Below, in pieces: positions 1 through 64,000 of a stretch of 64,000 nucleotides of DNA. The translations under genes and the position numbers were made by a program. The DNA is from a virus, in IMG/VR virus record IMGVR_UViG_3300028800_000006, positions 1 through 64,000 of that record. One strand, given 5' to 3'. The notes under the pieces were generated by a model. That model did no database searches. It had not been told where the DNA came from and worked only from the letters and a program-made list of their open reading frames with translations. Positions within the stretch are counted from its first letter, which is position 1. Each line of letters begins with the position of its first letter.

Positions 1-1476
1 ATCCGAAGGCACCGGCGGGATCGCAGCGGGAGCCCCGCCCTGCAGCGGCGCCGCCTGCTGAAGCGGATTCGCCCGCGGCGCGACCTGACGGCGCTGCTGC
101 TGAACCTGCTGCATCTGCGCGGCCTGGGCGTTCTGCTGGCTCCGCTCAGCGAGCGCGGCCGTGATCTGCGCGGCGCGGTCGAGCGCACCCTGGATGGCCG
201 AGGCGTACCACGGCTGGTTGCCGCCACCGGACACTTCGAGCAGCTGCGTGAACACGTCCTTCTGCAGCGCCATCGCCTCCTTGGCCGCTTCCACGATCGC
301 CTTGCCGCCCTCGGCCGCGTCGCCCTTCGCAGCCTGCATCATCTGCATGAGCTGGATCGGCGAGATGATGCTGGACTGGAGCTGCGCCAGCATCTGCTGC
401 TGACTGCGCTCGGTCGCCGCAGTTCCGGTCTGCGTGGCGGCCTGGATCGCCTTCACCGCCTCCATCGCGGACTGCTGCTGCGACGTGATCAACTGCATCA
501 GCATCGGCAGCATCGGGTCCGTCTTGTTGGTGCTCAGCGCGGCGATAGTGCGATCGAAATCGGCCTTCATCGCCAGCATGTCCGCTCGGCGCTGGTCCTC
601 CGCACGTCGCGCCTCCTCACGCAGGGCAGCGTCCTTGCGATCCTGCTCGGCGCGGCGTTCGGCCGCTTCAGCGAGGCGCCGCGTCTCCGCGATCTCGGCC
701 TGCAGTCGCAGCTCGCTCTCGCTCGGGCCGCTCGGGCGGGCCGCCAGCTTGTCGATCAGCAAGGCGAACTGCTTTTGCGTCTCCTCGGCCTGGCGGCGGA
801 TCTCACCACGCAAATTGTCCATCTCACGTTGTCTGTTTTGATCGGCGAGCTGCTGTTCGAGCTGCTTCACCCGAGCGCTGTCACCGGAGTCCACCGGGAT
901 GTTGCCCCAGCCGCCCCACCCGCCTTGCTGCTGCGGGCCCTGCCACGACCAGGGTGTTGCGTTCGGCGGAACGGAGGCGAGATGTCCACTGGACGACGGG
1001 GGCTGCGGCAACGCTTCGCCACGACTCCAGTTCACTGCCGTTCCCCACGGCGTCGTCAGCACGCCCAGCTCCTGGTTGTAGTAATACCCACGTCCAAGGT
1101 GCTGCACGTTCGGTCCGGGCGGTGGTGCGCTGCCGGGCTGCTGATCGGGAGTGGTCGCCATCGAGAATCCTCCATCCTGCTGCTGTTGCCCTGGCATGTC
1201 GCCGCCGAGCTTGGTCATCCAAACGTCCTCCCCTGTGCCGCCGGCATCCGCCACCGTGAACTTGTAGAACCCGGCGCCGTGCTTGAGCGGTAGCGTCGTC
1301 ACCAAATCCAGCGCCGGAGTCAGCGGCATCTGCACCGTAGGCACAAGTGTCGTTCCGATCGACCCTCGCGGTTGCATGTACTTCACCACCGTGACGATCC
1401 ACCCAGTGAACGAGTTGAGTTTCCCGATATCGGGTTCGGACTTGGGGAGCTTCTCGACAGGCGCTGCAACGGCCAT
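1..1476 (-). CDS. Large Gln/Ala-rich coiled-coil protein, partial (runs off the left edge); absent from the ORF track
   Basis: Manual translation: ATG at 1476 preceded by GAGGT, open to position 1 (MAVAAPVEKLPK...RVKQLEQQLADQNRQREMDNLRGEIRRQAEE...MLPMLMQLITSQQQ). Confidence 0.75.
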   Translation of the reverse strand, partial: MAVAAPVEKLPKSEPDIGKLNSFTGWIVTVVKYMQPRGSIGTTLVPTVQMPLTPALDLVTTLPLKHGAGFYKFTVADAGGTGEDVWMTKLGGDMPGQQQQDGGFSMATTPDQQPGSAPPPGPNVQHLGRGYYYNQELGVLTTPWGTAVNWSRGEALPQPPSSSGHLASVPPNATPWSWQGPQQQGGWGGWGNIPVDSGDSARVKQLEQQLADQNRQREMDNLRGEIRRQAEETQKQFALLIDKLAARPSGPSESELRLQAEIAETRRLAEAAERRAEQDRKDAALREEARRAEDQRRADMLAMKADFDRTIAALSTNKTDPMLPMLMQLITSQQQSAMEAVKAIQAATQTGTAATERSQQQMLAQLQSSIISPIQLMQMMQAAKGDAAEGGKAIVEAAKEAMALQKDVFTQLLEVSGGGNQPWYASAIQGALDRAAQITAALAERSQQNAQAAQMQQVQQQRRQVAPRANPLQQAAPLQGGAPAAIPPVPSD

Positions 1477-1544
1477 GGACACCTCGACGTGTTGGATAAC
1501 TGGCGGAAGAGGCGAGGATGAACCCCGAGCGCGGCGGTGTCAAC

Positions 1545-1574
1545 TTGCTCCGGCAGGCAAAACGAGCGTATTCT
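1545..1574 (+). promoter_or_regulatory. Sigma-70-like promoter TTGCTC-N18-TATTCT upstream of a GC-rich hairpin
   Basis: Same architecture as other promoters in the window; predicted start near 1581. Confidence 0.45.
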
Positions 1575-1580
1575 GGCCGC

Positions 1581-1643
1581 GGGCCCCCGTGCAGGAGAGA
1601 CACCACCGGCAGTGGCAACCTCCCTCCCCTGCGCGGGGGCGCC
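1581..1643 (+). ncRNA. Candidate small structured RNA or 5' leader hairpin
   Basis: Arms GCCCCCGTGCAGGAGAG (1583-1599) and CTCCCCTGCGCGGGGGC (1624-1640) with inner stem CCAC/GTGG; intergenic. Confidence 0.3.
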
Positions 1644-1710
1644 TGTTCGGTTCCGCGCAATCTGCGTCTTCACCTTGACGCCAGCAAGCTGGCACGGGAC
1701 ACTCGGGCCC

Positions 1711-2148
1711 ATGGCTTGCCCACACTGCCAGCACGACGATCACGGTAACGGCCCCTGCGCCACCTGCACGGCCAGCGGCTCCGGCACCTGCTGGCAGCGC
1801 ATCAAAATCGTGGGGGGTGACGGCGAGACGTCAGCGTCCGGCCTGGTCGAGCTGGCGAAAGGCACGGAGGTGCGCCCGTGCCTCATGTGCCGAAAGTTCG
1901 ACGTCGTGACCCGCGATCGGATGGTCGAGCACTTCCTGGCCAACGGCCTCGAAGCCCAGCCAAACGGCACGTTCACGACGCCAATCGTGAAGGACTACCC
2001 CGGCCGGAAGTCGCTCGTGCTCGATCCACGCAACTTCGGCTTCTGCCGGCGCGATGCGATCGCGGTCGATCAGCAGGCCACCTGCAGCAACTGGACGCCG
2101 ACGAAGCGCATCGGCGAGCTGCAGGACCGGATGACGCGGCGGGGGTGA
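1711..2148 (+). CDS. Cys-rich putative zinc-binding protein
   Basis: CPHC..H..CATC..C and CLMC..C..C; ATG 1711 follows TTGACG-N17-GACACT. Confidence 0.7.
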   Translation: MACPHCQHDDHGNGPCATCTASGSGTCWQRIKIVGGDGETSASGLVELAKGTEVRPCLMCRKFDVVTRDRMVEHFLANGLEAQPNGTFTTPIVKDYPGRKSLVLDPRNFGFCRRDAIAVDQQATCSNWTPTKRIGELQDRMTRRG

Positions 2149-2151
2149 GGG

Positions 2152-2265
2152 ATGAACCTCCGAACTGGGATTGCAGCGGCTGTCGGGCTGGGCGTGTTTC
2201 TTCTCGCGGAGGGCACAGCGCGTCTCGGGGTGCGCCTGCGCCGCTGGTGGAAAGCCCGGAAGTGA
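2152..2265 (+). CDS. 37-aa membrane microprotein
   Basis: MNLRTGIAAAVGLGVFLLAEGTARLGVRLRRWWKARK; fills the gap between neighbours, stop overlaps next ATG. Confidence 0.55.
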   Translation: MNLRTGIAAAVGLGVFLLAEGTARLGVRLRRWWKARK

Positions 2266-2618
2266 TGAGCCTTGATGTTGGTCATCTAGCGCTGCTCGGG
2301 CTGCTCAGCACCGCGCTGCACTGGCTGTTCGCCCGCGCCGAGATCACGCGCCCGCTGTGGTCTCGCGCCACCGGCTGGTTCGCGAAGCTCCTGGCCTGCC
2401 CAGCATGCTCAGGCTGGTGGATCGGGCTCGGGCTCGGAATCGGTGGCGTGCAGCCTGTGGCGGGCCCCTGGCGGCCCCTGGCGGCGATATTCAGCGGCCT
2501 CCTGGCCATCGTGCTGACGCCGGTGCTGGAGGCTGTGATGCTGTGGGGGCTAGAGCGGAGCGCAATCGGTGAGGAAGAGCCGGTCGACCCGAACGATCCT
2601 GACGGGCTGAATAGCTAG
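2265..2618 (+). CDS. DUF1360-like membrane protein
   Basis: Hydrophobic helices with LLACPACSGWWIG motif. Confidence 0.65.
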   Translation: MSLDVGHLALLGLLSTALHWLFARAEITRPLWSRATGWFAKLLACPACSGWWIGLGLGIGGVQPVAGPWRPLAAIFSGLLAIVLTPVLEAVMLWGLERSAIGEEEPVDPNDPDGLNS

Positions 2619-2872
2619 CGGGACAGCATCGCGGTCGCGGAGAGCGATCGAACGTCCTCAGCATCATCGGCGTGGTGGCCGTGGATCCACTCGGTCCCCT
2701 CCCTATCCACGCGGCACGTGATGCGCAGCCCTGACTCGGTCATCACGTCGAACTTCTCACGCACAGGTAGATCGCCGAAGGCCTGTCCAACTACAGTCGC
2801 CCGGCTCACCGTGAGCCGGTCACCCGTGTCCCACCACGCTACCGTGATCGGGTCGCCGACCTCCAGCATCAT
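2615..2872 (-). CDS. EGxxW-family small paralog 1
   Basis: VGDPITV...EGTEWIHGHHADDAEDVRSLSATAMLSR. Confidence 0.85.
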   Translation of the reverse strand: MMLEVGDPITVAWWDTGDRLTVSRATVVGQAFGDLPVREKFDVMTESGLRITCRVDREGTEWIHGHHADDAEDVRSLSATAMLSR

Positions 2873-3129
2873 CGCAGCAGCGCCACCTGCGCCTGCAGCG
2901 CCTTTGCGTCATCGGTGTTCCAGCCCCGCGCCCACATCTTGCCCTCGGCAGTCAGAAGCTCACGCCCATGAATGTACTTCCCTTCAGGATCATGCCCGTA
3001 CCACAGGAACGCGTCGTGAGCGCGCTCGCACGGGCCGCCAGCACGCACATGAACCATTTTGTTCATGTCAGTGATGACAATGATCTCGGTGCCGGGCAGC
3101 AGCGGCTTCGACGTGTCCGTTTTCGTCAT
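2869..3129 (-). CDS. EGxxW-family small paralog 2
   Basis: LPGTEIIV...EGKMWARGWNTDDAKALQAQVALLR; 4-nt gene overlaps. Confidence 0.85.
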   Translation of the reverse strand: MTKTDTSKPLLPGTEIIVITDMNKMVHVRAGGPCERAHDAFLWYGHDPEGKYIHGRELLTAEGKMWARGWNTDDAKALQAQVALLR

Positions 3130-3377
3130 GCCAGCAATCTAACACGAGCCTCTAAGGCCCGTGCGTCATCGGTGTCGTGGCCCCGGGCCCAGGTGATGCC
3201 TTCCAGGTGAAGGCCAAAATGGGACTCGTGCGCCCTCCAGTCTGCTGCGGGCAGTGCAACAACCGTAAACCACACCACTCCTGAATACGCCGCGACGTCA
3301 GCAACACGCGCAGGCACAACGCCCTGTCCACCGTCCGCCAACGTGACCTTCACCGTTACGGCATCGCCAACAGTCAC
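3126..3377 (-). CDS. EGxxW-family small paralog 3
   Basis: VGDAVTV...EGITWARGHDTDDARALEARVRLLA. Confidence 0.85.
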   Translation of the reverse strand: MTVGDAVTVKVTLADGGQGVVPARVADVAAYSGVVWFTVVALPAADWRAHESHFGLHLEGITWARGHDTDDARALEARVRLLA

Positions 3378-3652
3378 TCCGGCAGCTCTCCGCCGGCCTC
3401 GACGATCTCGTGTTCGAGCTGGGCGAGCGCCGTGCGTAGCGCATCGCGCAGCCCGAGCGCGAAGGGCAGCGACAGCGGATGGTGCTCGACCGCCAGGTGC
3501 CGTGGGCCTCCGTAGCGGTACGTGTAGGCTTTCAGCAGCGGCGGATGAATCCCCGGGTCATAGGCGCCATCGTCCGTGAGCCCAAGGCGCCGTGGCGCGT
3601 GGGTGAGCCCGCACAGCGGACAACCGAGACGTGTTCGTTCTACGATTGCCAT
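3374..3652 (-). CDS. Hypothetical protein with CPLC motif
   Basis: Coupled ORF inside the paralog cluster but lacking the family motif. Confidence 0.7.
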   Translation of the reverse strand: MAIVERTRLGCPLCGLTHAPRRLGLTDDGAYDPGIHPPLLKAYTYRYGGPRHLAVEHHPLSLPFALGLRDALRTALAQLEHEIVEAGGELPE

Positions 3653-3667
3653 GTGACCATATAGAGT

Positions 3668-3928
3668 CTAGCGGAGAAGAGCGTACTCGGCGCGCAGGGC
3701 CTGAAGATCCTCACCGCTATAGCGCGCCCACCAGACGCCTTCCATTCGGAGCCAGACTGGCGCCCAGCGCCGACCTCGATCACGAGCGCCGGCCCGCGCA
3801 TCGCGAACCTTCATCAGCTTCCCGCGCGGGTTGTGCCCCAACACCACACCAAGGCTAGGCGCGCTGCCTAGCAGAATGATCTTGCTGCCCTTCGGCAAGA
3901 ACCGCTGCCAGTTTGGTCGGCGTGCCAT
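3668..3928 (-). CDS. EGxxW-family small paralog 4
   Basis: LPKGSKIIL...EGVWWARYSGEDLQALRAEYALLR. Confidence 0.8.
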   Translation of the reverse strand: MARRPNWQRFLPKGSKIILLGSAPSLGVVLGHNPRGKLMKVRDARAGARDRGRRWAPVWLRMEGVWWARYSGEDLQALRAEYALLR

Positions 3929-3930
3929 TG

Positions 3931-4185
3931 CTAGTCTTTCAACAGTAGGCGCTCAGCGCGGAAGGCATTCGCTTCGTCTGTGTCCCAGCCCATCACCCAC
4001 AGCTTGCGGTAATCACGCCGCAAAAACGACATGGCGGCTCCGCCTCCTGAGCCAGGACGGAATTGAATCCTGCGCCCACCTGAAGGGCCGGTGATGCGGC
4101 CTTGCACCACACCAGCACGTGTCGCCACTGTGACCCTCATCCCCGCGTACACGAGCGGCAGATCTGGACGCCGAGGCCGCTTCAT
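3931..4185 (-). CDS. EGxxW-family small paralog 5 (divergent)
   Basis: YAGMRVTV...DYRKLWVMGWDTDEANAFRAERLLLKD. Confidence 0.8.
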   Translation of the reverse strand: MKRPRRPDLPLVYAGMRVTVATRAGVVQGRITGPSGGRRIQFRPGSGGGAAMSFLRRDYRKLWVMGWDTDEANAFRAERLLLKD

Positions 4186-4424
4186 GCCAGCAACGCCTGC
4201 TGAGCGCGCAGCATAGCCGCCTCCAATGTGCCTTCGAGGGCCCAGGTGACGCCATAGTCGCTGCGCAGCACGTGCCGAACAAGCCGGGGTAGGACGCGAA
4301 GGCGCACGTGGTCCCCTGCGCTTCCGGTCACCTGTGCTTCAGCCACCTCGGGTGGACCATGGGGTGCCGCCACCAGCAGCACCACGACCGGCACACCCCG
4401 CTTGATGTACGCTGCGCTCTTCAT
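4182..4424 (-). CDS. EGxxW-family small paralog 6 (divergent)
   Basis: IKRGVPVVV...DYGVTWALEGTLEAAMLRAQQALLA. Confidence 0.8.
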   Translation of the reverse strand: MKSAAYIKRGVPVVVLLVAAPHGPPEVAEAQVTGSAGDHVRLRVLPRLVRHVLRSDYGVTWALEGTLEAAMLRAQQALLA

Positions 4425-4675
4425 GCCAGCAACGCAACACGCGCTCGAAGCTCCAGCGCTTCGATGGTGTCCCAGCCGCGGACCCAGCTCCCGCCATTCC
4501 GCAGCAGCACCGCCTCAGATCGCCGTCCTGCCCGGAAGCTCTCACGCCATTCCACATGGGTGGGGCTGATTCGGACTGCTCGCGCTCGAATACAGTGCTC
4601 GATGCCAAGCATGTCCCACACGTGAAGCGTGATCCGCTCCCCGCGCCGCAATCGCTTCAGCCGCCTCGACTTCAC
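4421..4675 (-). CDS. EGxxW-family small paralog 7
   Basis: LRRGERITL...NGGSWVRGWDTIEALELRARVALLA. Confidence 0.8.
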   Translation of the reverse strand: MKSRRLKRLRRGERITLHVWDMLGIEHCIRARAVRISPTHVEWRESFRAGRRSEAVLLRNGGSWVRGWDTIEALELRARVALLA

Positions 4676-4691
4676 TGCCAGATAACTAGCA
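4676..4691. promoter_or_regulatory. Quasi-palindromic operator, copy 1 (TGCCAGATAACTAGCA)
   Basis: Abuts the GTG start of the paralog cluster; near-identical copies at 37542, 43700, 54775, 58798. Confidence 0.65.
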
Positions 4692-4708
4692 CAGGCTCGA
4701 ACGAGTGA

Positions 4709-4960
4709 TCAAGCTGCCGCTGCGACCGCCCGAGCCACTGCACCGAAACGGAACGGCTCCGAGGCGCGCCGCGTCTTGTGCACGATAAGCATCAGCCGCC
4801 CCGCGCTCGGCTCCACTCGCCCCGACTCGTACCCCTGCAGGGTCTGCCACGGGATGCCGCAGTGCTTCGCGAACTCCTGCAGGGTCATCCCCATCTCGTC
4901 GCGCAGACGACGGATCTCGGCGCCGACCGCCGCAGAAGCCGTTTTGGTGTCGCCCGACAT
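4709..4960 (-). CDS. XRE-family helix-turn-helix regulator
   Basis: GAEIRRLRDEMGMTLQEFAKHCGIPWQTLQGYESGRVEP; TTGACA-N18-TACCTT lies 6 nt before ATG 4960. Confidence 0.9.
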   Translation of the reverse strand: MSGDTKTASAAVGAEIRRLRDEMGMTLQEFAKHCGIPWQTLQGYESGRVEPSAGRLMLIVHKTRRASEPFRFGAVARAVAAAA

Positions 4961-5049
4961 GATGGAAAGGTAGGGCACGACGCTCATTCATGTCAAGAGG
5001 ACGTGTCGGGTGGACGTCTCCCTGGCAATTCCACATCACCCAGCCCGAA

Positions 5050-5220
5050 GTGATATGGCACGGTCTTGGCTACGCGTACGCGTACGCGGGCGCGCACGAA
5101 AAGCGAATACGCACATTACTACACAGAATATATAGGTAGTATAGTAAGTATTACCTTATTGTGTGTGCGTGTGAGGATATTCCTATTCCTTGTAATTCTG
5201 TGATATGGAATCGGCCTGGA
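5050..5220. other. AT-rich intergenic island, candidate origin or control region
   Basis: Strongly AT-rich 5100-5210, (TACGCG)3 at 5071-5088, flanking imperfect direct repeats beginning GTGATATGG at 5050 and 5200. Confidence 0.4.
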
Positions 5221-5227
5221 GGTCACC

Positions 5228-6142
5228 ATGTCACGCCGCCCCGCTGCCGATGTCGCCGTCCCGATCACGATCGACCAAATTTCTTTTCGCCTCGCCACGA
5301 GCACATTGACGCACCTTCCCGATGCCGTCGCTTTCATCCGCGCACAGCTCCACAAGGGGATCTCCGGACCCGTGGCGGCCGAGTACGCCAGGCTCACCGC
5401 CAAGGCCATGCGCCTCGGGTACGCTGCCGACCCGGCGCGGATCATCTCGCGGCCCGAGCGCACCGCCGTCAACGCCTACTGGGCCTGGGCGGAGCACGCC
5501 TACCACGAGCGCGTGACACCGGTCCTGCGCACCTTCGCTCAGCACGATATCCGGAAGAGCCTGCCCTGGCTCCGGGTGGGCTCGGTCGTGCCCCCCCGTG
5601 AAGGCAAGCAGATCCCCCGGCTGATGCAGGTGGCCCAGCTCCAACTGGACGAGGAGACCAAGGAAGCTGTGATGACGCCGGCCCAGTACGGTTGGGTGGA
5701 CGCCGAGCGCGAGTGGACGCTGCACCTGCCCCATGTGGCGTGCCCGGCCCACCAGGACCCGTGCTCCACCTGTGTGCCTGTCGTGCTGACGGCAGAACAG
5801 GTCGAGGTCATCGCGGCGGCCTTCGAGAAGGCGTGGGGGCATCGAGATCTGACCCGCGTGCCGGCGGACTGCCTCCTGTTCGGCACGCCGCCGCTCGAAG
5901 GGGGGCCCGCCGAGCGCAAGGCGCAAGGGCTGGGCCGGATCGCGGCGCTGATCCCGGAGAGCGCGCTCGCGGGCACGGTGCGCCAGCTCCGCGGTCAGGT
6001 GACGGAGGATGTGGAGGCGTTCAAGGCACGGCTCGCAGATCAGAACACGGACGTGATCGTGATCTCCAAGGCGCTGGCGGGCGCGCGGCTGGCCGATCTG
6101 CTGGAGGCGACCAGGGCGGCCTGGGTGCCAGCCGAGAGTTGA
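5228..6142 (+). CDS. Hypothetical protein (304 aa) with C/H cluster
   Basis: GGAGGT RBS; HVACPAHQDPCSTC. Confidence 0.75.
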   Translation: MSRRPAADVAVPITIDQISFRLATSTLTHLPDAVAFIRAQLHKGISGPVAAEYARLTAKAMRLGYAADPARIISRPERTAVNAYWAWAEHAYHERVTPVLRTFAQHDIRKSLPWLRVGSVVPPREGKQIPRLMQVAQLQLDEETKEAVMTPAQYGWVDAEREWTLHLPHVACPAHQDPCSTCVPVVLTAEQVEVIAAAFEKAWGHRDLTRVPADCLLFGTPPLEGGPAERKAQGLGRIAALIPESALAGTVRQLRGQVTEDVEAFKARLADQNTDVIVISKALAGARLADLLEATRAAWVPAES

Positions 6143-6176
6143 CACACGCGTGCAGCTAGCTGTATAGGCGTAGACT

Positions 6177-6413
6177 GTGTCTTACGAACGTGACCAACGG
6201 AAGTCTCTGCTGGCGTTGCTTGCTCTGATCGTGCTGGCTGTCGTCATAGGGCTCAGCGCGCGAGTTGACTGCAGGACAGCAGAGGCAGCTCTGCAGCACG
6301 CTAATGAGAGGAACGCACAGCTTCAGCGGAGGCTCGATCGGTGCACGCTGGACCAGCAGCTCGACCGTGTGATCGAGCTGAACCATGTGATTCAGGTTCG
6401 GAGGATTGAATGA
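6177..6413 (+). CDS. Small membrane-anchored coiled-coil protein
   Basis: N-terminal hydrophobic helix then heptad-like region; overlaps next ATG. Confidence 0.65.
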   Translation: MSYERDQRKSLLALLALIVLAVVIGLSARVDCRTAEAALQHANERNAQLQRRLDRCTLDQQLDRVIELNHVIQVRRIE

Positions 6414-8134
6414 AACCGTTTGTCGTCTCCCCCGAGGTCTCCTTCCCGGCGAATGCAGCCACCTCCACCTTTGCCTATCTCGGCACACGCGGCAGCGGTA
6501 AGACCTTCGCGGCCGGCGTCATGGCGGAGGAGTTTCTTGCTCAACACGTGCAGGTGGTTGTTGTGGACTTGGTGGGGACGTGGTGGGCACTCCGCCTCAA
6601 CCACGACGGCAAGCGGCCCGGCTTCGATATCCCGGTCTTCGGCGGCATCCACGGTGATATCCCGCTCGCGCCCACCGCAGGTGGCCTCGTGGCGTCGCTC
6701 ATTGCCGAGCGCGGCATGTCGATGGTGCTCGACATCTCCGACTTCACGATCGGGCAGCAGCGCCGATTCGTCACCGACCTGGCGCACGACGTGTTCCAGC
6801 TCAAGAAGCGGAACCCGTCGCCTGTTCACTTCATCTTCGAGGAAGGCCACGAGGTGTTCCCGCAGTTCGTCGATGGCGCTGCTGCTCCGCTCGTTGGCGC
6901 CACCACGCGCATGTGGAAGATCGGCCGGAACTACGGCATCGGCGGCACGATCATCAGCCAGCGTGCCGCCGAGGTGAACAAGAGCGCGCTCAACCTCACC
7001 GATCGGATCATCACAGGCCAGCTCAAGGCGCCCGAGGACATCAAGCGCATCGATGGGTGGGCCAACTCGAATGGCGTGTCGGACGCGATGGTCAAGGAGC
7101 TGCCGAAGCTGCCGAAGGGCACGCTCATCGTGTGGGGGGAGACGGGTGCGGTTCGAACCGTGTTCAAGCCTAAGCTCACGTTCGACGCCTCGCGTACGCC
7201 AGACGGAACCATCAGTCGAAAGCGGCTCGCGCCGATCGATCTCGAAGCTGTGCGCACCGCAATGGCTGCAAGCGTGGAGGAGGCGCAGGCCAACGATCCG
7301 AAGGCACTGCGGGCGCGAATCACTGAACTGGAGAAGAAGCTGCGCGAGGTTCCAGCAGCGGCCCCAGGCAAGACGATCGAGAAGCCTGTGGTGAAGGAAT
7401 CTGACCTGAAGCGCGTGGAGGCGGCTGAGAAACGAACTGAAGCGCTAGCCGATCGCTGGCTAGCCAGCACGAATGAGCTGAAAGATGTTGTGCGAGCGCT
7501 GGCACGGACGGTAGCGGAGGCGATGACGTTGCGAACAGCACCGCCTGTAGCAGCACCACGACGCTTTGGCGATGGCATCAACACATTCAGGCCGCTTGGG
7601 AAGGAACAGACTCTGCAAGAGGCGTCATACACGCGTCAGATGCAGCAGTCTGGCGGCGTCGAGCACATTCCCGACAAGTGCCAACGCATGCTCGCGGCGC
7701 TCCGGCACGGCGAGGCGATGGGGATGAAGACGATGCCGTTCAAGTCTGTCGCACTCATCGCTGGAGTAGCGCCCACGTCTGGCACGACGAGCAATCGCAA
7801 GGGCCTTCTCACCAAAGGCGGATACATGACCACGCACGGCGATCAGGTACAACTCACAGACAAAGGCCGGGCCTATCCAATCGACGTGGAGATGCCGCCT
7901 ACTGAGCCGAAAGCACTGCTCGCCTATTGGAAGCGTGAGATCGGCACGGAGAAGATCGCCACGATGCTGGATGTGGTGGTCACGCGAGGCCAAGCGACGA
8001 GTGAAGAGTTAGCAGAAGCGGCGGGCATGGAGATGTCGGGGACATTCAGCAACTACAAGGGTGAGCTGACCCGCCGGGGTCTGATCATCAAACAGGGCAA
8101 CGCCTACGTGCCCGCAGAGGCATTCACACGATGA
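6410..8134 (+). CDS. HerA/FtsK-superfamily ATPase (DUF87-like) with coiled coil and C-terminal winged-helix-like domains
   Basis: Walker A GTRGSGKT, Walker B FIFEEGHE, GRNYGIG...SQR. Confidence 0.85.
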   Translation: MKPFVVSPEVSFPANAATSTFAYLGTRGSGKTFAAGVMAEEFLAQHVQVVVVDLVGTWWALRLNHDGKRPGFDIPVFGGIHGDIPLAPTAGGLVASLIAERGMSMVLDISDFTIGQQRRFVTDLAHDVFQLKKRNPSPVHFIFEEGHEVFPQFVDGAAAPLVGATTRMWKIGRNYGIGGTIISQRAAEVNKSALNLTDRIITGQLKAPEDIKRIDGWANSNGVSDAMVKELPKLPKGTLIVWGETGAVRTVFKPKLTFDASRTPDGTISRKRLAPIDLEAVRTAMAASVEEAQANDPKALRARITELEKKLREVPAAAPGKTIEKPVVKESDLKRVEAAEKRTEALADRWLASTNELKDVVRALARTVAEAMTLRTAPPVAAPRRFGDGINTFRPLGKEQTLQEASYTRQMQQSGGVEHIPDKCQRMLAALRHGEAMGMKTMPFKSVALIAGVAPTSGTTSNRKGLLTKGGYMTTHGDQVQLTDKGRAYPIDVEMPPTEPKALLAYWKREIGTEKIATMLDVVVTRGQATSEELAEAAGMEMSGTFSNYKGELTRRGLIIKQGNAYVPAEAFTR

Positions 8135-8346
8135 CCACAAAGAAGACCACGAAGAAGCGCGACGAAGGCCGCTACCGCAACGTGCGCATGACGCCGGATA
8201 GCTACAAGCGGCTGGAGGATCTGCTGGCGATGGTCGCGAAAGCAGGGTGGGCGGCTGTTGGGTCGGCCAGAAGTGATCGCGTGACGTACACAGCTGTGGT
8301 GGGCGAGGCGATCGACCAGCTGATGGATCGGGCGAAGAAGCGATAG
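8131..8346 (+). CDS. Small basic DNA-binding protein, ribbon-helix-helix-like
   Basis: YRNVRMTPDSYKRLEDL...YTAVVGEAIDQL. Confidence 0.6.
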   Translation: MTTKKTTKKRDEGRYRNVRMTPDSYKRLEDLLAMVAKAGWAAVGSARSDRVTYTAVVGEAIDQLMDRAKKR

Positions 8347-8359
8347 AATCTGTCTCGTC

Positions 8360-9172
8360 GTGACCGAACAAGAAAGGCTCATCAAGCAGTGGATGCCCCT
8401 CGCTTACCTCGTGGCGCGGGACTACTCGCGCCACTGCATCGGAACCGCTGAAGCTGACGACATTCGATCGGCGGCGCTGGAGGGCCTGGTGCGTGCGGCG
8501 CAGTCGTTCGACGTTGGGCGCGGAGCGACCTTCGCCACGCACGCCAGGAACATGATCGGGTGGTCGATCTGTGGCTATCGGGCTGGCAGCCACATGCTGA
8601 TGGGCCGGGGCGCGATGACCCACGCGCGGAAGCTGGGCAAGGCGCCGCCGGCCGTCACCTCGACTTCTGCGATCGAGAACTTCGAGGAGCGTGTGGCTGC
8701 GGGTGGGGGCGATGCATTCGACGACGCTGCCCTGGCTGAACAGCGGCAGCAGCTTCGGGCAGCCATCCGGCAGCTGCCGCGCAGAACGGCCGATGCAGTC
8801 TCGATGTACTACTTTGAGGAGCTGACGTTCGCTCAGTTGGGGAAGCGGCTGAAGCTCACCCGGCAGCGGGCTCAGCAGATCGTCGAGGACGGCGTGACCC
8901 GAGTGGCAGAGCTTGTACAGCGCCAGCAGCCTGCAGAGCAGGAGGCAGCTCTGCCTATCAAGTGGCGCGTGCCCAACGGCCAACGGGCGGCCTTGGCTTG
9001 GGGGCCTGTCGACGCAAACGGCTTCTCCGTGCACTACCTCTGCAATGGCACGGGGAAGATCGGCATGCAGCGCAGCGTGAAAGGGGAGCGGCGCATCGAC
9101 GTGCGCGCCTGTGAGGCGTGTTCGGGCAAGGGGCACCGCAGGCTTGCCGAGCCGCTCGCCTCCGCTGTATAA
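8360..9172 (+). CDS. Sigma-70-family sigma factor (regions 2 and 4) with C-terminal zinc-ribbon-like extension
   Basis: DIRSAALEGLVRAAQSFDVGRGATFATHA; LPRRTADAVSMYYFEELTFAQLGKRLKLTRQRAQQI; tail YLCNGTG...CEACSGKG. Confidence 0.88.
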   Translation: MTEQERLIKQWMPLAYLVARDYSRHCIGTAEADDIRSAALEGLVRAAQSFDVGRGATFATHARNMIGWSICGYRAGSHMLMGRGAMTHARKLGKAPPAVTSTSAIENFEERVAAGGGDAFDDAALAEQRQQLRAAIRQLPRRTADAVSMYYFEELTFAQLGKRLKLTRQRAQQIVEDGVTRVAELVQRQQPAEQEAALPIKWRVPNGQRAALAWGPVDANGFSVHYLCNGTGKIGMQRSVKGERRIDVRACEACSGKGHRRLAEPLASAV

Positions 9173-9180
9173 CTAGCCTC

Positions 9181-9414
9181 GTGGCGGACAACAGCATCTC
9201 GGACGCAGACTTCGTCAACTCCTTCCTGAAGGCGGCACGGGAGCGCAAGCTGTCCGTGGTCGCCATCTACGGCGTGCGCGAGGGGATGAACGCCAAGCTG
9301 CGGCTCGTGTCGAGCGTCGGGCCAGGCCCGACGCAAGGCGTACTGGCGTGGCTGCGCAGCCAGCCCAGTCTGGAAGCCGAGCAGGCGCCCGCCGAGCCGG
9401 AGCTGAAGCAGTGA
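9181..9414 (+). CDS. Hypothetical protein
   Basis: GTG 7 nt after TTGCCG-N18-TATAAC; coupled to next gene. Confidence 0.6.
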   Translation: MADNSISDADFVNSFLKAARERKLSVVAIYGVREGMNAKLRLVSSVGPGPTQGVLAWLRSQPSLEAEQAPAEPELKQ

Positions 9415-9629
9415 ATCCGCGGCTGAAGCAGTTTCTGCAGACCGTGGCACAGCTCGCCGGGCAGCTCGGGTCGCCGGTGCTGATCGTCGTGCGCGACCCC
9501 GGAACGCGTCGGGTTCACTTCGTGGGGACGCCGGGCTCGCTCGACAACATGAGGCCCGAGATCGCAGCGAAGGTGGGGGCGGGCGGCGGAGAAGAGCAGG
9601 CGGACGCGGGCTGGGAGAGCCACGTCTGA
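9411..9629 (+). CDS. Hypothetical protein
   Basis: GTGA overlap with previous gene. Confidence 0.6.
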   Translation: MNPRLKQFLQTVAQLAGQLGSPVLIVVRDPGTRRVHFVGTPGSLDNMRPEIAAKVGAGGGEEQADAGWESHV

Positions 9630-9865
9630 TGGGGTTCACCTCGTGCGCAACTGGTGGTCTCGGGTGCAACGACCCATCGACGTGTCAGGGGTGTGGTGGC
9701 CCGTTGCTCGAAGAGAACGTGCGTATCGCTGACGGCTGCCCGTGCAACGCTCCGCGTGGCGTGAATCATGGGCTGGTTTCGAAGGCGACGTGCACCTGCC
9801 TGGAGTGTGATCCGGCACAGACAGGACACGCCCGCGCTTTGCACGCTACGGTGACGACGAAGTGA
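9629..9865 (+). CDS. Cys-rich small protein
   Basis: Ten Cys in 78 aa; TGATG coupling. Confidence 0.55.
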   Translation: MGFTSCATGGLGCNDPSTCQGCGGPLLEENVRIADGCPCNAPRGVNHGLVSKATCTCLECDPAQTGHARALHATVTTK

Positions 9866-10103
9866 CCTGGCCCGGTAGCTGAGCAGCACTCGTCAGCCCT
9901 AACCAGAACCGCACCGACGTGGGGTGCTTGCCGAGCAGCCGGCCGATGTCTGAATAAGTGAGGTCAGGACACGTGGCGAACAATCGCTGGGCTGCGAGCT
10001 TCCGAGCGCGTGTCAAAGCAGCCCATCGGCGCCCTGATCGCATCTGGCGCACTGTCACGCTGGTCTCTCGTGCCACCTGGCACAGGATCTCGTTGGGGCT
10101 CAT
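9846..10103 (-). CDS. Stand-alone DnaA C-terminal (domain IV)-like HTH protein
   Basis: EILCQVARETSVTVRQMRSGRR..LTRARKLA...LTYSDIGRLLGKHPTSV. Confidence 0.75.
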   Translation of the reverse strand: MSPNEILCQVARETSVTVRQMRSGRRWAALTRARKLAAQRLFATCPDLTYSDIGRLLGKHPTSVRFWLGLTSAAQLPGQVTSSSP

Positions 10104-10612
10104 GCAGCGGCCTGCTGGAGGTTCAGCACAGCAAACGCGCCGTGGTGCTCCTGGGCGGCCCTGTCGTAGGCCCGCGCCGCCTCCACAGCGTCGTCGAAGT
10201 ACCCGAGGTGGAGTCGTCTGGCGTCCGTCGCGATTCGAGCCCGCCACTGGCCGCGCAGCTCGTCCCAGTGCACGCCCTTGTAGCCAGACGTGTTCGATCG
10301 GATGATGCCGCGGTTCCGGTTGTTATCGATGACGCGAGCGGCGCGGAGATTCAAGCGGGTGCAGTGCAGCCCGTCACCGTCTTCATGATCGACGACAGGA
10401 ACAGGCTCGCGGCCCCACAGGCGCCACAGGAACAGGTGCAGGTAGACGCGGCGGCCGTTGATGTGCGCGATGGCGTAGCGCGTGGTCCGTGTGCGTGAGG
10501 GGGAGTTCTGGTGGAGGGTCCAGCGGAAGGTGCTGACGATCTCGAAGTCGTCATCGTCGACTCCGGCAACACCGCCGCCGTGAAGGGGGAGAAGTCTCAC
10601 GGAATACCCCAT
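10100..10612 (-). CDS. HNH endonuclease with AP2 domain
   Basis: VDHEDGDGLHCTRLNLR; NTSGYKGV...LGYFDDAVEAARAYDRAA. Confidence 0.9.
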   Translation of the reverse strand: MGYSVRLLPLHGGGVAGVDDDDFEIVSTFRWTLHQNSPSRTRTTRYAIAHINGRRVYLHLFLWRLWGREPVPVVDHEDGDGLHCTRLNLRAARVIDNNRNRGIIRSNTSGYKGVHWDELRGQWRARIATDARRLHLGYFDDAVEAARAYDRAAQEHHGAFAVLNLQQAAA

Positions 10613-11199
10613 GTTTTGTGCGCCTGCGTGCTCAGCGCCCATCGACCATCACTGTTGCGTGCATCAAGCAACAGGTTCATCACGTGGCTGATGTTCGTGG
10701 CGCCTGTCGGATCTGTCAACGGCTGCAGGTAACGATGGAAGAACGTGGTCTCACGGTCGAGTTCATCGATCTCGCGCCATCCCCAGGAGGACGGAACGAC
10801 GAGCTTCAGTGTGTTACCTGTCCGGTGAGCGTAGCCTGGCGTTTTGGGCGAAACCGTTAACCACTCCACAGGAAGACCTGGAAGCGCCCTGATGCCGCTG
10901 GTTTCTACGTGTACGCGAAAGCGTGCACTATTCAAGCGGTCCACGAGTGCTGTCAGATCGTGATCTGATGGCTCGCCACCCGTGACACATACGATCCCTG
11001 TGGGGGCCAACTGCACGCACTGCGCGATGATCTCATCGGCGGTGCACGATCTAGTAGCTTTCCACGGCGCCTCATCGCACACAGCACGGATGTGACAGTC
11101 GCGCACAGAACATCCTGCAAGGCGCACGAACGTCATCGGATAGCCGACGAAGTGACCTTCACCCTGGAACGATCGAAAGATACGCGTGACTGGGTACAT
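10597..11199 (-). CDS. queE: 7-carboxy-7-deazaguanine synthase (radical SAM)
   Basis: IFRSFQGEG..G.PMTFVRLAGC, VTGGEP, VETSG, WLTVSPK, YLQP, LSTQAHK; ATG overlaps queC stop. Confidence 0.9.
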   Translation of the reverse strand: MYPVTRIFRSFQGEGHFVGYPMTFVRLAGCSVRDCHIRAVCDEAPWKATRSCTADEIIAQCVQLAPTGIVCVTGGEPSDHDLTALVDRLNSARFRVHVETSGIRALPGLPVEWLTVSPKTPGYAHRTGNTLKLVVPSSWGWREIDELDRETTFFHRYLQPLTDPTGATNISHVMNLLLDARNSDGRWALSTQAHKTWGIP

Positions 11200-11879
11200 C
11201 ACACGTACTCCGTCGGGTCCAGCACACCAGCAGTCGTGAAGCCCTGCGAACGGATCTGGCAAGAGTCACAGCGCCCGCAAGCTCGTGTGCCGACTGGATC
11301 GTAGCAGGAGTGCGTCAGGCTGTAGTCCACGCCCAACCGAATGCCTTCGCGGATGATGTCGGCCTTTGTCATCGCGATCAGCGGTGCATGAATCTCCCAG
11401 AGCGTCCCACGCGCTCCGGCACGTGTTCCAACCGCAGCCATGGTCTCGAACGCGCGCAGGAACTCTGGACGGCAGTCAGGGTACCCGGAGTAGTCGACCG
11501 CGTTCATGCCTGCGACGATGTGGCGCGTTCCGAGCACCTCGGCCCACGCCAGGGCGAAACACAGAAACAGTGCATTTCGTGCCGGTACGTACGTGATCGG
11601 AATGTCGGCGGACATTGCCGTAGTGTCTCTGTCCTTCGGCACGTCAATGCTGTCCGTGAGGGCCGAGCCACCAATCCAGTTCAGGTCGATCGTGGCTACT
11701 CGATGTGCGGTCACACCAAGAGTCTTTGCAACATACGCTGCCGCCTCAAGCTCCACAGCGTGGCGCTGCCCGTATCGAAATGACAGTGCGTGGCAGTCGA
11801 GTCCTTGTGCAAGTGCCCACGCTAGTGCTGTGGTTGAGTCGACTCCGCCAGACAGAAGAACAACAGCTTTTTCTTTCAT
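11199..11879 (-). CDS. queC: 7-cyano-7-deazaguanine synthase
   Basis: [45 protein letters not shown]. Confidence 0.96.
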
Positions 11880-11880
11880 C

Positions 11881-12693
11881 TCACGTCTCCTTTACTTCTT
11901 GAAGCAGTTCACGCCGCCACTGGAGCGCCCAGTCAGGGCAGTTAGCGCAGTTCTTGTGCCCGGTGCGCCGACGATCGCCTGGCGTGTCGTGCCCCGGTAA
12001 GAGCACAGGGTTCTGCCTGGCCGTGTCGCTCCACGCCGTCGAGTCGGCGCTGTGCAAGACGGACATGCAGTTCCTCACCCCAGCCTTTTTGAATCCAAAA
12101 CCATGGAGGCGCAGCCCGTCGCTGGCAAGCGTCGTCATGATAGTGGTTGCCTCAGCAGTCGACTGCCGGCGACACACAGTGCCCACGCCTACGGTCGCCT
12201 CGTCGCGGAGCCGTACGCCAGCCTTTTCGTATAACTCCTGGCAGCGCCAGTAGTCTGTCAGCTTCCACCCCTGCAAGACAGGGATGACGCGATCACCGAG
12301 CAGCTTGCGTAGGCGCATGAAGTTGGCGACCGTGTTGCGCTGATGAGTCAGAACGGATTTTCCTGTTCCGGCGAAAACAACACCACGTGCCGCGCGTCCA
12401 CCAGCCAGCACGATCGGTTCGCACATCCAGTCTTGCGGCGCAGCCCACAACAGACGCTTGCCGTAGAAGGCGATGTATCTGGACACCTCATCTGCATAGG
12501 CTTCGGGGGAGATTGTCCACCGACCGTGCATCTGCAGTTCTGTGAACCCGCCAGAGTCGAGCGCGAAACAACCGGCAGCCGTTGGAAGAGTCGAGTAGCG
12601 CGCGAGGCGGCGGCGCGAGATGAACAGTGGCACATCAGCAAAGCGCGGGTCTGACAGCCAGCCCGGCTGGTGTGTTCCTAAGAAGAAGCGCAT
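11881..12693 (-). CDS. TGT-like DNA guanine transglycosylase (DpdA-like)
   Basis: [36 protein letters not shown]; directly upstream of queC-queE. Confidence 0.78.
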
Positions 12694-12705
12694 CAGACGA
12701 CGTTC

Positions 12706-13962
12706 TTAGGTCCCACCAGGCACATCCTGCGCGTTCAGCGGGCGGATCGGCAGCACCCTGCCCCCCACATCTCCCGTGCTCTTGCGGTACACCGCCTCGA
12801 TGCCGCTCGTGTTCGCCATGACGATCGAATTCTCTTCACGAAGCGTGTGGATGATCGTCTCCAAGAAGGTCGACTCCATGCGCACGCGGCGGAGAAGGTC
12901 TCGCCGGCTGATGCCGATCTGCCCTGTGCTCTCGACGGCATCGAGCACGCGCTGCCTGTCGCGCTCCCAGACGCCGAGCGCGAGCCGCTCGCCCAGGTGG
13001 AAGATCGACGGCAGGTACAGCTGCTCGACGAACAGGATCGCCCGTGTCATCGCCTCGTACGACACGAGCCAGCCGTTGCCTGCCGCAGGCTCGCCCATGT
13101 CAGCCGCGTAGAGGAGCGCTACCTTCGCGGCGAGCGTCGTGGCGCCGGAGATGTGCGTCTGCATGCGGGACGGCGCCGAGTTGGATTGCGCGTCGCGCGT
13201 GCGTGACCACTGCTCGAACACGTTCCAGGCTTGCGGGCTGAAGCCACCGCAGGGGTGGAACGGATAGTTGATCATGTTGTACAGAACGCCGATGAGGTAG
13301 TTGCGGGCGGCCGGCCACACCGTGGGCATCCTGAAATCCTCGCGCTCACCGTAGAGAAGCAGCATCCGGCTGAAGAAGCCACCGGTCCAGTCTTCTGTGT
13401 CGGTATAGGCGAAGAGAAGGTCCGTCGAGATCGCGCTCTGCATCGACAGACAGATCGGCGGCTCAATGACCGTTTTGGCCTTGCGCAAATTGCGCACGTA
13501 CGCGCGATCGGGAGGCCAGTCGTAGAGATCCATCAAGCACGTGCGGATCGGCTCTCCGTATCCCCGTTGCGTGGTTTTCATGAAGTGCCCGAACTCGCGA
13601 TAGGTGAGCAGGCCGTGTGGTGTAGACCGGATCTGCGCGATCAGCTCTTCGTAGGACCCCGGGATCGGAATCACCAGCTCAGGGTTCGCGGTCTGCAGCA
13701 GATCGATTCCGATGTCCATCGACCCAGTCTTTCGCGCCGACCGGCTCGGGCCCACCAGCAGCGTGTACAGGTTCGGCATCAGAGTGCGCCCGGCCATCCA
13801 CGGACACGAGATCTTCCGGCCAATCGAGCTTGCTAGGACGGTTAGCCCAACACCTACGTGGTAAATCTCGGGCGCATCGGAACACTGAGCCGCGTACTGT
13901 ACGTAACTACGGAGGAATCCCATACTCTGCGGCAGCGATTGCGAGATGCGGTCGGAGAGCAT
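12706..13962 (-). CDS. DUF3987/YfjI-like P-loop protein, putative replicative helicase, with C-terminal winged helix
   Basis: NLYTLLVGPSRSARKT, LMDLYD, GGFFSRMLL. Confidence 0.75.
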   Translation of the reverse strand: MLSDRISQSLPQSMGFLRSYVQYAAQCSDAPEIYHVGVGLTVLASSIGRKISCPWMAGRTLMPNLYTLLVGPSRSARKTGSMDIGIDLLQTANPELVIPIPGSYEELIAQIRSTPHGLLTYREFGHFMKTTQRGYGEPIRTCLMDLYDWPPDRAYVRNLRKAKTVIEPPICLSMQSAISTDLLFAYTDTEDWTGGFFSRMLLLYGEREDFRMPTVWPAARNYLIGVLYNMINYPFHPCGGFSPQAWNVFEQWSRTRDAQSNSAPSRMQTHISGATTLAAKVALLYAADMGEPAAGNGWLVSYEAMTRAILFVEQLYLPSIFHLGERLALGVWERDRQRVLDAVESTGQIGISRRDLLRRVRMESTFLETIIHTLREENSIVMANTSGIEAVYRKSTGDVGGRVLPIRPLNAQDVPGGT

Positions 13963-13989
13963 GCGGCCCTCTTGTGTACCCGATCAGGA

Positions 13990-14070
13990 ACAATGACGTC
14001 AAGAACGTAGAATACTCGTGACACGAGAAAAATAATTCTTGACGGTTTTGTCCGGACGGCGTTACAACTT
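13990..14070. promoter_or_regulatory. Divergent promoter region
   Basis: AT-rich gap between divergent operons; TTGACG-N18-TACAAC on + strand. Confidence 0.6.
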
Positions 14071-14088
14071 GCGACCGTACGCCCCGCC

Positions 14089-15783
14089 ATGACAGTCGCT
14101 CCGATTTCACTGCCGCCTCCGCCTGCGCGCGTTATTCTGCAACCGTCCTTACACGGTCGCGGAGTCCGGAACTACGTGTATTCGGGCGAGGTTGACGAAT
14201 GGCACGCGCCTGGAGTGCTCGTGAAGGGAGGCGCTTCGCGCTGCGCCGTCGATGCGGCCTGGTTGGTGGAACGGGTGCTCGGACCGGCCAAGAAGGCGCC
14301 AGTCATCTGGCCCGGCGTCCCCGGCGTTCGTGATCGCGCAGTCCAGCTGGGAGCAGATCGGGGGCTCTACCGCTACCAGCAGGAGGGCGCTGCTTTTCTC
14401 GCTGAGCGCGACTACGCTGGCCTGTTCGACCAACCGGGTGTTGGTAAGACAGCGCAGTCGCTGATCGCGGCAGAGGCGCGGCTTGCGATGGCGGTTGTCC
14501 CTTCACCGACGATGCCGTGCGTGCTGATCCTCTGCCCGGCGCTGGCGAAGCGCCACTGGCAGCGAGAGGTCACGAAGTGGACAGGACATGAGGCATCCGT
14601 GCTGCAGTCGCTGACGCCCACGGAGCTGCCGCAGACCCGCTACGTGATCTGCAACTACGACATCCTGTACGGGGCCCAGCGCCGAGATGCATCTGGCGTG
14701 AAACACGAAGTCGAGCATCTTCCTGGCTGGGCGATGACGCTGGCGGGCCGATTCCCGATCGTGATCATCGACGAGGCTCATGCCTATCGCGGCCGGCAGT
14801 CGCGGCGCACGCAGGTGACGAAGAAGATGCTGAAGGGCGTACCGGTCGTGTGGGCGCTGACCGGCACGCCGATGCCAAACTACGTGCGTGATCTGTGGGC
14901 GCTGATCGATCTCATCAGCGACGGACTGTGGGGCTTCAGCTACTGGAGCTGGGCCAAGAAATACTGCGGAGCGGCCCAGGCGCAGTACGGCTGGAAGGAC
15001 ACTGGCGCGGACAATCTGCCCGAGCTGTCTGCGCGGATGACGTACTTCACCATCGGGCGGAGCGCTGACACCGTGGGTCTGGAGCTGCCGGAGAAGCGCC
15101 GCGAGATTTACCGTGTCGACGTCACCGTGAGCGCGCCGACCGTGCACGAAGGCCACCAGGCGATGACGAAGAGTGGATTCGTGGCGAAGGCGCTGCGGAT
15201 GACGGCGCGGGCGAAGCGCTCTGCGGTCGTGGCCCAGGTGGTCGAGGCGCTCGAAGCAAAGCAGAAGGTCGTGGTGTTCGTGTACATGCGCGAGCAGGCG
15301 GAAGAGGTCGCGAAGGCCGTGCGCGAAAAGATCGACTGCCCGATCAGCTGCGTGCACGGAGACCTGACGCCGGACGGCCGCGACAAGCAGGCGGAGATCT
15401 TCCGTGAGATCGCCGCGCCGGCAGCGTTCATCGCCACGATCGATTCGGTGGGCGTGGCCATCTCGCTGGTGGGCGCTGATCTCGTGCTCTATGGCGATCT
15501 CGTGCCCGAGCCCTGGAAGCTGCTGCAGTCGGAGAAGCGCTGCCATCGGCACGGAAGCACGAAGCGCGTGCTCGTCCGCTACCTCATTGGAACAGGCACG
15601 CTTGATGAAGGTGTGGCGGAGACCGTGGTCGAGAAGCTCGCGGCCATCGAGGCGGCGCTGGGCGCGGACACGGAGTCACAAGAGGTCTCTGGGATGCTCG
15701 GTGGCGAGCGCAAGACGGACGAGACGATCATCGACTGTCTGTTCGCGCGGCTGAAGGCGATGAAAGGGAGCGAAGACGAATGA
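14089..15783 (+). CDS. SNF2-family helicase
   Basis: DQPGVGKT, IIDEAH, LTGTPMPN, QSEKRCHRHG. Confidence 0.92.
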   Translation: MTVAPISLPPPPARVILQPSLHGRGVRNYVYSGEVDEWHAPGVLVKGGASRCAVDAAWLVERVLGPAKKAPVIWPGVPGVRDRAVQLGADRGLYRYQQEGAAFLAERDYAGLFDQPGVGKTAQSLIAAEARLAMAVVPSPTMPCVLILCPALAKRHWQREVTKWTGHEASVLQSLTPTELPQTRYVICNYDILYGAQRRDASGVKHEVEHLPGWAMTLAGRFPIVIIDEAHAYRGRQSRRTQVTKKMLKGVPVVWALTGTPMPNYVRDLWALIDLISDGLWGFSYWSWAKKYCGAAQAQYGWKDTGADNLPELSARMTYFTIGRSADTVGLELPEKRREIYRVDVTVSAPTVHEGHQAMTKSGFVAKALRMTARAKRSAVVAQVVEALEAKQKVVVFVYMREQAEEVAKAVREKIDCPISCVHGDLTPDGRDKQAEIFREIAAPAAFIATIDSVGVAISLVGADLVLYGDLVPEPWKLLQSEKRCHRHGSTKRVLVRYLIGTGTLDEGVAETVVEKLAAIEAALGADTESQEVSGMLGGERKTDETIIDCLFARLKAMKGSEDE

Positions 15784-16343
15784 CGAAGCTGGTGTGGATC
15801 GACATCGAAACGACTGGACTGAAGCCCGTAGGTGACGAGATCTTGGAGATCGCTTTAGCTGAATCGCGCCTCGACGACCCATTCAACATCAAGCACGTCT
15901 ACCATCGTGTGCTCAAGTTCCAGCGTGCCCCCGAGGATCCAATCAGTCCGTTCGTGTTGGAGATGCACACGAAAAACGGCCTCTTCGAGGAGTGCGCGAA
16001 GAGCGATATGCCGTGCCTCATTGCGCTACAAGAGGCTGCGAGGCTCATCGTCGCCGGGACGGATAAAGACAATCCGCCGGTCTTGGCTGGATCTTCGGTT
16101 CACTTCGACCATTCCTTCATTCGTCGCTATGAGTATTACGCGGAAGAGCTGAAGCTGATCTCACACCGCTACTACGACGTGTCGGCAATCAAGCTCTTCT
16201 GTCAGTCGTTGGGGATGCCGAAGTTCCGGAAGGGCGAGGCCCACCGGGCAGTGCCCGACATTGAAGAGTCAGTGGCCCACGCAGCGCAGTGCGCGTTGTG
16301 GCTGAAGGACGGCGTGGCTGCAGCCGTGGCTCGAAAGCACTGA
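15780..16343 (+). CDS. DEDDh 3'-5' exonuclease, oligoribonuclease-like
   Basis: WIDIETTGL, MHTKNGL, LAGSSVHFD, HRAVPDIEES. Confidence 0.9.
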   Translation: MTKLVWIDIETTGLKPVGDEILEIALAESRLDDPFNIKHVYHRVLKFQRAPEDPISPFVLEMHTKNGLFEECAKSDMPCLIALQEAARLIVAGTDKDNPPVLAGSSVHFDHSFIRRYEYYAEELKLISHRYYDVSAIKLFCQSLGMPKFRKGEAHRAVPDIEESVAHAAQCALWLKDGVAAAVARKH

Positions 16344-16344
16344 G

Positions 16345-17241
16345 ATGCCCGACACCCGTTCACCTGAAGAGCCCGGTCTCGCGAAGGTCATTCGTCCGGG
16401 GCACCGCTTCGGCCCCAAGGAAGTGAATCCGATCCACCGCACGGCGGTCTCTGGGATCACTGCTTTCGCTGTGTGCCCTCAGTACCACGCGTTCGGCTAC
16501 GAGATGAATCTCAAGGCCGCGGACGAGAAGCCGGCGCGCAAGGTCGGCACGCTGGTGCACGTGGGGCTCGCCTACCGCTACGGCGCGCTGCTGCCAGTGA
16601 AGCCGGAGTGGATGGTGTATCCGGACGCGCGCACGGCGCTCTGGACGGTCGCACAGGGGGACATCGAGGCCGGCACCGAGGCGCTGCGGATTTTCGACGC
16701 CTATCAGGCGCACTACCCCATCGAGCAGAATATCTGGGAGCCCGTTCTCGTCGAGCACCAGTTCGAGGTGACGATGGACGTGGACGGCAAGCCCGAGCGC
16801 TACACCCTCCGGATCGATCTGCTGGCTCGGGACATGCGCGACGGGGCGCTCGTGCTGGTCGACCACAAGACGACATTCAAGCTCACGCGGAACACCGGCT
16901 ACAGCTACCGCGCCGATCGCGAGATGCTCACCGGCCTGGCGCTGTGCAAGGCGAATGGGTACGACATCCAGCGCGTTGTCATCAACGCCATGACGAAGGA
17001 GCGGCCTGAGCCCCACTTCGGGCGCTTCGATGTGCCTCTCTCCGAGGCTGCGTACAACGATCTCGGACCGAACACGCTGTACTGGATTCGCCAGATGCGA
17101 GCTGTGCAGGTGAGCCATCCTGACCCGCGCAATCGGCCGAAGGTGTGGGAGTCGTGCGTTCGCAAGTACGGCATCTGCGATATGTGGCCGATCTGTTCAG
17201 ATGGGCTGCACCGCATCGCTGAATTCACGAAGAAGTGGTGA
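16345..17241 (+). CDS. PD-(D/E)XK nuclease, Cas4/RecB-like
   Basis: GTLVH, RIDLL, VDHKT; one N-terminal and three C-terminal Cys. Confidence 0.85.
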   Translation: MPDTRSPEEPGLAKVIRPGHRFGPKEVNPIHRTAVSGITAFAVCPQYHAFGYEMNLKAADEKPARKVGTLVHVGLAYRYGALLPVKPEWMVYPDARTALWTVAQGDIEAGTEALRIFDAYQAHYPIEQNIWEPVLVEHQFEVTMDVDGKPERYTLRIDLLARDMRDGALVLVDHKTTFKLTRNTGYSYRADREMLTGLALCKANGYDIQRVVINAMTKERPEPHFGRFDVPLSEAAYNDLGPNTLYWIRQMRAVQVSHPDPRNRPKVWESCVRKYGICDMWPICSDGLHRIAEFTKKW

Positions 17242-17244
17242 TTC

Positions 17245-17454
17245 ATGCCAGATAACTGGACAGACAAGGAGCTGATGGGGTACTTCGTGATCCACGCGAA
17301 GACCGATCGCGCTCTCTTCCACGTGGATCACGTTCGCATGATGTTTGCACTGGCCGAAGAGACGCACGGGCTGCCGGCTGACGGGTTCGTGGCTGTTCCC
17401 TACTGTGATTGGAGAGACACGATCGAACGTGCGCTAGCTGCCGCCACTACTTGA
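17245..17454 (+). CDS. Hypothetical protein
   Basis: In-operon ORF. Confidence 0.6.
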   Translation: MPDNWTDKELMGYFVIHAKTDRALFHVDHVRMMFALAEETHGLPADGFVAVPYCDWRDTIERALAAATT

Positions 17455-17466
17455 AAGGAAAACGCC

Positions 17467-18279
17467 ATGGGAAACAAAGTCAAGAAACCAGAACGAGCTG
17501 ATCTGCAGGCCATATTCAAGCGGGGGTCAACTTCAGTAGACCCGCACGATCTGGTGCTCATCACTGACAAGCGGGATCCGATGTACGACGCGCGAATCAA
17601 CCTGGCCGTCCCTGACGAGGACGTGCTGAACTTGGCTGCGGTCGGGTTCGTGCAGCCTGTCGCTGTGCGCTTGCGCGGTGATGATCCCGTGATCGTGGAT
17701 GGCGTTCAGCGGGTGAAGCGTGCGCTCGTCATCAACGCCATCACTGGCGTGCATCCGTACACCGGCCGTGTTCCGTCCATCATGGAGGCGATCAGCCGTA
17801 TGGGCGGCACGGACTCGTACGCAGGCAAACGTGTGATCGAGCTGGCGCCAAAAGGCGTGAAGGTTCCGATCAGTGTCCACCGCGGCAAAGAGGCCGATGC
17901 CTTTGCGGCGAAGGTCTCGGCCAACGAGTTTCGCCAGGGCGATACCATCATCGAGAAGGCCCGCAAGGCGCAGCAGCTCAACAACCACGGGCATGACGCG
18001 GCTGACATCGCGGCCATGTTCAAGGTCCACGTAGGCACCGTGAAGCGTTGGCTGGCCATGGACACCGAGAAGGAGCGCGGGCCGCGGAAGAAGCGAGCGA
18101 AGCTCGATCGACCTACGCCTGCGCGGGTTCAGAAGGTGCTTCTGGCAAGTGACGCACCAAAGTGGACGGCGCGTGAGGCTCTTATGGTCGCGTGGCTTTG
18201 CGGTCGCGCCAAGGACGCCGAGCTGTTCGAGGCGTTCCCGTTCCTCAAGCCCGCTGAAGCCGAATCTGAGGCCGCGTGA
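17467..18279 (+). CDS. ParB-like protein with HTH
   Basis: GFVQPVAV..VIVDGVQRV; SANEFR; DIAAMFKVHVGTVKRWL. Confidence 0.75.
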   Translation: MGNKVKKPERADLQAIFKRGSTSVDPHDLVLITDKRDPMYDARINLAVPDEDVLNLAAVGFVQPVAVRLRGDDPVIVDGVQRVKRALVINAITGVHPYTGRVPSIMEAISRMGGTDSYAGKRVIELAPKGVKVPISVHRGKEADAFAAKVSANEFRQGDTIIEKARKAQQLNNHGHDAADIAAMFKVHVGTVKRWLAMDTEKERGPRKKRAKLDRPTPARVQKVLLASDAPKWTAREALMVAWLCGRAKDAELFEAFPFLKPAEAESEAA

Positions 18280-18536
18280 TGCCGCGAGCATCGACGGCAG
18301 AGGAGCGCAAGACCATCATCGACGCGGCTACCGATCTCATCGGCGCAGGCGTAGCGCGGGTCAAAGTCATCGAGATGCTATTCGCGGCTGCAGCGAGTCT
18401 GGCTGTCCCGCACGTGGACGACTCGACGTGCACGGATGGCCGAGGACTGTGCCGCGCGTGCTTCACCGAGAGTGCGGAAGACACTTACGATCGCGTGCAG
18501 GTGTTGGACGCCAGGAGGTCAGAGCGTGCCCATTGA
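18276..18536 (+). CDS. Hypothetical protein
   Basis: Coupled ORF with H..C..CxxC. Confidence 0.6.
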   Translation: MMPRASTAEERKTIIDAATDLIGAGVARVKVIEMLFAAAASLAVPHVDDSTCTDGRGLCRACFTESAEDTYDRVQVLDARRSERAH

Positions 18537-19311
18537 AATCGTCGAGGGGGAGGCGGCGGTCGCCAACGTCTACGCACAGCCTGCCAACGTCATGCTGTAC
18601 GGGCCTCCGGGCATCGGGAAGACAACGTCGGCGATCTCGCTCTTCTGCAAGGACGGCAAGTGCAGCGCTTTCGCCATCCCGTGCGAGGATGGCGCGCTGA
18701 AGACGATCGCGTCGCTCGGTCTGCCGATCCCGTCTCACCCGAGAGAGACAGTGAAGACGTGGGGCCAGATGGTGGACACGATCGGGTGGCTGGCACAGCC
18801 GCAGAATCTCGGGCGATTCACTGGCGTGGTGCTCGACGGCTTCAGCCCCTTCGCGGCGAATCTGTACCGGGAAGCGGCAGCTTCACTGAAGGGCAACAAC
18901 AAGTTCGACATTCCTGTGATGGTCCGCAACGCCATGTTCCAGCTCCGCACGTGGTTCAGGGCGCTGGGCCTCCACTGCATCATCGTGGCGCACGCACTGC
19001 CGCCCACCGTGCAGGATGGGATCTTCTATCCGGGGCTGTTCGAGGTCGTGCCGAAGTCGATCGGCCGCATCCTGTTCGGCGAGATCGACACCGTGTTGCG
19101 CGTCGACTACGTCACGCCTGGGATTGGCCAGAAGCCGGTTCGTGTGTTCTTCACCGGTGGCGAGGAATGGCCGCTAGCGCTCGGTCCGATGCCGCCGCCC
19201 GACTGGCGTAGCTGGCTCACGAAGAACCGCGAAGGGTGCAACCAGGCTGTGGTGCCTGCTGACCTGGGCGCGTTCCTGCGCGGGCGCCGGCCAGCATATC
19301 AGGGGCTGTAG
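18526..19311 (+). CDS. AAA_24/Sak4-like ATPase
   Basis: MLYGPPGIGKTT, VVLDG, IIVAH; between nuclease and SSB-like genes. Confidence 0.8.
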   Translation: MPIEIVEGEAAVANVYAQPANVMLYGPPGIGKTTSAISLFCKDGKCSAFAIPCEDGALKTIASLGLPIPSHPRETVKTWGQMVDTIGWLAQPQNLGRFTGVVLDGFSPFAANLYREAAASLKGNNKFDIPVMVRNAMFQLRTWFRALGLHCIIVAHALPPTVQDGIFYPGLFEVVPKSIGRILFGEIDTVLRVDYVTPGIGQKPVRVFFTGGEEWPLALGPMPPPDWRSWLTKNREGCNQAVVPADLGAFLRGRRPAYQGL

Positions 19312-19364
19312 TCGTGACCGAATCACAACGCCGCGTGTGCGAAAGCGTGAAAAGGAGATCCGAC

Positions 19365-19469
19365 GTGCCGAAAGCGAAGAAGACGAAGAAGACCGAGCCC
19401 AAGAAGAAGCGCGGGAAGTGCACCAACTGCCGACGTGTCGGCCACAACAAACGCACCTGCCCGAACTAG
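19365..19469 (+). CDS. 34-aa basic CCHC zinc-knuckle microprotein (not in ORF track)
   Basis: AGGAG RBS, GTG start; MPKAKKTKKTEPKKKRGKCTNCRRVGHNKRTCPN contains CX2CX4HX4C. Confidence 0.72.
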   Translation: MPKAKKTKKTEPKKKRGKCTNCRRVGHNKRTCPN

Positions 19470-19501
19470 TCCCAACCAAACACAAGAAGGAGAAGATCAC
19501 T

Positions 19502-20446
19502 ATGTCAGCATCATTCGGAGGAGGAGCGTTTCCTGGAATGCCCGCGGCTGCGGCGCCGGGCGCACAACCACAGCAGCAGCCGGCCGGTTCCGGATTCGTT
19601 CTGGTCATCCCGCCGGACATGGACTGGCAGCCGATCGACTCCACGGACGTCCTGGAGAAGGACGGCTACTACATGGCGCGGATCAAGACGGAGAAGGCGC
19701 AGACCGGCGAGAAGGACAACCACGGCGTGTGGCTGACGCTGGAGCTGGGCGATCCCGATGTCGTCGGCAAGCAGCTGTCCAAGTTCATGGTGGACCCGCG
19801 TGCCACGAAGGGCGACACGTGGTGGACCTGGCGCTCTCTGCTGCGCTCGATCACCGGGCAGATCCAGGGGGGCCAGGCGGGCATGACGTACACGCCCGGC
19901 GCGCTGGCTGGCCAGATCGTGTACATCCGGACCGGCGCGTACATCGACAAGAAAGGTGGCACGGCCACCGGTGTCGACGCGTTCATCACGCGCCCTGAGT
20001 GGGAGGAGGCGGTCACGAAGAATACGCACCGCTGGGAGGCCAAGCCGAAGTCCCGCGGTGAGGGTGGGGGCCCGGCCGGCGCGCTGCCTGGTGCGGGGTC
20101 GAGCGCTGCCTTCCCGGGCCTCGGTAGCGGCGGCCTGCCCGGTCTGCCGAACAACCCGATGAATCCCGTGACGGCTCCGAGCGCTCCGCAGCCCGCGGCG
20201 GCAGCTCCGATGGCCCAGGCTCCTGCGGCTCCGGTCGGATTCCCCGCGGTGGCGCCTCCGGTCGCTCCGGCCGCTCCGGCGGCGCCGCAGTTCGGCGGGT
20301 TCCCGTCGGCTCCCGGATTCGGTGGTGGCTTCGCTCCTCCGGCGGCGCCTCCGGCCGCTCCGCCCGCCGCTCCGCAGCCCGGTGCCACGCAGGCGTTCCC
20401 GGGCTTCCCCGGGTTCCCCTCCGGCAACAACGGGCAGCAGCACTAG
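19502..20446 (+). CDS. Putative ssDNA-binding protein (DUF669-like) with long Pro/Ala/Gly/Phe tail
   Basis: AAGGAG RBS; DGYYMARI...WLTLEL beta core; position after Sak4-like ATPase. Confidence 0.65.
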   Translation: MSASFGGGAFPGMPAAAAPGAQPQQQPAGSGFVLVIPPDMDWQPIDSTDVLEKDGYYMARIKTEKAQTGEKDNHGVWLTLELGDPDVVGKQLSKFMVDPRATKGDTWWTWRSLLRSITGQIQGGQAGMTYTPGALAGQIVYIRTGAYIDKKGGTATGVDAFITRPEWEEAVTKNTHRWEAKPKSRGEGGGPAGALPGAGSSAAFPGLGSGGLPGLPNNPMNPVTAPSAPQPAAAAPMAQAPAAPVGFPAVAPPVAPAAPAAPQFGGFPSAPGFGGGFAPPAAPPAAPPAAPQPGATQAFPGFPGFPSGNNGQQH

Positions 20447-20537
20447 AAATCCTTCAGCTCTTCCAGGGGCGGGCGCGAAGCGACGAGGGGCGTACACCAA
20501 TCGGTGCAGACGCCCGCTCCCTGGAGGGCTGATTTCT
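20445..20537 (+). other. Long intergenic stem-loop
   Basis: AGAAATC..TCAGCTCTTCCAGGGGCGGGCG pairs with CGCCCGCTCCCTGGAGGGCTGATTTCT. Confidence 0.55.
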
Positions 20538-20554
20538 ACCTCATAGGAGATCAC

Positions 20555-20776
20555 ATGGATTTCATTCATCCGGACACGTGGCGACCGATTCGCCAGCTGG
20601 TGCTCGATGCGATTCCAAAAAGCGGAGAGGGCATCACATATCGCGCGCTCTTACGTGCTGTATGCATGGAGACGAGCGACCTGAATAGAGTAGTGGCCAC
20701 GCTGCGCGAGGAGGGCGTGGTCACGGTCATCCACAACGGGGGCGCTCATCTTGTCCAAACGGAGACCACTACATGA
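20555..20776 (+). CDS. Small winged-helix protein
   Basis: AGGAGA RBS; GITYRALL..DLNRVVATLREEGVV. Confidence 0.65.
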   Translation: MDFIHPDTWRPIRQLVLDAIPKSGEGITYRALLRAVCMETSDLNRVVATLREEGVVTVIHNGGAHLVQTETTT

Positions 20777-21507
20777 GCTTTCTCGTTTTCGACATCGAGA
20801 CCATTCCTGACCGCGAGTTGTGGAAGCCGGAGGAGGCGCCCAAGAAGCGCGGTGCTAAAGCAGACGACACGCCGTTCGCTCCGCACTACGCGCACATTCC
20901 CATCGCGATCGGCTTCGCGCTGCTCTCCGATGACCTGGAGCTGCAGACGATGGGCGTGGCCGGCACGATCACATTCGGCACGAATGAGGCGGCCCTGATC
21001 GGCGCCTTCCACACGTTCGCCGCACAGGCTGATCCTGTGCTGGTGACGTACAACGGCCGGGGCTTCGATCTGCCTGTGCTGTCGCTGCGCAGCTTCAGGC
21101 ACGGAATCCCGCAAGGCTGGTACAGCCCCCAGCACCGCAAGCGGTACTCGGAGGAGCGGCACATCGACATCATGGAGCAGTTGACTGAGTACGGAGCCAT
21201 TCCGTTCAAGGGGCTGTCGCTCGATCAGGTGTGCAAGCTCATCGGCCTGCCGGGAAAACTCGGCTTCGACGGCTCGATGGTCGCGGCGGCATTCGCGAAC
21301 GGCAAGGCCAAGGAGATCGAGACGTACTGCAGCCACGACGTCGCGCAGACGACGCTGGTGCTCATGCGCTACATGCTCATGCGGGGGCGCATTTCGGTCG
21401 TGCGCTACCAGCAGGTGGCCGAGGTGTTCCTGAACGCGTGCGGGGGGCGTGGGATGGAATTCGTCGAGAAGGTCGATCGGAAGCGCTTGCTGCTGCAGGA
21501 GGGGTGA
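20773..21507 (+). CDS. PolB-type 3'-5' exonuclease
   Basis: VFDIETIPD, LVTYNGRGFDLPVL, YCSHDV. Confidence 0.9.
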   Translation: MSFLVFDIETIPDRELWKPEEAPKKRGAKADDTPFAPHYAHIPIAIGFALLSDDLELQTMGVAGTITFGTNEAALIGAFHTFAAQADPVLVTYNGRGFDLPVLSLRSFRHGIPQGWYSPQHRKRYSEERHIDIMEQLTEYGAIPFKGLSLDQVCKLIGLPGKLGFDGSMVAAAFANGKAKEIETYCSHDVAQTTLVLMRYMLMRGRISVVRYQQVAEVFLNACGGRGMEFVEKVDRKRLLLQEG

Positions 21508-21704
21508 TGGCCAAGGCGGAACCCACACTGACCACCACGTCTGTGCCCTCGACAGGCCGTGTCGTGGTCATCATGTGCAAGAGTGAGAAGAAGCCGCGTG
21601 AGCATCGATTCACGCGGCCCATCACCGAGCACGGCAGCACCCAGCTCTTCTTCGCGTGCTGCGTGTGCGAGGAAGAGCGCGTCTACGGAGTGAACGGCGG
21701 CTGA
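21507..21704 (+). CDS. Small zinc-ribbon-like protein
   Basis: C..H..CCVC; TGATG coupling. Confidence 0.55.
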   Translation: MAKAEPTLTTTSVPSTGRVVVIMCKSEKKPREHRFTRPITEHGSTQLFFACCVCEEERVYGVNGG

Positions 21705-21735
21705 TGGCCATCGACGGCTGCATATCAGGTGACCG

Positions 21736-22386
21736 ATGGTAGCCGTCATTGACTTGACCGGTCATAGGTACGGGCGCCTGACTGTGCTAGAGCGCGCTGG
21801 CTCTATTCGGAATAAAGCACGCTGGCGCTGCGTGTGCGCTTGCGGGAAGACTGTTCTTTGCGACAGCAACAGCTTGCGCGAGAAGCACACCACATCCTGC
21901 GGCTGTCGCAGTCGTGAATCGGCACGTGAGCGCCTGCGATCTGCAATGACTCGTCATGGTGAGAACGCTGGAGGAGTACGAACACACGAGTACAAGACAT
22001 GGTGTCGAATGATTGCGCGCTGTGAAGACAAGGAGCGAAAACACTACGGCGCAAAGGGAATCGCTGTTCATCCTGCGTGGCGGTCAGACTTTCTTTGCTT
22101 CCTTGCCTATATCGGGCGTGCGCCGAGCAAGCACCACACGATCGACCGGATTGAAAACGCCAAGGGATACGAGCCCGGAAACGTTCGCTGGGCTACACAG
22201 AAGGAGCAGGGGAGAAACAAAACAAACAACCATCTGCTTACTGTCGGTGGAGAGACCGCGCCGCTCGTCGTTTGGGCTGAGCGTACAGGGCTGACGTTGG
22301 ATGCACTCAGCCACAGACTGCGGCTTGGCTGGTCTCCATTGCGGGCTGTTACAACGCCACGGAGGAGCTATGTTCGACGCAAATGA
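21736..22386 (+). CDS. HNH-type homing endonuclease
   Basis: DLTGHRYGRLTV, WRCVCACG, TTSCGC, TIDRIENAKGYEPGNVRWAT. Confidence 0.88.
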   Translation: MVAVIDLTGHRYGRLTVLERAGSIRNKARWRCVCACGKTVLCDSNSLREKHTTSCGCRSRESARERLRSAMTRHGENAGGVRTHEYKTWCRMIARCEDKERKHYGAKGIAVHPAWRSDFLCFLAYIGRAPSKHHTIDRIENAKGYEPGNVRWATQKEQGRNKTNNHLLTVGGETAPLVVWAERTGLTLDALSHRLRLGWSPLRAVTTPRRSYVRRK

Positions 22387-24814
22387 TCCTCCTGGTCCGC
22401 AGCATGCGTGGGCGATGGCGGCGGGTGCGCAGTGCGAGCGCTGTGAACTTAGGAATTCAGGCCGTGGCCCTGTTCCACCGACGCTCCCACCGGGTGGCTA
22501 CGATCTGATCGTCATCGCAGAAGCGCCAGGGCACAACGAAGTGGCTGAGGGACGAACACTTGTGGGTGCGTCAGGAAAAGAAATACGGACTGCACTGCAG
22601 TCGGCAGGAGCGGATTTGACCCGAGTTGGCTTCACGAATAGTGCCCTCTGCATGCCTGATGTTGATATGAAGAAGCACATCCAGAAGTGCCGGCGGGCGA
22701 AGGTCCCGAATGTGATCGAGTGCTGCCGCCCGCGGCTCCGCGCCGAGCTGTCCCGGGCCAAGTTCGCGATCTTGATGGGCAGCGCTTCGATGGCTGGCGT
22801 CGAGATCCACGGCTCGGTCATGGAGATGCGCGGCATGCCGGCGCAGATTCCGAACGGCCCCCGAGCTGTGCCGATCACCCACGCGGCCTACGTTCTCCGC
22901 GAGGAGGGCCGGCGCATGCGGCCGATCTTCCACGCTGACGTGAAGAAGGCTGTGCGGATCAGCCGAGGCGGAGATACGTGGCGAGATCCGGCGTACTTTA
23001 TCCCGACGACGGCGGATCAGGTCGTCAACTTCTTGCGGGCCCATCCGGGCCGGCTGGCAGTTGACGTCGAGACGGACGGGAAGGACCCCTGGACGTGCAA
23101 CCTGCGCCGCATTGGCATCGGCAACGCCAGCGAGGTGATGATCTACTCGCCGCTGTCGGTGAAGGGGCACTGGATGCTACCGCCGCACGAGATACAAGCG
23201 CAGAGCCGGGCCATCGCTGCTCACTTCCAGCAGGCTCCGCGGCTCGATCTGCACAACGGCATCGCGTACGACTCGATCGTGCTGTGGCGGCACGGGATGC
23301 CTTTGGTGGACGCGAAGGTGTTCGACACGCTGGTGGCGCACCAGATCGGCATCACGTCCGAGCTGCCGCACAAGCTCGACTTCCTGGGCTCGATGTACAC
23401 CGACGTCCGCTACTGGAAGAAGGACGTGAAGCACAGCGAGGTGAAGGACGACGCCACCCTCGACAAGTACCTGTCGTTCGACATTGGAGTCACCTGGACG
23501 TCGGCGCCGTACGTCGAGCAGAACTTGAGGGGGGCCGCACAGGAGCACATCTACGCCATCGATTCCGAGCTGTTCCGCATCGGGCGCTCGATGTCAGCAC
23601 TTGGTGTGGGGGTTGATCGGGAGAAGCAGCTGGCGTTCGCGACGGAGTATCAGAAGCGCTCAAACGAGCTGCTGCTGGAGTTCCAGACGATTGCTGGCAC
23701 CGACGTGAACCCGAACTCGGTGCCTCAGATGAAGAAGCTGCTCTACGAGACGCTCGGGCTGCCGATCCTCGAAGAGCACATGACGGAGTCCGGAGAGCCG
23801 TCCACCGCAGAGCCCGTGCTGCTGGAGCTGCTCGGGATGGGGCTCGACCCTCGGGGGGAGAAGATCATCCACGCCTTGCTGGGTGTGCGCGAGGCGGAGA
23901 AGCTGCTCGGCACGTACACGGGGCACGTGGAGGACGGCAAGATCGTGGGCGGCCCGCTCATCCATGCCGACGGACGCGTGCGCACGACGTGGCGGCCGGG
24001 GAAGACGTCGGGCCGGTGGGGCAGCTCGGACCCGCTCAACATGCAGAACGTGCCCAAGAAGCTGCGGGCGATGTTCGTGCCGGCGCCGGGCAACATCTTC
24101 GTCGCGGCTGACATGAGCGCGGTCGAGCTTCGGATGATCGCGCTCCTGGCCGGAGACGAGCAGCTCATCGAGGCGTTCAAGGCGTTCGACGAGAAGCGCG
24201 GCCCAGACGTGCACATCTTCAACGCGTGTGGCCTATTCCGCTGCCGGCCCGAGGACGTCACCGACGAGATCCGGAACTTCGTCAAGCGGTTCGTCTACGC
24301 GCTCAACTACGACGCGCAGCCACCCACTATCTACCAGACGCTGTCGTTGCTGCGCGACGACAAGCTGCGCCCGTTGTTCCCGCACCTGACGCTGCCCGAG
24401 GTCGAGCGGACCTACAACGCGTGGTGGAAGCTGCACCCGTCGATTCCGGACTGGAAGAAGCGGCTCATCCAGAGCTGGCGCGCCCGAGGCTACATCGCGA
24501 CGGAGTACCACAAGCGCAAGCGGTTCTTCATCGGCGGCGAGAGCGCGACTGAAATGGGGAACCTGCCCATCCAGGGGGCCTCGGCCGATCTGCAGAATGA
24601 CGCCATCCGGGCCGTGGTCTCGATGTACCCGTTCAACTTTGAGAAGCGCCGCGGGCTCAGCATCAACGGCCACGATCAGATCGTCGTGGAGTGTGGGGAA
24701 GATGAGGCGGAGGACGTGAAGCGTATCATCCAGGTGGCCATGCAGAAGCGGATAGGGGCGATGCTATTTCCCGCGGAACCGAAAGCTGCGAAGGACTGGA
24801 AAAGCGCGAGTTGA
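22370..24814 (+). CDS. polA: Family A DNA polymerase with N-terminal uracil-DNA-glycosylase-like domain and 3'-5' exonuclease
   Basis: UDG: CERC, AEAPG, VGASG, TNSALC, HAAYVLR; exo: DVETDG, HNGIAYD; pol: SGRWGS, NMQNVP, ADMSAVELR, KRFVYALNY, NLPIQG, HDQ. Confidence 0.93.
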   Translation: MFDANDPPGPQHAWAMAAGAQCERCELRNSGRGPVPPTLPPGGYDLIVIAEAPGHNEVAEGRTLVGASGKEIRTALQSAGADLTRVGFTNSALCMPDVDMKKHIQKCRRAKVPNVIECCRPRLRAELSRAKFAILMGSASMAGVEIHGSVMEMRGMPAQIPNGPRAVPITHAAYVLREEGRRMRPIFHADVKKAVRISRGGDTWRDPAYFIPTTADQVVNFLRAHPGRLAVDVETDGKDPWTCNLRRIGIGNASEVMIYSPLSVKGHWMLPPHEIQAQSRAIAAHFQQAPRLDLHNGIAYDSIVLWRHGMPLVDAKVFDTLVAHQIGITSELPHKLDFLGSMYTDVRYWKKDVKHSEVKDDATLDKYLSFDIGVTWTSAPYVEQNLRGAAQEHIYAIDSELFRIGRSMSALGVGVDREKQLAFATEYQKRSNELLLEFQTIAGTDVNPNSVPQMKKLLYETLGLPILEEHMTESGEPSTAEPVLLELLGMGLDPRGEKIIHALLGVREAEKLLGTYTGHVEDGKIVGGPLIHADGRVRTTWRPGKTSGRWGSSDPLNMQNVPKKLRAMFVPAPGNIFVAADMSAVELRMIALLAGDEQLIEAFKAFDEKRGPDVHIFNACGLFRCRPEDVTDEIRNFVKRFVYALNYDAQPPTIYQTLSLLRDDKLRPLFPHLTLPEVERTYNAWWKLHPSIPDWKKRLIQSWRARGYIATEYHKRKRFFIGGESATEMGNLPIQGASADLQNDAIRAVVSMYPFNFEKRRGLSINGHDQIVVECGEDEAEDVKRIIQVAMQKRIGAMLFPAEPKAAKDWKSAS

Positions 24815-24817
24815 GTC

Positions 24818-25552
24818 ATGTGTGTATTCTGTGAACCGCTTCTTGTTCGTGTGAAGAATCGACGGTGCATCCGCGATCGATTCTGGGACCACGTCAGAAA
24901 GACGAAAAACCACTGGATCTGGACTGGGCAGAGAGATCGAAAGGACTACGGAAGACTGCGCATCAGTGGTGAGCGTCCACGCGTTGTTCTTGCCCACCGA
25001 TTGTCTTGGGCCATCGCACGCGGAGGGTGGCCACCTGACGATCGCCTTGTTTGTCACAAGAACAAATGCAACACGCCACATTGCGTTCGCCCGACGCACT
25101 TGTATCTAGGTACGTACCTGTCCAACAACAGAGATACTGTGGCTATCGGGCATCACCGTCGCGCGGCTCCCGGCGCACGCCACCACAACGCAGTATTGAC
25201 GGCACGGGATGTGCGCCGTCTGTTTGCGCTTTCTTCGGCGGGGGCGCTGCAGCGTGAGCTGGCCGAGCGCTTCGGTGTTAAACAGCAGACGATAGGTGAC
25301 ATTTTGCGGGGGAAGAAGTGGCGGCACTTGGCGAGGCCGTGCTGGTATTCAGATCGACGGACAGGGCGGTACACACTGCGAATCGGAAACCGCACCCTTG
25401 GACGTGTGCGCCGCATTCAGACACACGTGTGGGAGGCACGCGTGTCTGGCCGGGCGTCGACACAGCAAGCGCTGCACAAGGCAAAGCGATCCGTGGAGGC
25501 GTGCACGCGTAAACTGCATGCACATCGTAGCAGCAGAGGAAACACCCTATGA
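24818..25552 (+). CDS. HNH endonuclease with HTH
   Basis: LAHRLSW, VCHKNKCNTPHCVRPTHL..GT..NNRD; QRELAERFGV. Confidence 0.85.
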   Translation: MCVFCEPLLVRVKNRRCIRDRFWDHVRKTKNHWIWTGQRDRKDYGRLRISGERPRVVLAHRLSWAIARGGWPPDDRLVCHKNKCNTPHCVRPTHLYLGTYLSNNRDTVAIGHHRRAAPGARHHNAVLTARDVRRLFALSSAGALQRELAERFGVKQQTIGDILRGKKWRHLARPCWYSDRRTGRYTLRIGNRTLGRVRRIQTHVWEARVSGRASTQQALHKAKRSVEACTRKLHAHRSSRGNTL

Positions 25553-25709
25553 AGTGCCTCCGCGCCGCTCTCCTGGTTGTTATCGAGCTGAGCGAGCTAG
25601 TCATCGAGGCTGCGTTGATCGTCTCGACTGCACACGACATCGTACAGAGCATGATGGCTGTGTCTCCACAGGAGGACAAGAAGCCGGAAGAGAGGCGGTG
25701 GGTGAACTG

Positions 25710-26042
25710 ATGGACACACCATCCCCGCTTCAGTCGGCCGCTGAGAAGCAGCAGGGGCGCGACGCTGCGCTTGCATTGCTTGAGCAGGCGCGAAGCGGGC
25801 TAATCGAGCATGCGTTCACGTGTGCGTGTCTGATCAACAGCCAGAAGGGGTCTGTGTCAGCAACCGACGTCTGGGAGGTGCTGTACGGACAGGCCAAGCT
25901 GGATGACAACCTGGCCCATTGGCTCAAGGTTGCTGATCCGCGGTGGATGGGCGCTGTATTTCGGGAGAGCCGAGGATGGACACGAGTCCGGTGGGAAGAG
26001 TCGGGGTCTCACAAACGCCCTGTTGCTGTGTGGACCCGCTGA
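25710..26042 (+). CDS. Hypothetical phage protein
   Basis: DPRWMGAVF...SHKRPVAVW. Confidence 0.7.
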   Translation: MDTPSPLQSAAEKQQGRDAALALLEQARSGLIEHAFTCACLINSQKGSVSATDVWEVLYGQAKLDDNLAHWLKVADPRWMGAVFRESRGWTRVRWEESGSHKRPVAVWTR

Positions 26043-26055
26043 GGAGAAAAACACC

Positions 26056-26319
26056 ATGAGAGTCAACATCTACAGTCAAGAGCTGACGTCCGAAGTGGTC
26101 TGTGTCGAGAAGAAGAGCAACACCGGCGTGACCTATCACGCCGCGCAACTTGTGCTCCACTCGTCGTCGATGCTGCACCACCCACCGATGGACGACGATC
26201 GGAGCGCCATCACCTTCTGGCTGCCGAAGTCACAGGCACGCCGTGAAGAGATGGCGCAGGCGTTCGAACGCATAGCGATGATCTTCCGTATCTCTCCCCC
26301 GGACAGCGGACTCGACTAG
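26056..26319 (+). CDS. Hypothetical phage protein
   Basis: GAGGAG RBS; MRVNIYSQELT...DDDRSAITFW. Confidence 0.7.
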   Translation: MRVNIYSQELTSEVVCVEKKSNTGVTYHAAQLVLHSSSMLHHPPMDDDRSAITFWLPKSQARREEMAQAFERIAMIFRISPPDSGLD

Positions 26320-26326
26320 GGAACAC

Positions 26327-26845
26327 GTGCCCTCCCAGCTCTACATCGCCTGCATCGGCTCCCGCGCTACGCCGCCGCTCGTTCTGGACTGGATGCGCCA
26401 GGCCGGCGCCCTCCTCGTGCGGGCAGGCCACCGCATCATCTCTGGCAACGCGCCTGGGGCCGATCAAGCATGGGCTGCTGGGGGCAACACGGCGGACCCG
26501 ACGCAGGTGACGCTGTGCCTTCCGTGGGCCGGGTTCGAGCAGGCCACCATCCATCCGCTGAACGGCGTCAGCGTTCTCGGGCCGATGCAGACGGACAAGC
26601 GCTACTATGACGACGCTGCGGTTAACCATCCAGACTGGAATCGAATGACGCCAGGCGGGCAGCGGCTCCATGCGCGGAACGTGATGATCGTGGACCGATC
26701 GCATCTTGTGCTGGGCTGGGTCGATGGATCAACAGGCGGGACCGCGAGCGCGTTTCGGCTGGCGCGGAAGAAAGGGATTCCTGTGACGGCGGTACATGCT
26801 GATGATGACGTGATGACGGTGGTGAAGCGGATGGTGCGGACGTGA
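26327..26845 (+). CDS. SLOG/DprA-like nucleotide-binding protein
   Basis: IGSRATP, SGNAPGADQA, HARN, GGTASA. Confidence 0.8.
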   Translation: MPSQLYIACIGSRATPPLVLDWMRQAGALLVRAGHRIISGNAPGADQAWAAGGNTADPTQVTLCLPWAGFEQATIHPLNGVSVLGPMQTDKRYYDDAAVNHPDWNRMTPGGQRLHARNVMIVDRSHLVLGWVDGSTGGTASAFRLARKKGIPVTAVHADDDVMTVVKRMVRT

Positions 26846-28455
26846 CCGTCGTATCGTTGCAAGCCGAGACATGCGCCGTGTGTGGCAGGCCGCTCACCGA
26901 TGCGCTGTCGATCGCGGCAGCTGTGGGGCCCGACTGCCGGTCCACCTACAACTACTATCCTGATCTGTTGGCGACGGACGTGCGCGTCGAGGCGAACCGG
27001 TTGCTCCACGCTATCGCCAAGAACGAGGTGGAGGGGACCAGCCTTCGCGACGTGCTCTTTCGGCTGCACGAGCTGGGCTTCGCTGTACTAGCGCAGCGTA
27101 TCGAGCGACGGGTGCACCGGCGAATCACGAGCGCGATGGCGGCGCCGAGTCTGGTAGTGCAGGCACAGGCGCCGGAAGCTCCGGCGCTGGTGAAGCTGCC
27201 GTTCATCCTGACAGAGGGACAGGATCGAGGACGTGAGGCTGTGCACCGACTGATGAGCACGCGCGGCTTCGGCATCTGCGTGCTCGCCGGTTACGCGGGC
27301 ACAGGAAAATCGACGCTACTGCGTGTGATCGGCGAGGAGTACGGATCGCGCGGAAAGCCAACGTGCATCGCACCGACAGGCAAGGCGGCGCTGCGGATTC
27401 GCGAGGCTGCTCGACTGGACGCTTCCACGATCCATCGGTGGATCTACGCGCCACAAGAAGACCCTAAGACGGGGATCATGAAGTTCATGCCTCGCCCGCT
27501 CTCTGACATCCCGCTGCCCCCGTCCCGGCTGGTTTTGCTGGACGAAGCGTCGATGGTTGGCCCTGACGTATGGAAGGATCTCTACCAGATCTGCAAGCAG
27601 CTCGATGTGAAGCTGGTCTGCGTAGGTGACGCGTTCCAGTTGCCTCCTGTGCAGGCGCCGAACGCGGCTCCGTTCTCGATCCTGTCGCCTGAGTTTGCCC
27701 GCCACCATGGAGCTGAGCGGATCGAGCTGACTGAAGTTCTGCGTCAAGCACAGGATTCACCGACCATTCGGGCTTCGATGAAGCTACGTGCCGGCGGAGG
27801 GATACGGGCACTAGACGAGCTGCAGCCTGTTGGGATCAACCGCTTTGCACACGTCGCTACGGAAGTGCATCGAAACGGCGGTGTGACGATCTGCCACAAG
27901 AACACCACGCGAGCTACGATCAATGCAGGCGTGCGGATGATGCTTGGGATCACCGACGAGAACCCGCACCCTGGCGAGCCTCTCGTGGTGCTGAAGAACA
28001 GCTATGAGGCAGGTCTCGTGAATGGCGAAGCCTTCGAATTCACTGGGTGGGAGATCGCACCAGACGTGTTCGAGCGTGTGTTCGACCGGTACAAGAACGT
28101 CGAAGAAGCTACGCGGTTTGGTTCTACTGTTGTTGGGCCTGACCGCCTGCGTGTCGTGCTGTCCCTGGAGGAGATGCACTGCCGGCTGACGGCAGGACAG
28201 CGGGCGATCGAGATCGCTGCAGGGACATGGGCTCGGGTGAACCGTGTGATGCTCGGCGACTCTGCGGCGCCGCTCCTCCACGCCAATTTCGGCTATGGCT
28301 GGACCGCGCACAAGGCGCAGGGATCGGAGTGGCCATACGTGATGGTCGTGGTCGAGCCGTCGATTCGGCTTGACGAGGATGAGGGACGTCGCTGGACGTA
28401 CACTGCGATCACGAGGTCGGTGAAAGCCACCGCTGTATTTATCGGGAGGATTTGA
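26842..28455 (+). CDS. Dda/RecD-like SF1B helicase with N-terminal DUF6011-like zinc domain
   Basis: CAVCGRPLTD..S...GPDC; GYAGTGKS, APTGKAA, DEASMV, GDAFQLPPV, TAHKAQGSEW, YTAITR. Confidence 0.92.
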   Translation: MTVVSLQAETCAVCGRPLTDALSIAAAVGPDCRSTYNYYPDLLATDVRVEANRLLHAIAKNEVEGTSLRDVLFRLHELGFAVLAQRIERRVHRRITSAMAAPSLVVQAQAPEAPALVKLPFILTEGQDRGREAVHRLMSTRGFGICVLAGYAGTGKSTLLRVIGEEYGSRGKPTCIAPTGKAALRIREAARLDASTIHRWIYAPQEDPKTGIMKFMPRPLSDIPLPPSRLVLLDEASMVGPDVWKDLYQICKQLDVKLVCVGDAFQLPPVQAPNAAPFSILSPEFARHHGAERIELTEVLRQAQDSPTIRASMKLRAGGGIRALDELQPVGINRFAHVATEVHRNGGVTICHKNTTRATINAGVRMMLGITDENPHPGEPLVVLKNSYEAGLVNGEAFEFTGWEIAPDVFERVFDRYKNVEEATRFGSTVVGPDRLRVVLSLEEMHCRLTAGQRAIEIAAGTWARVNRVMLGDSAAPLLHANFGYGWTAHKAQGSEWPYVMVVVEPSIRLDEDEGRRWTYTAITRSVKATAVFIGRI

Positions 28456-29468
28456 TGCGCGATACACAGCTCCAGCACGCCATGACCGCGATCTCGCTTC
28501 TACACCGGACGCCCGGGGACACGCGGCTGATCGAGATCACCGCTCTGGCGCAGCGGCAGGCGCCCGTGAAGCGCTGGTTCACGAAACCTGAACTAGCCGC
28601 TGAGTTCGCGCTCGACATGAACGACTCCAAGCTGTGCGTGTTCTGCGCGATCAATACACGCAACGCATTCTCTGGCTTCGAACGCGACGTGCCAGAAGTG
28701 ACGGCGATGGCTCTGGATCTCCAACCTGAGCGCACGTCGATCGAGACCGTCGGGGCCTGGTTGACTGCGGCTGGGATTGCCCCAACCGCGCAGACGGTAT
28801 CCGGCTACGGTGCACATATGTACTTCCTGCTGTCTGAGGCTGCCGATCCGCACAAGGCAAAGCTCGTGTGGGAGCGTCTGTGCAAGGTCACGCGCAGCGA
28901 CAACATCTTCAACACAAACCGGATTCTGCGGCTTCCTGGCTCGCGGAACTGGAAGAAGACGCCGCCGCGCTGGTGCTACTTCACAGGGCTCGCGTCGCAG
29001 CGTCAGTACACACTGCATGAGATCGATCGGGCGCTCGATCTCATGGGAGCGCCACCGGCACGGACAGCAAAGGAGGGCATCCAGGTTCCTATCAACCCGC
29101 CGATCGACTGGACGGAGCTGCGGAAGCTGCTGTCTGGCGCGGTTCTCGACATCATAGACACCGGCGAGAAGAACGCGTTCTCAGAGCGGCAGGTGACGCG
29201 CAGCGAGGCCGACTGGCTGGTGATCTGTGCGCTCGTGCGCGCCGGTGTGTCTGACGGAATGATCCACTGGATCTACGAAACCCAGCCTGTGGGGATGCTG
29301 AAGTACCGCAGCGTCGGCGTGCACTATCTCAATCAGACGATTCATAATGCTCGCCGCGCGACCGCGGACACGCTAGAGAACCGGCCGCACACACCGACCA
29401 TTCGCTACAACCGGCCCCGCGGAAGCTCCCGCGACGACCAGCGCGGCAACCGCCGCATGTACAAGTAG
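28452..29468 (+). CDS. RepB-like DNA primase
   Basis: ALDLQ, SGYGAHMYFLL, RILRLPGSRNWK, RSEAD. Confidence 0.75.
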   Translation: MMRDTQLQHAMTAISLLHRTPGDTRLIEITALAQRQAPVKRWFTKPELAAEFALDMNDSKLCVFCAINTRNAFSGFERDVPEVTAMALDLQPERTSIETVGAWLTAAGIAPTAQTVSGYGAHMYFLLSEAADPHKAKLVWERLCKVTRSDNIFNTNRILRLPGSRNWKKTPPRWCYFTGLASQRQYTLHEIDRALDLMGAPPARTAKEGIQVPINPPIDWTELRKLLSGAVLDIIDTGEKNAFSERQVTRSEADWLVICALVRAGVSDGMIHWIYETQPVGMLKYRSVGVHYLNQTIHNARRATADTLENRPHTPTIRYNRPRGSSRDDQRGNRRMYK

Positions 29469-29483
29469 AGGAGACCCAGTCAG

Positions 29484-30461
29484 ATGAAAAAACGCCAGGT
29501 CAACGTGAAGCCGAAGCGCCGTTCGCCGATCCGGAATGTGCGGGGCACCACAACCTCTGCGCCGCCGATGCCTCCGCCGGTCCCGCTCGAACAGCGGCTG
29601 ATCTACGAGATGCCGTTCGGCTTCAACAAGTGCACGGTGGACCCGACGCTGTCTGCCATGGCGTCAACGACATGGGAGCCGTCCCAGGCGCAGCTCACCG
29701 AGCAGGCGTGGGTCCGCACCTACTTAGCAGATGCGGGCTGCGTCGTAGCAGGCGACATCGAGCAGCTCGGCTGCACTGGTGTATTGCGCCACGAGAGGAT
29801 GTGTCACGATGGCGACACTGCCACGGAGGAGCAAATAATCGCAGGAACGATAGCCGCAGGTACACGGTTACGCCTCGGGCTGGCCGGCAGCGGCGTTGGT
29901 CTCCCGTGCTTCGTGCCACCCACGCGGTTCTGCCTTGTCCACAACACAATCGGCGGGCTTGAAGACGAGCAGGTGGTTCACCACGGCCTGTACATCGAAA
30001 GAGTGTCTCGGCCGCTCACGCCAGCGGAGGAAGCCAAGACGGTCGTGATGCGCCACGCTGGTCAGATGAAGAGCGTGGGCGAGCTGAACGACTTCATCGC
30101 CGGGCGGTCGCCGCTTGACGTGGAAGGAGACGACGAGCCTGAGCTGCCCATCAGCAAGCTTGGCGCGCAGTCGTGGACGTGCGAAGAGCATGCGACGACT
30201 GTGTGGAGCTGCCGCTACTGCCTCGCTCAAGCCGTCGTGGAAGGCCCTCTGATTCCGGTCACACTCGTGGCATCACACGCGAAGCTGGACGCTGATGGAA
30301 AGATGACCACGCCAATCGACAGCGAATTCAGGCTTAGCGGCGACGCGGGCGTCGCCGCTGTGCTGAAGGATTTCGAAGGTGATCGTATCCGCAGCGGATC
30401 GATCATGGCCGATGTCTGGGTGCGTGTTGCGGCGTTCAGTCGCAAGCTTGCGCGTGACTGA
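29484..30461 (+). CDS. Hypothetical protein with C-terminal Cys motif
   Basis: RBS; CEEH..CRYC. Confidence 0.65.
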   Translation: MKKRQVNVKPKRRSPIRNVRGTTTSAPPMPPPVPLEQRLIYEMPFGFNKCTVDPTLSAMASTTWEPSQAQLTEQAWVRTYLADAGCVVAGDIEQLGCTGVLRHERMCHDGDTATEEQIIAGTIAAGTRLRLGLAGSGVGLPCFVPPTRFCLVHNTIGGLEDEQVVHHGLYIERVSRPLTPAEEAKTVVMRHAGQMKSVGELNDFIAGRSPLDVEGDDEPELPISKLGAQSWTCEEHATTVWSCRYCLAQAVVEGPLIPVTLVASHAKLDADGKMTTPIDSEFRLSGDAGVAAVLKDFEGDRIRSGSIMADVWVRVAAFSRKLARD

Positions 30462-30496
30462 GTTCAGTCTTGGCTGAAAAAGTGAGGTGATCTGAA

Positions 30497-31165
30497 ATGT
30501 TCATTTGTATTGAAGGACTTGACGCAAGCGGCAAGAATACCCAGTCCAAGCTACTGGCGGACCGGCTGCAGCCTTCTGTGCTGTTCTCGTTCCACCGCTA
30601 TGACACGCCGCTGGGGGCACTGATCAAGCGGCATCTGATGGGGCACGTAGCTCTGCGTGAGGAGCACAGCATCGATTCGTCTGACCACCGTATCGACGGT
30701 GACACGGTCTACCGGGTGGCCCGACAAGACCCCCTCATGTTCCAGTGTCTGGCCACCATCGACAAGTACGACGCGGCCAACGACATCCGCGCCGCCCAGG
30801 CCGAAGGCAAGCACATCGTCTGCGACCGCTACATGCAGAGTGCGCTCGCGTACGGGATGGCTGACGGGCTCGACAAGGAGTGGCTGAAGCGCATCCAGAG
30901 CAGCCTGCCCGTGCCGGATCTGAATCTCTTCATCGACGTCACTGAAGAGGAGGCACTGAAACGGCGTCCGCAGCTGCGCGACCGGTACGAGAAGGATCGC
31001 GAGAAGCAGCGTGTGGTGCGGCAGATGTACCAGGACATCTGGAGCATGGGGCTGCCCGGCCGGTGGGTGACGGTTCCGGGGCACCTGAGCGTGGAACAGG
31101 TCCACGATGTGATCTGGGGCGAGGTGCAGAAGTCGGTGGCCGCGGCTGTTCGGGGGAAGCGTTGA
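30497..31165 (+). CDS. tmk: Thymidylate kinase
   Basis: FICIEGLDASGKNTQ, VCDRY, PDLNLFID. Confidence 0.93.
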   Translation: MFICIEGLDASGKNTQSKLLADRLQPSVLFSFHRYDTPLGALIKRHLMGHVALREEHSIDSSDHRIDGDTVYRVARQDPLMFQCLATIDKYDAANDIRAAQAEGKHIVCDRYMQSALAYGMADGLDKEWLKRIQSSLPVPDLNLFIDVTEEEALKRRPQLRDRYEKDREKQRVVRQMYQDIWSMGLPGRWVTVPGHLSVEQVHDVIWGEVQKSVAAAVRGKR

Positions 31166-31421
31166 AGATCGTCTACGTGGCGGGCCGGTTCAACGCGGAC
31201 ACGCACTGGGAGGTCGAGCAGAACGTGCGGCGGGCGGAGGCGCTTGCGGTGGAGGTCGCGCGGCTCGGCGCTCATCCTGGTGCCGGGCTGGGGAAGGGTC
31301 GAAGGGCACGGCGGCGGAGCGTGAAGAAGCGTTCCGGAAGCACATTCCACAGTTTCACGATCTGCGGTCGCTTCAGGACTGGCTGGATCGTGGAGCACCA
31401 ACCTACAAGGAGGATGTCTGA
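31162..31421 (+). pseudogene. Disrupted DUF4406/DUF1937-like (nucleoside deoxyribosyltransferase-like) gene
   Basis: Segments in three frames: KIVYVAGRF..WEVEQNVRRAE..RLGA / ALILVPGW / EGSKGTAAEREEAFRKHIPQF; central part missing; start and stop still coupled to tmk and thyX. Confidence 0.65.
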
Positions 31422-32185
31422 TGCTGCTGCGCATTCCAGTTCTGGATCACGGCTATCTCGAAGCCATCGAGTCATGGGGGTCGGACGAGCGGATCGTCGA
31501 GGCCGCTCGGATGAGCACCGGCAAGGGCTTCCTTCGTTGGGATGAGGGCCCGTGTCCCGCTTGTGGCACCATGGACGAACAGGGGCCCGGCTGTCATGCG
31601 TGCGAGGGTAAGGGCAGCGTTCGCGGCGACGTCCACCTGCTTCGTCGCCTTTGGACGATGAAGCACGCCACCCCGTTCGAAATGGCTGGCCTGGTCATCG
31701 AGGTCCAGGCGCCGATCTTCGTCTTCCGCGAATGGCATCGCCACCGGACACAGTCCTACAACGAGATGTCAGCGCGCTACATGCCATTGCCCAACGTGAA
31801 CTACATCCCGTCTGTCGCGCGTCTGCTGATCAACAGCAAGACGAACAAGCAGGCAGGGACAGTGGCGGGCGCAGAGGAACTGACCGAAGGTGTCGCGTTT
31901 ATCTTTCAGGAGTCGCTTCGACACATCTACGCCGAGGCTGAGACGCTATATCAGCAAGCTCTGCGAGCTGGAATCCCGAAGGAGTTGGCCCGCATTCACC
32001 TTCCGGTCGGCCGCTACAGCCGCATGCGTGCGAGCGCGAATCTCAGAAATTGGCTGGCGTTCCTGACCCTGCGGATGGACCAGGCGGCGCAGTGGGAGAT
32101 CCGTCAGTACGCGAACGCTGTGGGTGAAATCATCGCCGAGCGGTTCCCTCGGACCTGGGCGCTGTTCACGGAGGGACGAAAGTGA
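31421..32185 (+). CDS. thyX: Flavin-dependent thymidylate synthase with zinc-ribbon insertion
   Basis: HATPFE, REWHRHRTQSYNEMSARY, KELAR, AQWEIR; insert CPACG...CHACEGKG. Confidence 0.95.
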   Translation: MLLRIPVLDHGYLEAIESWGSDERIVEAARMSTGKGFLRWDEGPCPACGTMDEQGPGCHACEGKGSVRGDVHLLRRLWTMKHATPFEMAGLVIEVQAPIFVFREWHRHRTQSYNEMSARYMPLPNVNYIPSVARLLINSKTNKQAGTVAGAEELTEGVAFIFQESLRHIYAEAETLYQQALRAGIPKELARIHLPVGRYSRMRASANLRNWLAFLTLRMDQAAQWEIRQYANAVGEIIAERFPRTWALFTEGRK

Positions 32186-32409
32186 CAGCCACTCCACTGT
32201 TCTGCGCGAAGTGCCAGCGTCCGCTGCGCAGCTACTTCAAGGTCGAACGCGTGGCCGAGGCCGGCACCACGACAGTCTCGGCTGTCACCTGCTCGATCCC
32301 TTGCCTCATCTCGTGGACCTACGGCTACGCGACGCTGATGGGCATGATGGGAGCTGCGAAGGCCAAGTCGCTGCTCGATGGTGTGCTGGGCCTGCTCCAG
32401 GGGAAGTAA
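32182..32409 (+). CDS. Small zinc-finger protein
   Basis: CAKC...CSIPC. Confidence 0.6.
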   Translation: MTATPLFCAKCQRPLRSYFKVERVAEAGTTTVSAVTCSIPCLISWTYGYATLMGMMGAAKAKSLLDGVLGLLQGK

Positions 32410-32811
32410 GTGACCAACATGCAGTTCTACGCGATGCAAGCGGGCTTCCTGCCGTTCGATCGGTTGCCAGGACGGCTTCAAGCGAATGTCGAGGCGAGCG
32501 CTCTCCCAGGTGTGTGGGTGCTCCGCCTCGAAGCTGTGGTGGAAGCGAAAGTGGTCAGAGCGCGGCTGGGCGTGGGAGCCGCTGAAGGTGGATTGATGGC
32601 TGACGATCTCTCGATCTTCGTCTGCAGCCGGTTCCCGACAACCACGTGCCAGACGGCCAACTGCACGAACCGCGCGACGTTCACGTGCACCGCGCCGCTG
32701 GCGGGGCCGAAGGCAGGCACCGCATGTGGCCGGCGGGTCTGCGATGCGTGCCGACGCGGAACGGACTGCTGCCGGGCTCATCAGAAGAAGGCGTCAATCC
32801 CTCCTGGTTGA
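32410..32811 (+). CDS. Cys-rich hypothetical protein
   Basis: C-terminal cluster of Cys/His. Confidence 0.55.
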   Translation: MTNMQFYAMQAGFLPFDRLPGRLQANVEASALPGVWVLRLEAVVEAKVVRARLGVGAAEGGLMADDLSIFVCSRFPTTTCQTANCTNRATFTCTAPLAGPKAGTACGRRVCDACRRGTDCCRAHQKKASIPPG

Positions 32812-32859
32812 CCCCCCGCCCCCGCCGGGCATATGCTCTGTAGCCAAGGAGATCACCAC

Positions 32860-33558
32860 ATGATTCTTGGCAACCACATGATGAACCCGGCGGCGCTGAT
32901 GCGCTCGGGTGGAATCCCCGGCGTGCTGCCGAGCGGACGCAACCTGCGAGCGGGCATCACTAGCGCTTCGGCGCGCATCCACGCGGGCTACCCCTTCCAG
33001 ACCGCCCCGCTGCCGGCCCCGCTGCCGGTCGCCTCGCCTGCGGCCGTGGCGGTCACCCCGGTGGCGACTCCGGGTGGCACTCATGGCGCGTTCTCCGGCG
33101 CCGGTTTCGGGTCGCACGGCGGCGTGCGGTTCGATCCTTACATGATCATGCGCTCGGGCGGAATGCCGGGCATCATGGCCTCGGGCGCGAACATCCGCGG
33201 CGGCGTCCGGAACGTGGGCCCCCACGTGCAGGCGTCCTACCCCTTCCAGACCGCTCCGCTGCCGGCGCCTCTCCCGGTCGCCTCGCCCGCCGCGGTTCCG
33301 GTCGCTCCCGGCGGCACCAAGGGGCTGATGGGCGTGCTGGCGGACCACCTGGGCATTCCCACGCGTCGGCGCCGCCGGCACTGGTTCTTCAACCCGATCA
33401 CCGTCACGGCGCAGAGCCAGGCGGCGAACTGCGAGAAGCTCGGGCCGCGCTCGGACGGTCTCTACGTCACGATCTGCAACGGCCAGGTCACGCAGTACAG
33501 CGACGCGGCTGGCAACGTGCACGCGAGCCCGTACGCGGATCCGAACGCCTACACCTAA
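32860..33558 (+). CDS. Putative virion protein with an internal ~55-aa duplication
   Basis: TTGACC-N18-TATGCT promoter, AGGAG RBS; two copies of MRSGG.PG...YPFQTAPLPAPLPVASPAAV. Confidence 0.75.
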   Translation: MILGNHMMNPAALMRSGGIPGVLPSGRNLRAGITSASARIHAGYPFQTAPLPAPLPVASPAAVAVTPVATPGGTHGAFSGAGFGSHGGVRFDPYMIMRSGGMPGIMASGANIRGGVRNVGPHVQASYPFQTAPLPAPLPVASPAAVPVAPGGTKGLMGVLADHLGIPTRRRRRHWFFNPITVTAQSQAANCEKLGPRSDGLYVTICNGQVTQYSDAAGNVHASPYADPNAYT

Positions 33559-33564
33559 AGCACC

Positions 33565-34008
33565 GTGCGCCGGTCCCTGTATCCAAACCCGGACGCGGTT
33601 CCGTACGCGTCCACGCAGCCGGCAGGATTCCCGTGTCAGATGACGACACAGAGTCCTGCCCGGCTGTATCCGTTGCATCATCACGGTGCGTGGCTGAACG
33701 CGGAAGGCACCGGCAACACCGATCTCTCCTCCGGGCACTTCCACCGTGTGATCGAAGGCCGGGTGCAGCCGGACCTGTCAGACGGGCACACGCACGAGCT
33801 GACGCGGCTGCCGTGTGGGTGGGGAGCGCCCCACGTTCCGGGGCAGCACGACATCACCGGCATGTCGCTGCTCGGCGACGGCGCTCCTCCTGTGCCAGCC
33901 CCGATGAGCGTTCAGGCACCGCCGATGTGGCCGTGGGTGGTGGGCGCGGTGATGGTCGTCGGCCTGGTCGTCGGCGGCGTCTTTCTCCTGCGGAGCGATG
34001 CCGAATGA
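33565..34008 (+). CDS. His-motif protein with C-terminal membrane anchor
   Basis: GHFH...GHTH; WPWVVGAVMVVGLVVGGVFLL. Confidence 0.75.
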   Translation: MRRSLYPNPDAVPYASTQPAGFPCQMTTQSPARLYPLHHHGAWLNAEGTGNTDLSSGHFHRVIEGRVQPDLSDGHTHELTRLPCGWGAPHVPGQHDITGMSLLGDGAPPVPAPMSVQAPPMWPWVVGAVMVVGLVVGGVFLLRSDAE

Positions 34009-34406
34009 CCAGAGCCCAGGTGAACCTGTGGGTGAGCCGCGCGAACCGGCTCATGAAGGACGGAGATTGTGCTGCCGCGCAGACCGCCGTGGCACAGGCG
34101 TGGCAGGCGCTCGGGCAGTATTCGGCGATGCTGGCGCGGCAGGGGGCATCGAACGGGACCGCGATCTACCTGCACAAGACGATCGCTCGCCTGCAGACGA
34201 AGCTCGCGCGGCAGTGCCGGGTCGATCCGGATGCGCTCGCGCCAGCCTACCAGGCGGCGTCCGATCCTGACGCGCTCGCCCCGATGCATGGCACGGGTGA
34301 CGTGATCTTCGACAGCCTCACCACGACGCTGACGACGCTCGGGATCATCGGTGCGATTTTCGGGCTCGGGTACGGCATCTACATCACGTACAAGCGGAGC
34401 ACGTAG
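34005..34406 (+). CDS. Helical protein with C-terminal membrane anchor
   Basis: MTRAQ..KDGDC; LGIIGAIFGLGYGIYITYKR. Confidence 0.75.
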   Translation: MTRAQVNLWVSRANRLMKDGDCAAAQTAVAQAWQALGQYSAMLARQGASNGTAIYLHKTIARLQTKLARQCRVDPDALAPAYQAASDPDALAPMHGTGDVIFDSLTTTLTTLGIIGAIFGLGYGIYITYKRST

Positions 34407-34567
34407 TGACGCGGGCGCCCGCCAAGCCCGGCTCGTTCCTGTACCACGGCGGGATGGTCTTCGAGGTCGACAACTGCGGGAAGCGCCGGCCGCGCAAGGA
34501 CATCGGTCCGGGCACGCGCGGCAAGTTCAAGCCCAAGTTCTACACAGGGAAGGCGTGCAAGCGCTAA
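34406..34567 (+). CDS. 53-aa basic microprotein
   Basis: Manual translation MTRAPAKPGSFLYHGGMVFEVDNCGKRR...ACKR; coupled to previous stop. Confidence 0.55.
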   Translation: MTRAPAKPGSFLYHGGMVFEVDNCGKRRPRKDIGPGTRGKFKPKFYTGKACKR

Positions 34568-34782
34568 CCGATGCGCCGGCAGGCGCTCTGCCGGCAGAGC
34601 AGGACGCCAGTCGTCATCTCGCGGCCCGGCGACGTCTTCGACCGGCGAACGCTCTCGACCTTCGACCCCTGGCAGGCCCCCGTGGCGGCGCGGCTCTTCG
34701 AGCTGGCGAGGCGGACGGCTGACTTCAGCTTGCGCAGGTACTTCACCCCGCTGCACCACGTGACCTTGTAGATCTTCTTCAT
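34564..34782 (-). CDS. Small basic protein
   Basis: K/R-rich, four Cys; coupled operon. Confidence 0.55.
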   Translation of the reverse strand: MKKIYKVTWCSGVKYLRKLKSAVRLASSKSRAATGACQGSKVESVRRSKTSPGREMTTGVLLCRQSACRRIG

Positions 34783-35090
34783 GTGGCGCTCGCCGGCTGG
34801 GCTGATGGCCAGCCCTCGGTGTCAATGACCGTCCGGCCCCCGCCACCCGCGCCGTTCCGCAGCGCCTGCACGAGCGCCTGGATGCGCGGCCCGTCGTAGC
34901 CCGAGGCGATGACGATGATCGCCGGCTGCCCGGCTGCCATCACTCGGCGCACGACCATCTCGGCGCCGTCGGGACCACTCAGCGCCTTGGCCTTCGCACG
35001 GGCGAACAGCTCGGCGATGGTGTACCGCTTCCACCACGCGATCAGGCCGATCGCGCTTACACCGAGACCAACAGCGAATGGGTGCTTCAT
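34779..35090 (-). CDS. N-terminally membrane-anchored protein
   Basis: MKHPFAVGLGVSAIGLIAWWKR. Confidence 0.65.
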   Translation of the reverse strand: MKHPFAVGLGVSAIGLIAWWKRYTIAELFARAKAKALSGPDGAEMVVRRVMAAGQPAIIVIASGYDGPRIQALVQALRNGAGGGGRTVIDTEGWPSAQPASAT

Positions 35091-35092
35091 GT

Positions 35093-35329
35093 TCAACGTC
35101 TCCGACGTGCGCGTCCAAGAGGGACTCGTCGCACACGGCGCAGCGGACGGTCCAGCTCGGCGCAGCCCCGCATCAGCGTTGCCTTCACCCGGCGTGCCTT
35201 GGCCACCGTGAGCGGTGCGAATAGGCCCTGAATAGCGTTGAGGGCGTACCCGGTGCGCTTGGAATAAAGAACGGCGTCGATCTTGCCCTGGCGGACACGT
35301 TCGAACCGCACTGTGCACCTGGCTGCCAT
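35093..35329 (-). CDS. Small Arg-rich protein
   Basis: Ends PLGRARRRR; TTGCGC-N18-TACGAT upstream. Confidence 0.6.
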   Translation of the reverse strand: MAARCTVRFERVRQGKIDAVLYSKRTGYALNAIQGLFAPLTVAKARRVKATLMRGCAELDRPLRRVRRVPLGRARRRR

Positions 35330-35397
35330 GGTGCTCAGGATCGTACCCCAGCCCCCTGTGCTCGCGCAAACCGGGTGGCCCGTGATACGCTCTCGCT

Positions 35398-35955
35398 GTG
35401 CCTGGGATCGAGGTCTACACCATCAGCGGCGCCGCGTCCGGATATGATCCGACGACCGGCATGCCGCTCGAAGGCAAGCTGGTGCCGGTGACGTCGTCAC
35501 CGCCCGCGGCCCAGCTCCAGAACGCGCTCAAGGCGCTCGGGACCACGAATGGAGACCCGGCACTCGCCTCGTTGACCGTGGACGGCATCATCGGCCCGAA
35601 CACCGTCAAGGCCGTGAACCGCGCCCTGGCCACGTACGTGGGAGCCACCGCGGCGTTCCCGACGGCGAACCTCGACGTGACCCGCGTGCGTCAGTACGCC
35701 GGAGCGCTCGCGTCGCTGATCTCCGATCGCGTGAAGAAGAGCGGCGGCACCGTTCCCCCGGTCGTGGTGCACCACCCCGTGAAACGCACCCCAGCGCTCC
35801 CGAGCCTGCCCGTCGCGATTCCGACGTCCATGACCGCTAGCGTGTTCGACAACCAGAAGTGGATCTGGTGGGTGGTCGGCGGTGTGGGCGCCCTGGCCGT
35901 GCTGACCGCGGCGGCCTCTGCTGTGAAGACGCGAAAGGCTGCTGCGAATGGCTGA
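35398..35955 (+). CDS. Peptidoglycan-binding-domain protein with C-terminal membrane anchor
   Basis: LQNALKALG..LTVDGIIGPNTVKAV; WIWWVVGGVGALAVL then basic tail. Confidence 0.8.
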   Translation: MPGIEVYTISGAASGYDPTTGMPLEGKLVPVTSSPPAAQLQNALKALGTTNGDPALASLTVDGIIGPNTVKAVNRALATYVGATAAFPTANLDVTRVRQYAGALASLISDRVKKSGGTVPPVVVHHPVKRTPALPSLPVAIPTSMTASVFDNQKWIWWVVGGVGALAVLTAAASAVKTRKAAANG

Positions 35956-36334
35956 TCTGACTCTGTTCAACGGGAAGGTGCCCGCGAGCTACACGCCATC
36001 GAAAGGCATTCAGATCACCGCGCGGAGGGTCACTCTGCGATTTGCGGTCACGGTGACGGGCGCGCCGACTACTGTGCAGTGGTACCTGGAGTTCAGTGGC
36101 GACGCACAGACGTGGTTCCGCGAGACTGCTGAGGAGGATCAGGGCGGTGGCGCCGTGAGCATGCCAGCCGTGGTGCGTACTCTGCAGTATGTCGACGGCA
36201 CCGACCTTCCTGTTGGCACTACCAAGCTCAGCTTGCAGTTCATCCGCGACGAGCAGCTCGTGCGGGTGCAGTTGGCGTGTGCAGGAACGGCGACTGTGAA
36301 GCTGACGACGCCGTATGGCGAGCAGCCGTTCTAG
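35948..36334 (+). CDS. Beta-rich small protein, possible jelly-roll virion protein
   Basis: Alternating hydrophobic strands throughout 128 aa. Confidence 0.6.
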   Translation: MADLTLFNGKVPASYTPSKGIQITARRVTLRFAVTVTGAPTTVQWYLEFSGDAQTWFRETAEEDQGGGAVSMPAVVRTLQYVDGTDLPVGTTKLSLQFIRDEQLVRVQLACAGTATVKLTTPYGEQPF

Positions 36335-37539
36335 GTGGCCTTCGCTGCTTCAGCCACTGCGTGCTCCAGCCGCGCAGCGTAAACAGGGGCGTAGTCAGGC
36401 TCGCTGTCGATCCCGATGAACCGTCGGGACTCGTGGATCGCAGCAACCCCGGTTGAGCCTGAGCCCATGAACGGGTCTAGCACCGTGCCGCTCACAGGTG
36501 TAACAAGCCGCACGAGCCAGCGCATGAGCGCGATTGCTTTCACGGTCGGGTGGTGATTGGCGCGGGCAGAGGAGCGGCCGGCGCCCGCACGTGCGCTCTG
36601 GATGCCTGCGGAGTTTTCGTCACGGTTGGTGATCTCGGTCGAGGCGCGCATGGGCAGGTGGGCGAGCCCTGCTTCACGCTCTTTTGTGCTCGGCTTCGCG
36701 CAGTAGAAGAAGCGGGCGGCGCCGCCGGAGTCGCCATAGAAGATCTGCGGTGACCCTTCTGCGCGGCTCTCTGCACCGAGCGCGCGAGGCGCACTGCCTT
36801 TCGCTGATTTGCGCTTGATTGTGTCCTTGCCACTCTTCAGCAATCCGCTCTGTGTGTTTAGTAACAGCACGGGGCAGCCTGGCATGCATTCAGCGTCTTC
36901 ACACCAGTCGGTGTGGGAGAGAACAAGATTGGCAGGCCAGCGGCCATCTTCGGTTGTGCCCGCTGCACGTGATCCCGCAAGTCCAGCTCCGTACAGGCGC
37001 CCTGTGCGTCCGGTTGGCTCACGCGCGGGCCGCACCTCACACGCGATGCTGCACGCTTCGATATTTAGCCCGCCCGTGCCGTGCGCAGCGACGTTTCCCG
37101 TCGTTGTACCGTCACACGGCTTACGCACGAGGATCCAATTCTCGCTCGCAGGCTTCAGCGCTGTGCCTCGCCCCTCACCAACGTTCAATGACTTCGGAAA
37201 CCCTGTGCCGAAGTGGTGCGTGACGACGTCGCGGATCTCGAACCCTGCGTCTTCGAGCGCTGTCGCCGTCCAGTGGGACGTGCGCGGAATGGCCCACACG
37301 AGCCCATGCGCCCCAGGCTTCAGCACGCGCCGCGCTTCCGTCATCACGCCGCGCATCCAAGCAATCCAGGCATCACGGCCGCCTTTATCGTGGTCCCAGT
37401 CTTTGTTCATGAAGCCGATCCCTGCCGGAGGATCCGTTACCAACGAGTCGACGTGATCGGCCGGCATCATCGTCATCACCTCGACGCAATCACCAGCCGC
37501 GAGGATGTATTTGGGATGCGTGGTGAACGTCGGTGCCAT
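36331..37539 (-). CDS. N6A/N4C DNA methyltransferase, beta class
   Basis: VTDPPAG, HPTVK, VLDPFMGSGSTG. Confidence 0.92.
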   Translation of the reverse strand: MAPTFTTHPKYILAAGDCVEVMTMMPADHVDSLVTDPPAGIGFMNKDWDHDKGGRDAWIAWMRGVMTEARRVLKPGAHGLVWAIPRTSHWTATALEDAGFEIRDVVTHHFGTGFPKSLNVGEGRGTALKPASENWILVRKPCDGTTTGNVAAHGTGGLNIEACSIACEVRPAREPTGRTGRLYGAGLAGSRAAGTTEDGRWPANLVLSHTDWCEDAECMPGCPVLLLNTQSGLLKSGKDTIKRKSAKGSAPRALGAESRAEGSPQIFYGDSGGAARFFYCAKPSTKEREAGLAHLPMRASTEITNRDENSAGIQSARAGAGRSSARANHHPTVKAIALMRWLVRLVTPVSGTVLDPFMGSGSTGVAAIHESRRFIGIDSEPDYAPVYAARLEHAVAEAAKAT

Positions 37540-37541
37540 GG

Positions 37542-37557
37542 TGCCAGTTAACTAGCA
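37542..37557. promoter_or_regulatory. Operator copy 2 (TGCCAGTTAACTAGCA)
   Basis: 2 nt upstream of the methyltransferase ATG. Confidence 0.65.
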
Positions 37558-37600
37558 CGGTTGCTAGAACGCTAGCAAGTAGGCTACCCTCCCCTCCCAC

Positions 37601-38056
37601 ATGCCGCTCAGGCCGCTACTCGTCGTCACCGGCTCCATCCACGTCGAGGGGGGAGATACGCACACCGTGCGGCAGAAGGGGTCGAGCAAGAACGGCGCCC
37701 ACATCTCGATCGATCACACGCGGAAGATCACAGCGGACCGGCGTGAAGCGAACGTGGTGTCGACAGGGTACATGCGCCGCCTGGCGCGTCTCCGTCTGCT
37801 GAAGACGCCCTATGGCAGCCTCGTGGACCCGGAGAAGCTCCCATTGGTGAAGGAGCTGCTGGCCAGTGCAACGCGGGACGTCGGCACGTTTAATACTGAG
37901 CATGCCGGAGGCACTGCCAGGCTCGCGAATTGCCTGGTGTGGGAGCATCTGAAGGGCAACCGGCTCGCCGCGGTGGAGGGTTGGCTTGCCCGGCAGATGC
38001 ATGACTCGGTCCCGGATGCCGTGTCGGCCGCCCCGACGCTATTCTTGGCGACTTGA
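37601..38056 (+). CDS. Hypothetical protein
   Basis: ORF after TTGCTA-N18-TACCCT. Confidence 0.65.
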   Translation: MPLRPLLVVTGSIHVEGGDTHTVRQKGSSKNGAHISIDHTRKITADRREANVVSTGYMRRLARLRLLKTPYGSLVDPEKLPLVKELLASATRDVGTFNTEHAGGTARLANCLVWEHLKGNRLAAVEGWLARQMHDSVPDAVSAAPTLFLAT

Positions 38057-38088
38057 CCGTGCCGCCGCACCGGGCCTATCCTCTCACC

Positions 38089-38583
38089 ATGGATTCGCAA
38101 AGCCCCGCGCTCGGAACGATGCTGCAGCAACTGGCGCCGCAGTGGATGGGCATCATGAACGCGATTCAGCCGCTGATCGATCAGCCGCTGATTCGGTACC
38201 CGTACAACATGCCCTTGGCGCAGTCGCAGGTGATCAATCCCGGCGCGACCGTGAACCTGACGCCCACCGATTTCCAGTATTCCTTCGAGTGGCCGTTCGA
38301 GGTGCGCGAGATCGCGTTCTCGAATGACCCCTCGCACACGTTCCGGGACTGGCGCGTTGCGATTCTCGACCAGACGTTCAACCAGCCGTGGCAGAAGGGC
38401 ATTGCGGGCACGCTGGTGTCGACGCTGATCGACAAGAACACGGACAAGTATTGCCTGAAGTTCCCGTGGGTGGTTCGGCCGAAGGGCGGCGGTCTCTCGA
38501 TCGCCGTGACGAACCTCGACACCGTCAACCCGATCACGGTCGACATCAACTTCATCGGCAGCCAGCTGATCCCGCGCTCGTAA
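38089..38583 (+). CDS. Putative single jelly-roll capsid-type protein
   Basis: Eight-strand-like pattern: DFQYSFEWPFEVREIAF / WRVAILD / YCLKFPWVV / LSIAVTN / ITVDINFIG; own promoter TTGACC-N18-TATCCT. Confidence 0.55.
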   Translation: MDSQSPALGTMLQQLAPQWMGIMNAIQPLIDQPLIRYPYNMPLAQSQVINPGATVNLTPTDFQYSFEWPFEVREIAFSNDPSHTFRDWRVAILDQTFNQPWQKGIAGTLVSTLIDKNTDKYCLKFPWVVRPKGGGLSIAVTNLDTVNPITVDINFIGSQLIPRS

Positions 38584-38590
38584 GGTCTGA

Positions 38591-38983
38591 ATGGCTGGCC
38601 CCTTCCAGAGTGCCCGAGCCACGCCGTCGTTTTCTCCGGCGCCGAACTCGGAACCGACCGGCGCGCTTTCGGGCGTTCCTCCACGCACGCTGCACATGCG
38701 GCGCGACGTCACGAACAAAGCGATGCAGATCGTTCTCGGTACGCCTGAGAACCGCGTCGTGGTTCTGACGGCGCCATTCGTTGGGTACACGATCTGGATT
38801 GGAGATTCGAGCGTGCTGCCCCAGAACGGGCTGGCGCTCACCCCCGGGCTCGCCTACACGACAGGTCTCATGGGGCTCCAGGATCTCTACGCGGTGACGG
38901 ATGCTCCGGACCCTGTGAAGATCTCACTGCAGATCCAGGTGTCGATCGTGCTGATGGCCGAGCGCCAGCGGATCGTGGGATAG
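38591..38983 (+). CDS. Beta-rich protein, possible penton or minor capsid protein
   Basis: NRVVVL..IWIGDSSV...GLALTPG..DLYAV pattern. Confidence 0.55.
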   Translation: MAGPFQSARATPSFSPAPNSEPTGALSGVPPRTLHMRRDVTNKAMQIVLGTPENRVVVLTAPFVGYTIWIGDSSVLPQNGLALTPGLAYTTGLMGLQDLYAVTDAPDPVKISLQIQVSIVLMAERQRIVG

Positions 38984-38986
38984 CGT

Positions 38987-39562
38987 GTGTTTCCGTTGCT
39001 TCTGCTCGGGGTCGCCGGAGTCGTTGCAGCTGCAGTAGGGCTGACCGGCGGACCGAACCTCGCCCGCGCGGCCGTTGCGCTGAAGCAGCCGCTCGCGTAC
39101 GTGGGTAGCGCCTCGAAGTGGGCCAAGAAGCGGGGCCTGCCGCTCGACTGGGTCTTGACCACGATCTTGGTCGAGTCGAACGGCAATCCACGAGCGGCTG
39201 GCGACTCCGATGGCCGCTCGGTCGGCCTCATGCAGGTGAACGCTGTGGCACACGCGGCCGAGCTGAAGGCAGCCGGGCTCTCGCGCGAAAGCCTGTTCGA
39301 CCCGGAGACGAACATCGAATGGGGCACGAAGTATCTCGTGCAGTTTCGAGATGACGTGCAGGCTGCACTCGGTGGCCGCTCCCTGCCCGCGCCGCTCGAC
39401 GAGTTGGTGCGCCTCTCGTACAAGGGCCCGGCGGCTGTGACTGGAGCGCTGAAGCGAGGGCAGAACCCGGTGACGACGCTTTCCTGGGCGCCTGCAGCCA
39501 TCGCGAACTGGCGACAGCGGCGGTCACAGGTGCTGGCGGCACTCCGCCCGAGCGTGAGTTGA
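38987..39562 (+). CDS. Lytic transglycosylase (SLT) with N-terminal membrane anchor
   Basis: ILVESNGNPRA, SVGLMQV, FDPETNIEWGTKYL. Confidence 0.9.
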   Translation: MFPLLLLGVAGVVAAAVGLTGGPNLARAAVALKQPLAYVGSASKWAKKRGLPLDWVLTTILVESNGNPRAAGDSDGRSVGLMQVNAVAHAAELKAAGLSRESLFDPETNIEWGTKYLVQFRDDVQAALGGRSLPAPLDELVRLSYKGPAAVTGALKRGQNPVTTLSWAPAAIANWRQRRSQVLAALRPSVS

Positions 39563-39595
39563 CCCGCCCACGCCGCGCGGCGTATCCTGGACGGC

Positions 39596-40045
39596 ATGAT
39601 CTCGCGGACCTACGTGGTGTTGATGCCCTCGGGCGGGGAGGCGGCCACACCCGTCAACATCCCCGTGCAGGATGATCCCGGCCTGCCCACCGCGCCAGCC
39701 ACCCAAGGCAGCGCGGCCTGGTTCGAGTGGCGCGGGCGCCCGCTGCGCTTCGAGACAGTAGCAGGGGATCCTGGATTCGTTCCGCGGCTGCGGCTCGGCT
39801 TTGGATTCAGTATCGTGCCATTGGTGTCGCTTGCGACGCCTATCTCGACGGTGGTTCCGTCCGTCGCGTTTTCGGAGTCGCTCGTGCAGGACATGAGCAT
39901 CCTCACGGTGCCAGTGCTCGCCGATCCAAGTGGGATGCCGGCGATTCAGCTCACCGGGAGCAGCAGCACCGCCGGGCACACGTACCTCGTGACGCTTCAG
40001 ATCATGGAAGCCAAGGACGAGGACCGCACGGCCGAGGGGACGTAG
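39596..40045 (+). CDS. Beta-rich hypothetical protein
   Basis: TTGACC-N18-TATCCT 7 nt before ATG. Confidence 0.65.
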   Translation: MISRTYVVLMPSGGEAATPVNIPVQDDPGLPTAPATQGSAAWFEWRGRPLRFETVAGDPGFVPRLRLGFGFSIVPLVSLATPISTVVPSVAFSESLVQDMSILTVPVLADPSGMPAIQLTGSSSTAGHTYLVTLQIMEAKDEDRTAEGT

Positions 40046-40049
40046 GCTG

Positions 40050-40277
40050 ATGGCGAAGGCAAACTATCGCGTCTGTTGGTGGTACAGCAACGACACGCAG
40101 TCGCTCAACCCCACGTGCCGCACGCTGTCTGGAAAGCAGCACAAGTCGCGCCGTGAGGCGGCAGAAACAGCGCTCATGCAGAACCCTCATGCGCTTGTGC
40201 GCGTGCGGGGAACAGCAGGAAGAGCACACGGCACCGAGTACCGCTTGATCAAGGGAAAAGTGAGGCGGGTCGGATGA
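40050..40277 (+). CDS. Small basic protein
   Basis: Coupled ORF. Confidence 0.6.
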   Translation: MAKANYRVCWWYSNDTQSLNPTCRTLSGKQHKSRREAAETALMQNPHALVRVRGTAGRAHGTEYRLIKGKVRRVG

Positions 40278-40723
40278 TCACCCGTCAGCTCGGCGCCGGC
40301 TACGCGATCGTCCCCGTCCCGCCCGTGCCCGACTGGAACACGAGCGCTGGCGGCGGCCCCATCAGCCGGTCGTCGCAATCGTCTGTGCCAGCCGGCGCCG
40401 GCAACTACGTGTGGCGCAGCCCGCTCAACGTCGTGCGCGAGGCGGAGCCCGGCGCGGGCTGGTGGCAGGATCTCGCGGCCACGAAGATGTTCCTGCCCGA
40501 CGGCCGGCTCGTGGACGCGAAGCCGTTTGCCTACGACCAGTTCCGCGGCGGCCCGGACATCATCCAGCCGATCGTGACTCAGTCGTCTCGCCTGCTCTCG
40601 CCGTCGTTCGTGGCGATGTGCCTGGGCGCAGCCGCCGGGTACAAGCTGTCTCGCGACAATCACGTGCTGCACGCGGTCGGCGGCGCGATCGTCGGAGGCT
40701 TGCTCGGGCGCGTGTTCGGGTGA
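40274..40723 (+). CDS. Protein with C-terminal Gly-rich membrane helices
   Basis: FVAMCLGAAAGY...AVGGAIVGGLLG. Confidence 0.75.
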   Translation: MITRQLGAGYAIVPVPPVPDWNTSAGGGPISRSSQSSVPAGAGNYVWRSPLNVVREAEPGAGWWQDLAATKMFLPDGRLVDAKPFAYDQFRGGPDIIQPIVTQSSRLLSPSFVAMCLGAAAGYKLSRDNHVLHAVGGAIVGGLLGRVFG

Positions 40724-41067
40724 GCGCCGTGGCGGAGATTGTCACGGTCGTGTGTGACACCAAGGACGGACGTGCTACACGTGTCGAGCGGCGCATGCGC
40801 GACGTGCTTGGCGACGAGGGAATCGACTGGATTCTTGGATCGCACGATCCGAAAAGTACAGACGCTACGGCGCTCCTCGCAGCTAACGCGCTGGCCCGTG
40901 ACCGGCTGGTTGGCGAAGGCTTTACGGGAGCTACTGGCGCCGCTCTCCCGTTTTTGCCCGGACGGCCATACACCGCAGAGAGCGCAAGCACGAGATGCTG
41001 CGCCTGCGAAAGGTTGATGCCCGTGTCAGCCGGTGAGCACGTCACGGAGCCTGCCCATGCCACTTGA
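40720..41067 (+). CDS. EGxxW-family paralog 8 with C-terminal extension
   Basis: DEGIDWILGSHDPKSTDATALLAANAL. Confidence 0.75.
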   Translation: MSAVAEIVTVVCDTKDGRATRVERRMRDVLGDEGIDWILGSHDPKSTDATALLAANALARDRLVGEGFTGATGAALPFLPGRPYTAESASTRCCACERLMPVSAGEHVTEPAHAT

Positions 41068-41839
41068 TGCAAACGAAAAAGCGCTGATCATGAAGCGCCG
41101 AGCCGCTGCAGGCTGGGACGCGCCTAGCGGCGTTCCCGATGGCCGCTACCGTGTCGGCCCTGGGGGCAAGCTCAGGCGGGTGAACCTCGGTGTGGCAGAT
41201 CAAGCACAGGATCTGCTCGCGAACATGCGCGTGAACTGGCAGGCACGCGGTGTGCTTGGGATCATCGCTGACAAGATCCATCAAGGGTATGCGGTCGCCG
41301 AGACGTTCCCGTGGTCAGCTTCATCCCACCTATGGCAGTCGCTTCCAGATGTTGTGCGAGGTGTCCAGACACCGAAAGAGGCGGCGATTGATCTGCTGAA
41401 TCAAGCGAACACCTACGCGCAGAAGATCTACGCGACGATTCCAAACGACAGCGCGCCTGTGTCAGCGCAGACACGCCGGACTGTCACAATTGCCGTGAAA
41501 AACGCGACGAAGGCGGTGAAGCTCGTTTCCAGCGCGGCTAACGATCTGAACGCGAGCATGCTGCGCGAGATCCTGGAATATCTGGCGCAGAAAACGAAAG
41601 AGGCGGCCGATTACCTCGCGAACAAGGCGAAGGACAAGTTCGGCTTCGACATCCCAAAGCCGATCATCTACGCGACACTGGCGTTGCTGGGTGTCACGAC
41701 GCTGTTTATCGCCGCCAAGCTCGTGCACACTGTGGTGCTGGGCCGGGCAAGGCTGGCTGAGGCGGAGGAAGAGGCGATCCAGATCGCAGACTCTTCTCGG
41801 CGCAAGAAGGCTTCGCGGAAGGTCGCCACGATTTCGTAG
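41057..41839 (+). CDS. Helical protein with C-terminal membrane anchor
   Basis: IIYATLALLGVTTLFIAA then basic tail. Confidence 0.75.
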   Translation: MPLDANEKALIMKRRAAAGWDAPSGVPDGRYRVGPGGKLRRVNLGVADQAQDLLANMRVNWQARGVLGIIADKIHQGYAVAETFPWSASSHLWQSLPDVVRGVQTPKEAAIDLLNQANTYAQKIYATIPNDSAPVSAQTRRTVTIAVKNATKAVKLVSSAANDLNASMLREILEYLAQKTKEAADYLANKAKDKFGFDIPKPIIYATLALLGVTTLFIAAKLVHTVVLGRARLAEAEEEAIQIADSSRRKKASRKVATIS

Positions 41840-41847
41840 GAGATCAC

Positions 41848-42261
41848 ATGGTTTCAGTCACCAACACGAATCTAGGCTTCTCGATCACTTCGGCGATCAA
41901 GAGCGTCGGCAAGACCGCGATCAAGGCGCAGGGGGCTGTGTTCAAGGCGACTGGTGTGGCCTCGAAGATCCCGGGCGTGTCTCAGGGAGCGAACGCGATC
42001 GTGCCAGGCTCCGGACGGATCCTCTCGGCCGGCGGCCAGCTCGACTCGATCGTGGGCGACAAGCTCTTGAGTGTGGGGAGCGGCAGCGGGGGCACGACGA
42101 CAGCGACTGCTGTTGATCCTGGAACGGGCGGCGATCCTGGTGTGCCAGCGCAGCCGGGGAAGCGCGGCGGCTCGAAGCAGCTCATCAAGGGTGTGCCGAA
42201 CACGACGTTGGCCATCGCAGGCGGCGGGCTCCTGGTGCTGCTTCTCGTGCTGAAGCGGTAG
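41848..42261 (+). CDS. Gly-rich protein with C-terminal membrane anchor
   Basis: AGGAG RBS; NLGFSI leader; LAIAGGGLLVLLLVLKR. Confidence 0.8.
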   Translation: MVSVTNTNLGFSITSAIKSVGKTAIKAQGAVFKATGVASKIPGVSQGANAIVPGSGRILSAGGQLDSIVGDKLLSVGSGSGGTTTATAVDPGTGGDPGVPAQPGKRGGSKQLIKGVPNTTLAIAGGGLLVLLLVLKR

Positions 42262-42300
42262 GGGTTTGCTGCCAGACGACTGGCGTTCTACACTCGTGGA

Positions 42301-42474
42301 ATGACCGGACAGCCGAAATCGAACGCAGGAACCATCGCGGCCGTGATCGGCGGCCTCGCGGCCGTAGGCGGGCTCGTCGCCGCGGGTGTGGCTTCGTCGA
42401 GGAAGCCGGCGCCGCGCCTGGGCGGAGTGCGGCGGCCGGGGCTCGTTAAGAAGCCGTGCGGGTGTGGGCGGTGA
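42301..42474 (+). CDS. 57-aa membrane microprotein ending PCGCGR (not in ORF track)
   Basis: MTGQPKSNAGTIAAVIGGLAAVGGLVAAGVASSRKPAPRLGGVRRPGLVKKPCGCGR; TTGCTG-N17-TACACT 6 nt before ATG. Confidence 0.7.
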   Translation: MTGQPKSNAGTIAAVIGGLAAVGGLVAAGVASSRKPAPRLGGVRRPGLVKKPCGCGR

Positions 42475-42674
42475 CGGCAGCGCAGCGCAAGGAGGCTGCT
42501 CGGCTTGCACACGCTGTGCGGAAGATGGCGCGTGAGGGCGATTGCGGGCACGCATCCAATCTCGTCTACATCATGAGGAAGAAAGGGCTCGTCAGCCCTC
42601 GCCTAGAGAACGCTCTCCACCGCGTTGTTGGCCTGTGCGGCGTACGCGCTCGGGGCTGGCCAACAGACTTCTAA
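42471..42674 (+). CDS. Small helical protein resembling the N-terminus of 34005-34406
   Basis: MTAAQ...REGDC versus MTRAQ...KDGDC. Confidence 0.6.
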   Translation: MTAAQRKEAARLAHAVRKMAREGDCGHASNLVYIMRKKGLVSPRLENALHRVVGLCGVRARGWPTDF

Positions 42675-42680
42675 AGCTAA

Positions 42681-42854
42681 TCATCGCCGCCAGTGAACCG
42701 GCCCGCCCATCCAACTGAACAGGATCACCAGCAGAACAATCAGCAGCACGACGTGCAGTAGGTTGTTCCCCCGCACCGCAGGCGGCCCGGCCCAGTAGCC
42801 TCCGCCCCAACCGGCAAACACCACGAGCAGGATGATGAGTAGAGGCCACGGCAT
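42681..42854 (-). CDS. DUF3309-like two-helix membrane protein
   Basis: LLIILLVVFAGWGGGYW...LLHVVLLIVLLVILF. Confidence 0.7.
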   Translation of the reverse strand: MPWPLLIILLVVFAGWGGGYWAGPPAVRGNNLLHVVLLIVLLVILFSWMGGPVHWRR

Positions 42855-43122
42855 GGACTCCAGGCTGAGTACGATGGTGCCGGTAAGCAAGTACACGTGG
42901 GTGGGGCTGACCGATTGGCCTGAAAAGCCGAACAGCACAGTGTGCTTATGTAGCAGCGCCGTTCATGGACGGGACGAACACGAGGGGATTCTGTGGATTC
43001 GTGGAGTGCACACCGAAGCCACTGAGGACGGCCGTGCGCTACTGGCCGCATACGCGCTGTCTGATTTGGAGGCGCCGCTCCTGCCGATCAGCGATCCGCG
43101 GCTTGCTTCAGCAGCTCTTTGA
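42853..43122 (+). CDS. EGxxW-family paralog 9 (start uncertain)
   Basis: HEGILWIRGVHTEATEDGRALLAAYAL. Confidence 0.7.
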   Translation: MDSRLSTMVPVSKYTWVGLTDWPEKPNSTVCLCSSAVHGRDEHEGILWIRGVHTEATEDGRALLAAYALSDLEAPLLPISDPRLASAAL

Positions 43123-43372
43123 TCGCTGCGTTCCCGAGCGCGCCGACGAACCGCTTCAGCCGGCCCTGCTTGTCCATCACGATCGTGGTCGGCGTGGCCT
43201 TCACCCCGAGCTTGTCGCCGAAGTGCGCGGCCTTGGTGTCCTGCTGCACGTCGTAGATGCCGATCGGGATCACGCGGCGATACGGCCCGGCCAGCTCCTT
43301 GAACCGCGGCAGGTACTCCTCGCAGGCGCCACAGCCGTGCATCGCGAAGACGAAGACTGCAGGGTTCGCCAC
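43088..43372 (-). CDS. Thioredoxin-like protein
   Basis: FAMHGCGAC, GVKATPT. Confidence 0.85.
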   Translation of the reverse strand: MANPAVFVFAMHGCGACEEYLPRFKELAGPYRRVIPIGIYDVQQDTKAAHFGDKLGVKATPTTIVMDKQGRLKRFVGALGNAAIKELLKQAADR

Positions 43373-43374
43373 GG

Positions 43375-43653
43375 CTACGGCTTCCGGCAAGCCTCGAACG
43401 ACCGCCCAGCGGCGCTCATGAGCTGGCGGCCGGCGAAGTAGAGCGCGCCCGCGCCAAGCAGCGACACGATGCCGGCCGCGCCGCGCCCCTTCAGCAGCTT
43501 GTACGTGCCGAAGAGCGCCACAGGCACGCTCGACAGACCTGTGACAGCGCCAGTGACGAGCAGAGGGCGAGCTTGCTCGGCGCACTCGATGTCGGTCGTG
43601 GACGGCGCGGCACCCAGGTAGTCGGAACCGCTCAGTGTGTAGATCTCGGCCAT
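43375..43653 (-). CDS. Small membrane protein
   Basis: MAEIYTLSGSDYLG leader, two hydrophobic helices flanked by Cys; TATCCT 6 nt before ATG. Confidence 0.7.
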   Translation of the reverse strand: MAEIYTLSGSDYLGAAPSTTDIECAEQARPLLVTGAVTGLSSVPVALFGTYKLLKGRGAAGIVSLLGAGALYFAGRQLMSAAGRSFEACRKP

Positions 43654-43699
43654 GAAGAGAGGATAGACGACGCAGCCGTGCACCGTCCAGTTGCCCTCC

Positions 43700-43715
43700 T
43701 GCTAGTTAACTGGCA
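43700..43715. promoter_or_regulatory. Operator copy 3 (TGCTAGTTAACTGGCA)
   Basis: 2 nt upstream of ATG 43718. Confidence 0.65.
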
Positions 43716-43717
43716 TC

Positions 43718-44866
43718 ATGCCGCGCATGCCGACCATTCACGTTCTCGCGCCGCACCACACGATCGCAAACGACGAGTACAGCCACTGCGCGTTCACCGG
43801 CAAGGCCCGCCGGTTCGCGGCGATGATGAAGCCATTCGGCTACACGGTGCACGAGTACAGCAACGCCGGCTCGCAGAGTGCTGCCGACGTGAAGCACGTG
43901 ATGTTGAACTCCGCCGAGTTTGCGGCGCACATCAAACCCGAGCACGAGAGCCCTGGCGCGCAGGCCAATCCGCACACGCCCGCTGGAGTGATCTTCCGGC
44001 AGCGCCTGTCGCGTGCACTGGCCGAGTACGCCAAGCCAGGCGACATCGTGGCCCACATCTGGACGTCGTACTGGGAACTCATTCGGGACTTCCCGCGACT
44101 GAACCACATCGAGACCGGCATCGGCTACCCCAACGACGGGATCGGCGCGTACCGCATCTTCGAGAGCTACGCGTGGATGCACTTTCATTGGGGGCGCTAC
44201 TGCTCACCGGGCGGAGTGGTGCCGATGACCCAGCAGAGCTACGACATCGACAAGAATCCAGCCTGCACGTGGGTGGTGCCGAACTACTACGACCCGGCTG
44301 ACTGGCCTTTCGTTGGCGAGCCGGAGAATTACGTGGCGTTCATGCATCGCTTCGTCGTCGACAAGGGCATCGAAATGCTGCGCGAGGTGATCAAGGCGTG
44401 GGACAAGAAGCATCCTGGCGACGGGATGAAGTTCGTGCTCGCCGGGATGGGAGGCTACGCGCAGTGGCTCGCGGCGGGGGATTTCACGCCGGCTGAGATG
44501 GCGCGTATCGACTACCGTGGCGTGGTGAACGGGAGAGCGCGGGCCGAGCTGGTCGGGAAGGCGCGGGCGATGTTGATGCCATCGATCTTCGTCGAGCCGT
44601 TCGGTGGGTCTGGCGTCGAGGCGCAGGTGACCGGGACACCGTTGATCGGCCCGGACTTCGGAGCCTTCACCGAGACGATCGAGGACGAGGCGACCGGGTT
44701 TCGCTGCCGCACGGTCGATGATTACGTGCAGGCGATCGAAGACGCGCCGAAACTGGTGCGTCCGTACATCTCACAGCGGGCACGGAAGCTCTACTCGTTG
44801 GAGGCGTGCGGCGTGAAGTACGACAAGATCTTCAAGCGGATCACGACACAGGCGGGCGTGCGGTGA
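43718..44866 (+). CDS. GT-B glycosyltransferase (family 4-like)
   Basis: DKG, EPFGGSGVEAQVTGTPLI, GAFTETI..TGF. Confidence 0.88.
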   Translation: MPRMPTIHVLAPHHTIANDEYSHCAFTGKARRFAAMMKPFGYTVHEYSNAGSQSAADVKHVMLNSAEFAAHIKPEHESPGAQANPHTPAGVIFRQRLSRALAEYAKPGDIVAHIWTSYWELIRDFPRLNHIETGIGYPNDGIGAYRIFESYAWMHFHWGRYCSPGGVVPMTQQSYDIDKNPACTWVVPNYYDPADWPFVGEPENYVAFMHRFVVDKGIEMLREVIKAWDKKHPGDGMKFVLAGMGGYAQWLAAGDFTPAEMARIDYRGVVNGRARAELVGKARAMLMPSIFVEPFGGSGVEAQVTGTPLIGPDFGAFTETIEDEATGFRCRTVDDYVQAIEDAPKLVRPYISQRARKLYSLEACGVKYDKIFKRITTQAGVR

Positions 44867-44904
44867 TTTGACGGCCCCCGCAGGCCCCGCTTACAATCGT
44901 AAGC

Positions 44905-45552
44905 ATGCACCCGTTTTTGCTGTTACTCGGAACCGCCGCCGTCACCTACTCGCAGATGCTCGGGCACACCTGGATTGCCGGTGTGGTTGCCGTCATCGGT
45001 GGTCTTCTGCAGGCGCTGGCCAAGCGGGCCAAGATCCCGATGATGCGCTCATTGCCGACGTTCGCACCTGCCGGCTCTGGCCCCGCCATCGCGCTGTCCT
45101 TGCTGTTCCTGGTCGCTGGAGCGGTGCTGATCGCCATTCCGATCGCAGCCACGACGCAATTCGGGATTGCGGCGCGGATCTTCTTCCCTGTGCTTGGCAG
45201 CGGCGCGCTCATGATGTTCGACTCTGCCGATCTGGTCGGCGTGACCACGCCGACGTCTGCCGCAGCGCTGCTGGCGGCCCTGATGCTGCCCTTCGCCTGC
45301 GCTCACGTGCAGCCGGTGACGAACTGCGTGGAGGGTCAGCTCGGCAACCAGGGGCCCGTCATCATTGCAGAGGTCGAGGCCGATCTGGCAGCGAGAAACT
45401 TGGAAGATCTGGCGCTCGTAGCCGGCCGCATCGGATGGGTGACGCTGGGCTGCATCCTCGATGACCTGGAGGCCAAGGGAAAGCTAACCCCAGTGCAGCT
45501 GGACACCTCGCGGAAGTTCAAGACAGAGAATCGCGCCAAGCTGCACGAGTGA
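44905..45552 (+). CDS. Multi-pass membrane protein, holin-like candidate
   Basis: Several hydrophobic helices; first gene of operon ending in GH25 lysin; TTGACG-N18-TACAAT. Confidence 0.55.
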   Translation: MHPFLLLLGTAAVTYSQMLGHTWIAGVVAVIGGLLQALAKRAKIPMMRSLPTFAPAGSGPAIALSLLFLVAGAVLIAIPIAATTQFGIAARIFFPVLGSGALMMFDSADLVGVTTPTSAAALLAALMLPFACAHVQPVTNCVEGQLGNQGPVIIAEVEADLAARNLEDLALVAGRIGWVTLGCILDDLEAKGKLTPVQLDTSRKFKTENRAKLHE

Positions 45553-45863
45553 TGCGTTTCCTGCTCGCCATACTGGCCGCGTCGATGGTGCTCGGGACCA
45601 CGGGGTGCCCGAAGCCGTCGCCGACCCCGGTCGTACCTGTCGTTCCGGCAGATCCGACGTGTGGGCTGGATCAGGCTGCGCATGACGACCTCGTAGACAG
45701 CGTGGTGGGCGATCTGAACGGGCTCGACACGGCGTTGACGGTCGAGCGGGCACACTACTCGATAGCAACTGTGGGCTGCGTTGTGGACGAGGTCATCGGT
45801 GACTTCCACAACGCGCCCGATCTGATTGCGGCTGCTCAGCAGTGGCGTCAAGCGAACCCATAA
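45549..45863 (+). CDS. Putative lipoprotein
   Basis: MMRFLLAILAASMVLGTTGC signal and lipobox-like Cys. Confidence 0.65.
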   Translation: MMRFLLAILAASMVLGTTGCPKPSPTPVVPVVPADPTCGLDQAAHDDLVDSVVGDLNGLDTALTVERAHYSIATVGCVVDEVIGDFHNAPDLIAAAQQWRQANP

Positions 45864-45878
45864 GGAGGAAACCTCACG

Positions 45879-46634
45879 ATGATCGATTTCAGCGCGATGA
45901 AGCTCGGCAAGCAGGCAGCTGTCCACGATCCGCGCACGCTGCGGCTCGCCGACTACGTGACGAACGCGCTCAAGCCGCCTCCGCGCATCGACTGGAGCAC
46001 GAAGGTCACGAACCTTGGGATGATGCTGAACGACAGCCTGGGCGACTGCACGATCGCGGCGGCGGGGCACATGATCCAGACCTGGACAGCCAACAACGGC
46101 AGCCAGATCGTTCTGCCCGACAGTGCCATCCTGCAGGGCTACGAAACCTTCTGCGGGTACAACCCGAGCGACCCGAGCACCGATCAGGGCGGTGTGGAGG
46201 TCACGGTGCTCAACGGGCTGAGGAAGGTCGGGCTGGGCGGCCACAAGATCTACGCCTACGTGGCGCAGGAGCCGGGCAGCCGGGCGCACATCGAGCTGTC
46301 CGTCGACTTGCTGGGCGGCTGCTATCTGGGAGTCGAGCTGCCGCGCTCGGCGCAGAACCAGCGCGTGTGGAGCGTGCCTCCAGGCGGGCCGCACGGCGAT
46401 GGCGCTCCCGGATCATGGGGGGGTCACGCGATCCCCGCGGTCGCTTACGGGCCGGCAGGCATCACAGTCATCACGTGGGGGCAGCTCCTCACCATGACCT
46501 GGAAGTTCTTCACCACGTATTGCACCGAGGCGTACGGCGTGCTCAGCCAGGACTGGGCGAACGGCGCGAAGACTGCGCCGAGCGGCTTCGACTTCGCTCA
46601 GCTGCAGGCGGACCTGGCGGCCATCACGGCGTAA
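45879..46634 (+). CDS. Papain-like (C1-related) cysteine peptidase
   Basis: NDSLGDCTIAA (Cys), WGGHAI (His), ITWG; AGGAGG RBS. Confidence 0.75.
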   Translation: MIDFSAMKLGKQAAVHDPRTLRLADYVTNALKPPPRIDWSTKVTNLGMMLNDSLGDCTIAAAGHMIQTWTANNGSQIVLPDSAILQGYETFCGYNPSDPSTDQGGVEVTVLNGLRKVGLGGHKIYAYVAQEPGSRAHIELSVDLLGGCYLGVELPRSAQNQRVWSVPPGGPHGDGAPGSWGGHAIPAVAYGPAGITVITWGQLLTMTWKFFTTYCTEAYGVLSQDWANGAKTAPSGFDFAQLQADLAAITA

Positions 46635-46638
46635 AGAG

Positions 46639-47016
46639 ATGGCGGCCGTTCCGCTCATCGATCCGTGGTTTGACGCTGCGTTTCTGCGCGAGACGACAGC
46701 GAGAAGCACATCCTGCGCTGATCCAGCGACGATCCAGGGTGCCGATGGACTGTTCCTATGGTGCCCCTGTGGCTACGGCAAGCCGGAATTCCCACTCGCG
46801 GGAGGGCGCCCACACGGCCTGCACGTGTCGTTCTCCAATCCGATCGGCGCACAGCCGGCGCCGCCTGATGCCGGCTCGCAGTCCCGGAACGGTGGCCCGT
46901 CGCGCTGGCAGATGAGTGGCACGGGGCTCGCCGACCTGACCCTGGCCCCATCGATCGCGACCGGAGAGCCGGAGTGCTGGCACGGCTACATCCAGAACGG
47001 ACAGGTGCTCTTGTGA
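46639..47016 (+). CDS. DUF6527-like protein
   Basis: FLWCPC...LTLAPSI...CWHGYIQNG. Confidence 0.7.
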   Translation: MAAVPLIDPWFDAAFLRETTARSTSCADPATIQGADGLFLWCPCGYGKPEFPLAGGRPHGLHVSFSNPIGAQPAPPDAGSQSRNGGPSRWQMSGTGLADLTLAPSIATGEPECWHGYIQNGQVLL

Positions 47017-47672
47017 CCCTCCCCGCTGACCGCGCCAAAGGTATCGACGTCAACGGCTGGCATCCCATCCACGACTTCTCTGCCCTCCCTGCCGACTTGA
47101 GCTTCGTGGGGGTCAAGGCCACTGAGGGCAACACGGTCACCGACAAGGCGTTACAGGCCCACCGAGATGGCCTCCGGGCGCGTCCTGGGCTCGATCTGGT
47201 CATCTATTACCATTTCGCCCGGACGGGCCGCCCAGAGACGCAGGCTGTGCGCCTCCTGGATGCTGTGGGACCTCTCCAGGCGAACGAACGGCTGTGCCTG
47301 GACCTGGAGGTGCTCCCAGACGACCCAGGAAGCGTCCTGGCGTGGGTGGACGCGTTCTACGGGCGGATCCGGCGGTCCTGTCCGGGGCAGCGGCAGCTCA
47401 TCTACACTTCGAAGCGGATCTGGAGCCAGTTCGGCAACCCCGGGTGGGCAGGTGCGGCCGACATCGACCTGTGGGCGCCGCGGTACAACGCGGTAGGGCG
47501 TGAGCCCGAGCTGCCGGCGCCGTGGACGCGCTGGACGGCTTGGCAGTGGACAGATGGGGAGGCGGTGCCGTTCACCTGCCCGGGAGTGGGGGCGTGCGAC
47601 GCGAACGTCTGGAACGGCGATCGAGCCGCGGTCAGGGCGTGGGTGGCCGGGAAGTCACTTCTTCAGGGCTAA
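47013..47672 (+). CDS. GH25 muramidase (endolysin)
   Basis: GIDVNGWH, VKATEG, YYHFA, LDLE, WQWT, CDAN. Confidence 0.92.
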   Translation: MTLPADRAKGIDVNGWHPIHDFSALPADLSFVGVKATEGNTVTDKALQAHRDGLRARPGLDLVIYYHFARTGRPETQAVRLLDAVGPLQANERLCLDLEVLPDDPGSVLAWVDAFYGRIRRSCPGQRQLIYTSKRIWSQFGNPGWAGAADIDLWAPRYNAVGREPELPAPWTRWTAWQWTDGEAVPFTCPGVGACDANVWNGDRAAVRAWVAGKSLLQG

Positions 47673-48050
47673 TTCAGACAGGCCGGCGCGCCACTCCGCG
47701 GCCAGCCCATCTCGTACAGCAGCACCGAGTGTGCTCACGACGCGTGGCAGAGTGCCATTTCTGGCATGTGCATCGGCACGTGTGTCACAGCACGCAATAC
47801 AAACCAGCAGAGACACGTCCAGAAGGATTGGGCTTGGCACGTTCGGCTGCATCTGTATCGCTGCCTGATTGATCGGAATCGAGATCGGGTTACGTTTCCC
47901 GTTGTGCGAGGTCAGGATGAGCAGCCGCTCGTCTCCATGGTCAGAGCAGAAGTCTCGACTGCACACGATACAGGTCTGCCGTGCGACAGACGGATAGTCT
48001 AGCGTGCAGAAGTCACACAGCGTCGCCTCGCCCCGCATTTCAGCCACCAC
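47655..48050 (-). CDS. Zinc-finger protein
   Basis: CDFC..CIVC..CSDH..CIACC. Confidence 0.65.
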   Translation of the reverse strand: MVAEMRGEATLCDFCTLDYPSVARQTCIVCSRDFCSDHGDERLLILTSHNGKRNPISIPINQAAIQMQPNVPSPILLDVSLLVCIACCDTRADAHARNGTLPRVVSTLGAAVRDGLAAEWRAGLSELALKK

Positions 48051-48354
48051 CGAATAGGCGGAGCACGCGGCGTTTCACGTTCTCTAGCGTGCGCGCCCCG
48101 GCCTCCAGCACGTACTCGCGACGGCACTCTGCTGTGCAGTTGTGGCAGCAGTTGCAGACGTGTCTTGGATTGACTGGGCAGATGTGGGGCGGTGGTGGCG
48201 CGTGCCCGTTTGGGTCGAGCCCCTTCGCGCGGAAGGAGTTGACGGCGTTGCGTGCTGATGTCCACACGTACGCTTCATCGCTGCCGTCGGGAAACGGGCA
48301 GGGATCGGTGGAGCCCTGCGCGCCTGCGCGGTGTCCTTGCTTGGCGGGGGTCAT
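48040..48354 (-). CDS. Cys-rich small protein
   Basis: HICP..CNCCHNCTAEC. Confidence 0.6.
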   Translation of the reverse strand: MTPAKQGHRAGAQGSTDPCPFPDGSDEAYVWTSARNAVNSFRAKGLDPNGHAPPPPHICPVNPRHVCNCCHNCTAECRREYVLEAGARTLENVKRRVLRLFGGG

Positions 48355-48788
48355 TCGTCCAGTCCTTTCAGTGCACTCATATCGGCCTTAGCAACATCAT
48401 CTTGTATGATGCGGTTGCGGTACGCAGCCCACACAGAATCGATGTACTTCAGCATAGTGCGCGTCACTAGAACGCCTGGAGCCGTTACGCCAGCGTCTCC
48501 AACAACGATCGTGTTAGTAGTAATCCAGCAACGCCCACACCCTAGTGCTGCTCGCGCTATTCCGTTTTCTGTCAGCTGCGCCGGCTTCCATCGCGGGTCT
48601 GATGTAAGCGGAAGATACAGCCCGTCAACATGCACCGTGCCGGTCAGCAGCGCCTCCGCTCGCTCCATCCGCTCTGTCTGCATCCGACGGATCACGCGCA
48701 TCTGGTACAGCACCGTGCCGACCAAGGTCACGTAGGTAGCGCCGGCAATGCTGCTGACGGCCGCCACAAGCTGTGTGCTGACTACCAT
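48351..48788 (-). CDS. Membrane-anchored hypothetical protein
   Basis: N-terminal hydrophobic helix; coupled operon. Confidence 0.6.
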   Translation of the reverse strand: MVVSTQLVAAVSSIAGATYVTLVGTVLYQMRVIRRMQTERMERAEALLTGTVHVDGLYLPLTSDPRWKPAQLTENGIARAALGCGRCWITTNTIVVGDAGVTAPGVLVTRTMLKYIDSVWAAYRNRIIQDDVAKADMSALKGLDE

Positions 48789-48985
48789 GTGTCCTGCTCT
48801 CCTTCATCGACGATGGCGCCGCAGTCCACGCAGCGCGTGTTTTCGAAGCGGTCCCGCCCGAGCGCCAGGTGCGCGCAGACGACGGGGCGCTGCTCGGGCA
48901 GCTCGCGCCGCACGGTCTTCGCAGTGTGGCCGAGATCCCGGACGCCTTGACGCGTGAGCTTGTGCTCGCTGTGGCGCTTGGTCAC
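48782..48985 (-). CDS. Small zinc-ribbon-like protein
   Basis: CAH...CVDCG. Confidence 0.55.
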   Translation of the reverse strand: MTKRHSEHKLTRQGVRDLGHTAKTVRRELPEQRPVVCAHLALGRDRFENTRCVDCGAIVDEGEQDTW

Positions 48986-49227
48986 AGCTTCGTCTCCTCG
49001 TCGTACACCGGCTCGTATCTGTAGTTGAAGAAGACGACGTCACCACGCTTCATGCACACTGTGGCCGCGTGAATTTCGGCAGCGTCTTGCGCCTTGTCCT
49101 GCGTGCGGTAGCGGCCGAGCAAGCTCCAGTCATTGCCGGGTTCCTGCATGTACAGATCACAGGCGATGGGCTGTCTGGTTGGCGGCTTCGGCTTTCGAGA
49201 GAAGAGACGACGGAAGAAAGCGATCAT
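48982..49227 (-). CDS. Hypothetical protein
   Basis: AAGGAG RBS, coupled. Confidence 0.6.
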   Translation of the reverse strand: MIAFFRRLFSRKPKPPTRQPIACDLYMQEPGNDWSLLGRYRTQDKAQDAAEIHAATVCMKRGDVVFFNYRYEPVYDEETKL

Positions 49228-49239
49228 GTGCGGGCTCCT

Positions 49240-49971
49240 TTAGGTGTCCTCATCAAACGCGCGGTTCACCTTGGCCCGCGCTTCGTCGGTGGTGTGCATG
49301 TACCCGAACGTCGTCGCCAGCGCTGCGTGACCGACGCGCTCTTGAATGGCTGGCGGCGGCGTCCCTTTGTTCAGCATGTGCGTGACCGCGCTGTGCCGCA
49401 GGATGTGCGGGAAGTGGAACTCGGAGGGGATGCCAGCGGCTGTGAACACCGCGACCACGAGGTGCCGAACCTCGTGTCGGGTCATCCCCCAGCGCTTCCC
49501 GCTCGCGTGGCAGTGAGGGCAGGGGGCCAGCCGAGACTCACTGGCGCCGCCCCGTTTCCGCTTCTTGACGGTGAGCGCTCCCTTGCCGGCACAGGGGTAG
49601 CAGTCGCCAGGTCGCGCCGATGGGAACACGTAGCCGTGCTGTGCAGCCTCGACGAACGTGCGCTTCGGCAGCCAGGCGCGGAGGGCCTCGCGGCAGGCGT
49701 TCGCGAGCGGCTGTGGTTCAGGTTCGAGGCCGCCTTTCAAATGGGTCAACATCACGGTGCCGTTGTGCAGATCCACGTCGGTGATGCGTGCACAGCCGGG
49801 CTCGCTGGCGCGACTGCCGTTTGTGAAGAGCCATTCGATCATCGCGTGCGCGAGGGGGCTGTGGGCGCGAGCGGCAGCGCGGATCTTCTGCAGATCGCCA
49901 GCACCGAGCACAGCGCGCTTTTTGCGGACCTTTTGGGGTTTGCGGGTCATCCGCGGCTCAGGCGCTGCCAC
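49240..49971 (-). CDS. Tyrosine recombinase, catalytic domain only, with zinc-ribbon insertion
   Basis: GSRASE (R), LKGG (K), HILRH, VGH..TTFGY; insert CYPCAGKG...CPHCHASG. Confidence 0.9.
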   Translation of the reverse strand: MAAPEPRMTRKPQKVRKKRAVLGAGDLQKIRAAARAHSPLAHAMIEWLFTNGSRASEPGCARITDVDLHNGTVMLTHLKGGLEPEPQPLANACREALRAWLPKRTFVEAAQHGYVFPSARPGDCYPCAGKGALTVKKRKRGGASESRLAPCPHCHASGKRWGMTRHEVRHLVVAVFTAAGIPSEFHFPHILRHSAVTHMLNKGTPPPAIQERVGHAALATTFGYMHTTDEARAKVNRAFDEDT

Positions 49972-50657
49972 TGGTTTCTGCCCTTGGGGGTGTCCGCAAA
50001 GCGTTGCTTCCGCAGCACGGACAGATAGTGCGAAACGGAGCGGCGCGCGACGCCAGCCTTGTCAGCAATCTGCGCAAACGGCTGCGGTGCATCTGTGAGC
50101 GCATCATACACACGCTGGATGTCCCCCATGCCCCTCGGTCTACGCGGAGCACGCGCGGGCTTAGCCGGTGCTTGTCCATCTTGCGTCTGCACGATCGGCT
50201 GTGCTTTGCCTGTCACGATCTCCGTGAGTGCACGGTGCAAGCGTGCTAGTTGCGTCTGTGAGGTGTGCAATTCCGCCCGTGCTGCCTCTACCCGCCGCTG
50301 AGCCAGCAGGTGGCGCGCTTCTGCTTCCACGACAGCACGCGCCGCGAGCATTAGGGGTGCTTCTTGGGAAGTGGGCTCAGGCAGCGGCTCGGGCAACGGC
50401 TCAGGCAGCGGGGTAGCGGCCTCCACTGCCGCCACTTCAGCAGAACTCAAACGTGCACCCAAGCGGCTGAAAACAGCCTCGCGGGCAGCGTGTTCACGCT
50501 CACCGCCGAATCGAACAGTAGCGCCGCACGCCCCACACGTCACTGTGATTGGTCCATCAGGGGCGGTCCAGGATGGGCGCTCATCAGCCTCTGCGTGTAG
50601 ACACGGAGAAGATGTGGTTTGGGTGCCGGAGACTCCTGCAAATAGATTATCGTTCAT
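49947..50657 (-). CDS. Hypothetical protein: zinc ribbon, coiled coil, C-terminal winged helix
   Basis: CGACG; PEPL repeats; FAQIADKAGVARRSVSHYLSVL. Confidence 0.65.
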   Translation of the reverse strand: MNDNLFAGVSGTQTTSSPCLHAEADERPSWTAPDGPITVTCGACGATVRFGGEREHAAREAVFSRLGARLSSAEVAAVEAATPLPEPLPEPLPEPTSQEAPLMLAARAVVEAEARHLLAQRRVEAARAELHTSQTQLARLHRALTEIVTGKAQPIVQTQDGQAPAKPARAPRRPRGMGDIQRVYDALTDAPQPFAQIADKAGVARRSVSHYLSVLRKQRFADTPKGRNQWQRLSRG

Positions 50658-50895
50658 TTTCGGCCGTTCCTTTCTTGTCGTTATCTGTTTTGGTCTCTAT
50701 GCGTGACACGGAGTAGGCATCAGCCGCCGCCTTTCGCTCTTCCGCGGCTTGGCTCTTCTGGAACTTCCAGATGCGGTTCAGGTGAGCGGCCCGTGGGAGT
50801 CCTGTGGGCTGCTTGCAGAATTCGCCCGGCGTGGCCCGGCAGGTGGGGCAGGCGACAGCCAGGGCGGGCGTCTTGGACGGACGTGGGTTGGGCAT
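50647..50895 (-). CDS. Zinc-finger protein
   Basis: VACPTCRATPGEFC..AHLNR. Confidence 0.7.
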   Translation of the reverse strand: MPNPRPSKTPALAVACPTCRATPGEFCKQPTGLPRAAHLNRIWKFQKSQAAEERKAAADAYSVSRIETKTDNDKKGTAENER

Positions 50896-51389
50896 CAGCG
50901 TGGCTCCTTTTTCGCGCGTCGCCTCTGCAGCGCGCCATGATGCTCGTCGAACTCACGGCGGTTCGCGAACACATCTTTGCTCTTCCCGACCTTCGTCTGC
51001 AGCTCGGACACGAACGTGTTCCGCGAGATCTTGCAGGTGTTGTTCATCATGATGAGGCTACCAACGCAGTAGGGCGCAGCGTCCACCGCGGTCTCGAAGT
51101 CGGCGCCTTCCGTTTCGAGCTTGTTCACGGCCATGTGACAGGGGAACTTCCCATCAGCCATGACGATGTCCGTGATCTCGCTCGGGTGGCCGTGCGCGCC
51201 GATCCAGCCGGCAGGGGCAGCTCGGCGGAACGGGCAGTCACCGCACGGTTTGGTGGGATGCCCTGACTTCGACGAAGGCTCGAAGATCTGCGGCTCGTAG
51301 TCGAGGCAGTAGCAGCCGGGGATGGTGCACTTCTGGAAGAAGCCGCTCTCGTGCTCGTCTGGCGCGTGGCCACAGGTGCAGTCGGTCAT
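50895..51389 (-). CDS. DUF6283-like Cys-rich protein
   Basis: PCGDCPFRR, FPCH, CVGSL. Confidence 0.7.
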   Translation of the reverse strand: MTDCTCGHAPDEHESGFFQKCTIPGCYCLDYEPQIFEPSSKSGHPTKPCGDCPFRRAAPAGWIGAHGHPSEITDIVMADGKFPCHMAVNKLETEGADFETAVDAAPYCVGSLIMMNNTCKISRNTFVSELQTKVGKSKDVFANRREFDEHHGALQRRRAKKEPR

Positions 51390-51709
51390 CGCTTCGGCTC
51401 CGTCCGCTTGATGCACGCGTCGTTCAGCTCCCACATCTGGTCACTTCCGATCGGCCCCGCAGTGCCGTCCTTCCACGGGCTCTCTCCGACGAGGGCCGTC
51501 GCTGCGCTGAGCGCCTTCGCTTCGGGGCTGCCGACGATGAGATGTCCAGGCATCCAGCGCCGGCCCTCGTCAGTGATGATAAGCGTGCGCGTTGAAACAG
51601 ACGACGGACGCCCGTACGCCACGCGGAACAGATCTCCAGCGCGGCCGATGACATGGGCGTGCTTGATCTTGAGCCCGGTCGGAATCGTGATGGGGTCGCC
51701 GACGTTCAT
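51386..51709 (-). CDS. EGxxW-family paralog 10
   Basis: MNVGDPITI...DEGRRWMPGHLIVGSPEAKALSAATAL. Confidence 0.8.
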   Translation of the reverse strand: MNVGDPITIPTGLKIKHAHVIGRAGDLFRVAYGRPSSVSTRTLIITDEGRRWMPGHLIVGSPEAKALSAATALVGESPWKDGTAGPIGSDQMWELNDACIKRTEPKR

Positions 51710-52053
51710 GGCGTCCGCTCCCCCGCTGGGCAGCGCAGCTCTTCGAGCATCGCCAGCTTCTCCTTCTCCAGCTCGGCCTCGTCGATCTCGAAGAACTCGG
51801 CTAGCAGCTTCCGGAGGTTCACGCCGTTGAGCGCCGCCACAGCCTTTGCCGCCAGCTCGGGCGTGTCGAGCATGCCCACCAGCACGTCGTCGAGGTAGAG
51901 CGTGCGGCCGACCTTTCGACCTACGCGCCAGCGAGTGGTGGGCGTGGTGGCCGGCGCCTGGTCGATCGGGCGTCCGCGGACCCACCGACACGGCCGGCAG
52001 TTCCGCATCTCGTGGGCTTCACACACGCGGGGAACCACGGTCGAATCGCTCAT
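51706..52053 (-). CDS. Hypothetical phage protein
   Basis: WRVGRKVGRTLY..MLDTPELA. Confidence 0.65.
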   Translation of the reverse strand: MSDSTVVPRVCEAHEMRNCRPCRWVRGRPIDQAPATTPTTRWRVGRKVGRTLYLDDVLVGMLDTPELAAKAVAALNGVNLRKLLAEFFEIDEAELEKEKLAMLEELRCPAGERTP

Positions 52054-52325
52054 AGGCGTACCTCCCTCTTCCGGTGTTTCCGTTCATCTTCGAGAGCCCT
52101 CAGCTGCAGCGCCAGACCGGCGACTGTGGCTGACGCTTCGGCTTGGGCGCCCTCGGCGTAGTACGTGGCCATCTCTCCGCTGACGCCAGCAGAGAAAGAC
52201 GCGTCCATCTCGTCCTGCGCCGCTTCGAGCTTCCGCTGCGTCAGCTTGATCGCGTTGGTCAAGTGCAGGTCGGTCATGTCCTGCAGACGGATACGCTCGC
52301 CGGTGCGCGTGGTCCAGGTGGTCAT
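52050..52325 (-). CDS. Hypothetical phage protein
   Basis: WTTRTGERI..MTDLHLTNAI, coiled coil. Confidence 0.7.
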   Translation of the reverse strand: MTTWTTRTGERIRLQDMTDLHLTNAIKLTQRKLEAAQDEMDASFSAGVSGEMATYYAEGAQAEASATVAGLALQLRALEDERKHRKREVRL

Positions 52326-52765
52326 GACGCCACCCCCGCCAAGCGAGCCTCGGCCGCCTCGGCACGCGCCAGCGCTTCCCCGAGCTGTCCCTGCAGCGAG
52401 CCGATCTTCGTCCTGGCCGCCTCATACTCCTTCTTGAGTGCCTCCAGCTCGGTGGCCAGGGTGATGCTGCGGCCTCGCCAGTAGGTGTTGTCCTTCTTCA
52501 CCGCGGCGACGCGCGTCTCGGCCAGGGCCAGCGCGGTCTCATACTGGGCAGGCAACAGCAGGAGGCTATCGAGCAGCCGCGTGAGCGCCTCGTGCCCGAG
52601 CCGAAAGGCGCAGTCCTCGCGGTGCCAGGCCCATGGGACGTCAGCGTCTATACCCACCACCGATGGGATGCGGCCGTCACAGCACGCGCCGTCGTTCCGG
52701 GTGCTCTCCACGGTGAGGGCGGCGAGCAGCTTCGTCAGCGCCTCCCGATCGGTTGAGGTGATCAT
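52322..52765 (-). CDS. Coiled-coil protein
   Basis: Coupled ORF, heptad-rich C-terminus. Confidence 0.65.
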   Translation of the reverse strand: MITSTDREALTKLLAALTVESTRNDGACCDGRIPSVVGIDADVPWAWHREDCAFRLGHEALTRLLDSLLLLPAQYETALALAETRVAAVKKDNTYWRGRSITLATELEALKKEYEAARTKIGSLQGQLGEALARAEAAEARLAGVAS

Positions 52766-53265
52766 CGCCGTGCTTCTTTCTGGGCAGCCTCGTATGCTGC
52801 ACGGAGCGCCTTGACGTCGGCGCTGTCCGGCGCGTGGTGGCCTCGAATCCAGGTGACGCCTTCGTCGCCGAGACGGAAGCCGCCACCACCACGCCCTGTG
52901 ATGGTGAGCCTGCCACTTCCTTCGGGAGAACCGTTCAGGTACGTGAGCGGCCCGCAGTACGCAGGCCCTTCGGGCTCGGTGTGGGGGCGTGCATCCAGTT
53001 CCTGCTCTGTGCAGAAGATGACCATCTTGGCAAGCTCGTGGCGAAGCTTGACCAAGCTCGGGTTGAACGTGAGCAAGAGCAGCCCGCTGGCTTGATGTGC
53101 CGCCTGTGCAAAGGCGGTAGCGCGGCGGTCGTCGGCCTCGCGCCGGTTCCGCACCTCATCCATCAGGCTGGCGGCGAGCTGCTTCACTTCGAGCTGCTCC
53201 TGCGTTTGGGCCTCGGAAACGCCCTTCTTGACGCCCTTCCGTTTCGCTTGCATCATGGGAGGCAC
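52762..53265 (-). CDS. EGxxW-family paralog 11 with helical N-terminal extension
   Basis: DEGVTWIRGHHAPDSADVKALRAAYEA. Confidence 0.78.
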   Translation of the reverse strand: MPPMMQAKRKGVKKGVSEAQTQEQLEVKQLAASLMDEVRNRREADDRRATAFAQAAHQASGLLLLTFNPSLVKLRHELAKMVIFCTEQELDARPHTEPEGPAYCGPLTYLNGSPEGSGRLTITGRGGGGFRLGDEGVTWIRGHHAPDSADVKALRAAYEAAQKEARR

Positions 53266-53266
53266 C

Positions 53267-53360
53267 CTAGCGCAAAATATATGTATTGCGCAAGATAAAG
53301 TTCGCTATAGCAAACTTTACGCTTTGCGTCGTTGACAGCCGGCGGCCGATCGGGCACCGT
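53267..53360. promoter_or_regulatory. AT-rich divergent promoter region
   Basis: AT-rich gap between divergent operons; TTGACA near 53332. Confidence 0.55.
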
Positions 53361-53367
53361 ATGAGGC

Positions 53368-53583
53368 ATGCCCAACTCAAGCGATTTTTCCCACAGCGAC
53401 GTAAATGGTGTTGTCTCCTATCTGAACCGTCCTGTCGCGGCGCGTGCGCGCCGCGGATGGACACCGGTTGATGGGGGACATCCCGCGGCCATCATGAAGG
53501 CCGTACGTGCAGCCATCTTCGACGTTCCGAACAACGCCAGCGCGGGAGATCTTCGCCGCGTGATCGTGGCGTATCTGACATGA
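53368..53583 (+). CDS. Hypothetical protein
   Basis: First ORF of the rightward operon. Confidence 0.55.
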   Translation: MPNSSDFSHSDVNGVVSYLNRPVAARARRGWTPVDGGHPAAIMKAVRAAIFDVPNNASAGDLRRVIVAYLT

Positions 53584-53755
53584 GCCCGCAGGCAATGAAG
53601 CCCACCCCGGAGATGCTTTCGGAGGCCGAACAGACCTGGGTCCGGGTCCTGGCCCAGGAGCTGTACGGACAGTCAGCCGCTGAGATCCAGACGGCCTTGA
53701 AGGACAAGCACCCGCCGCGGGTCATTGGCGCAGTCATCCGTGAGGCTGGCGGGCG

Positions 53756-53953
53756 GTGACGAAGGCCGAGGCGCGACGGAACATCTATAGGTGCCTTGCG
53801 TTGCTAACTGACCCCGCAGCCGGGCACGAGAACGACTTCTTGTACTCCGACCAGAAAGGCAACGAATACTCGGAGGCGGACACGAAACGACTGACAGAGG
53901 CGCTGGAGCACATCGTTGCCGGCTTCTACAGGAAAGCCAGCACGCTTCGATGA
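53756..53953 (+). CDS. Hypothetical protein
   Basis: Coupled ORF. Confidence 0.55.
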   Translation: MTKAEARRNIYRCLALLTDPAAGHENDFLYSDQKGNEYSEADTKRLTEALEHIVAGFYRKASTLR

Positions 53954-54393
53954 CCCTCCGCCGAGATAAAGACGTCGTCAACGACGCCTGTGTGAAGGCG
54001 CTCCGCATGGAGCCGCAGCTGGCCCAGAAGCTGTGCGAAGAGGCTCGCCTGCTCGCGCCGCGGTTCGTCCACCGAAAGTCTAAGGGTGACGTGGCCGAGT
54101 TCTCGCGCTCGCTCATCCGCCGCGGGCTCGGGTGGTCACACGAGCAGTCTGAGCTGATGGAAGCGACCGAGCTGAAGCCTAAGCGCGTCGGTGGCCTGAC
54201 GATGGAGCCTGCCGTGCATCGCCGCCTGACCGAGCTGGCCCAGCGGCACTTCGGTGGCGGTGTGGCCTCGGCCGCGCGGCACCTGCTGCGCCTGGGCTTG
54301 GGCATGAACGAAGGAGAGTCGCTGCGGCGCGAGGAGAAGTTCGCATCGTTGGCGGCAGCGATCCGCGAGGTGCGGGAGGCGCATGAGGGATGA
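53950..54393 (+). CDS. Hypothetical protein, possible ribbon-helix-helix DNA binder
   Basis: LTMEPAVHRRLTELAQRHFGGGVASAARHLL. Confidence 0.6.
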   Translation: MTLRRDKDVVNDACVKALRMEPQLAQKLCEEARLLAPRFVHRKSKGDVAEFSRSLIRRGLGWSHEQSELMEATELKPKRVGGLTMEPAVHRRLTELAQRHFGGGVASAARHLLRLGLGMNEGESLRREEKFASLAAAIREVREAHEG

Positions 54394-54539
54394 GCGCGTT
54401 GGTCAAAGGGGCGCCGCTGACAATGGTGGCGCTGGATCAGAACACGAAAGCAACGATACTGATCGACGCTGCCGTGTGCTTCGTTCCGACGTGCGGGCAC
54501 GACGGATTACTGTGGTTGGTGTTCCCGCACGTGCATTGA
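54390..54539 (+). CDS. Possible truncated EGxxW-family member (49 aa)
   Basis: MSALVKGAPLTMV...HDGLLW; lacks the terminal helix. Confidence 0.4.
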   Translation: MSALVKGAPLTMVALDQNTKATILIDAAVCFVPTCGHDGLLWLVFPHVH

Positions 54540-54543
54540 ACCG

Positions 54544-54780
54544 ATGAGCGAGCTGAAGCCAGGGGACGGAATAACCGTGATGGAGCACTGGCACATCAAC
54601 TACGCCACAGTCACGGACGTCTCCGCCGCCGATTTTAGTGCCGCCTACGTCAGCCTGCCTGGCTGGTCGTGCAAGCTAGGTTTCCAACTCGAAGGAACGC
54701 TGTGGATCCGTGGGCACCATGCAGATGGCTCAGACGATGTTCAGGCTCTGCGGGCCGCCTACTTATTGACCCGCCGCTAG
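54544..54780 (+). CDS. EGxxW-family paralog 12
   Basis: LKPGDGITV...LEGTLWIRGHHADGSDDVQALRAAYLL. Confidence 0.85.
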   Translation: MSELKPGDGITVMEHWHINYATVTDVSAADFSAAYVSLPGWSCKLGFQLEGTLWIRGHHADGSDDVQALRAAYLLTRR

Positions 54781-54790
54781 TTAACTGGCA
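54775..54790. promoter_or_regulatory. Operator copy 4 (CGCTAGTTAACTGGCA)
   Basis: Between a TTGACC -35 box and ATG 54802. Confidence 0.65.
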
Positions 54791-54801
54791 GCATCCTCTG
54801 C

Positions 54802-55065
54802 ATGCCCAAGCAGACCATCCCGGACTCGGTCAAGAAGGTCACAGACACCGTTCACGTGCAGAAGGCTGAGGTCACGCTGCCGATCGACGCGTTCCAGACC
54901 ATCTCGGTGCAGGACTACAAAGACGCGCTCGCGGTCATCCAGCTCGTGCGTGACTCCGCTCTGGCTGTGCTGGAAGTCGACGAGGACAACGCTGACGTCA
55001 CTGCCGTGGAGTACAAGCTGGTCGGTGGAGACGCGGCCGTGACGGTCACGCAGGTGAACACGTAG
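54802..55065 (+). CDS. Small acidic hypothetical protein
   Basis: High GC3 ORF right after the operator. Confidence 0.7.
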   Translation: MPKQTIPDSVKKVTDTVHVQKAEVTLPIDAFQTISVQDYKDALAVIQLVRDSALAVLEVDEDNADVTAVEYKLVGGDAAVTVTQVNT

Positions 55066-55069
55066 CTGC

Positions 55070-55303
55070 ATGGTTGCCATTGGGGGCAAGATTACGGTGG
55101 TCGCAGCCTCCGACTCCTCCTTCACGCTCGTAAAGGAAATTCTAGACATCTCCACAATCGGTGCATTCGTTGCTGGAGTGGGTGGGACACGCGTCTGGTA
55201 CCACCCGGAACATGAGGGTGTGCACTGGATTCACGGTAGCCACCTGCCTACGTCGTGCGAAGTGCAGGCGATGCTGGCCGCGCACAGGCTGGTGAGCGAA
55301 TGA
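55070..55303 (+). CDS. EGxxW-family paralog 13
   Basis: IGGKITV...HEGVHWIHGSHLPTSCEVQAMLAAHRL. Confidence 0.85.
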   Translation: MVAIGGKITVVAASDSSFTLVKEILDISTIGAFVAGVGGTRVWYHPEHEGVHWIHGSHLPTSCEVQAMLAAHRLVSE

Positions 55304-55560
55304 GTCTGCGCGTAGGAGACAAGGTGACGACGGTGGTTCCGGGTGTACCTGAAATAGGCACGCTGGTGAAACGCGTGACAGCTGTTCACGAGGACGCCTT
55401 TCAGGCCGCGTGGTATCCTGACCACGCGGCCAGTAGCCCAGGACCATCGTTCGGCTACCTTCTCGAAAACGAAGGCGTGCAGTGGATTTCTGGCGAACAC
55501 ACGGCAGGGTCTTCGGATGCGATAGCGCTGCTCGCAGCAAACGTACTGGTGCGCTCTTGA
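55300..55560 (+). CDS. EGxxW-family paralog 14
   Basis: LRVGDKVTT...NEGVQWISGEHTAGSSDAIALLAANVL. Confidence 0.85.
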   Translation: MSLRVGDKVTTVVPGVPEIGTLVKRVTAVHEDAFQAAWYPDHAASSPGPSFGYLLENEGVQWISGEHTAGSSDAIALLAANVLVRS

Positions 55561-55838
55561 TTGACATCTGCGTTGGGGACAAAGTTACGATCGTGCTCTC
55601 GAACTGGCCTTTAGTGGTCCACAAGTACGTGACGCGTGTTGATCCTGGCGGCGGGTTTGTCGTTGATCATGAAATGAACGAGCACCGAGATAACGAGGGT
55701 GTCGAGTGGATTCGTGGCCACCACGCAGGCAACTCTGATGACGTGCGCGCGTGCCTTGCTGCACGAGCGCTTGTGCGCGAGGACGCTGTGCCTCACCACC
55801 GCGATCCTGATGAGCTAACCTGGCTCGAACGCCAATGA
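55557..55838 (+). CDS. EGxxW-family paralog 15
   Basis: VGDKVTI...NEGVEWIRGHHAGNSDDVRACLAARAL. Confidence 0.85.
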   Translation: MIDICVGDKVTIVLSNWPLVVHKYVTRVDPGGGFVVDHEMNEHRDNEGVEWIRGHHAGNSDDVRACLAARALVREDAVPHHRDPDELTWLERQ

Positions 55839-56701
55839 GTGCTCTGCACGCCCTCTTCATCTGTGACCCAAACTGGTCCACCGGGCATGTCGTGCGCGGC
55901 CTGGCTGCCACTGTGCCTTCCGCACTGCACGTCGAGCTGCACGACTGGCGGCAGCCGTACACCGACTCCGATCACGACGCCGTGATCTGCATGTCTATCA
56001 CCGGGCCAGCGCGCAATCCCGGCTGGCGCACGCCGCGCATCGCCTCGGTGCTGAGCGGCCCCGGAGAGATGCTCCTGGACGAGGTGAAGCCTCTCGTGTT
56101 CGAGCCTGGCGTCGTCCTGGCCGGCGTCAGCAACGAGTGCGCTGAACTTCTCCGCGCGGCCTACCCTCAAGCTGCCACTGTCTCCACCACACCTGGATTT
56201 GCCCACCCTACCAACTTCGTCTGGCGTGACCGCCGCGGGCCCATTCGACGGGCCGGCTTCGTTGGCCGATCCACCACGCAGCATATGCAGGTGAGCGGCC
56301 CGGTGAAGCGCCCCGAGATGTTCAAGAAGATCTGCGAGGCGGCGGATGTCGAGCCGGTCTTCACCGAGCAGGACTACCGCTTCGAGGACATGCAGCGGTT
56401 CTATGATTCGGTGGACGTGGTCATCTCGACCAGCTCGGCCGAGGGGGGCCCGTTCAGCCCAATCGAGTCCATCGCGTGCGGCGTGCCAGCGCTCTCCACT
56501 GACGTCGGGATCATCCACGACATGGAGCTGCCGGGCCGGTTCGAGACCATCGAGGAGGCCGCCACGCTAGTGAAGCACGCTCGTGGGTTCCTGCCTGCGC
56601 AGCGCGAGGCTGCTGCTGCACACGCAGTGGAGGCTGTTTCGTCGTGGATGGCCTTCATCACCCACGCGGCTGCTGTCCGCTCAGCCGAAGACCAGCAATG
56701 A
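55835..56701 (+). CDS. GT-B glycosyltransferase (family 4-like)
   Basis: VKR, DVVISTSSAEGGPFSPIESIACGVPALSTDVG. Confidence 0.85.
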   Translation: MSALHALFICDPNWSTGHVVRGLAATVPSALHVELHDWRQPYTDSDHDAVICMSITGPARNPGWRTPRIASVLSGPGEMLLDEVKPLVFEPGVVLAGVSNECAELLRAAYPQAATVSTTPGFAHPTNFVWRDRRGPIRRAGFVGRSTTQHMQVSGPVKRPEMFKKICEAADVEPVFTEQDYRFEDMQRFYDSVDVVISTSSAEGGPFSPIESIACGVPALSTDVGIIHDMELPGRFETIEEAATLVKHARGFLPAQREAAAAHAVEAVSSWMAFITHAAAVRSAEDQQ

Positions 56702-57403
56702 CCACGGATGCACGCTGTAGTACCGGCGTGCATCAAACTGATCGGAGACGGTTCCGTCGTCTGTCCACGCGATACGCGTCTCCCACTCCTGGCCGCCCAC
56801 CACACTGGTCTGGTAGAACAGCGGCTCTCCGAGGGCGAACACCTCGTGGTGCACGGCTAGCTTGCACGAGATCGTGTCGCAAGGCTCTCGCGTCGAGCAG
56901 CTCTCAATCATCGCCCGTGTGTAGGCCAACGCGTGCCGGAACGTCAAGAACAGCACCGCGTGCGCGGTCAGCATGTTGTAGACCCGCTGCAGGTGCGGAT
57001 ACTCGACACACCGCCTGCGCATGATCTCGTAGTGATAGTCGTTTGCGTCGGGGCGGCACGCAGCTCGCGAGATCCCAAGGTAGACCGCGTCAGCGTCGTC
57101 GGGAAATGAAATGGTGAGTGGGTCCGGACCAGCCGGAGCTGGGCTGGTCCTCCACGCCACGTCGTCCTCCATCAGGACGAAGGGCTCGAACCGGCCAGGC
57201 GTCATACGGTTCACGGCGTGCTCGATGACCTTGGCATGGCCGAGCGGCGCCAGGACGCGCAGATCAGGATTGTCGAGTAGCTTTGGCGGCGTCCCATCCA
57301 CGCGTTCGTGGCGAAAGCCCTGCAGCACGGTGTTCATATGCTCGCGCCGGTGCTCACGCCCGTTAAGCCAGTAGAACGGCACGGTGCGCAGATCGATCTG
57401 CAT
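56681..57403 (-). CDS. GT-A glycosyltransferase (family 25-like)
   Basis: RREHM, FVLMEDDV, DADAVYLG, MLTAHAVL. Confidence 0.7.
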   Translation of the reverse strand: MQIDLRTVPFYWLNGREHRREHMNTVLQGFRHERVDGTPPKLLDNPDLRVLAPLGHAKVIEHAVNRMTPGRFEPFVLMEDDVAWRTSPAPAGPDPLTISFPDDADAVYLGISRAACRPDANDYHYEIMRRRCVEYPHLQRVYNMLTAHAVLFLTFRHALAYTRAMIESCSTREPCDTISCKLAVHHEVFALGEPLFYQTSVVGGQEWETRIAWTDDGTVSDQFDARRYYSVHPWSLLVFG

Positions 57404-57987
57404 CAGCGCGGCGTGAGCGGCTTGGTCAGCGTGAAGATGAGATCAGAGGCTCCCTCGATGTAGTTCTGCATCGCCTCCTGGATGAAGGCGTCGTTGCGCC
57501 CGGCGAAGCGCCCGTCGCCGTTCGGCACCGTCCCACCCCCGGCGTCGAAGTCACACGTGTACTCTGTGTTGTGCGGTGCGTTTACGGCACGCCATTCCTT
57601 CCGCAGGTAGTACGTCCAGAAGAAGACGACGGGGGGCCACTTGTGCGTCATGTCGCCGTAGGAGCGCTGGGAGGCCCACCAAGGCACGGTGATCGTAGCC
57701 TTGCCACCAGGCTTCAGCACGCGGAATGCCTCGTTGGCGAAGTGCACGCGCTCATCCGGCTCCAGGTGCTCCAAGAAGTGGCTGCTGTGGATCTCCTCCA
57801 CGCTGTTGTCTTCCCACGGCCACGGCTTGAATGGGACCGACGCCGCGTTGTGCTTCACGTCCGTCTCTCGCGCTGCCACGTCCAGCACGACGTCCACGCC
57901 AGGGAAGCTCATCTTGTCCACGCCGGTCCAGTCAGGGCCACACTTTCGAGTGCCACATCCAATATCTAAGCGCATGGTCTTCGTCAC
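57403..57987 (-). CDS. Class I SAM-dependent methyltransferase
   Basis: LDIGCG, SSHFLEHL, RVLKPGG. Confidence 0.88.
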   Translation of the reverse strand: MTKTMRLDIGCGTRKCGPDWTGVDKMSFPGVDVVLDVAARETDVKHNAASVPFKPWPWEDNSVEEIHSSHFLEHLEPDERVHFANEAFRVLKPGGKATITVPWWASQRSYGDMTHKWPPVVFFWTYYLRKEWRAVNAPHNTEYTCDFDAGGGTVPNGDGRFAGRNDAFIQEAMQNYIEGASDLIFTLTKPLTPR

Positions 57988-58050
57988 CTCTTTCGTTTCA
58001 TGTACGCCAGAACGGCAGCAGTGTGTTTTTCGTACCAGCCCAGGAAGCGC

Positions 58051-58788
58051 TCACCAGATCTTGCCGGCCGGGCCGAACTTTCCATCGAAGTCGAGGTGGC
58101 CTACTCGGACGGAGCAGTCAACGCCGCATCTGTAGCCGTACTGCCGCGCGTTTGACCAGAAAAATAGGTCTTGAGTGCTCATACCACCCACCGTCTGCGT
58201 CTTGAACCAGGGCTGGCGCAACTTGGTGTCCTTGAACATGCCCAGCCGGAACAGCGTGAAGCCCATCCCGAGGCCGCAGCACTCGACGAGCCCACCGGCC
58301 GGATCCGGCAGCTGCGGCCGGAAGTTCAGCGCCGGATCGCGCGGGTCGCCCCAGATCTGACACACCCCACCGGGCCCCTTCGTGAAGTAGCACCCACCGA
58401 TCGCACTCAGCTCGGGGTGCTGTTCCATCCGCTCCACGAGCTTGATCACCCCATCAGGCGGCGGCAGGTTGTCGTGCTCGATGGTAAGCACGTACTCCCA
58501 CTCGCGCAGGTTCGGCTCGTTCAAGATGCCCTGGACGGCTGAGCTGTATGCGTCGCCTACCTCCATACCCTGCGCCAGGATGCGCACCACGCCGTTGTTC
58601 GGCGGAAAGCCCAGGTTCCACACGCTGAGCGCTACGGTGGCCGGGATGAGGCCCGCCGCGGGCATGACGACGACGATCCGTTGCTGCTTCCAGCTGCCGC
58701 CCTTCATCAGGCGAGCCCGGGTGCCATCGAGATCTGCGTTATTCGCGCCGCCGAGGTCTTGAACGATCAAGCTCACGGAGGCGGACAA
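58051..58788 (-). CDS. GT-A glycosyltransferase (family 2-like)
   Basis: YVLTIEHD, GLGMGFTL, QDLFF, VDCSVRVGH. Confidence 0.78.
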   Translation of the reverse strand: MSASVSLIVQDLGGANNADLDGTRARLMKGGSWKQQRIVVVMPAAGLIPATVALSVWNLGFPPNNGVVRILAQGMEVGDAYSSAVQGILNEPNLREWEYVLTIEHDNLPPPDGVIKLVERMEQHPELSAIGGCYFTKGPGGVCQIWGDPRDPALNFRPQLPDPAGGLVECCGLGMGFTLFRLGMFKDTKLRQPWFKTQTVGGMSTQDLFFWSNARQYGYRCGVDCSVRVGHLDFDGKFGPAGKIW

Positions 58789-58797
58789 TACTACAAG

Positions 58798-58813
58798 CGC
58801 TAGTTATCTGGCA
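58798..58813. promoter_or_regulatory. Operator copy 5 (CGCTAGTTATCTGGCA)
   Basis: In the short gap upstream of the GT2-like gene. Confidence 0.6.
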
Positions 58814-58819
58814 ACAGGA

Positions 58820-59146
58820 TCAGACGCCGCCGCGGGCCGCGATCCACGCACGGAGATTCGCCGTGAGCGCTGCGTTGCCGCGAGCCTCGGCCGCCACAGC
58901 CGCCGCGAGGCATTTCGTGTACGTCAGCGCGTCCGTGGCGCTGAGCTGGCGGCTCGCTTGCACCTGCACGACCACAGCATCGAGCGCCGTGAACGCGTCG
59001 GCCTGATCCGCAATGCTCCCAGCCACGTTGATCGCGTTCCCCTCCCACGGGGCCTTGTGCCACACCAGTTGTGGTGTGCAGACGAGCGCGGCGACCGCCG
59101 GCAGCGGAAGCCCGAGAAGAACGGACACGATGATGGTCTTCAGCAT
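58820..59146 (-). CDS. Secreted small protein
   Basis: Signal-peptide-like N-terminus. Confidence 0.65.
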   Translation of the reverse strand: MLKTIIVSVLLGLPLPAVAALVCTPQLVWHKAPWEGNAINVAGSIADQADAFTALDAVVVQVQASRQLSATDALTYTKCLAAAVAAEARGNAALTANLRAWIAARGGV

Positions 59147-59155
59147 GCCCCTGGT

Positions 59156-61111
59156 CTACTCGTCCCGCTCCAGGACGGCAAGCTCACGCTCCAGCTCGGC
59201 GAAGCGCTCCAGAGGCTCGTGGAGCGCTTCCAGGGCCCCCGCAGCCACGCCGATGCGCTCGGCCGCTGTCAGCCCCCGGCGGCGCCTCTTGCGCTGCTGG
59301 GCCAGCGTGGCGACGAGCAGGCCCGTCGACAGGAAGAGCAAGATCACGCCCCACTTGTAGTAGGCCAGCGACGTCGTGTTGGCTCCCACGGGCTCGACCG
59401 CGCCAATCGCGGTCGGCGGCCGGGCCTTCCCGTTGAAATCGGTGGTCGCCCCGCCAGCCACGTTGCCCGCGCCGATGAGGGGCGAGCTGACTGCTGGCGT
59501 GAAGTCGGCGATGGCTCCAGCAAAGGTGGTCGAGATGCGGGCGTTGACGAAGGACGGGTTCGTGTTCTGTGTGGAGTTCAGATCCCACCCGTTCGTGCGC
59601 CACGTGGTGAGCGACTGCGATCCGTTCTGGTTCCAGACTCCCGTGCCGTTCGGCGTGAAGCACCAGTTGTTGTTGATCCCCGAATACTGAGCGTTCGTGG
59701 CCAGCGCGTAGTTGAAGCACGGCACGCTGCCTGTAGCGGTCTGGAAGGTCACGTTGTTGTACGACGACATCAGCGTGCCTGTGTTCCGGATCGAGAACGA
59801 GGTGCCGTTCCCGTACCCGGTGTTGTTGATCATGGCGACGCTCTGGTTGTCCCAGTCGCCTCCTCCTGATCCCTGACCGTCATTGGTCAATGCCACGCAC
59901 TCGAATCCGCTCGTCGGCGCTGCCAGGCAGATGGTGTTCTCGACCGTGCAGTTGTGGCAGGCTGACAAGTCGACTGCAGCACCACCCACGTTCTCGATGG
60001 CGTTGCCGTTGATGATGACGTTCGAGAACCCCTCGAATGAGGTGTACCCGGGGTTGATCCCCAGCCCGTAGCAGCTCCCAGTCGCGTTTCCTGCATCTTC
60101 GTGGATCCACAGTCCAGCGATGGTTAGGCTTCCTGTGAGGCCGTGGTTGACTACCGTGGCCCCCGAGCAGTGCCCACCGACCTGTGCAGCCTTGTACAGC
60201 TCGCAGCTCGTCACCTGCATGCCTGTAGCGTTGTTGCTAGAGATGTAGATGTGATGGTCTAGATTTGCTGTCTCGAACCCGTTATTGACGTAGTACGACT
60301 TCGTAATGATCTGGCCTGTTCCACCACCAAGGTACCCCTGCGCGCCGTTGTTCCCGACGTAGGTATTCGTCGTGACGATGTTCATGTCATCGTCGTTCGC
60401 ATTTCCTCCAGCGTTCTCTGCGCCGATGCACAGGTACTCCTCATCAACGTCGCAGATCTTGACGTTGCTGATGTTGTTGTAAATGAAAAACGCCTCCATC
60501 GGAAACGGTGCTGATGACGCGCACGGTGTAGCTGGCTTGCCGAGTCCCTGGATCGCGATGCCGGCGACGATGTAGCCGCCTCGCGCGATGTCGCTTCCAT
60601 CATCGAAGTTGAACGCGTATGTCCCAAGAGGGTCCAGCATCAGGGGACGCGGCCCGGTGCCCCACGTGGCCGTGTAGGCAGCCAACACCACACGGTTCCC
60701 GGCAGACGAGTTCCGGTTCACCCACCGGTAGGAGGAAGCGCCAGTGAGATCCCACGTGCCTCCATTACAGAACAGGATGGCGTCGCCAGCATTCAGACTG
60801 GCGAACTGCCCCTGTGCCTTCCCGTACGTGCGCCAGGCTGTCGCCGGTGACGTTCCCGCAAGACCGTCGTTGCCGCCCGTGCAACCTGCAGCAGGCTGTT
60901 GCCCCGTCGGCTGCGCGCCGGCCGCGCCGCTCGTAGCACAGTCACACACGTAGTAGGTGGTCCCAGTGATGGTGGGATAGCAGGCAGGAACGCTGCAGCC
61001 GTTCTCTCGAACGCACGCTGGGGATGCCTGCTGCGCTACTGCCACACCGCTAGCAGCTAGAACGAGCCAAGCAGCGATGAGCCCAGCAGCCCGCTTCACG
61101 CGCGCCACCAC
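59156..61111 (-). CDS. Right-handed beta-helix (pectin-lyase-like) protein with signal peptide and C-terminal membrane anchor
   Basis: GNDGLAGTSPATAWRT, Asn ladders, DHHIYI, SSPLIGAG..DFNGKARP..IGAVE, hydrophobic helix then RKRRR. Confidence 0.8.
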   Translation of the reverse strand: MVARVKRAAGLIAAWLVLAASGVAVAQQASPACVRENGCSVPACYPTITGTTYYVCDCATSGAAGAQPTGQQPAAGCTGGNDGLAGTSPATAWRTYGKAQGQFASLNAGDAILFCNGGTWDLTGASSYRWVNRNSSAGNRVVLAAYTATWGTGPRPLMLDPLGTYAFNFDDGSDIARGGYIVAGIAIQGLGKPATPCASSAPFPMEAFFIYNNISNVKICDVDEEYLCIGAENAGGNANDDDMNIVTTNTYVGNNGAQGYLGGGTGQIITKSYYVNNGFETANLDHHIYISSNNATGMQVTSCELYKAAQVGGHCSGATVVNHGLTGSLTIAGLWIHEDAGNATGSCYGLGINPGYTSFEGFSNVIINGNAIENVGGAAVDLSACHNCTVENTICLAAPTSGFECVALTNDGQGSGGGDWDNQSVAMINNTGYGNGTSFSIRNTGTLMSSYNNVTFQTATGSVPCFNYALATNAQYSGINNNWCFTPNGTGVWNQNGSQSLTTWRTNGWDLNSTQNTNPSFVNARISTTFAGAIADFTPAVSSPLIGAGNVAGGATTDFNGKARPPTAIGAVEPVGANTTSLAYYKWGVILLFLSTGLLVATLAQQRKRRRRGLTAAERIGVAAGALEALHEPLERFAELERELAVLERDE

Positions 61112-61857
61112 GCCACCGCGGCAGTGGCGGACGCGTTGGGGTTCTGATCGTTGTTCGCTGCAAGGGCTGCCGCGTTGGCGGCGACCTGAGAAGGGGACAG
61201 CGTGCTCGCGTACAGCGCGGCATAGTACGTAACCCCGCTCGGCGAGGCACCCACAGCACCCATGGTCACATTTCCTGTGAGCCAGTTGAACGTGGCATCG
61301 AGCACAGCGCCGAGGCCCAGCTGATCGATGATCGTCGGAGAGACCGGGCTTCCGTTCACGTACATGAGCACGCGATTCGTCGGCGTAGCTTGCAGCGAGT
61401 CGATCGCGAAGTGAAGCACCAACACGCCGCTCGTCGGAATGGCGTACTTGAGCAAACAGTCATTGGGAAATGCACCCTCGGCGGCGCTGAAGATCACCCC
61501 TCCCTGACTGTGATTGACCGTCAGCCCGATGATGCTGACTGATGATCCATCTACGATCTGGAAGTAGCTGTCGTATGTTGCCGTCGACAGGCTAGAGTCG
61601 ATCACGATCTCCAGCGTCATGCTCGTCGCTCCGGCCAGCGCCGTGTTGACTTTGGTACCTGAGAGCAACCCCGTGATCGACGTCCCTGTGGCTGCGTAAT
61701 TCAGCCCATCACCAGCTCCGATGCTGGTCCACTGCGCCGATGCACCGTAGGTGATCGTCGCGTTGAGCGCCGCGCCGGACGATGTGTCACGGATCGCTGC
61801 CGGAACCGTCCCAGAGGCGGCCTCGTTGAACAGATACAGAAGAAGTGGATTGGGCAT
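61096..61857 (-). CDS. LamG/concanavalin-A-like domain protein
   Basis: YLFNE.SGT..DTS, MTLEI, MYVNG, ALYASTLS. Confidence 0.72.
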   Translation of the reverse strand: MPNPLLLYLFNEAASGTVPAAIRDTSSGAALNATITYGASAQWTSIGAGDGLNYAATGTSITGLLSGTKVNTALAGATSMTLEIVIDSSLSTATYDSYFQIVDGSSVSIIGLTVNHSQGGVIFSAAEGAFPNDCLLKYAIPTSGVLVLHFAIDSLQATPTNRVLMYVNGSPVSPTIIDQLGLGAVLDATFNWLTGNVTMGAVGASPSGVTYYAALYASTLSPSQVAANAAALAANNDQNPNASATAAVAWWRA

Positions 61858-61881
61858 GTGCGCTCAGGTCCCCTGCAGCGG

Positions 61882-64000
61882 CTAAGTGCTCACGAACTTC
61901 ATGTACGGGAGCACGCTCAGGTTGCCCGTCAGCCCAGACAACGCGAGCGTCGATGGCAGCGTGGTGGTGACCCCCGTGAACACGCCCATGCCCATCAGCC
62001 ACGGCGCGCCAGACATCCCGGCGAGGTTGGTGCCGGTCGAGAAGGCCGACGAGTTCGACCCGAGCGGAGCGAGATTGGTCATCGTGATCTGGTTGCCCAG
62101 CCACGCGAGGTAGCTGCCGACTGCATTGGAACTGGACGACCCGCGAGCGAACAGGCCCAGCCAATACTCGCCCGGCTGCAGCAGCGTGTTCACCGGGAAC
62201 TGGACCCGCGCCAGCATGGACGACGAGATGCTGTTGTCCGTGCGGGTGTACGTGCCCGTGCTGTATCCCGAGTAGGCCGACGTCAGCGGCTGGTTCACGG
62301 TCGCCGAGCCGTTGTTGTACGTGACCGAGACACCGAACGACGTGCTGGCGACGACGCTCAGCGTGGTGCTGTTGGCGCCTGTCCCGCGCGAGTAGATCCC
62401 GAAAGCATGCGTCACCGACTGCTGGCCACTGACGGCGCCAACGGTCGAGAACTGCGCCTGCGCCACGAGATCCAGGAAGCCAGCGCTGACCGGTGCATGG
62501 ATCTCGAATGGGAAGAACGAGCAGCTGCCCGTCGTGCCAGAGTTCGCCGTGAGCACAGTCGTGCTGGCATTCACGATCGGGTAAGGCTCGTAGGTAGACA
62601 GCGTCGACTGCGCTGGCGCGCCGATCGAGATCGTGCTGCCATTCGTCGAGATCGAGACGGCCCCAGTGGCGGAGAGGCTCGACGTAGCCGGCGCTGACAC
62701 CTGGATGGAGCTGTTCGAGTAGCCCACCGTGAGCGCGCCCAGGCCGTTGAACGACATCGCGGACAGCGCAAGCGTCGTCGAGCTGTTCTGCGTGGTGTTG
62801 CCGAGCGCGTAGAAGCCTCCTGTGGTCGCGCCGCCGCCCGCACCGCCTGAGATGACCAGCGCATTGCCGCTGTATCCCACCGACACACCGCCCGCCCCTG
62901 AGAACGACATCGTGCGGGCATCGAACGTGCTGCTCGACGACTGCCCAGTGGTGTTGCCGATCGCGTAGCGGCCTTCCGTCTGGTTCGACTGCGCAAACGT
63001 CGCTGTTCCCGTGATCGTCGAGCCGTTCAGCCCAAAGCTCACGTTGTTCGAATTCGAGAACACGGCGGACGCGAGGTTTCCACTCGTCGTGCCTGCGGAG
63101 AAGTTCACGGATCCAGCACCGCCCCCTGCGACAGACGCCGTCACGGTCGAGCCGTTCAGCCCAAAGCTCACGCCGTTGCTGTTCGAGAAGACCCATGCCG
63201 TGCCGAGATTCGAGGTGGTACCGGCGCTGAGGTTGATGTTGTTGGAGATCGAGACGGTCGATCCGTTCGTCGAGATCGAGATGCCGCCCACCCCGACGAT
63301 GCTCGACGTACCCGGCGCAGACGCCTGGATGGACCCGTTCGAGTAGCCCATCGTCATGCCGCCCAGCGCGTTGAACGACAGGGCCGACGCATTCAGCGCA
63401 GTGGAGCTGTTCTGCGTGGTGTTGCCGAGAGCGAAGAGACTGAGGCTCGCTGCGCCGGACGGCCCCGTAGCTCCGGTGGCACCGCCAGCACCAGTGGCTC
63501 CGGTGGCTCCAGTCCCTGCCGGACCGGTCGCGCCCGTGGCCCCTGCTGTGCCTGCGCCTGTGGCGCCCGTGGCTCCTGCAGTCCCTGCCGGTCCCGTGGC
63601 GCCGGTCGCGCCCGAGGCTCCCCCGCCAGGCCCTGTTGCCCCCGCCGGGCCGGTCGCACCTGTTGCACCAGATCCCGTCGCGCCAGCAGGCCCGGTCGCA
63701 CCCGTTGCCCCACCCGTGCCCGTGGCACCGGTCGCGCCAGCACCAGTCGCGCCGGCCGGGCCAGTGGCTCCGGTCGCTCCAGCCGTTCCTGTAGCTCCGG
63801 TGGCACCCGATCCCGTCGCTCCAGCCGGTCCCGTAGCTCCGGTGGCGCCCGAGGCCCCGGCGGCACCGCCCGCTCCGGTCGCGCCCGTCGCGCCGCCCGG
63901 TGAGCCCGCAGGCCCTGTCGCGCCAGTGGCCCCCGAGGCCCCGCCACCTCCACCCCCTCCGCCGCCGGCAATCACGGCCGTCACCAGGCCGTTGACGGCG
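61882..64000 (-). CDS. Collagen-like fibre/spike protein; start probably beyond the right edge
   Basis: Gly-X-Y repeats, repeated Ser/Gly/Asn-rich shaft modules, C-terminal beta domain. Confidence 0.85.
63455..63945 (-). repeat. Collagen-like triplet repeat (GAT-GAT-GPA type)
   Basis: About 160 aa of interrupted Gly-X-Y, mostly GAT. Confidence 0.9.

Follow-up and report, generated by a model that had tools for sequence, protein, structure and literature searches.

The 102,927-bp genome of an uncultured soil virus (IMG/VR record IMGVR_UViG_3300028800_000006) harbors 19 deeply diverged copies of one family of small proteins, amounting to about 5% of its 103 kb. Fifteen of them lie within the window, by which we mean the whole 64,000-nucleotide stretch analyzed here, and four lie beyond it. 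The family members and the features beside them are listed below, with HMM E values in brackets.

2615..2872, minus strand: family member, 85 aa, WIHGHH type, closes the leftward operon (6e-21)
2869..3129, minus strand: family member, 86 aa, short-loop WARGW type (7e-9)
3126..3377, minus strand: family member, 83 aa, WARGH type (7e-11)
3374..3652, minus strand: non-family 92-aa gene within the array (no family HMM match)
3668..3928, minus strand: family member, 86 aa, pI 11.8 (5e-9)
3931..4185, minus strand: family member, 84 aa, pI 11.6 (3e-9)
4180..4196: 17-bp direct repeat CTTCATGCCAGCAACGC at a gene junction, copy 1 (repeat family D2)
4182..4424, minus strand: most divergent family member, 80 aa (1.7e-6; AF2 pLDDT 91.4)
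4419..4435: 17-bp direct repeat, copy 2, 100% identical to copy 1 (repeat family D2)
4421..4675, minus strand: family member, 84 aa, pI 11.7, first family gene past the HTH gene (1.5e-9)
4709..4987, minus strand: Xre/Cro-type HTH regulator heading the leftward array operon (Pfam HTH_3, 6.8e-10; PHROG transcriptional regulators)
40720..41067, plus strand: family member, 115 aa, short barrel and Cys-containing C-terminal extension (2e-13)
42853..43122, plus strand: family member, 89 aa, singleton (1e-13)
51386..51709, minus strand: family member, 107 aa, ESPWK... C-terminal tail (3e-16)
52762..53265, minus strand: 167-aa protein, foreign N-terminal part of ~100 aa and C-terminal family domain (5e-16)
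53950..54393, plus strand: 147-aa gene preceding the rightward array, ribbon-helix-helix-like by eye
54390..54539, plus strand: 49-aa ORF, below HMM significance
54544..54780, plus strand: family member, 78 aa, modeled reference copy (7e-22)
54802..55065, plus strand: non-family acidic 87-aa gene within the array (no HMM match)
55070..55303, plus strand: family member, 77 aa (8e-19)
55300..55560, plus strand: family member, 86 aa, ATGA overlap (1e-19)
55557..55838, plus strand: family member, 93 aa (2e-24)
55835..56701, plus strand: group-1 glycosyltransferase (GT1), translationally coupled to the array (Pfam Glyco_trans_1_4, 4.8e-9)
56681..57403, minus strand: GT25-like protein (phrog_24091; Atlas score 0.97 to Glyco_transf_25 clusters; no Pfam match)
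Genome 99023-99265: family copy outside the window (HMM from 15 ORFs)
Genome 99262-99498: family copy outside the window (HMM from 15 ORFs)
Genome 99495-99746: family copy outside the window (HMM from 15 ORFs)
Genome 100480-100686: family copy outside the window, truncated (HMM from 15 ORFs)

A first-pass annotation had grouped 15 ORFs of the window as paralogs on the basis of a shared C-terminal motif. All 15 are present, carry the motif and belong to one family: an HMM built from them recovered precisely these 15 in the window and four more outside it. With a second HMM, built from the 19 copies and their homologs and controlled with five shuffled six-frame sets, 19 of 19 copies scored between 1.7e-6 and 2e-24, the next-ranked hit at 0.075 and the best shuffled sequence at 1.0. 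The 54390 ORF, which had been offered as a possible stub, was undetected by either HMM at E<=1; its resemblance, read by eye (GAPLTMV ... HDGLLWL), would possibly make it a decayed copy. In keeping with the earlier reading that no named family is recognizable, searches of Pfam, PHROGs, NCBIfam, PADLOC and PDB sequences returned no match to an enzyme or any other family, and tblastn against 50,697 phage records gave no family match. When 1.84 billion proteins were searched with the profile, 696 clusters emerged; the members that could be traced originate from metagenomes of soil, rhizosphere and groundwater. The genes encode single-domain proteins of ~80 residues, and the family is old, clade-specific and absent from the catalogues.

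A conservation profile of 223 non-redundant family sequences showed conserved positions in strand 1 (G8 86%, D9 68%, V/I11 97%, T12 93%) and in the C-terminal motif (E50 96%, G51 96%, W54 99%, R56 81%, G57 97%, H58 69% with W in 19%, H59 88%, S63 74%, A68 95%, L75 96%). Conservation acts at the protein level, as had been proposed: just 39% of identical motif residues are encoded by the same codon, and DNA repeats within the array reach 30 nt at most. The intervening 40-50 residues had been described as unrelated; they are partly conserved (V24 81%, G31 56%), and in the models the same topology is retained even by the most divergent copy. Aromatic residues are conserved at W54, H/W58 and F/W34, and the polar conservation of E50, R56 and H59 goes beyond the usual need of a scaffold. 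Such polar residues might belong to an active site or a metal-binding site, although the H-H pair is absent from the short-loop subfamily.

AlphaFold (AF2) models of a typical copy (54544, pLDDT 90.3) and of the most divergent one (4182) showed one topology, a five-strand barrel with a 3-10 turn, capped by a helix at the C terminus, although the models drew on alignments of 19-26 sequences and the common alignment imposes part of this agreement. In the 54544 model, the strands span residues 9-14, 17-26, 33-38, 41-46 and 54-56 and the helix residues 64-77. The top structural matches were the MRG701 chromo-barrel (Z 7.6, rmsd 2.1 Å, 64 of 71 residues), the Shuguo PWWP domain (Z 7.2) and the MRG15 chromo-barrel (Z 7.1), followed by many Tudor domains at Z about 6, including the PcrA/UvrD C-terminal domain (CTD) and CarD; all of them stay below Z 8, which is only moderate, and are of a generic kind among small barrels. 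The predicted fold is an SH3-type barrel of the chromo-barrel/Tudor/PWWP type with a helix cap, which bears out the initial guess of an SH3/KOW-like barrel. Chromo-like cores are five-strand SH3 barrels in which a C-terminal helix cap is frequent (PMC5906684).

On these models, the constant motif runs from strand 5 (W-I-R) through a Gly turn and an H-H loop to the Ser/Asp-x-x-Glu helix cap and the ALxAAxxL helix, and together with strand 1 (GDxVTV) it forms the invariant half of one domain. Strands 2-4 and their loops, which correspond to the supposedly unrelated middle, vary among paralogs in sequence and length. Since the models give one fold, the C-terminal motif is part of a single domain of ~80 residues and no separate docking tag, and the constant docking module on unrelated bodies that had been envisaged is not supported. 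The same annotation placed the motif on different N-termini in 40720, 42853 and 52762; this stands for 52762, the only one of the three with a truly foreign extension (about 100 aa), and fails in that all three keep a strand-1-like start. The 52762 protein, which aligns over HMM positions 40-79 and whose gene opens a leftward operon, had no match in Pfam or PHROG. Natural two-domain fusions of neighboring copies also occur (P0009, P0033, P0067).

Each paralog has a separate ortholog in related viruses. The ortholog dN/dS of 0.0-0.47 is comparable to that of neighboring genes and gives no arms-race signature at the ortholog level; the paralogs are old and their orthologs are under purifying selection. 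In the close relative L013, dN/dS is 0.47 for 2615 (over aligned codons), 0.18 for 3126 (98.8% identity), 0.02 for 3668 and 0.43 for 3931 (94% identity), and the 4421 ortholog is 100% identical. Among the other copies, 2869 (dN/dS 0.20) has a 98.8% identical counterpart in P0072, 51386 is identical to P0039 and shares 48% identity with P0107, and 55070 is 82% identical to P0003, which is present on 14 contigs. Copy number varies from one in genome G001 and eight in G002 to 19 in G000, and the HTH-adjacent array holds one to seven copies among relatives. The 17-bp repeat encodes ...ALLA, the stop and the next ATG on the minus strand, and L013 lacks the 4182 gene through a deletion exactly between the two junction repeats; recombination at the conserved gene junction adds or removes entire gene units. 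This turnover of gene content among close relatives fits an accessory arsenal.

The arrangement in coupled arrays plus singletons, noted at first sight, holds, and translational coupling is confirmed by 4-nt ATGA/GTGA start/stop overlaps at ten junctions (2869/2872, 3126/3129, 4182/4185, 4421/4424, 40720/40723, 51706/51709, 52762/52765, 55300/55303, 55557/55560 and 55835/55838). The 40720 gene is GTGA-coupled to an upstream gene read by eye as a membrane protein. One array operon is headed by the Xre-type HTH gene, which also adjoins the array in L004, L008, L013 and G001, and another follows the 147-aa gene and extends into the glycosyltransferase gene. A simple promoter scan gave no convincing promoter, and the reading of these as early operons is drawn only from gene order and AT-rich divergent spacers. 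Non-family neighbors are likewise kept. The 3374-3652 gene (no match in Pfam or PHROG) occurs in all relatives checked, namely L013 (100% aa), L004, L008 and G001; orthologs of the 147-aa gene (also no match in Pfam or PHROG) immediately precede family arrays in L009, L011, L012, L017 and L022 (=G002); and 54802 has an ortholog at the same position in G002. The singleton 42853 is followed in this virus by a thioredoxin-like gene (43088-43585), the ortholog of which adjoins a seven-copy family array in L005.

Beside the main array lie genes for GT1, GT25-like and GT2-like proteins and for a methyltransferase. The 55557 stop and the GT1 start overlap, and this coupling and position are kept in G002. 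In a relative, the ortholog of the GT25-like protein (P0122; residues 1-240 58% identical to 56681-57403) carries a C-terminal family domain. This recurrent link to glycosyltransferase genes is the sole functional lead.

We favor, at about even chances, a role as non-enzymatic binding modules, in which an old helix-capped barrel family presents a variable face for each ligand. The proteins would act stoichiometrically as readers or adaptors, each copy's different face would contact a different host or viral ligand, and the conserved polar and aromatic positions T12, E50, W54, R56, H/W58 and H59 would either build the folding core or form a single shared site. Because charge is mixed across the copies (pI 4.6-11.8), several kinds of ligand are suggested. 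The strong polar conservation, with its hint of a catalytic or metal site, and the ortholog dN/dS, which gives no sign of diversifying selection, speak against this role.

A different, rather unlikely possibility is that the copies are nucleic-acid-binding or transcription-associated regulators that reset gene expression during infection through contacts with host RNA polymerase, RNA or DNA. The prokaryotic matches agree with this, including the C-terminal Tudor domain of PcrA/UvrD (Z 6.4), the UvrD CTD in complex with the RNAP lobe (Z 5.6-5.7), CarD (Z 5.7-6.1) and the NusG KOW domain (Z 5.4), as does the Shuguo PWWP match, a structure with ssDNA; however, many eukaryotic Tudor and chromo domains tie at the same Z, and the KOW, CarD and Tudor families gave no Pfam match. 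The basic copies 3668, 3931, 4182 and 4421 (pI 10-11.8, Arg/Lys-rich N-termini) would suit nucleic acid, whereas the majority of copies are acidic (pI 4.6-6.9). DNA-binding regulator genes open the operons and the T4 early LSm-like proteins provide a precedent for small phage barrels tied to RNA (PMC12152347), yet nineteen different copies are hard to square with one polymerase target.

Somewhat less probable still is that strand 1, strand 5 and the helix, which make up the conserved half, form a shared interface, either for one viral partner, such as the 92-aa or 147-aa neighbors, the glycosyltransferase or the HerA/TrwB-like ATPase, or for mixed Sm/LSm-like oligomers. The unusually strong polar conservation of this half over the 223 sequences, the persistence of 3374-3652 and 53950-54393 beside arrays in all relatives checked, the two-domain fusions and the GT25-like fusion are consistent with this, and a TraI translocation-signal domain matches both models (Z 6.4-6.5) in a virus that encodes a TrwB/HerA-like ATPase. 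However, much of the constant motif can be explained, from sequence only, as a helix N-cap, helix packing face and core Trp, the short-loop subfamily does without the H-H pair, and an obligate multi-paralog assembly is disfavored because close relatives lose single copies and keep the rest, and a single-copy relative exists. Virion-associated accessory proteins (decoration, packaged proteins or glycosylation substrates) are improbable: the putative membrane protein coupled to 40720, similarly read flanking genes and the glycosyltransferase and methyltransferase genes beside the main array would suit them, but 17 of 19 copies lie away from structural genes, in operons that contain regulators and small genes of unknown function, relatives with genomes of similar size carry anywhere from 1 to 19 copies, and the sequences read contain no signal peptides or membrane segments.

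This virus is another case of a large phage that carries a set of tiny, predicted barrel proteins with a putative function. The closest fold is that of the chromo-barrel, Tudor and PWWP domains ('Royal family', Pfam clan CL0049), which share the five-strand SH3-type barrel, the 3-10 turn before strand 5 and the capping helix, as well as conserved aromatic positions (W54, H/W58 and F/W34 in the virus family). The likeness is by predicted fold alone: the virus proteins are single-domain, cytoplasmic and present in 19 copies, lack a sequence-profile match to any of those families, and their EGxxWIRGHHxxDSxE is no known chromo or Tudor signature. The CarD N-terminal, UvrD/PcrA C-terminal and NusG KOW domains are SH3-type barrels from prokaryotes that resemble the family in size and in their GDxV-like first strand (Z 5.4-6.4), but they lack the conserved capping helix and WIRGHH, are parts of larger proteins and gave no Pfam match. 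In T4, the early proteins GoF, MotB.1 and Frd.2 were united by a predicted small-barrel fold despite dissimilar sequences (Kim et al. 2025, PMC12152347); these are likewise small phage proteins of no known function with very dissimilar sequences, although T4 has three, with an N-terminal LSm-like motif, and the present virus has 19, with a C-terminal helix and a strong common motif. Bacillus phage G, with about 35 zinc-ribbon copies arising by lineage-specific expansion (Iyer et al. 2021, PMC7824862), also shows a tiny domain multiplied in a single phage genome, from a different protein family; compared with such expansions, the copies described here are both arrayed and dispersed, have orthologs paralog by paralog and are linked to glycosyltransferase genes.

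An HMM built from the 15 motif-bearing ORFs of the first-pass annotation recovered the same 15 ORFs in the window, each with the motif, as well as four copies outside it. The summed length of these 19 genes is about 5.2 kb, which is 5% of the 102,927-bp IMG/VR virus record; the window covers its first 64 kb. With an HMM of the 19 copies and their homologs, all 19 matched at E 1.7e-6 to 2e-24 and the next match was at 0.075, while the best score in five shuffled six-frame sets used as the null was E 1.0. A possible stub copy proposed at 54390 was not retained, as it is a 49-aa ORF without HMM detection. Chance ORFs in GC-rich DNA were ruled out by the HMM values (E 1e-6 to 1e-24 versus 1.0 for shuffled sequence) and by ortholog dN/dS below 0.5. 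A DNA-level repeat or regulatory element behind the motif was ruled out by codon use and repeat length: identical motif residues use the same codon in only 39% of cases and DNA repeats within the array are no longer than 30 nt, which bears out the proposal that conservation acts at the protein level. The family is real, uncatalogued, and clade-specific.

Family copies, array loci, and the adjoining gene cluster (genome coordinates)
4987 to 2615, (-), leftward operon: HTH gene 4709-4987, then family copies 4421, 4182, 3931, and 3668, the non-family 92-aa gene 3374-3652, and family copies 3126, 2869, and 2615
40720 and 42853, family copies outside the three array loci
51386 and 52762, family copies inside a leftward operon
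53950 onward, (+), rightward operon: 53950 (147 aa), stub, family copy 54544, non-family 54802 (87 aa), family copies 55070, 55300, and 55557, then glycosyltransferase 55835
55835-58788, cluster beside the main array: GT1, GT25-like, SAM-methyltransferase, and weak GT2-like genes
99023-99746 plus truncated copy 100480, rightward run; on the circle, the leftward operon is only about 6 kb away
99023-99265, rightward, family copy beyond the window, HMM match
99262-99498, rightward, family copy beyond the window, HMM match
99495-99746, rightward, family copy beyond the window, HMM match
100480-100686 (L001:4481-4687), truncated family copy beyond the window, stopping just after GHHDADE

Most junctions are 4-nt ATGA/GTGA overlaps, which confirms the earlier description of largely translationally coupled arrays. 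The truncated copy at 100480-100686 ends past the GHH loop without the capping helix and is GTGA-coupled to an upstream 168-aa gene. An Xre-type HTH gene (4709-4987) is the first gene of the operon containing the leftward array. In five other loci, arrays are directly preceded by the 147-aa gene (53950-54393), whose product looks ribbon-helix-helix-like by eye, while in four relatives the array contains the 92-aa gene (3374-3652). Both genes are kept in every relative checked, and either could be a partner or regulator of the family. Two divergent, AT-rich spacers lie at 4988-5227 and 53266-53367; a scan for consensus promoters and terminators gave nothing useful, and a tRNA scan found none. 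A second GT1 gene is present at 43718-44866, about 600 bp past the singleton 42853.

A 127-bp direct terminal repeat is present at positions 1-127 of the window and 102801-102927 of the genome, and 127 bp is a common assembler k-mer length. Because the closely related metagenome locus L013 (contig Ga0265342_10000112) is colinear across both record ends, this repeat is probably an assembly overlap and the record a circular assembly, so that the array at 2.6-4.7 kb would adjoin those at 99-100.7 kb.

The motif had been described as a constant tag on unrelated bodies; however, the models of 54544 and 4182 show one shared domain. The AlphaFold2 model of 54544, based on the 19-copy alignment (pLDDT 90.3), contains strands at residues 9-14, 17-26, 33-38, 41-46, and 54-56; residues 47-49 make a 3-10 turn and residues 64-77 a helix. 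Copy 4182, the most divergent, showed the same element order when modeled with AlphaFold2 from a 26-row alignment (pLDDT 91.4). In the frame of the 54544 model, the N-terminal GDxVTV forms strand 1, E50-G51 is positioned after the 3-10 turn, W54-I55-R56 forms strand 5, G57-H58-H59 forms a turn, and A68-L69-x-A71-A72-x-x-L75 occupies a single helix face, while D62-S63-x-E65 look like the helix N-cap. In SH3-type barrels, strand 1 normally pairs with strand 5. Since the motif covers strand 5, the turn, and the helix, and GDxVTV covers strand 1, the constant parts are predicted to be one half of a single small domain, with strands 2-4 and their loops as the variable part.

Among 223 non-redundant sequences, the most conserved positions were W54 (99%), G57 (97%), E50, G51, and L75 (96% each), A68 (95%), T12 (93%), H59 (88%), G8 (86%), and R56 (81%). 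Besides W54, aromatic positions include position 58 (H 69%, W 19%) and position 34 (F/W 47%). A short-loop subfamily with WARGW-D/N-T, which includes most leftward-array copies, is three residues shorter and lacks the H-H pair. The predicted pI ranges from 4.6 to 11.8 across copies, and crude regex classing did not separate the two loop subfamilies cleanly into acidic and basic.

An exhaustive structural search with the 4182 model matched the MRG701 chromo-barrel (Z 7.6, rmsd 2.1 Å, 64 residues), the Shuguo PWWP domain (Z 7.2), and MRG15 (Z 7.1), the matches spanning 64-67 residues including the helix. Scores of about Z 6 came from many Tudor domains, among them CarD and the C-terminal one of PcrA/UvrD, as well as from the TraI translocation-signal domain. 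The 54544 model gave largely the same matches, with Z up to 6.4. These moderate Z values point to a fold class only, namely an SH3-type barrel with a C-terminal helix cap. The earlier statement that no named family was recognized agrees with the database searches: no Pfam family matched 10 members at E ≤ 1, no PDB sequence matched the family profile at E ≤ 10, PHROGs and PADLOC gave no match (best PHROGs E 0.041), and NCBIfam gave one chance match only (E 0.018, 1 of 19 members). Foldseek against PDB and BFVD returned weak generic small-barrel matches only (best E 0.054 and 0.0088, respectively), and ESM Atlas returned only unnamed viral clusters, at 0.87.

A profile search of 1.84 billion cluster representatives matched 696 proteins at E ≤ 1e-3, 47 of them at E ≤ 1e-10. 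Most are 70-110 aa long with the signature D-E-G-[VI]-T-W-I-R-G-H-H-x-x-D-S-x-E-x-x-A-L-L-A-A-x-A-L, and none of 10 relatives looked up carries a functional name. A JGI metagenome scan identified 17 loci, mostly JGI records by contig name and one from Hainich groundwater; the JGI sample series are probably from soil and rhizosphere. Two to ten tandem copies are present in 16 of the 17 loci, and the other, L007, is a 1.6-kb fragment carrying a single copy. Two related IMG/VR genomes, G001 (89 kb, one family copy) and G002 (94.5 kb, complete, eight copies), are from the same virus clade (DNA polymerase identity 67-74%). The 696 relatives appear confined to one clade of ~90-100-kb viruses, probably from soil. 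The strict motif was absent from 185,579 prokaryote genomes, one per species, and therefore gives no host clue; the first pattern of an IMG/VR pattern scan also returned none.

The virus is far from any cultured phage, and tblastn of the family against 50,697 phage records gave no match at E ≤ 1, nor did blastn. Its family-A DNA polymerase (22301-24814) is fused to a uracil-DNA-glycosylase domain and is at best 28% identical to phage records. The only packaging-like gene recognized encodes a HerA/FtsK/TrwB-type ATPase (6410-8134), which is also the sole packaging-category match, to a PHROG labeled terminase large subunit; no portal or capsid families were found among the ORFs put through Pfam or PHROGs. 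A RecD/PIF1-like helicase (26842-28455) has an N-terminal DUF6011 match (E 6e-11).

Comparison among genomes indicated that the copies are ancient. For 11 of the 19, the match in another genome is markedly better than that to any paralog of the same genome, and 2869, 3126, 3668, 3931, and 4421 are 94-100% identical to copies in L013 or to the homologous protein P0072. For most of the other eight, foreign-copy and own-paralog scores differ little. Between paralogs, alignments cover only the final ~30 residues or stay at ≤ 35%. Because cross-genome orthologs exceed paralogs in similarity, the duplications are old. In a FastTree tree of 51 copies, read for pairing and not for duplication order, orthologs from this genome and L013 pair. 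The dN/dS against L013 is 0.0-0.47 for family genes and 0.0-0.43 for neighboring genes, showing purifying selection and, at this depth, nothing that suggests an arms race.

Copy number changes through recombination at the conserved junction. The 4182 gene is missing from L013, where 239-243 bp were lost exactly between two identical 17-bp repeats (CTTCATGCCAGCAACGC), which correspond to the conserved '...ALLA-stop/ATG' junction on the coding strand. The rightward run has three copies and one truncated copy here but one plus three different copies in L013, which carries three full, non-orthologous copies at the position of 100480-100686. The array beside the HTH gene contains one copy in G001, three to four in L008, four in L004, six in L013, and seven here, where counts for the L loci, including L005, refer to the retrieved loci and not whole contigs. 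Additional arrays lie between the 304-aa gene and the ATPase gene in L004 and L008, but not in this genome. In L005, a seven-copy array flanks the ortholog of the thioredoxin-like gene that adjoins singleton 42853 here (43088-43585, minus strand).

Translational coupling links the main rightward array to the GT1 glycosyltransferase gene (55835). The GT25-like gene of the adjoining cluster has an Atlas match at 0.97 and a match to phrog_24091, without a Pfam match. G002 has the same neighborhood of array, GT1, and GT25-like genes, and a third relative encodes a GT25-like protein with a C-terminal family domain (P0122, 326 aa). Two-domain natural fusions of the family domain are also found in the homologs P0009, P0033, and P0067. 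A separate search for longer, fused family forms returned none, which is weak evidence, as the 326-aa P0122 exists.

The observation made in the first-pass annotation is therefore confirmed and its interpretation partly supported. We favor, at about even chances, the reading that the copies are non-enzymatic binding modules, each with its own ligand by virtue of its variable strands 2-4. That they bind nucleic acid or RNA polymerase appears unlikely; the RNA polymerase-binding Tudor-like domains of CarD and UvrD/PcrA show fold likeness (Z 5.6-6.4), but these values are tied with unrelated Tudor domains, and the family has no Pfam match to CarD_TRCF_RID or the UvrD C-terminal domain. A shared docking or oligomerization face is somewhat less likely still, although the idea is kept in play by how strongly polar residues of the constant half are conserved. 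More doubtful again is a version in which the invariant half (strand 1, strand 5, and helix; T12, E50, W54, R56, H/W58, and H59) would serve all copies as a docking or reader site while the variable half would pick targets, making the 19 paralogs combinatorial adaptors to one shared viral machine, maybe the glycosyl-/methyl-transferase cluster because of the fusion and the conserved neighborhood. If true, this would be a virus-encoded reader/adaptor repertoire on a chromo-barrel-like fold. A virion-associated role is the least probable.

Large phages repeatedly carry multi-copy sets of tiny β-barrels without catalogue name or experimental explanation. This family provides a clean case, with the signature EGxxWIRGHHxxDSxExxALLAAxAL, confident models, clear orthologs, and 1 to 19 copies, as well as a visible unit-loss mechanism and a fusion and neighborhood pointing to glycosyltransferases. 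If the copies are target-specific binders with one shared site, they would show an adaptor repertoire built from one small scaffold, which could serve binder engineering. Should their role be just structural or redundant, the importance would be modest.

Among known systems, acr-aca operons combine small accessory genes with a small HTH/RHH autoregulator and a proven inhibitor of a defence system; here the HTH gene 4709-4987 also shares the operon, but stands first. The earlier suggestion of an SH3/KOW-like barrel is supported by the SH3-type fold of the models. Fold likeness to KOW domains (PF00467) of NusG/Spt5 is Z 5.1-5.4, but no Pfam KOW match was found in 10 members, and the sole KOW match (E 0.035, below cut-off) lies in an extra C-terminal domain of the homolog P0143. 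With the Royal family (Tudor, chromo-barrel, and PWWP; clan CL0049), the family shares the barrel and cap topology in two predicted models, but without a sequence-profile match to any member family; the chromo-like core is a five-strand SH3-fold barrel, often with a C-terminal helix cap (PMC5906684). The T4 proteins GoF, MotB.1, and Frd.2 contain an N-terminal LSm-like fold motif common to Tevenvirinae proteins (PMC12152347), whereas in both models here there is no N-terminal helix and the sole helix is C-terminal; none of the 50 best structural matches was an LSm or Hfq chain either, though this absence alone says little. As a phenomenon, however, the family resembles both the T4 LSm-like early proteins (PMC12152347) and the ~35 zinc ribbons of phage G, a lineage-specific expansion (PMC7824862).

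Follow-up and report, generated by a model that had tools for sequence, protein, structure and literature searches.

A complete 103-kb soil virus genome with a probable virion module for a tailless, jelly-roll particle

The window analysed here, a stretch of 64,000 nucleotides, covers positions 1-64,000 of a complete virus genome of 102,927 bp with terminal repeats. The genome is that of a double-stranded DNA virus whose host would be a soil bacterium, and the window probably holds half of its virion module, for a non-tailed particle with a jelly-roll shell over a membrane. Roughly half of the genes for building the particle of this 103-kb virus are in the block within the window, and the rest lie beyond it. 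An earlier reading, made from the sequence only, had proposed a large tailless membrane-containing virus; this overall view is supported, with three corrections concerning the location of the coat gene, the ATPase and the realm.

The relatives compared are 20-25 genomes of 77-221 kb. Soil and sediment metagenomes commonly contain the family (more than 120 clusters at 50% identity), which is unannotated everywhere it occurs. A megablast comparison of 20 kb of the genome with GenBank phages gave no match, and literature searches found no paper that describes the clade. The virion genes are the conserved core of the clade, whereas the replication and DNA-modification genes vary among relatives. 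The latter include PolA with a UDG domain, a primase, helicases, a DpdA-like transglycosylase and a ThyX-like synthase, a set similar to those of large tailed phages.

The virion gene block and its membrane proteins

Many small membrane-anchored proteins, several of them basic-tailed, had been described in the block, and a hydropathy scan agrees, with seven proteins possessing a single transmembrane segment and two possessing weaker ones. The segment is C-terminal in a 147-aa protein (33565-34008(+), found in four of five relatives), a 133-aa helical protein (34005-34406(+), recognized by GC3 frame plot and translation), a 185-aa protein (35398-35955(+), residues 158-176, found in all five relatives) and a 137-aa Gly/Ser-rich protein (41848-42261(+)), and N-terminal in a lytic transglycosylase (38987-39562(+)). 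The remaining two are a 268-aa protein (41033-41839(+), helix at residues 210-228, basic C-terminal tail, syntenic in 3/5 relatives) and a 57-aa protein with a basic tail (42301-42474(+), 60-66% identical and syntenic in 3/5 relatives). The weaker segments belong to two proteins of 149 aa, one conserved in 5/5 relatives with no family match (39596-40045(+)) and the other having a C-terminal glycine zipper (40274-40723(+), 4/5 relatives, weak match to PF13488, GC3 of 0.91). Several of the membrane proteins of the block end in Lys/Arg-rich tails. Genes for transmembrane proteins are over-represented in both parts of the virion block together (13 of 38 genes, versus 16 of 103 elsewhere; Fisher p=0.02), an indirect hint of an internal lipid membrane. 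A 117-aa multi-pass membrane protein with a CPAC motif (2265-2618(+), 4/5 close and 4/4 distant relatives) is a core gene clade-wide.

The transglycosylase, correctly recognized from the sequence as membrane-anchored, has an SLT domain (PF01464, E=1e-13) behind an N-terminal transmembrane helix (residues 1-19) and is present in all seven close relatives searched; judging from this domain, it is probably a wall-cutting enzyme for entry, carried in the virion. The 185-aa protein had been called an anchored peptidoglycan-binding protein, and the anchor stands, but the peptidoglycan-binding motif is weak and its match to PF01471 (E=9e-4, 19.8 bits) falls under the 23-bit cut-off. This protein has a paralogue beyond the window (84785-85369(-)).

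Other genes of the block encode a 241-aa protein with two internal repeats of ~100 aa and an RRRRR patch (32833-33558(+), 3/5 relatives) and two conserved proteins that have no family match and are found in all five relatives, one of 128 aa (35948-36334(+), at 37-45% identity) and one of 151 aa (37601-38056(+)). Two unrelated genes lie inside the block: a DNA methyltransferase-like ORF, its motifs read by eye (36331-37539(-), 2/5 relatives), and a gene for a thioredoxin-like protein with a CGAC motif (43088-43399(-), PF13098/PF00085 at E ~1e-7, 5/5 close and 3/4 distant relatives).

Candidate shell proteins

A probable virion block lies at 32860-43653, where it had been placed, but the best candidate for the major coat protein is encoded outside it and outside the window. 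This 262-aa protein (76928-77716(-)), the most conserved of the clade, is predicted to be an all-beta single jelly roll, and its top structural match is the coat protein of SPV1 (Sulfolobus polyhedral virus 1; PDB 6OJ0). Its fold is predicted by modelling and the coat role is the one that this fold suggests. The second modelled protein, of 164 aa (38089-38583(+)), was the one modelled of four products called beta-rich in the sequence-only reading, and the jelly roll expected of it was borne out by the structure model (pLDDT 88.6), which consists of an N-terminal helix (residues 6-30) followed by a single jelly roll. From its model it most likely either sits at the vertex as a penton or serves as a second coat protein, and it looks more like a penton.

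In relatives, the 262-aa gene is immediately upstream of the 164-aa gene, so that two different jelly-roll genes are adjacent; because they are contiguous there, the virion block of the present genome has been split in two. Directly downstream of the 164-aa gene, in 5/5 relatives, is the gene for a conserved 130-aa protein (38591-38983(+), 39 homologue clusters, no family match), a further candidate shell or vertex protein. The 262-aa and 164-aa families gave no matches in PDB, PHROGs or Pfam by sequence or profile comparison (the profile reaching 20% identity), and hhalign found no homology among the 262-aa, 164-aa and 130-aa families.

The two jelly rolls could instead be surface, matrix or fibre proteins of a non-tailed virus of some other architecture (pleomorphic, enveloped or non-icosahedral). 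For both models, however, icosahedral membrane viruses supply the top-ranked matches, which are to their capsid or vertex proteins, and a conserved pair of jelly-roll genes, the larger highly conserved, is the pattern of coat proteins. Another architecture is thus unlikely, though the likeliest of the alternatives considered. PRD1 P3 is among the Foldseek and VIA matches; matches to PRD1 P3 or PBCV-1 span one barrel only, both folded proteins being single barrels. Against BFVD, Foldseek gave the 262-aa model only weak matches to circovirus-type capsids.

Tailed-phage genes and DNA packaging

Terminase, portal, HK97 capsid, tape-measure and baseplate genes had been reported missing from the window. 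None was recognized in the whole genome either, and the lack of tailed-phage genes extends to 20-25 related genomes (77-221 kb) as far as these were searched. No such family was found with PHROGs or Pfam in the scanned ORFs of at least 250 aa in the window and the other 39 kb, a scan that covered ORFs other than 19178-20446 and 20773-21507 of the replication module and the methyltransferase-like ORF. The HK97 capsid (PF05065) was not found in a six-frame search of 20 genomes in which control genomes score, nor any PHROG capsid family in ~70 ORFs. The same is true of the large terminase (PF03237, PF03354 and PF04466) in 20-25 genomes, with controls that score, and of the portal (PF04860) in five genomes. 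There were no PHROG matches to tail tube, tape measure or baseplate.

A very divergent tailed phage, its HK97 capsid, portal and terminase beyond HMM detection and its jelly rolls serving as cement, decoration or receptor-binding parts, would account for the listing of the record as a virus in IMG/VR and for the fold match lists, which include parts of tailed viruses that are jelly rolls (cement, turret and fibre), and conserved ORFs outside the two folded proteins could hide an HK97 fold. Large terminases are normally easy to detect, however, and searches of as many as 25 genomes for three TerL families, the HK97 capsid and the portal were negative. The clade's best-conserved protein has an all-beta fold unlike HK97, and no conserved globular ORF of unassigned function larger than ~330 aa is left as a portal or terminase.

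The only 'tail' matches, to PHROG 'tail fiber' families, come from three collagen-like proteins: an 832-aa fibre protein (61882-64000(-), running on to 64380) and two beyond the window (64505-67561(-) and 72347-76042(-)). These might favour a tailed phage, but they are restricted to the Gly-rich collagen repeats. Taken together, the evidence makes a divergent tailed phage highly improbable.

Among the larger proteins, one of 724 aa is encoded in frame across the genome junction (1-1482(-), continuing to 102108, with its first 494 aa in the window; 4/5 relatives). It has a globular N-terminal domain, a coiled coil, a Pro/Gln/Ala-rich linker, a basic patch and a conserved C-terminal domain, has no match in PHROG or Pfam, and is a candidate scaffold or size-ruler; its coiled coil and low-complexity sequence led to its rejection as a portal or terminase. 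A 602-aa ORF (68362-70170) was rejected as a core gene (1/5 relatives, no matches, poor Atlas model). A 651-aa protein with an N-terminal transmembrane segment at residues 8-26 (59156-61111(-)) is probably a right-handed beta-helix, either a depolymerase or a spike; its ESM Atlas feature score of 0.95 to Beta_helix clusters is a lead only.

The clade has no conserved ATPase for DNA packaging. An A32/FtsK packaging ATPase on the contig was a feature that the sequence-only reading had led one to look for, and Pox_A32 and FtsK_SpoIIIE (PF04665 and PF01580) were not found in five genomes. A HerA-like P-loop ATPase is encoded at 6410-8134(+) (weak PF01935; phrog_2666, 2.8e-14; HerA structures, E ~2e-4), and is the source of the sole PHROG match labelled 'terminase' (phrog_2666). 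It is an accessory gene, present in 6/20 relatives, and its only homologue in GenBank phages (37% identity) is a replication-region gene of the tailed phage MW202482, which also encodes a true terminase of its own; on these grounds it was rejected as an A32-type packaging motor. An AAA+ (MoxR/CobS-like) ATPase (93986-95332) was also rejected as a motor, belonging to the wrong ATPase class and being present in 7/19 relatives.

A plasmid or other non-viral mobile element misclassified as a virus is scarcely credible. In its favour, a tyrosine recombinase (49240-49971) is conserved in 5/5 relatives, one relative has a ParB-like gene, and one, of 107.8 kb, sits in a MAG bin assigned to Vicinamibacterales (Acidobacteriota). 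Against it, no conjugation genes were found, and the genome has genes for an endolysin (46974-47672), fibres, a sigma factor and HNH endonucleases as well as all of a phage-type replication set; genome size and terminal repeats are consistent across relatives.

The proposed particle and its known counterparts

The tailless, membrane-lined particle favoured here would have a shell of single-jelly-roll proteins, with the 262-aa protein (at 76.9 kb) as main coat; its fold is predicted, and its place in the shell is the role proposed for it. The 164-aa protein could reach the underlying membrane by its N-terminal helix, and may form the vertex like VP9 of HCIV-1/HHIV-2, or be a second coat protein. 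Small tail-anchored and multi-pass membrane proteins would reside in a lipid vesicle inside the particle, and the shell may assemble on this vesicle. The SLT transglycosylase and anchored peptidoglycan-binding proteins, if carried in the particle, would open the cell wall at entry, much like P7 of PRD1, and the collagen-like fibres and beta-helix protein may recognize the host. The block starts with a putative cysteine protease of transglutaminase fold, which may process virion proteins. With no packaging ATPase conserved, basic proteins with Arg-rich tails probably condense the DNA, which would be enclosed as the particle assembles rather than pumped in, the weakest step of the scheme; condensation by basic proteins and enclosure during assembly have reportedly been proposed for SPV1.

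Among known groups, Portogloboviridae and Helvetiavirae (realm Singelaviria) appear to come closest, rather than the double-jelly-roll Varidnaviria (Bamfordvirae). The virus had been assigned a Varidnaviria type, which is too specific, since structurally it is nearest to SPV1 and the sphaerolipoviruses through their single-jelly-roll proteins, the latter viruses being classed outside Varidnaviria, in Singelaviria, since 2025 (PMC12714852).

Like Portogloboviridae, which lack a genome-packaging ATPase, the present clade has none that is conserved. Portogloboviridae have a single-jelly-roll coat protein related to VP4 of SPV1, of which the 262-aa protein is a possible counterpart. SPV1 has a circular genome of ~20 kb. 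It infects an archaeon and has no sequence similarity to the present genome, which is 103 kb (relatives 77-221 kb), has a bacterial host and belongs to a clade that pairs at least two different jelly-roll genes.

Helvetiavirae (Sphaerolipoviridae SH1/HHIV-2/HCIV-1; Simuloviridae; the Thermus phages P23-77 and IN93) have two single-jelly-roll major capsid genes side by side, to which the adjacent 262-aa and 164-aa genes of the relatives may correspond, although the 164-aa protein looks more penton-like. Other hallmarks of Helvetiavirae are barrels that stand vertically in pseudo-hexameric capsomers and an internal lipid membrane, the latter of which would fit the enrichment of transmembrane proteins. 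They differ from the present clade in having a conserved FtsK-HerA ATPase beside the coat genes and in genome size, which is 16-19 kb in Simuloviridae (PMC12642351) and about 30 kb in Sphaerolipoviridae (PMC12643093), versus 103 kb here (77-221 kb in relatives). No sequence or profile similarity to Helvetiavirae was found.

Tectiviridae (PRD1, PR772) lack a tail, enclose a membrane and carry a transglycosylase in the virion, features of which the membrane and the virion location are only inferred here. Tectivirus genomes are ~15 kb. Tectiviridae and other double-jelly-roll prokaryotic viruses have a coat protein of double-jelly-roll size and an A32/P9-type ATPase, neither of which was found here. 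SSIP-1 is similar in being a tailless membrane phage of bacteria that has two types of coat protein and resembles hardly anything in the databases (PMC6356626). When the 164-aa protein and the HerA-like ATPase were compared by tblastn with a phage collection that may not contain SSIP-1, neither matched it.

Large genomes among prokaryotic viruses have been taken as a preserve of tailed phages. Where sizes were checked, jelly-roll viruses of bacteria and archaea that are tailless and contain a membrane range in genome length from 16 to about 30 kb (PMC12642351, PMC12643093), a limit that complete genomes of 77-221 kb built on jelly-roll coat proteins would overturn. The lack of a terminase, a portal and a conserved packaging ATPase would then open the question of how so much DNA enters the particle. 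It is a tentative suggestion, with the balance somewhat against it, that these bacterial viruses, with genomes from 77 to over 220 kb, make up a large and undescribed lineage, possibly of realm rank, whose tailless, membrane-lined shells of single jelly rolls enclose more than 100 kb of DNA by condensation with Arg-rich proteins, without any ATP-driven motor. Large viral genomes would then have been reached independently a third time, next to those of tailed phages and of giant eukaryotic viruses with double jelly rolls. Because the family is common yet unannotated, virus surveys now mislabel or overlook the clade, which would add a bacterial branch beside SPV1 and the helvetiaviruses and bears on the origin of jelly-roll capsids.

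Jelly-roll proteins and the divided virion block

The 164-aa protein encoded at 38089-38583(+), one of the small beta-rich products that the sequence-only reading had proposed as jelly-roll candidates of a tailless membrane virus, is matched by 121 unnamed homologue clusters at 50% identity or above, on contigs of up to 128 kb, and none of these beta-rich candidates matches a PHROG or Pfam family. Its AlphaFold2 model (pLDDT 88.6, 48-sequence alignment) places a helix (residues 6-30) ahead of a beta sandwich of eight strands, and the top Foldseek matches are viral jelly-roll coats (BMV, PRD1 P3 and HHIV-2, E ~3e-3). When the top 1000 Foldseek chains were re-ranked, the first seven all came from internal-membrane icosahedral viruses (HHIV-2, 8.9; SH1, 8.6; PR772, 8.4; SPV1, 8.3; STIV, 8.3 and 8.2; HCIV-1, 8.1), followed by a peptidylglycine monooxygenase (8.0). 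From the model and these matches the fold is predicted to be a jelly roll, as anticipated, and the ranking favours capsid proteins, but only by a margin of <1 Z unit over unrelated jelly rolls. In HHIV-2 and HCIV-1 the labels A-Z and a denote the 27 coat subunits, and the penton protein VP9 forms a single barrel, its N-terminal helix of ~34 residues touching the membrane and the first 40 residues being disordered in HHIV-2 (PMC6414509). Since chain b covers residues 39-173, we take it most likely to be VP9; its layout is like that of the 164-aa model.

Comparison of every ORF with five related genomes (89-121 kb) by tblastn identified the candidate main coat protein, a 262-aa product encoded past the window end (76928-77716(-); GC3 0.92, among the genome's highest), as the most conserved of all ORFs (66-83% identity). 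Its gene lies upstream of the 164-aa gene in all five relatives and directly adjacent in three; in the related genome G005 the two occupy 23720-24508 and 24628-25125. The virion module of the relatives is a single contiguous block of ~11 kb, in the order protease, small proteins, peptidoglycan (PG)-binding anchored protein, transmembrane (TM) proteins, 262 aa, 164 aa, 130 aa, SLT transglycosylase, 149 aa, 149 aa, 268 aa and a 57-aa TM protein; here one half lies at 38.0-42.5 kb (+) and the other at 76.9-89.2 kb (-). Besides the 262-aa gene, the latter carries genes for a membrane protein of 171 aa (77841-78356(-)), a protein of 216 aa (78548-79198(-)), a small TM protein (79940-80191(+)), a PG-binding anchored paralogue (84785-85369(-)) and, at the head of the block, a transglutaminase-like protease-fold protein containing an intein (85995-87482(-), weak Pfam matches). 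The protease ORF has 495 aa and its tblastn matches in relatives are far shorter, match lengths that would fit intein-less protease genes there.

The small membrane-anchored proteins with basic tails reported by the sequence-only reading were recovered between 32.8 and 43.7 kb as seven clear single-TM proteins (33565-34008, 34005-34406, 35398-35955, 38987-39562, 41033-41839, 41848-42261 and 42301-42474) and two weaker candidates (39596-40045 and 40274-40723), with anchors that are mostly C-terminal and in several cases followed by Lys/Arg-rich tails. TM genes account for 13 of 38 genes in both virion-block halves versus 16 of 103 elsewhere (p=0.02). The expected membrane-anchored transglycosylase is present (38987-39562, SLT domain, E=1e-13, preceded by an N-terminal TM helix); the supposed PG-binding protein (35398-35955) has its anchor, but its peptidoglycan-binding match is under the Pfam cut-off. 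The ORF at 32833-33558(+) encodes 241 aa with two ~100-aa repeats, then RRRRR and a Cys-containing C-domain (GC3 0.87).

Tailed-phage genes and DNA packaging

The window is the first 64,000 bases of the virus record (102,927 bp, ~64% GC, CheckV completeness 100%), which has a direct terminal repeat of 127 bp; positions above 64000 continue the same numbering. The record covers the complete genome, so the inspection of the remaining contig that the sequence-only reading had named as its check could be made directly. Among ~70 ORFs scanned across 103 kb, none matched a family of terminase, portal, HK97 capsid, tube, tape measure or baseplate; the absence of tailed-phage motifs noted in the window thus holds genome-wide. 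Genes were called by third-position GC content and their translations then read; the scan covered every ORF of at least 250 aa except two in the replication module (19178-20446 and 20773-21507) and a methyltransferase-like ORF (36331-37539(-)) with motifs read by eye only. Six-frame Pfam searches, in each of which control genomes gave positive matches, found neither Phage_capsid nor the terminase families Terminase_6N, TerL_ATPase and Terminase_3 in 20-25 related genomes, of which 13 have a completeness of 90% or more; Phage_portal was searched for in five genomes and is absent from all. Of ten large ORFs in G008, a complete, distantly related genome of 85 kb, seven match replication, partition or glycosyltransferase families, and the other three match no family.

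The HerA-like ATPase (6410-8134(+)) was rejected as a packaging motor: its only GenBank phage homologue is in the replication region of a tailed phage with its own terminase and portal, and it is present in just six of 20 relatives. A MoxR/CobS-like AAA+ ATPase (93986-95332), found in seven of 19, was likewise rejected as a conserved motor. FtsK_SpoIIIE and Pox_A32, the packaging ATPase types that the first reading had looked to the remaining contig for, are absent from the five genomes searched. Thus, no packaging ATPase is conserved in the clade; SPV1 is likewise without one (PMC8812541). Packaging may be motor-free, and two adjacent small basic proteins with ends of 4-6 Arg runs and pI >11 (80208-80845(+), beyond the window) are candidate core proteins that possibly condense DNA.

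A 724-aa ORF runs in frame over the terminal-repeat junction (from 1482 to 1 and on from 102800 to 102108, (-)) and encodes a globular N-domain, long coiled coil, Pro/Gln/Ala-rich linker, basic patch and conserved C-domain with an acidic tail. With its coiled coil and low-complexity sequence it does not resemble a portal or terminase; the product, kept in four of five relatives where its gene adjoins that of a core multi-pass membrane protein, is a candidate scaffold or size-ruler.

Other gene content and a possible host

The ORF scans identified replication genes (PolA fused to an N-terminal uracil-DNA-glycosylase-superfamily domain, 22301-24814(+); two primase-like proteins, an exonuclease, a Sak4-like protein, and SNF2 and Dda-type helicases), thymidylate synthase, a DpdA/TGT-like enzyme, a sigma factor, glycosyltransferases, an endolysin, HNH endonucleases, an AAA+ ATPase and a tyrosine recombinase (49240-49971(-), kept in all five close relatives) that may act in genome-dimer resolution or integration. 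The 64-kb window has no tRNA genes. The match of the DpdA/queuine-tRNA-ribosyltransferase-like gene (11881-12693(-); phrog_1279, 1e-71) suggests 7-deazaguanine DNA modification. A conserved four-gene set (90459-95332(-)), syntenic in the related genome G001 and with members in three to four of five close relatives, comprises the AAA+ MoxR/CobS-like ATPase, a ~390-aa phrog_1314 protein ('HNH endonuclease'), a small ORF and a DUF6744 protein. The genome encodes three very large collagen-like fibre proteins rich in Gly, Thr and Ala (832 aa, 61882-64000 and on to 64380(-); 1018 aa, 64505-67561(-); 1231 aa, 72347-76042(-)), which are possibly glycosylated. Several glycosyltransferase and methyltransferase genes lie near the fibre genes, at 43.7-46.6 kb and 55.8-58.8 kb.

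The 59156-61111 product, as a lead, probably folds as a beta-helix behind an N-terminal anchor; its nearest Atlas clusters come mostly from Acidobacteriota. The sole match among GTDB species-representative genomes is a contig of genome-like length (L044, DASZFS010000280.1, 107,832 bp, 75% identity) in a Vicinamibacterales (Acidobacteriota) MAG bin, which is a host lead pointing the same way as those Atlas clusters, or else a binning artefact.

Affinities and conserved core of the clade

Portogloboviridae are most alike in build, in that the predicted coat here is a single jelly roll and a packaging ATPase is not conserved; Helvetiavirae, since 2025 in realm Singelaviria apart from Varidnaviria (PMC12714852), are alike in the pairing of jelly-roll genes, a putative penton whose helix would contact the membrane and the many membrane proteins, but differ in having a conserved packaging ATPase. 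Sequence similarity to either group is not detectable, and genome size is 3-6 times that of Simuloviridae (16-19 kb; PMC12642351) and Sphaerolipoviridae (~30 kb; PMC12643093). We infer an icosahedral shell and an internal membrane. The observation made from sequence is largely confirmed, and its interpretation as a large Varidnaviria-type virus is supported as to a tailless jelly-roll virus, subject to three corrections: the candidate main coat gene (262 aa) is outside the examined block, elsewhere in the genome; a packaging ATPase is not conserved; and single-jelly-roll lineages, not PRD1-type viruses, are the nearest relatives.

Scanned with the 262-aa alignment, IMG/VR yielded 26 contigs, the longest of 221 kb; all except three exceed 69 kb, and terminal repeats are present in many. 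A literature search found no paper on this clade. A 164-aa-family homologue lies 0.1-2.5 kb downstream of the 262-aa gene on the same strand in six of seven close and at least 10 of 19 distant relatives. Two of five close relatives are without most of the replication genes of this genome. Proteins shared with four complete distant genomes are the 262-aa protein, transglutaminase-like protease, a 117-aa multi-pass membrane protein (2265-2618), thioredoxin (in three of the four), PolA and SNF2 helicase. On this evidence, the clade's stable core consists of the virion genes.
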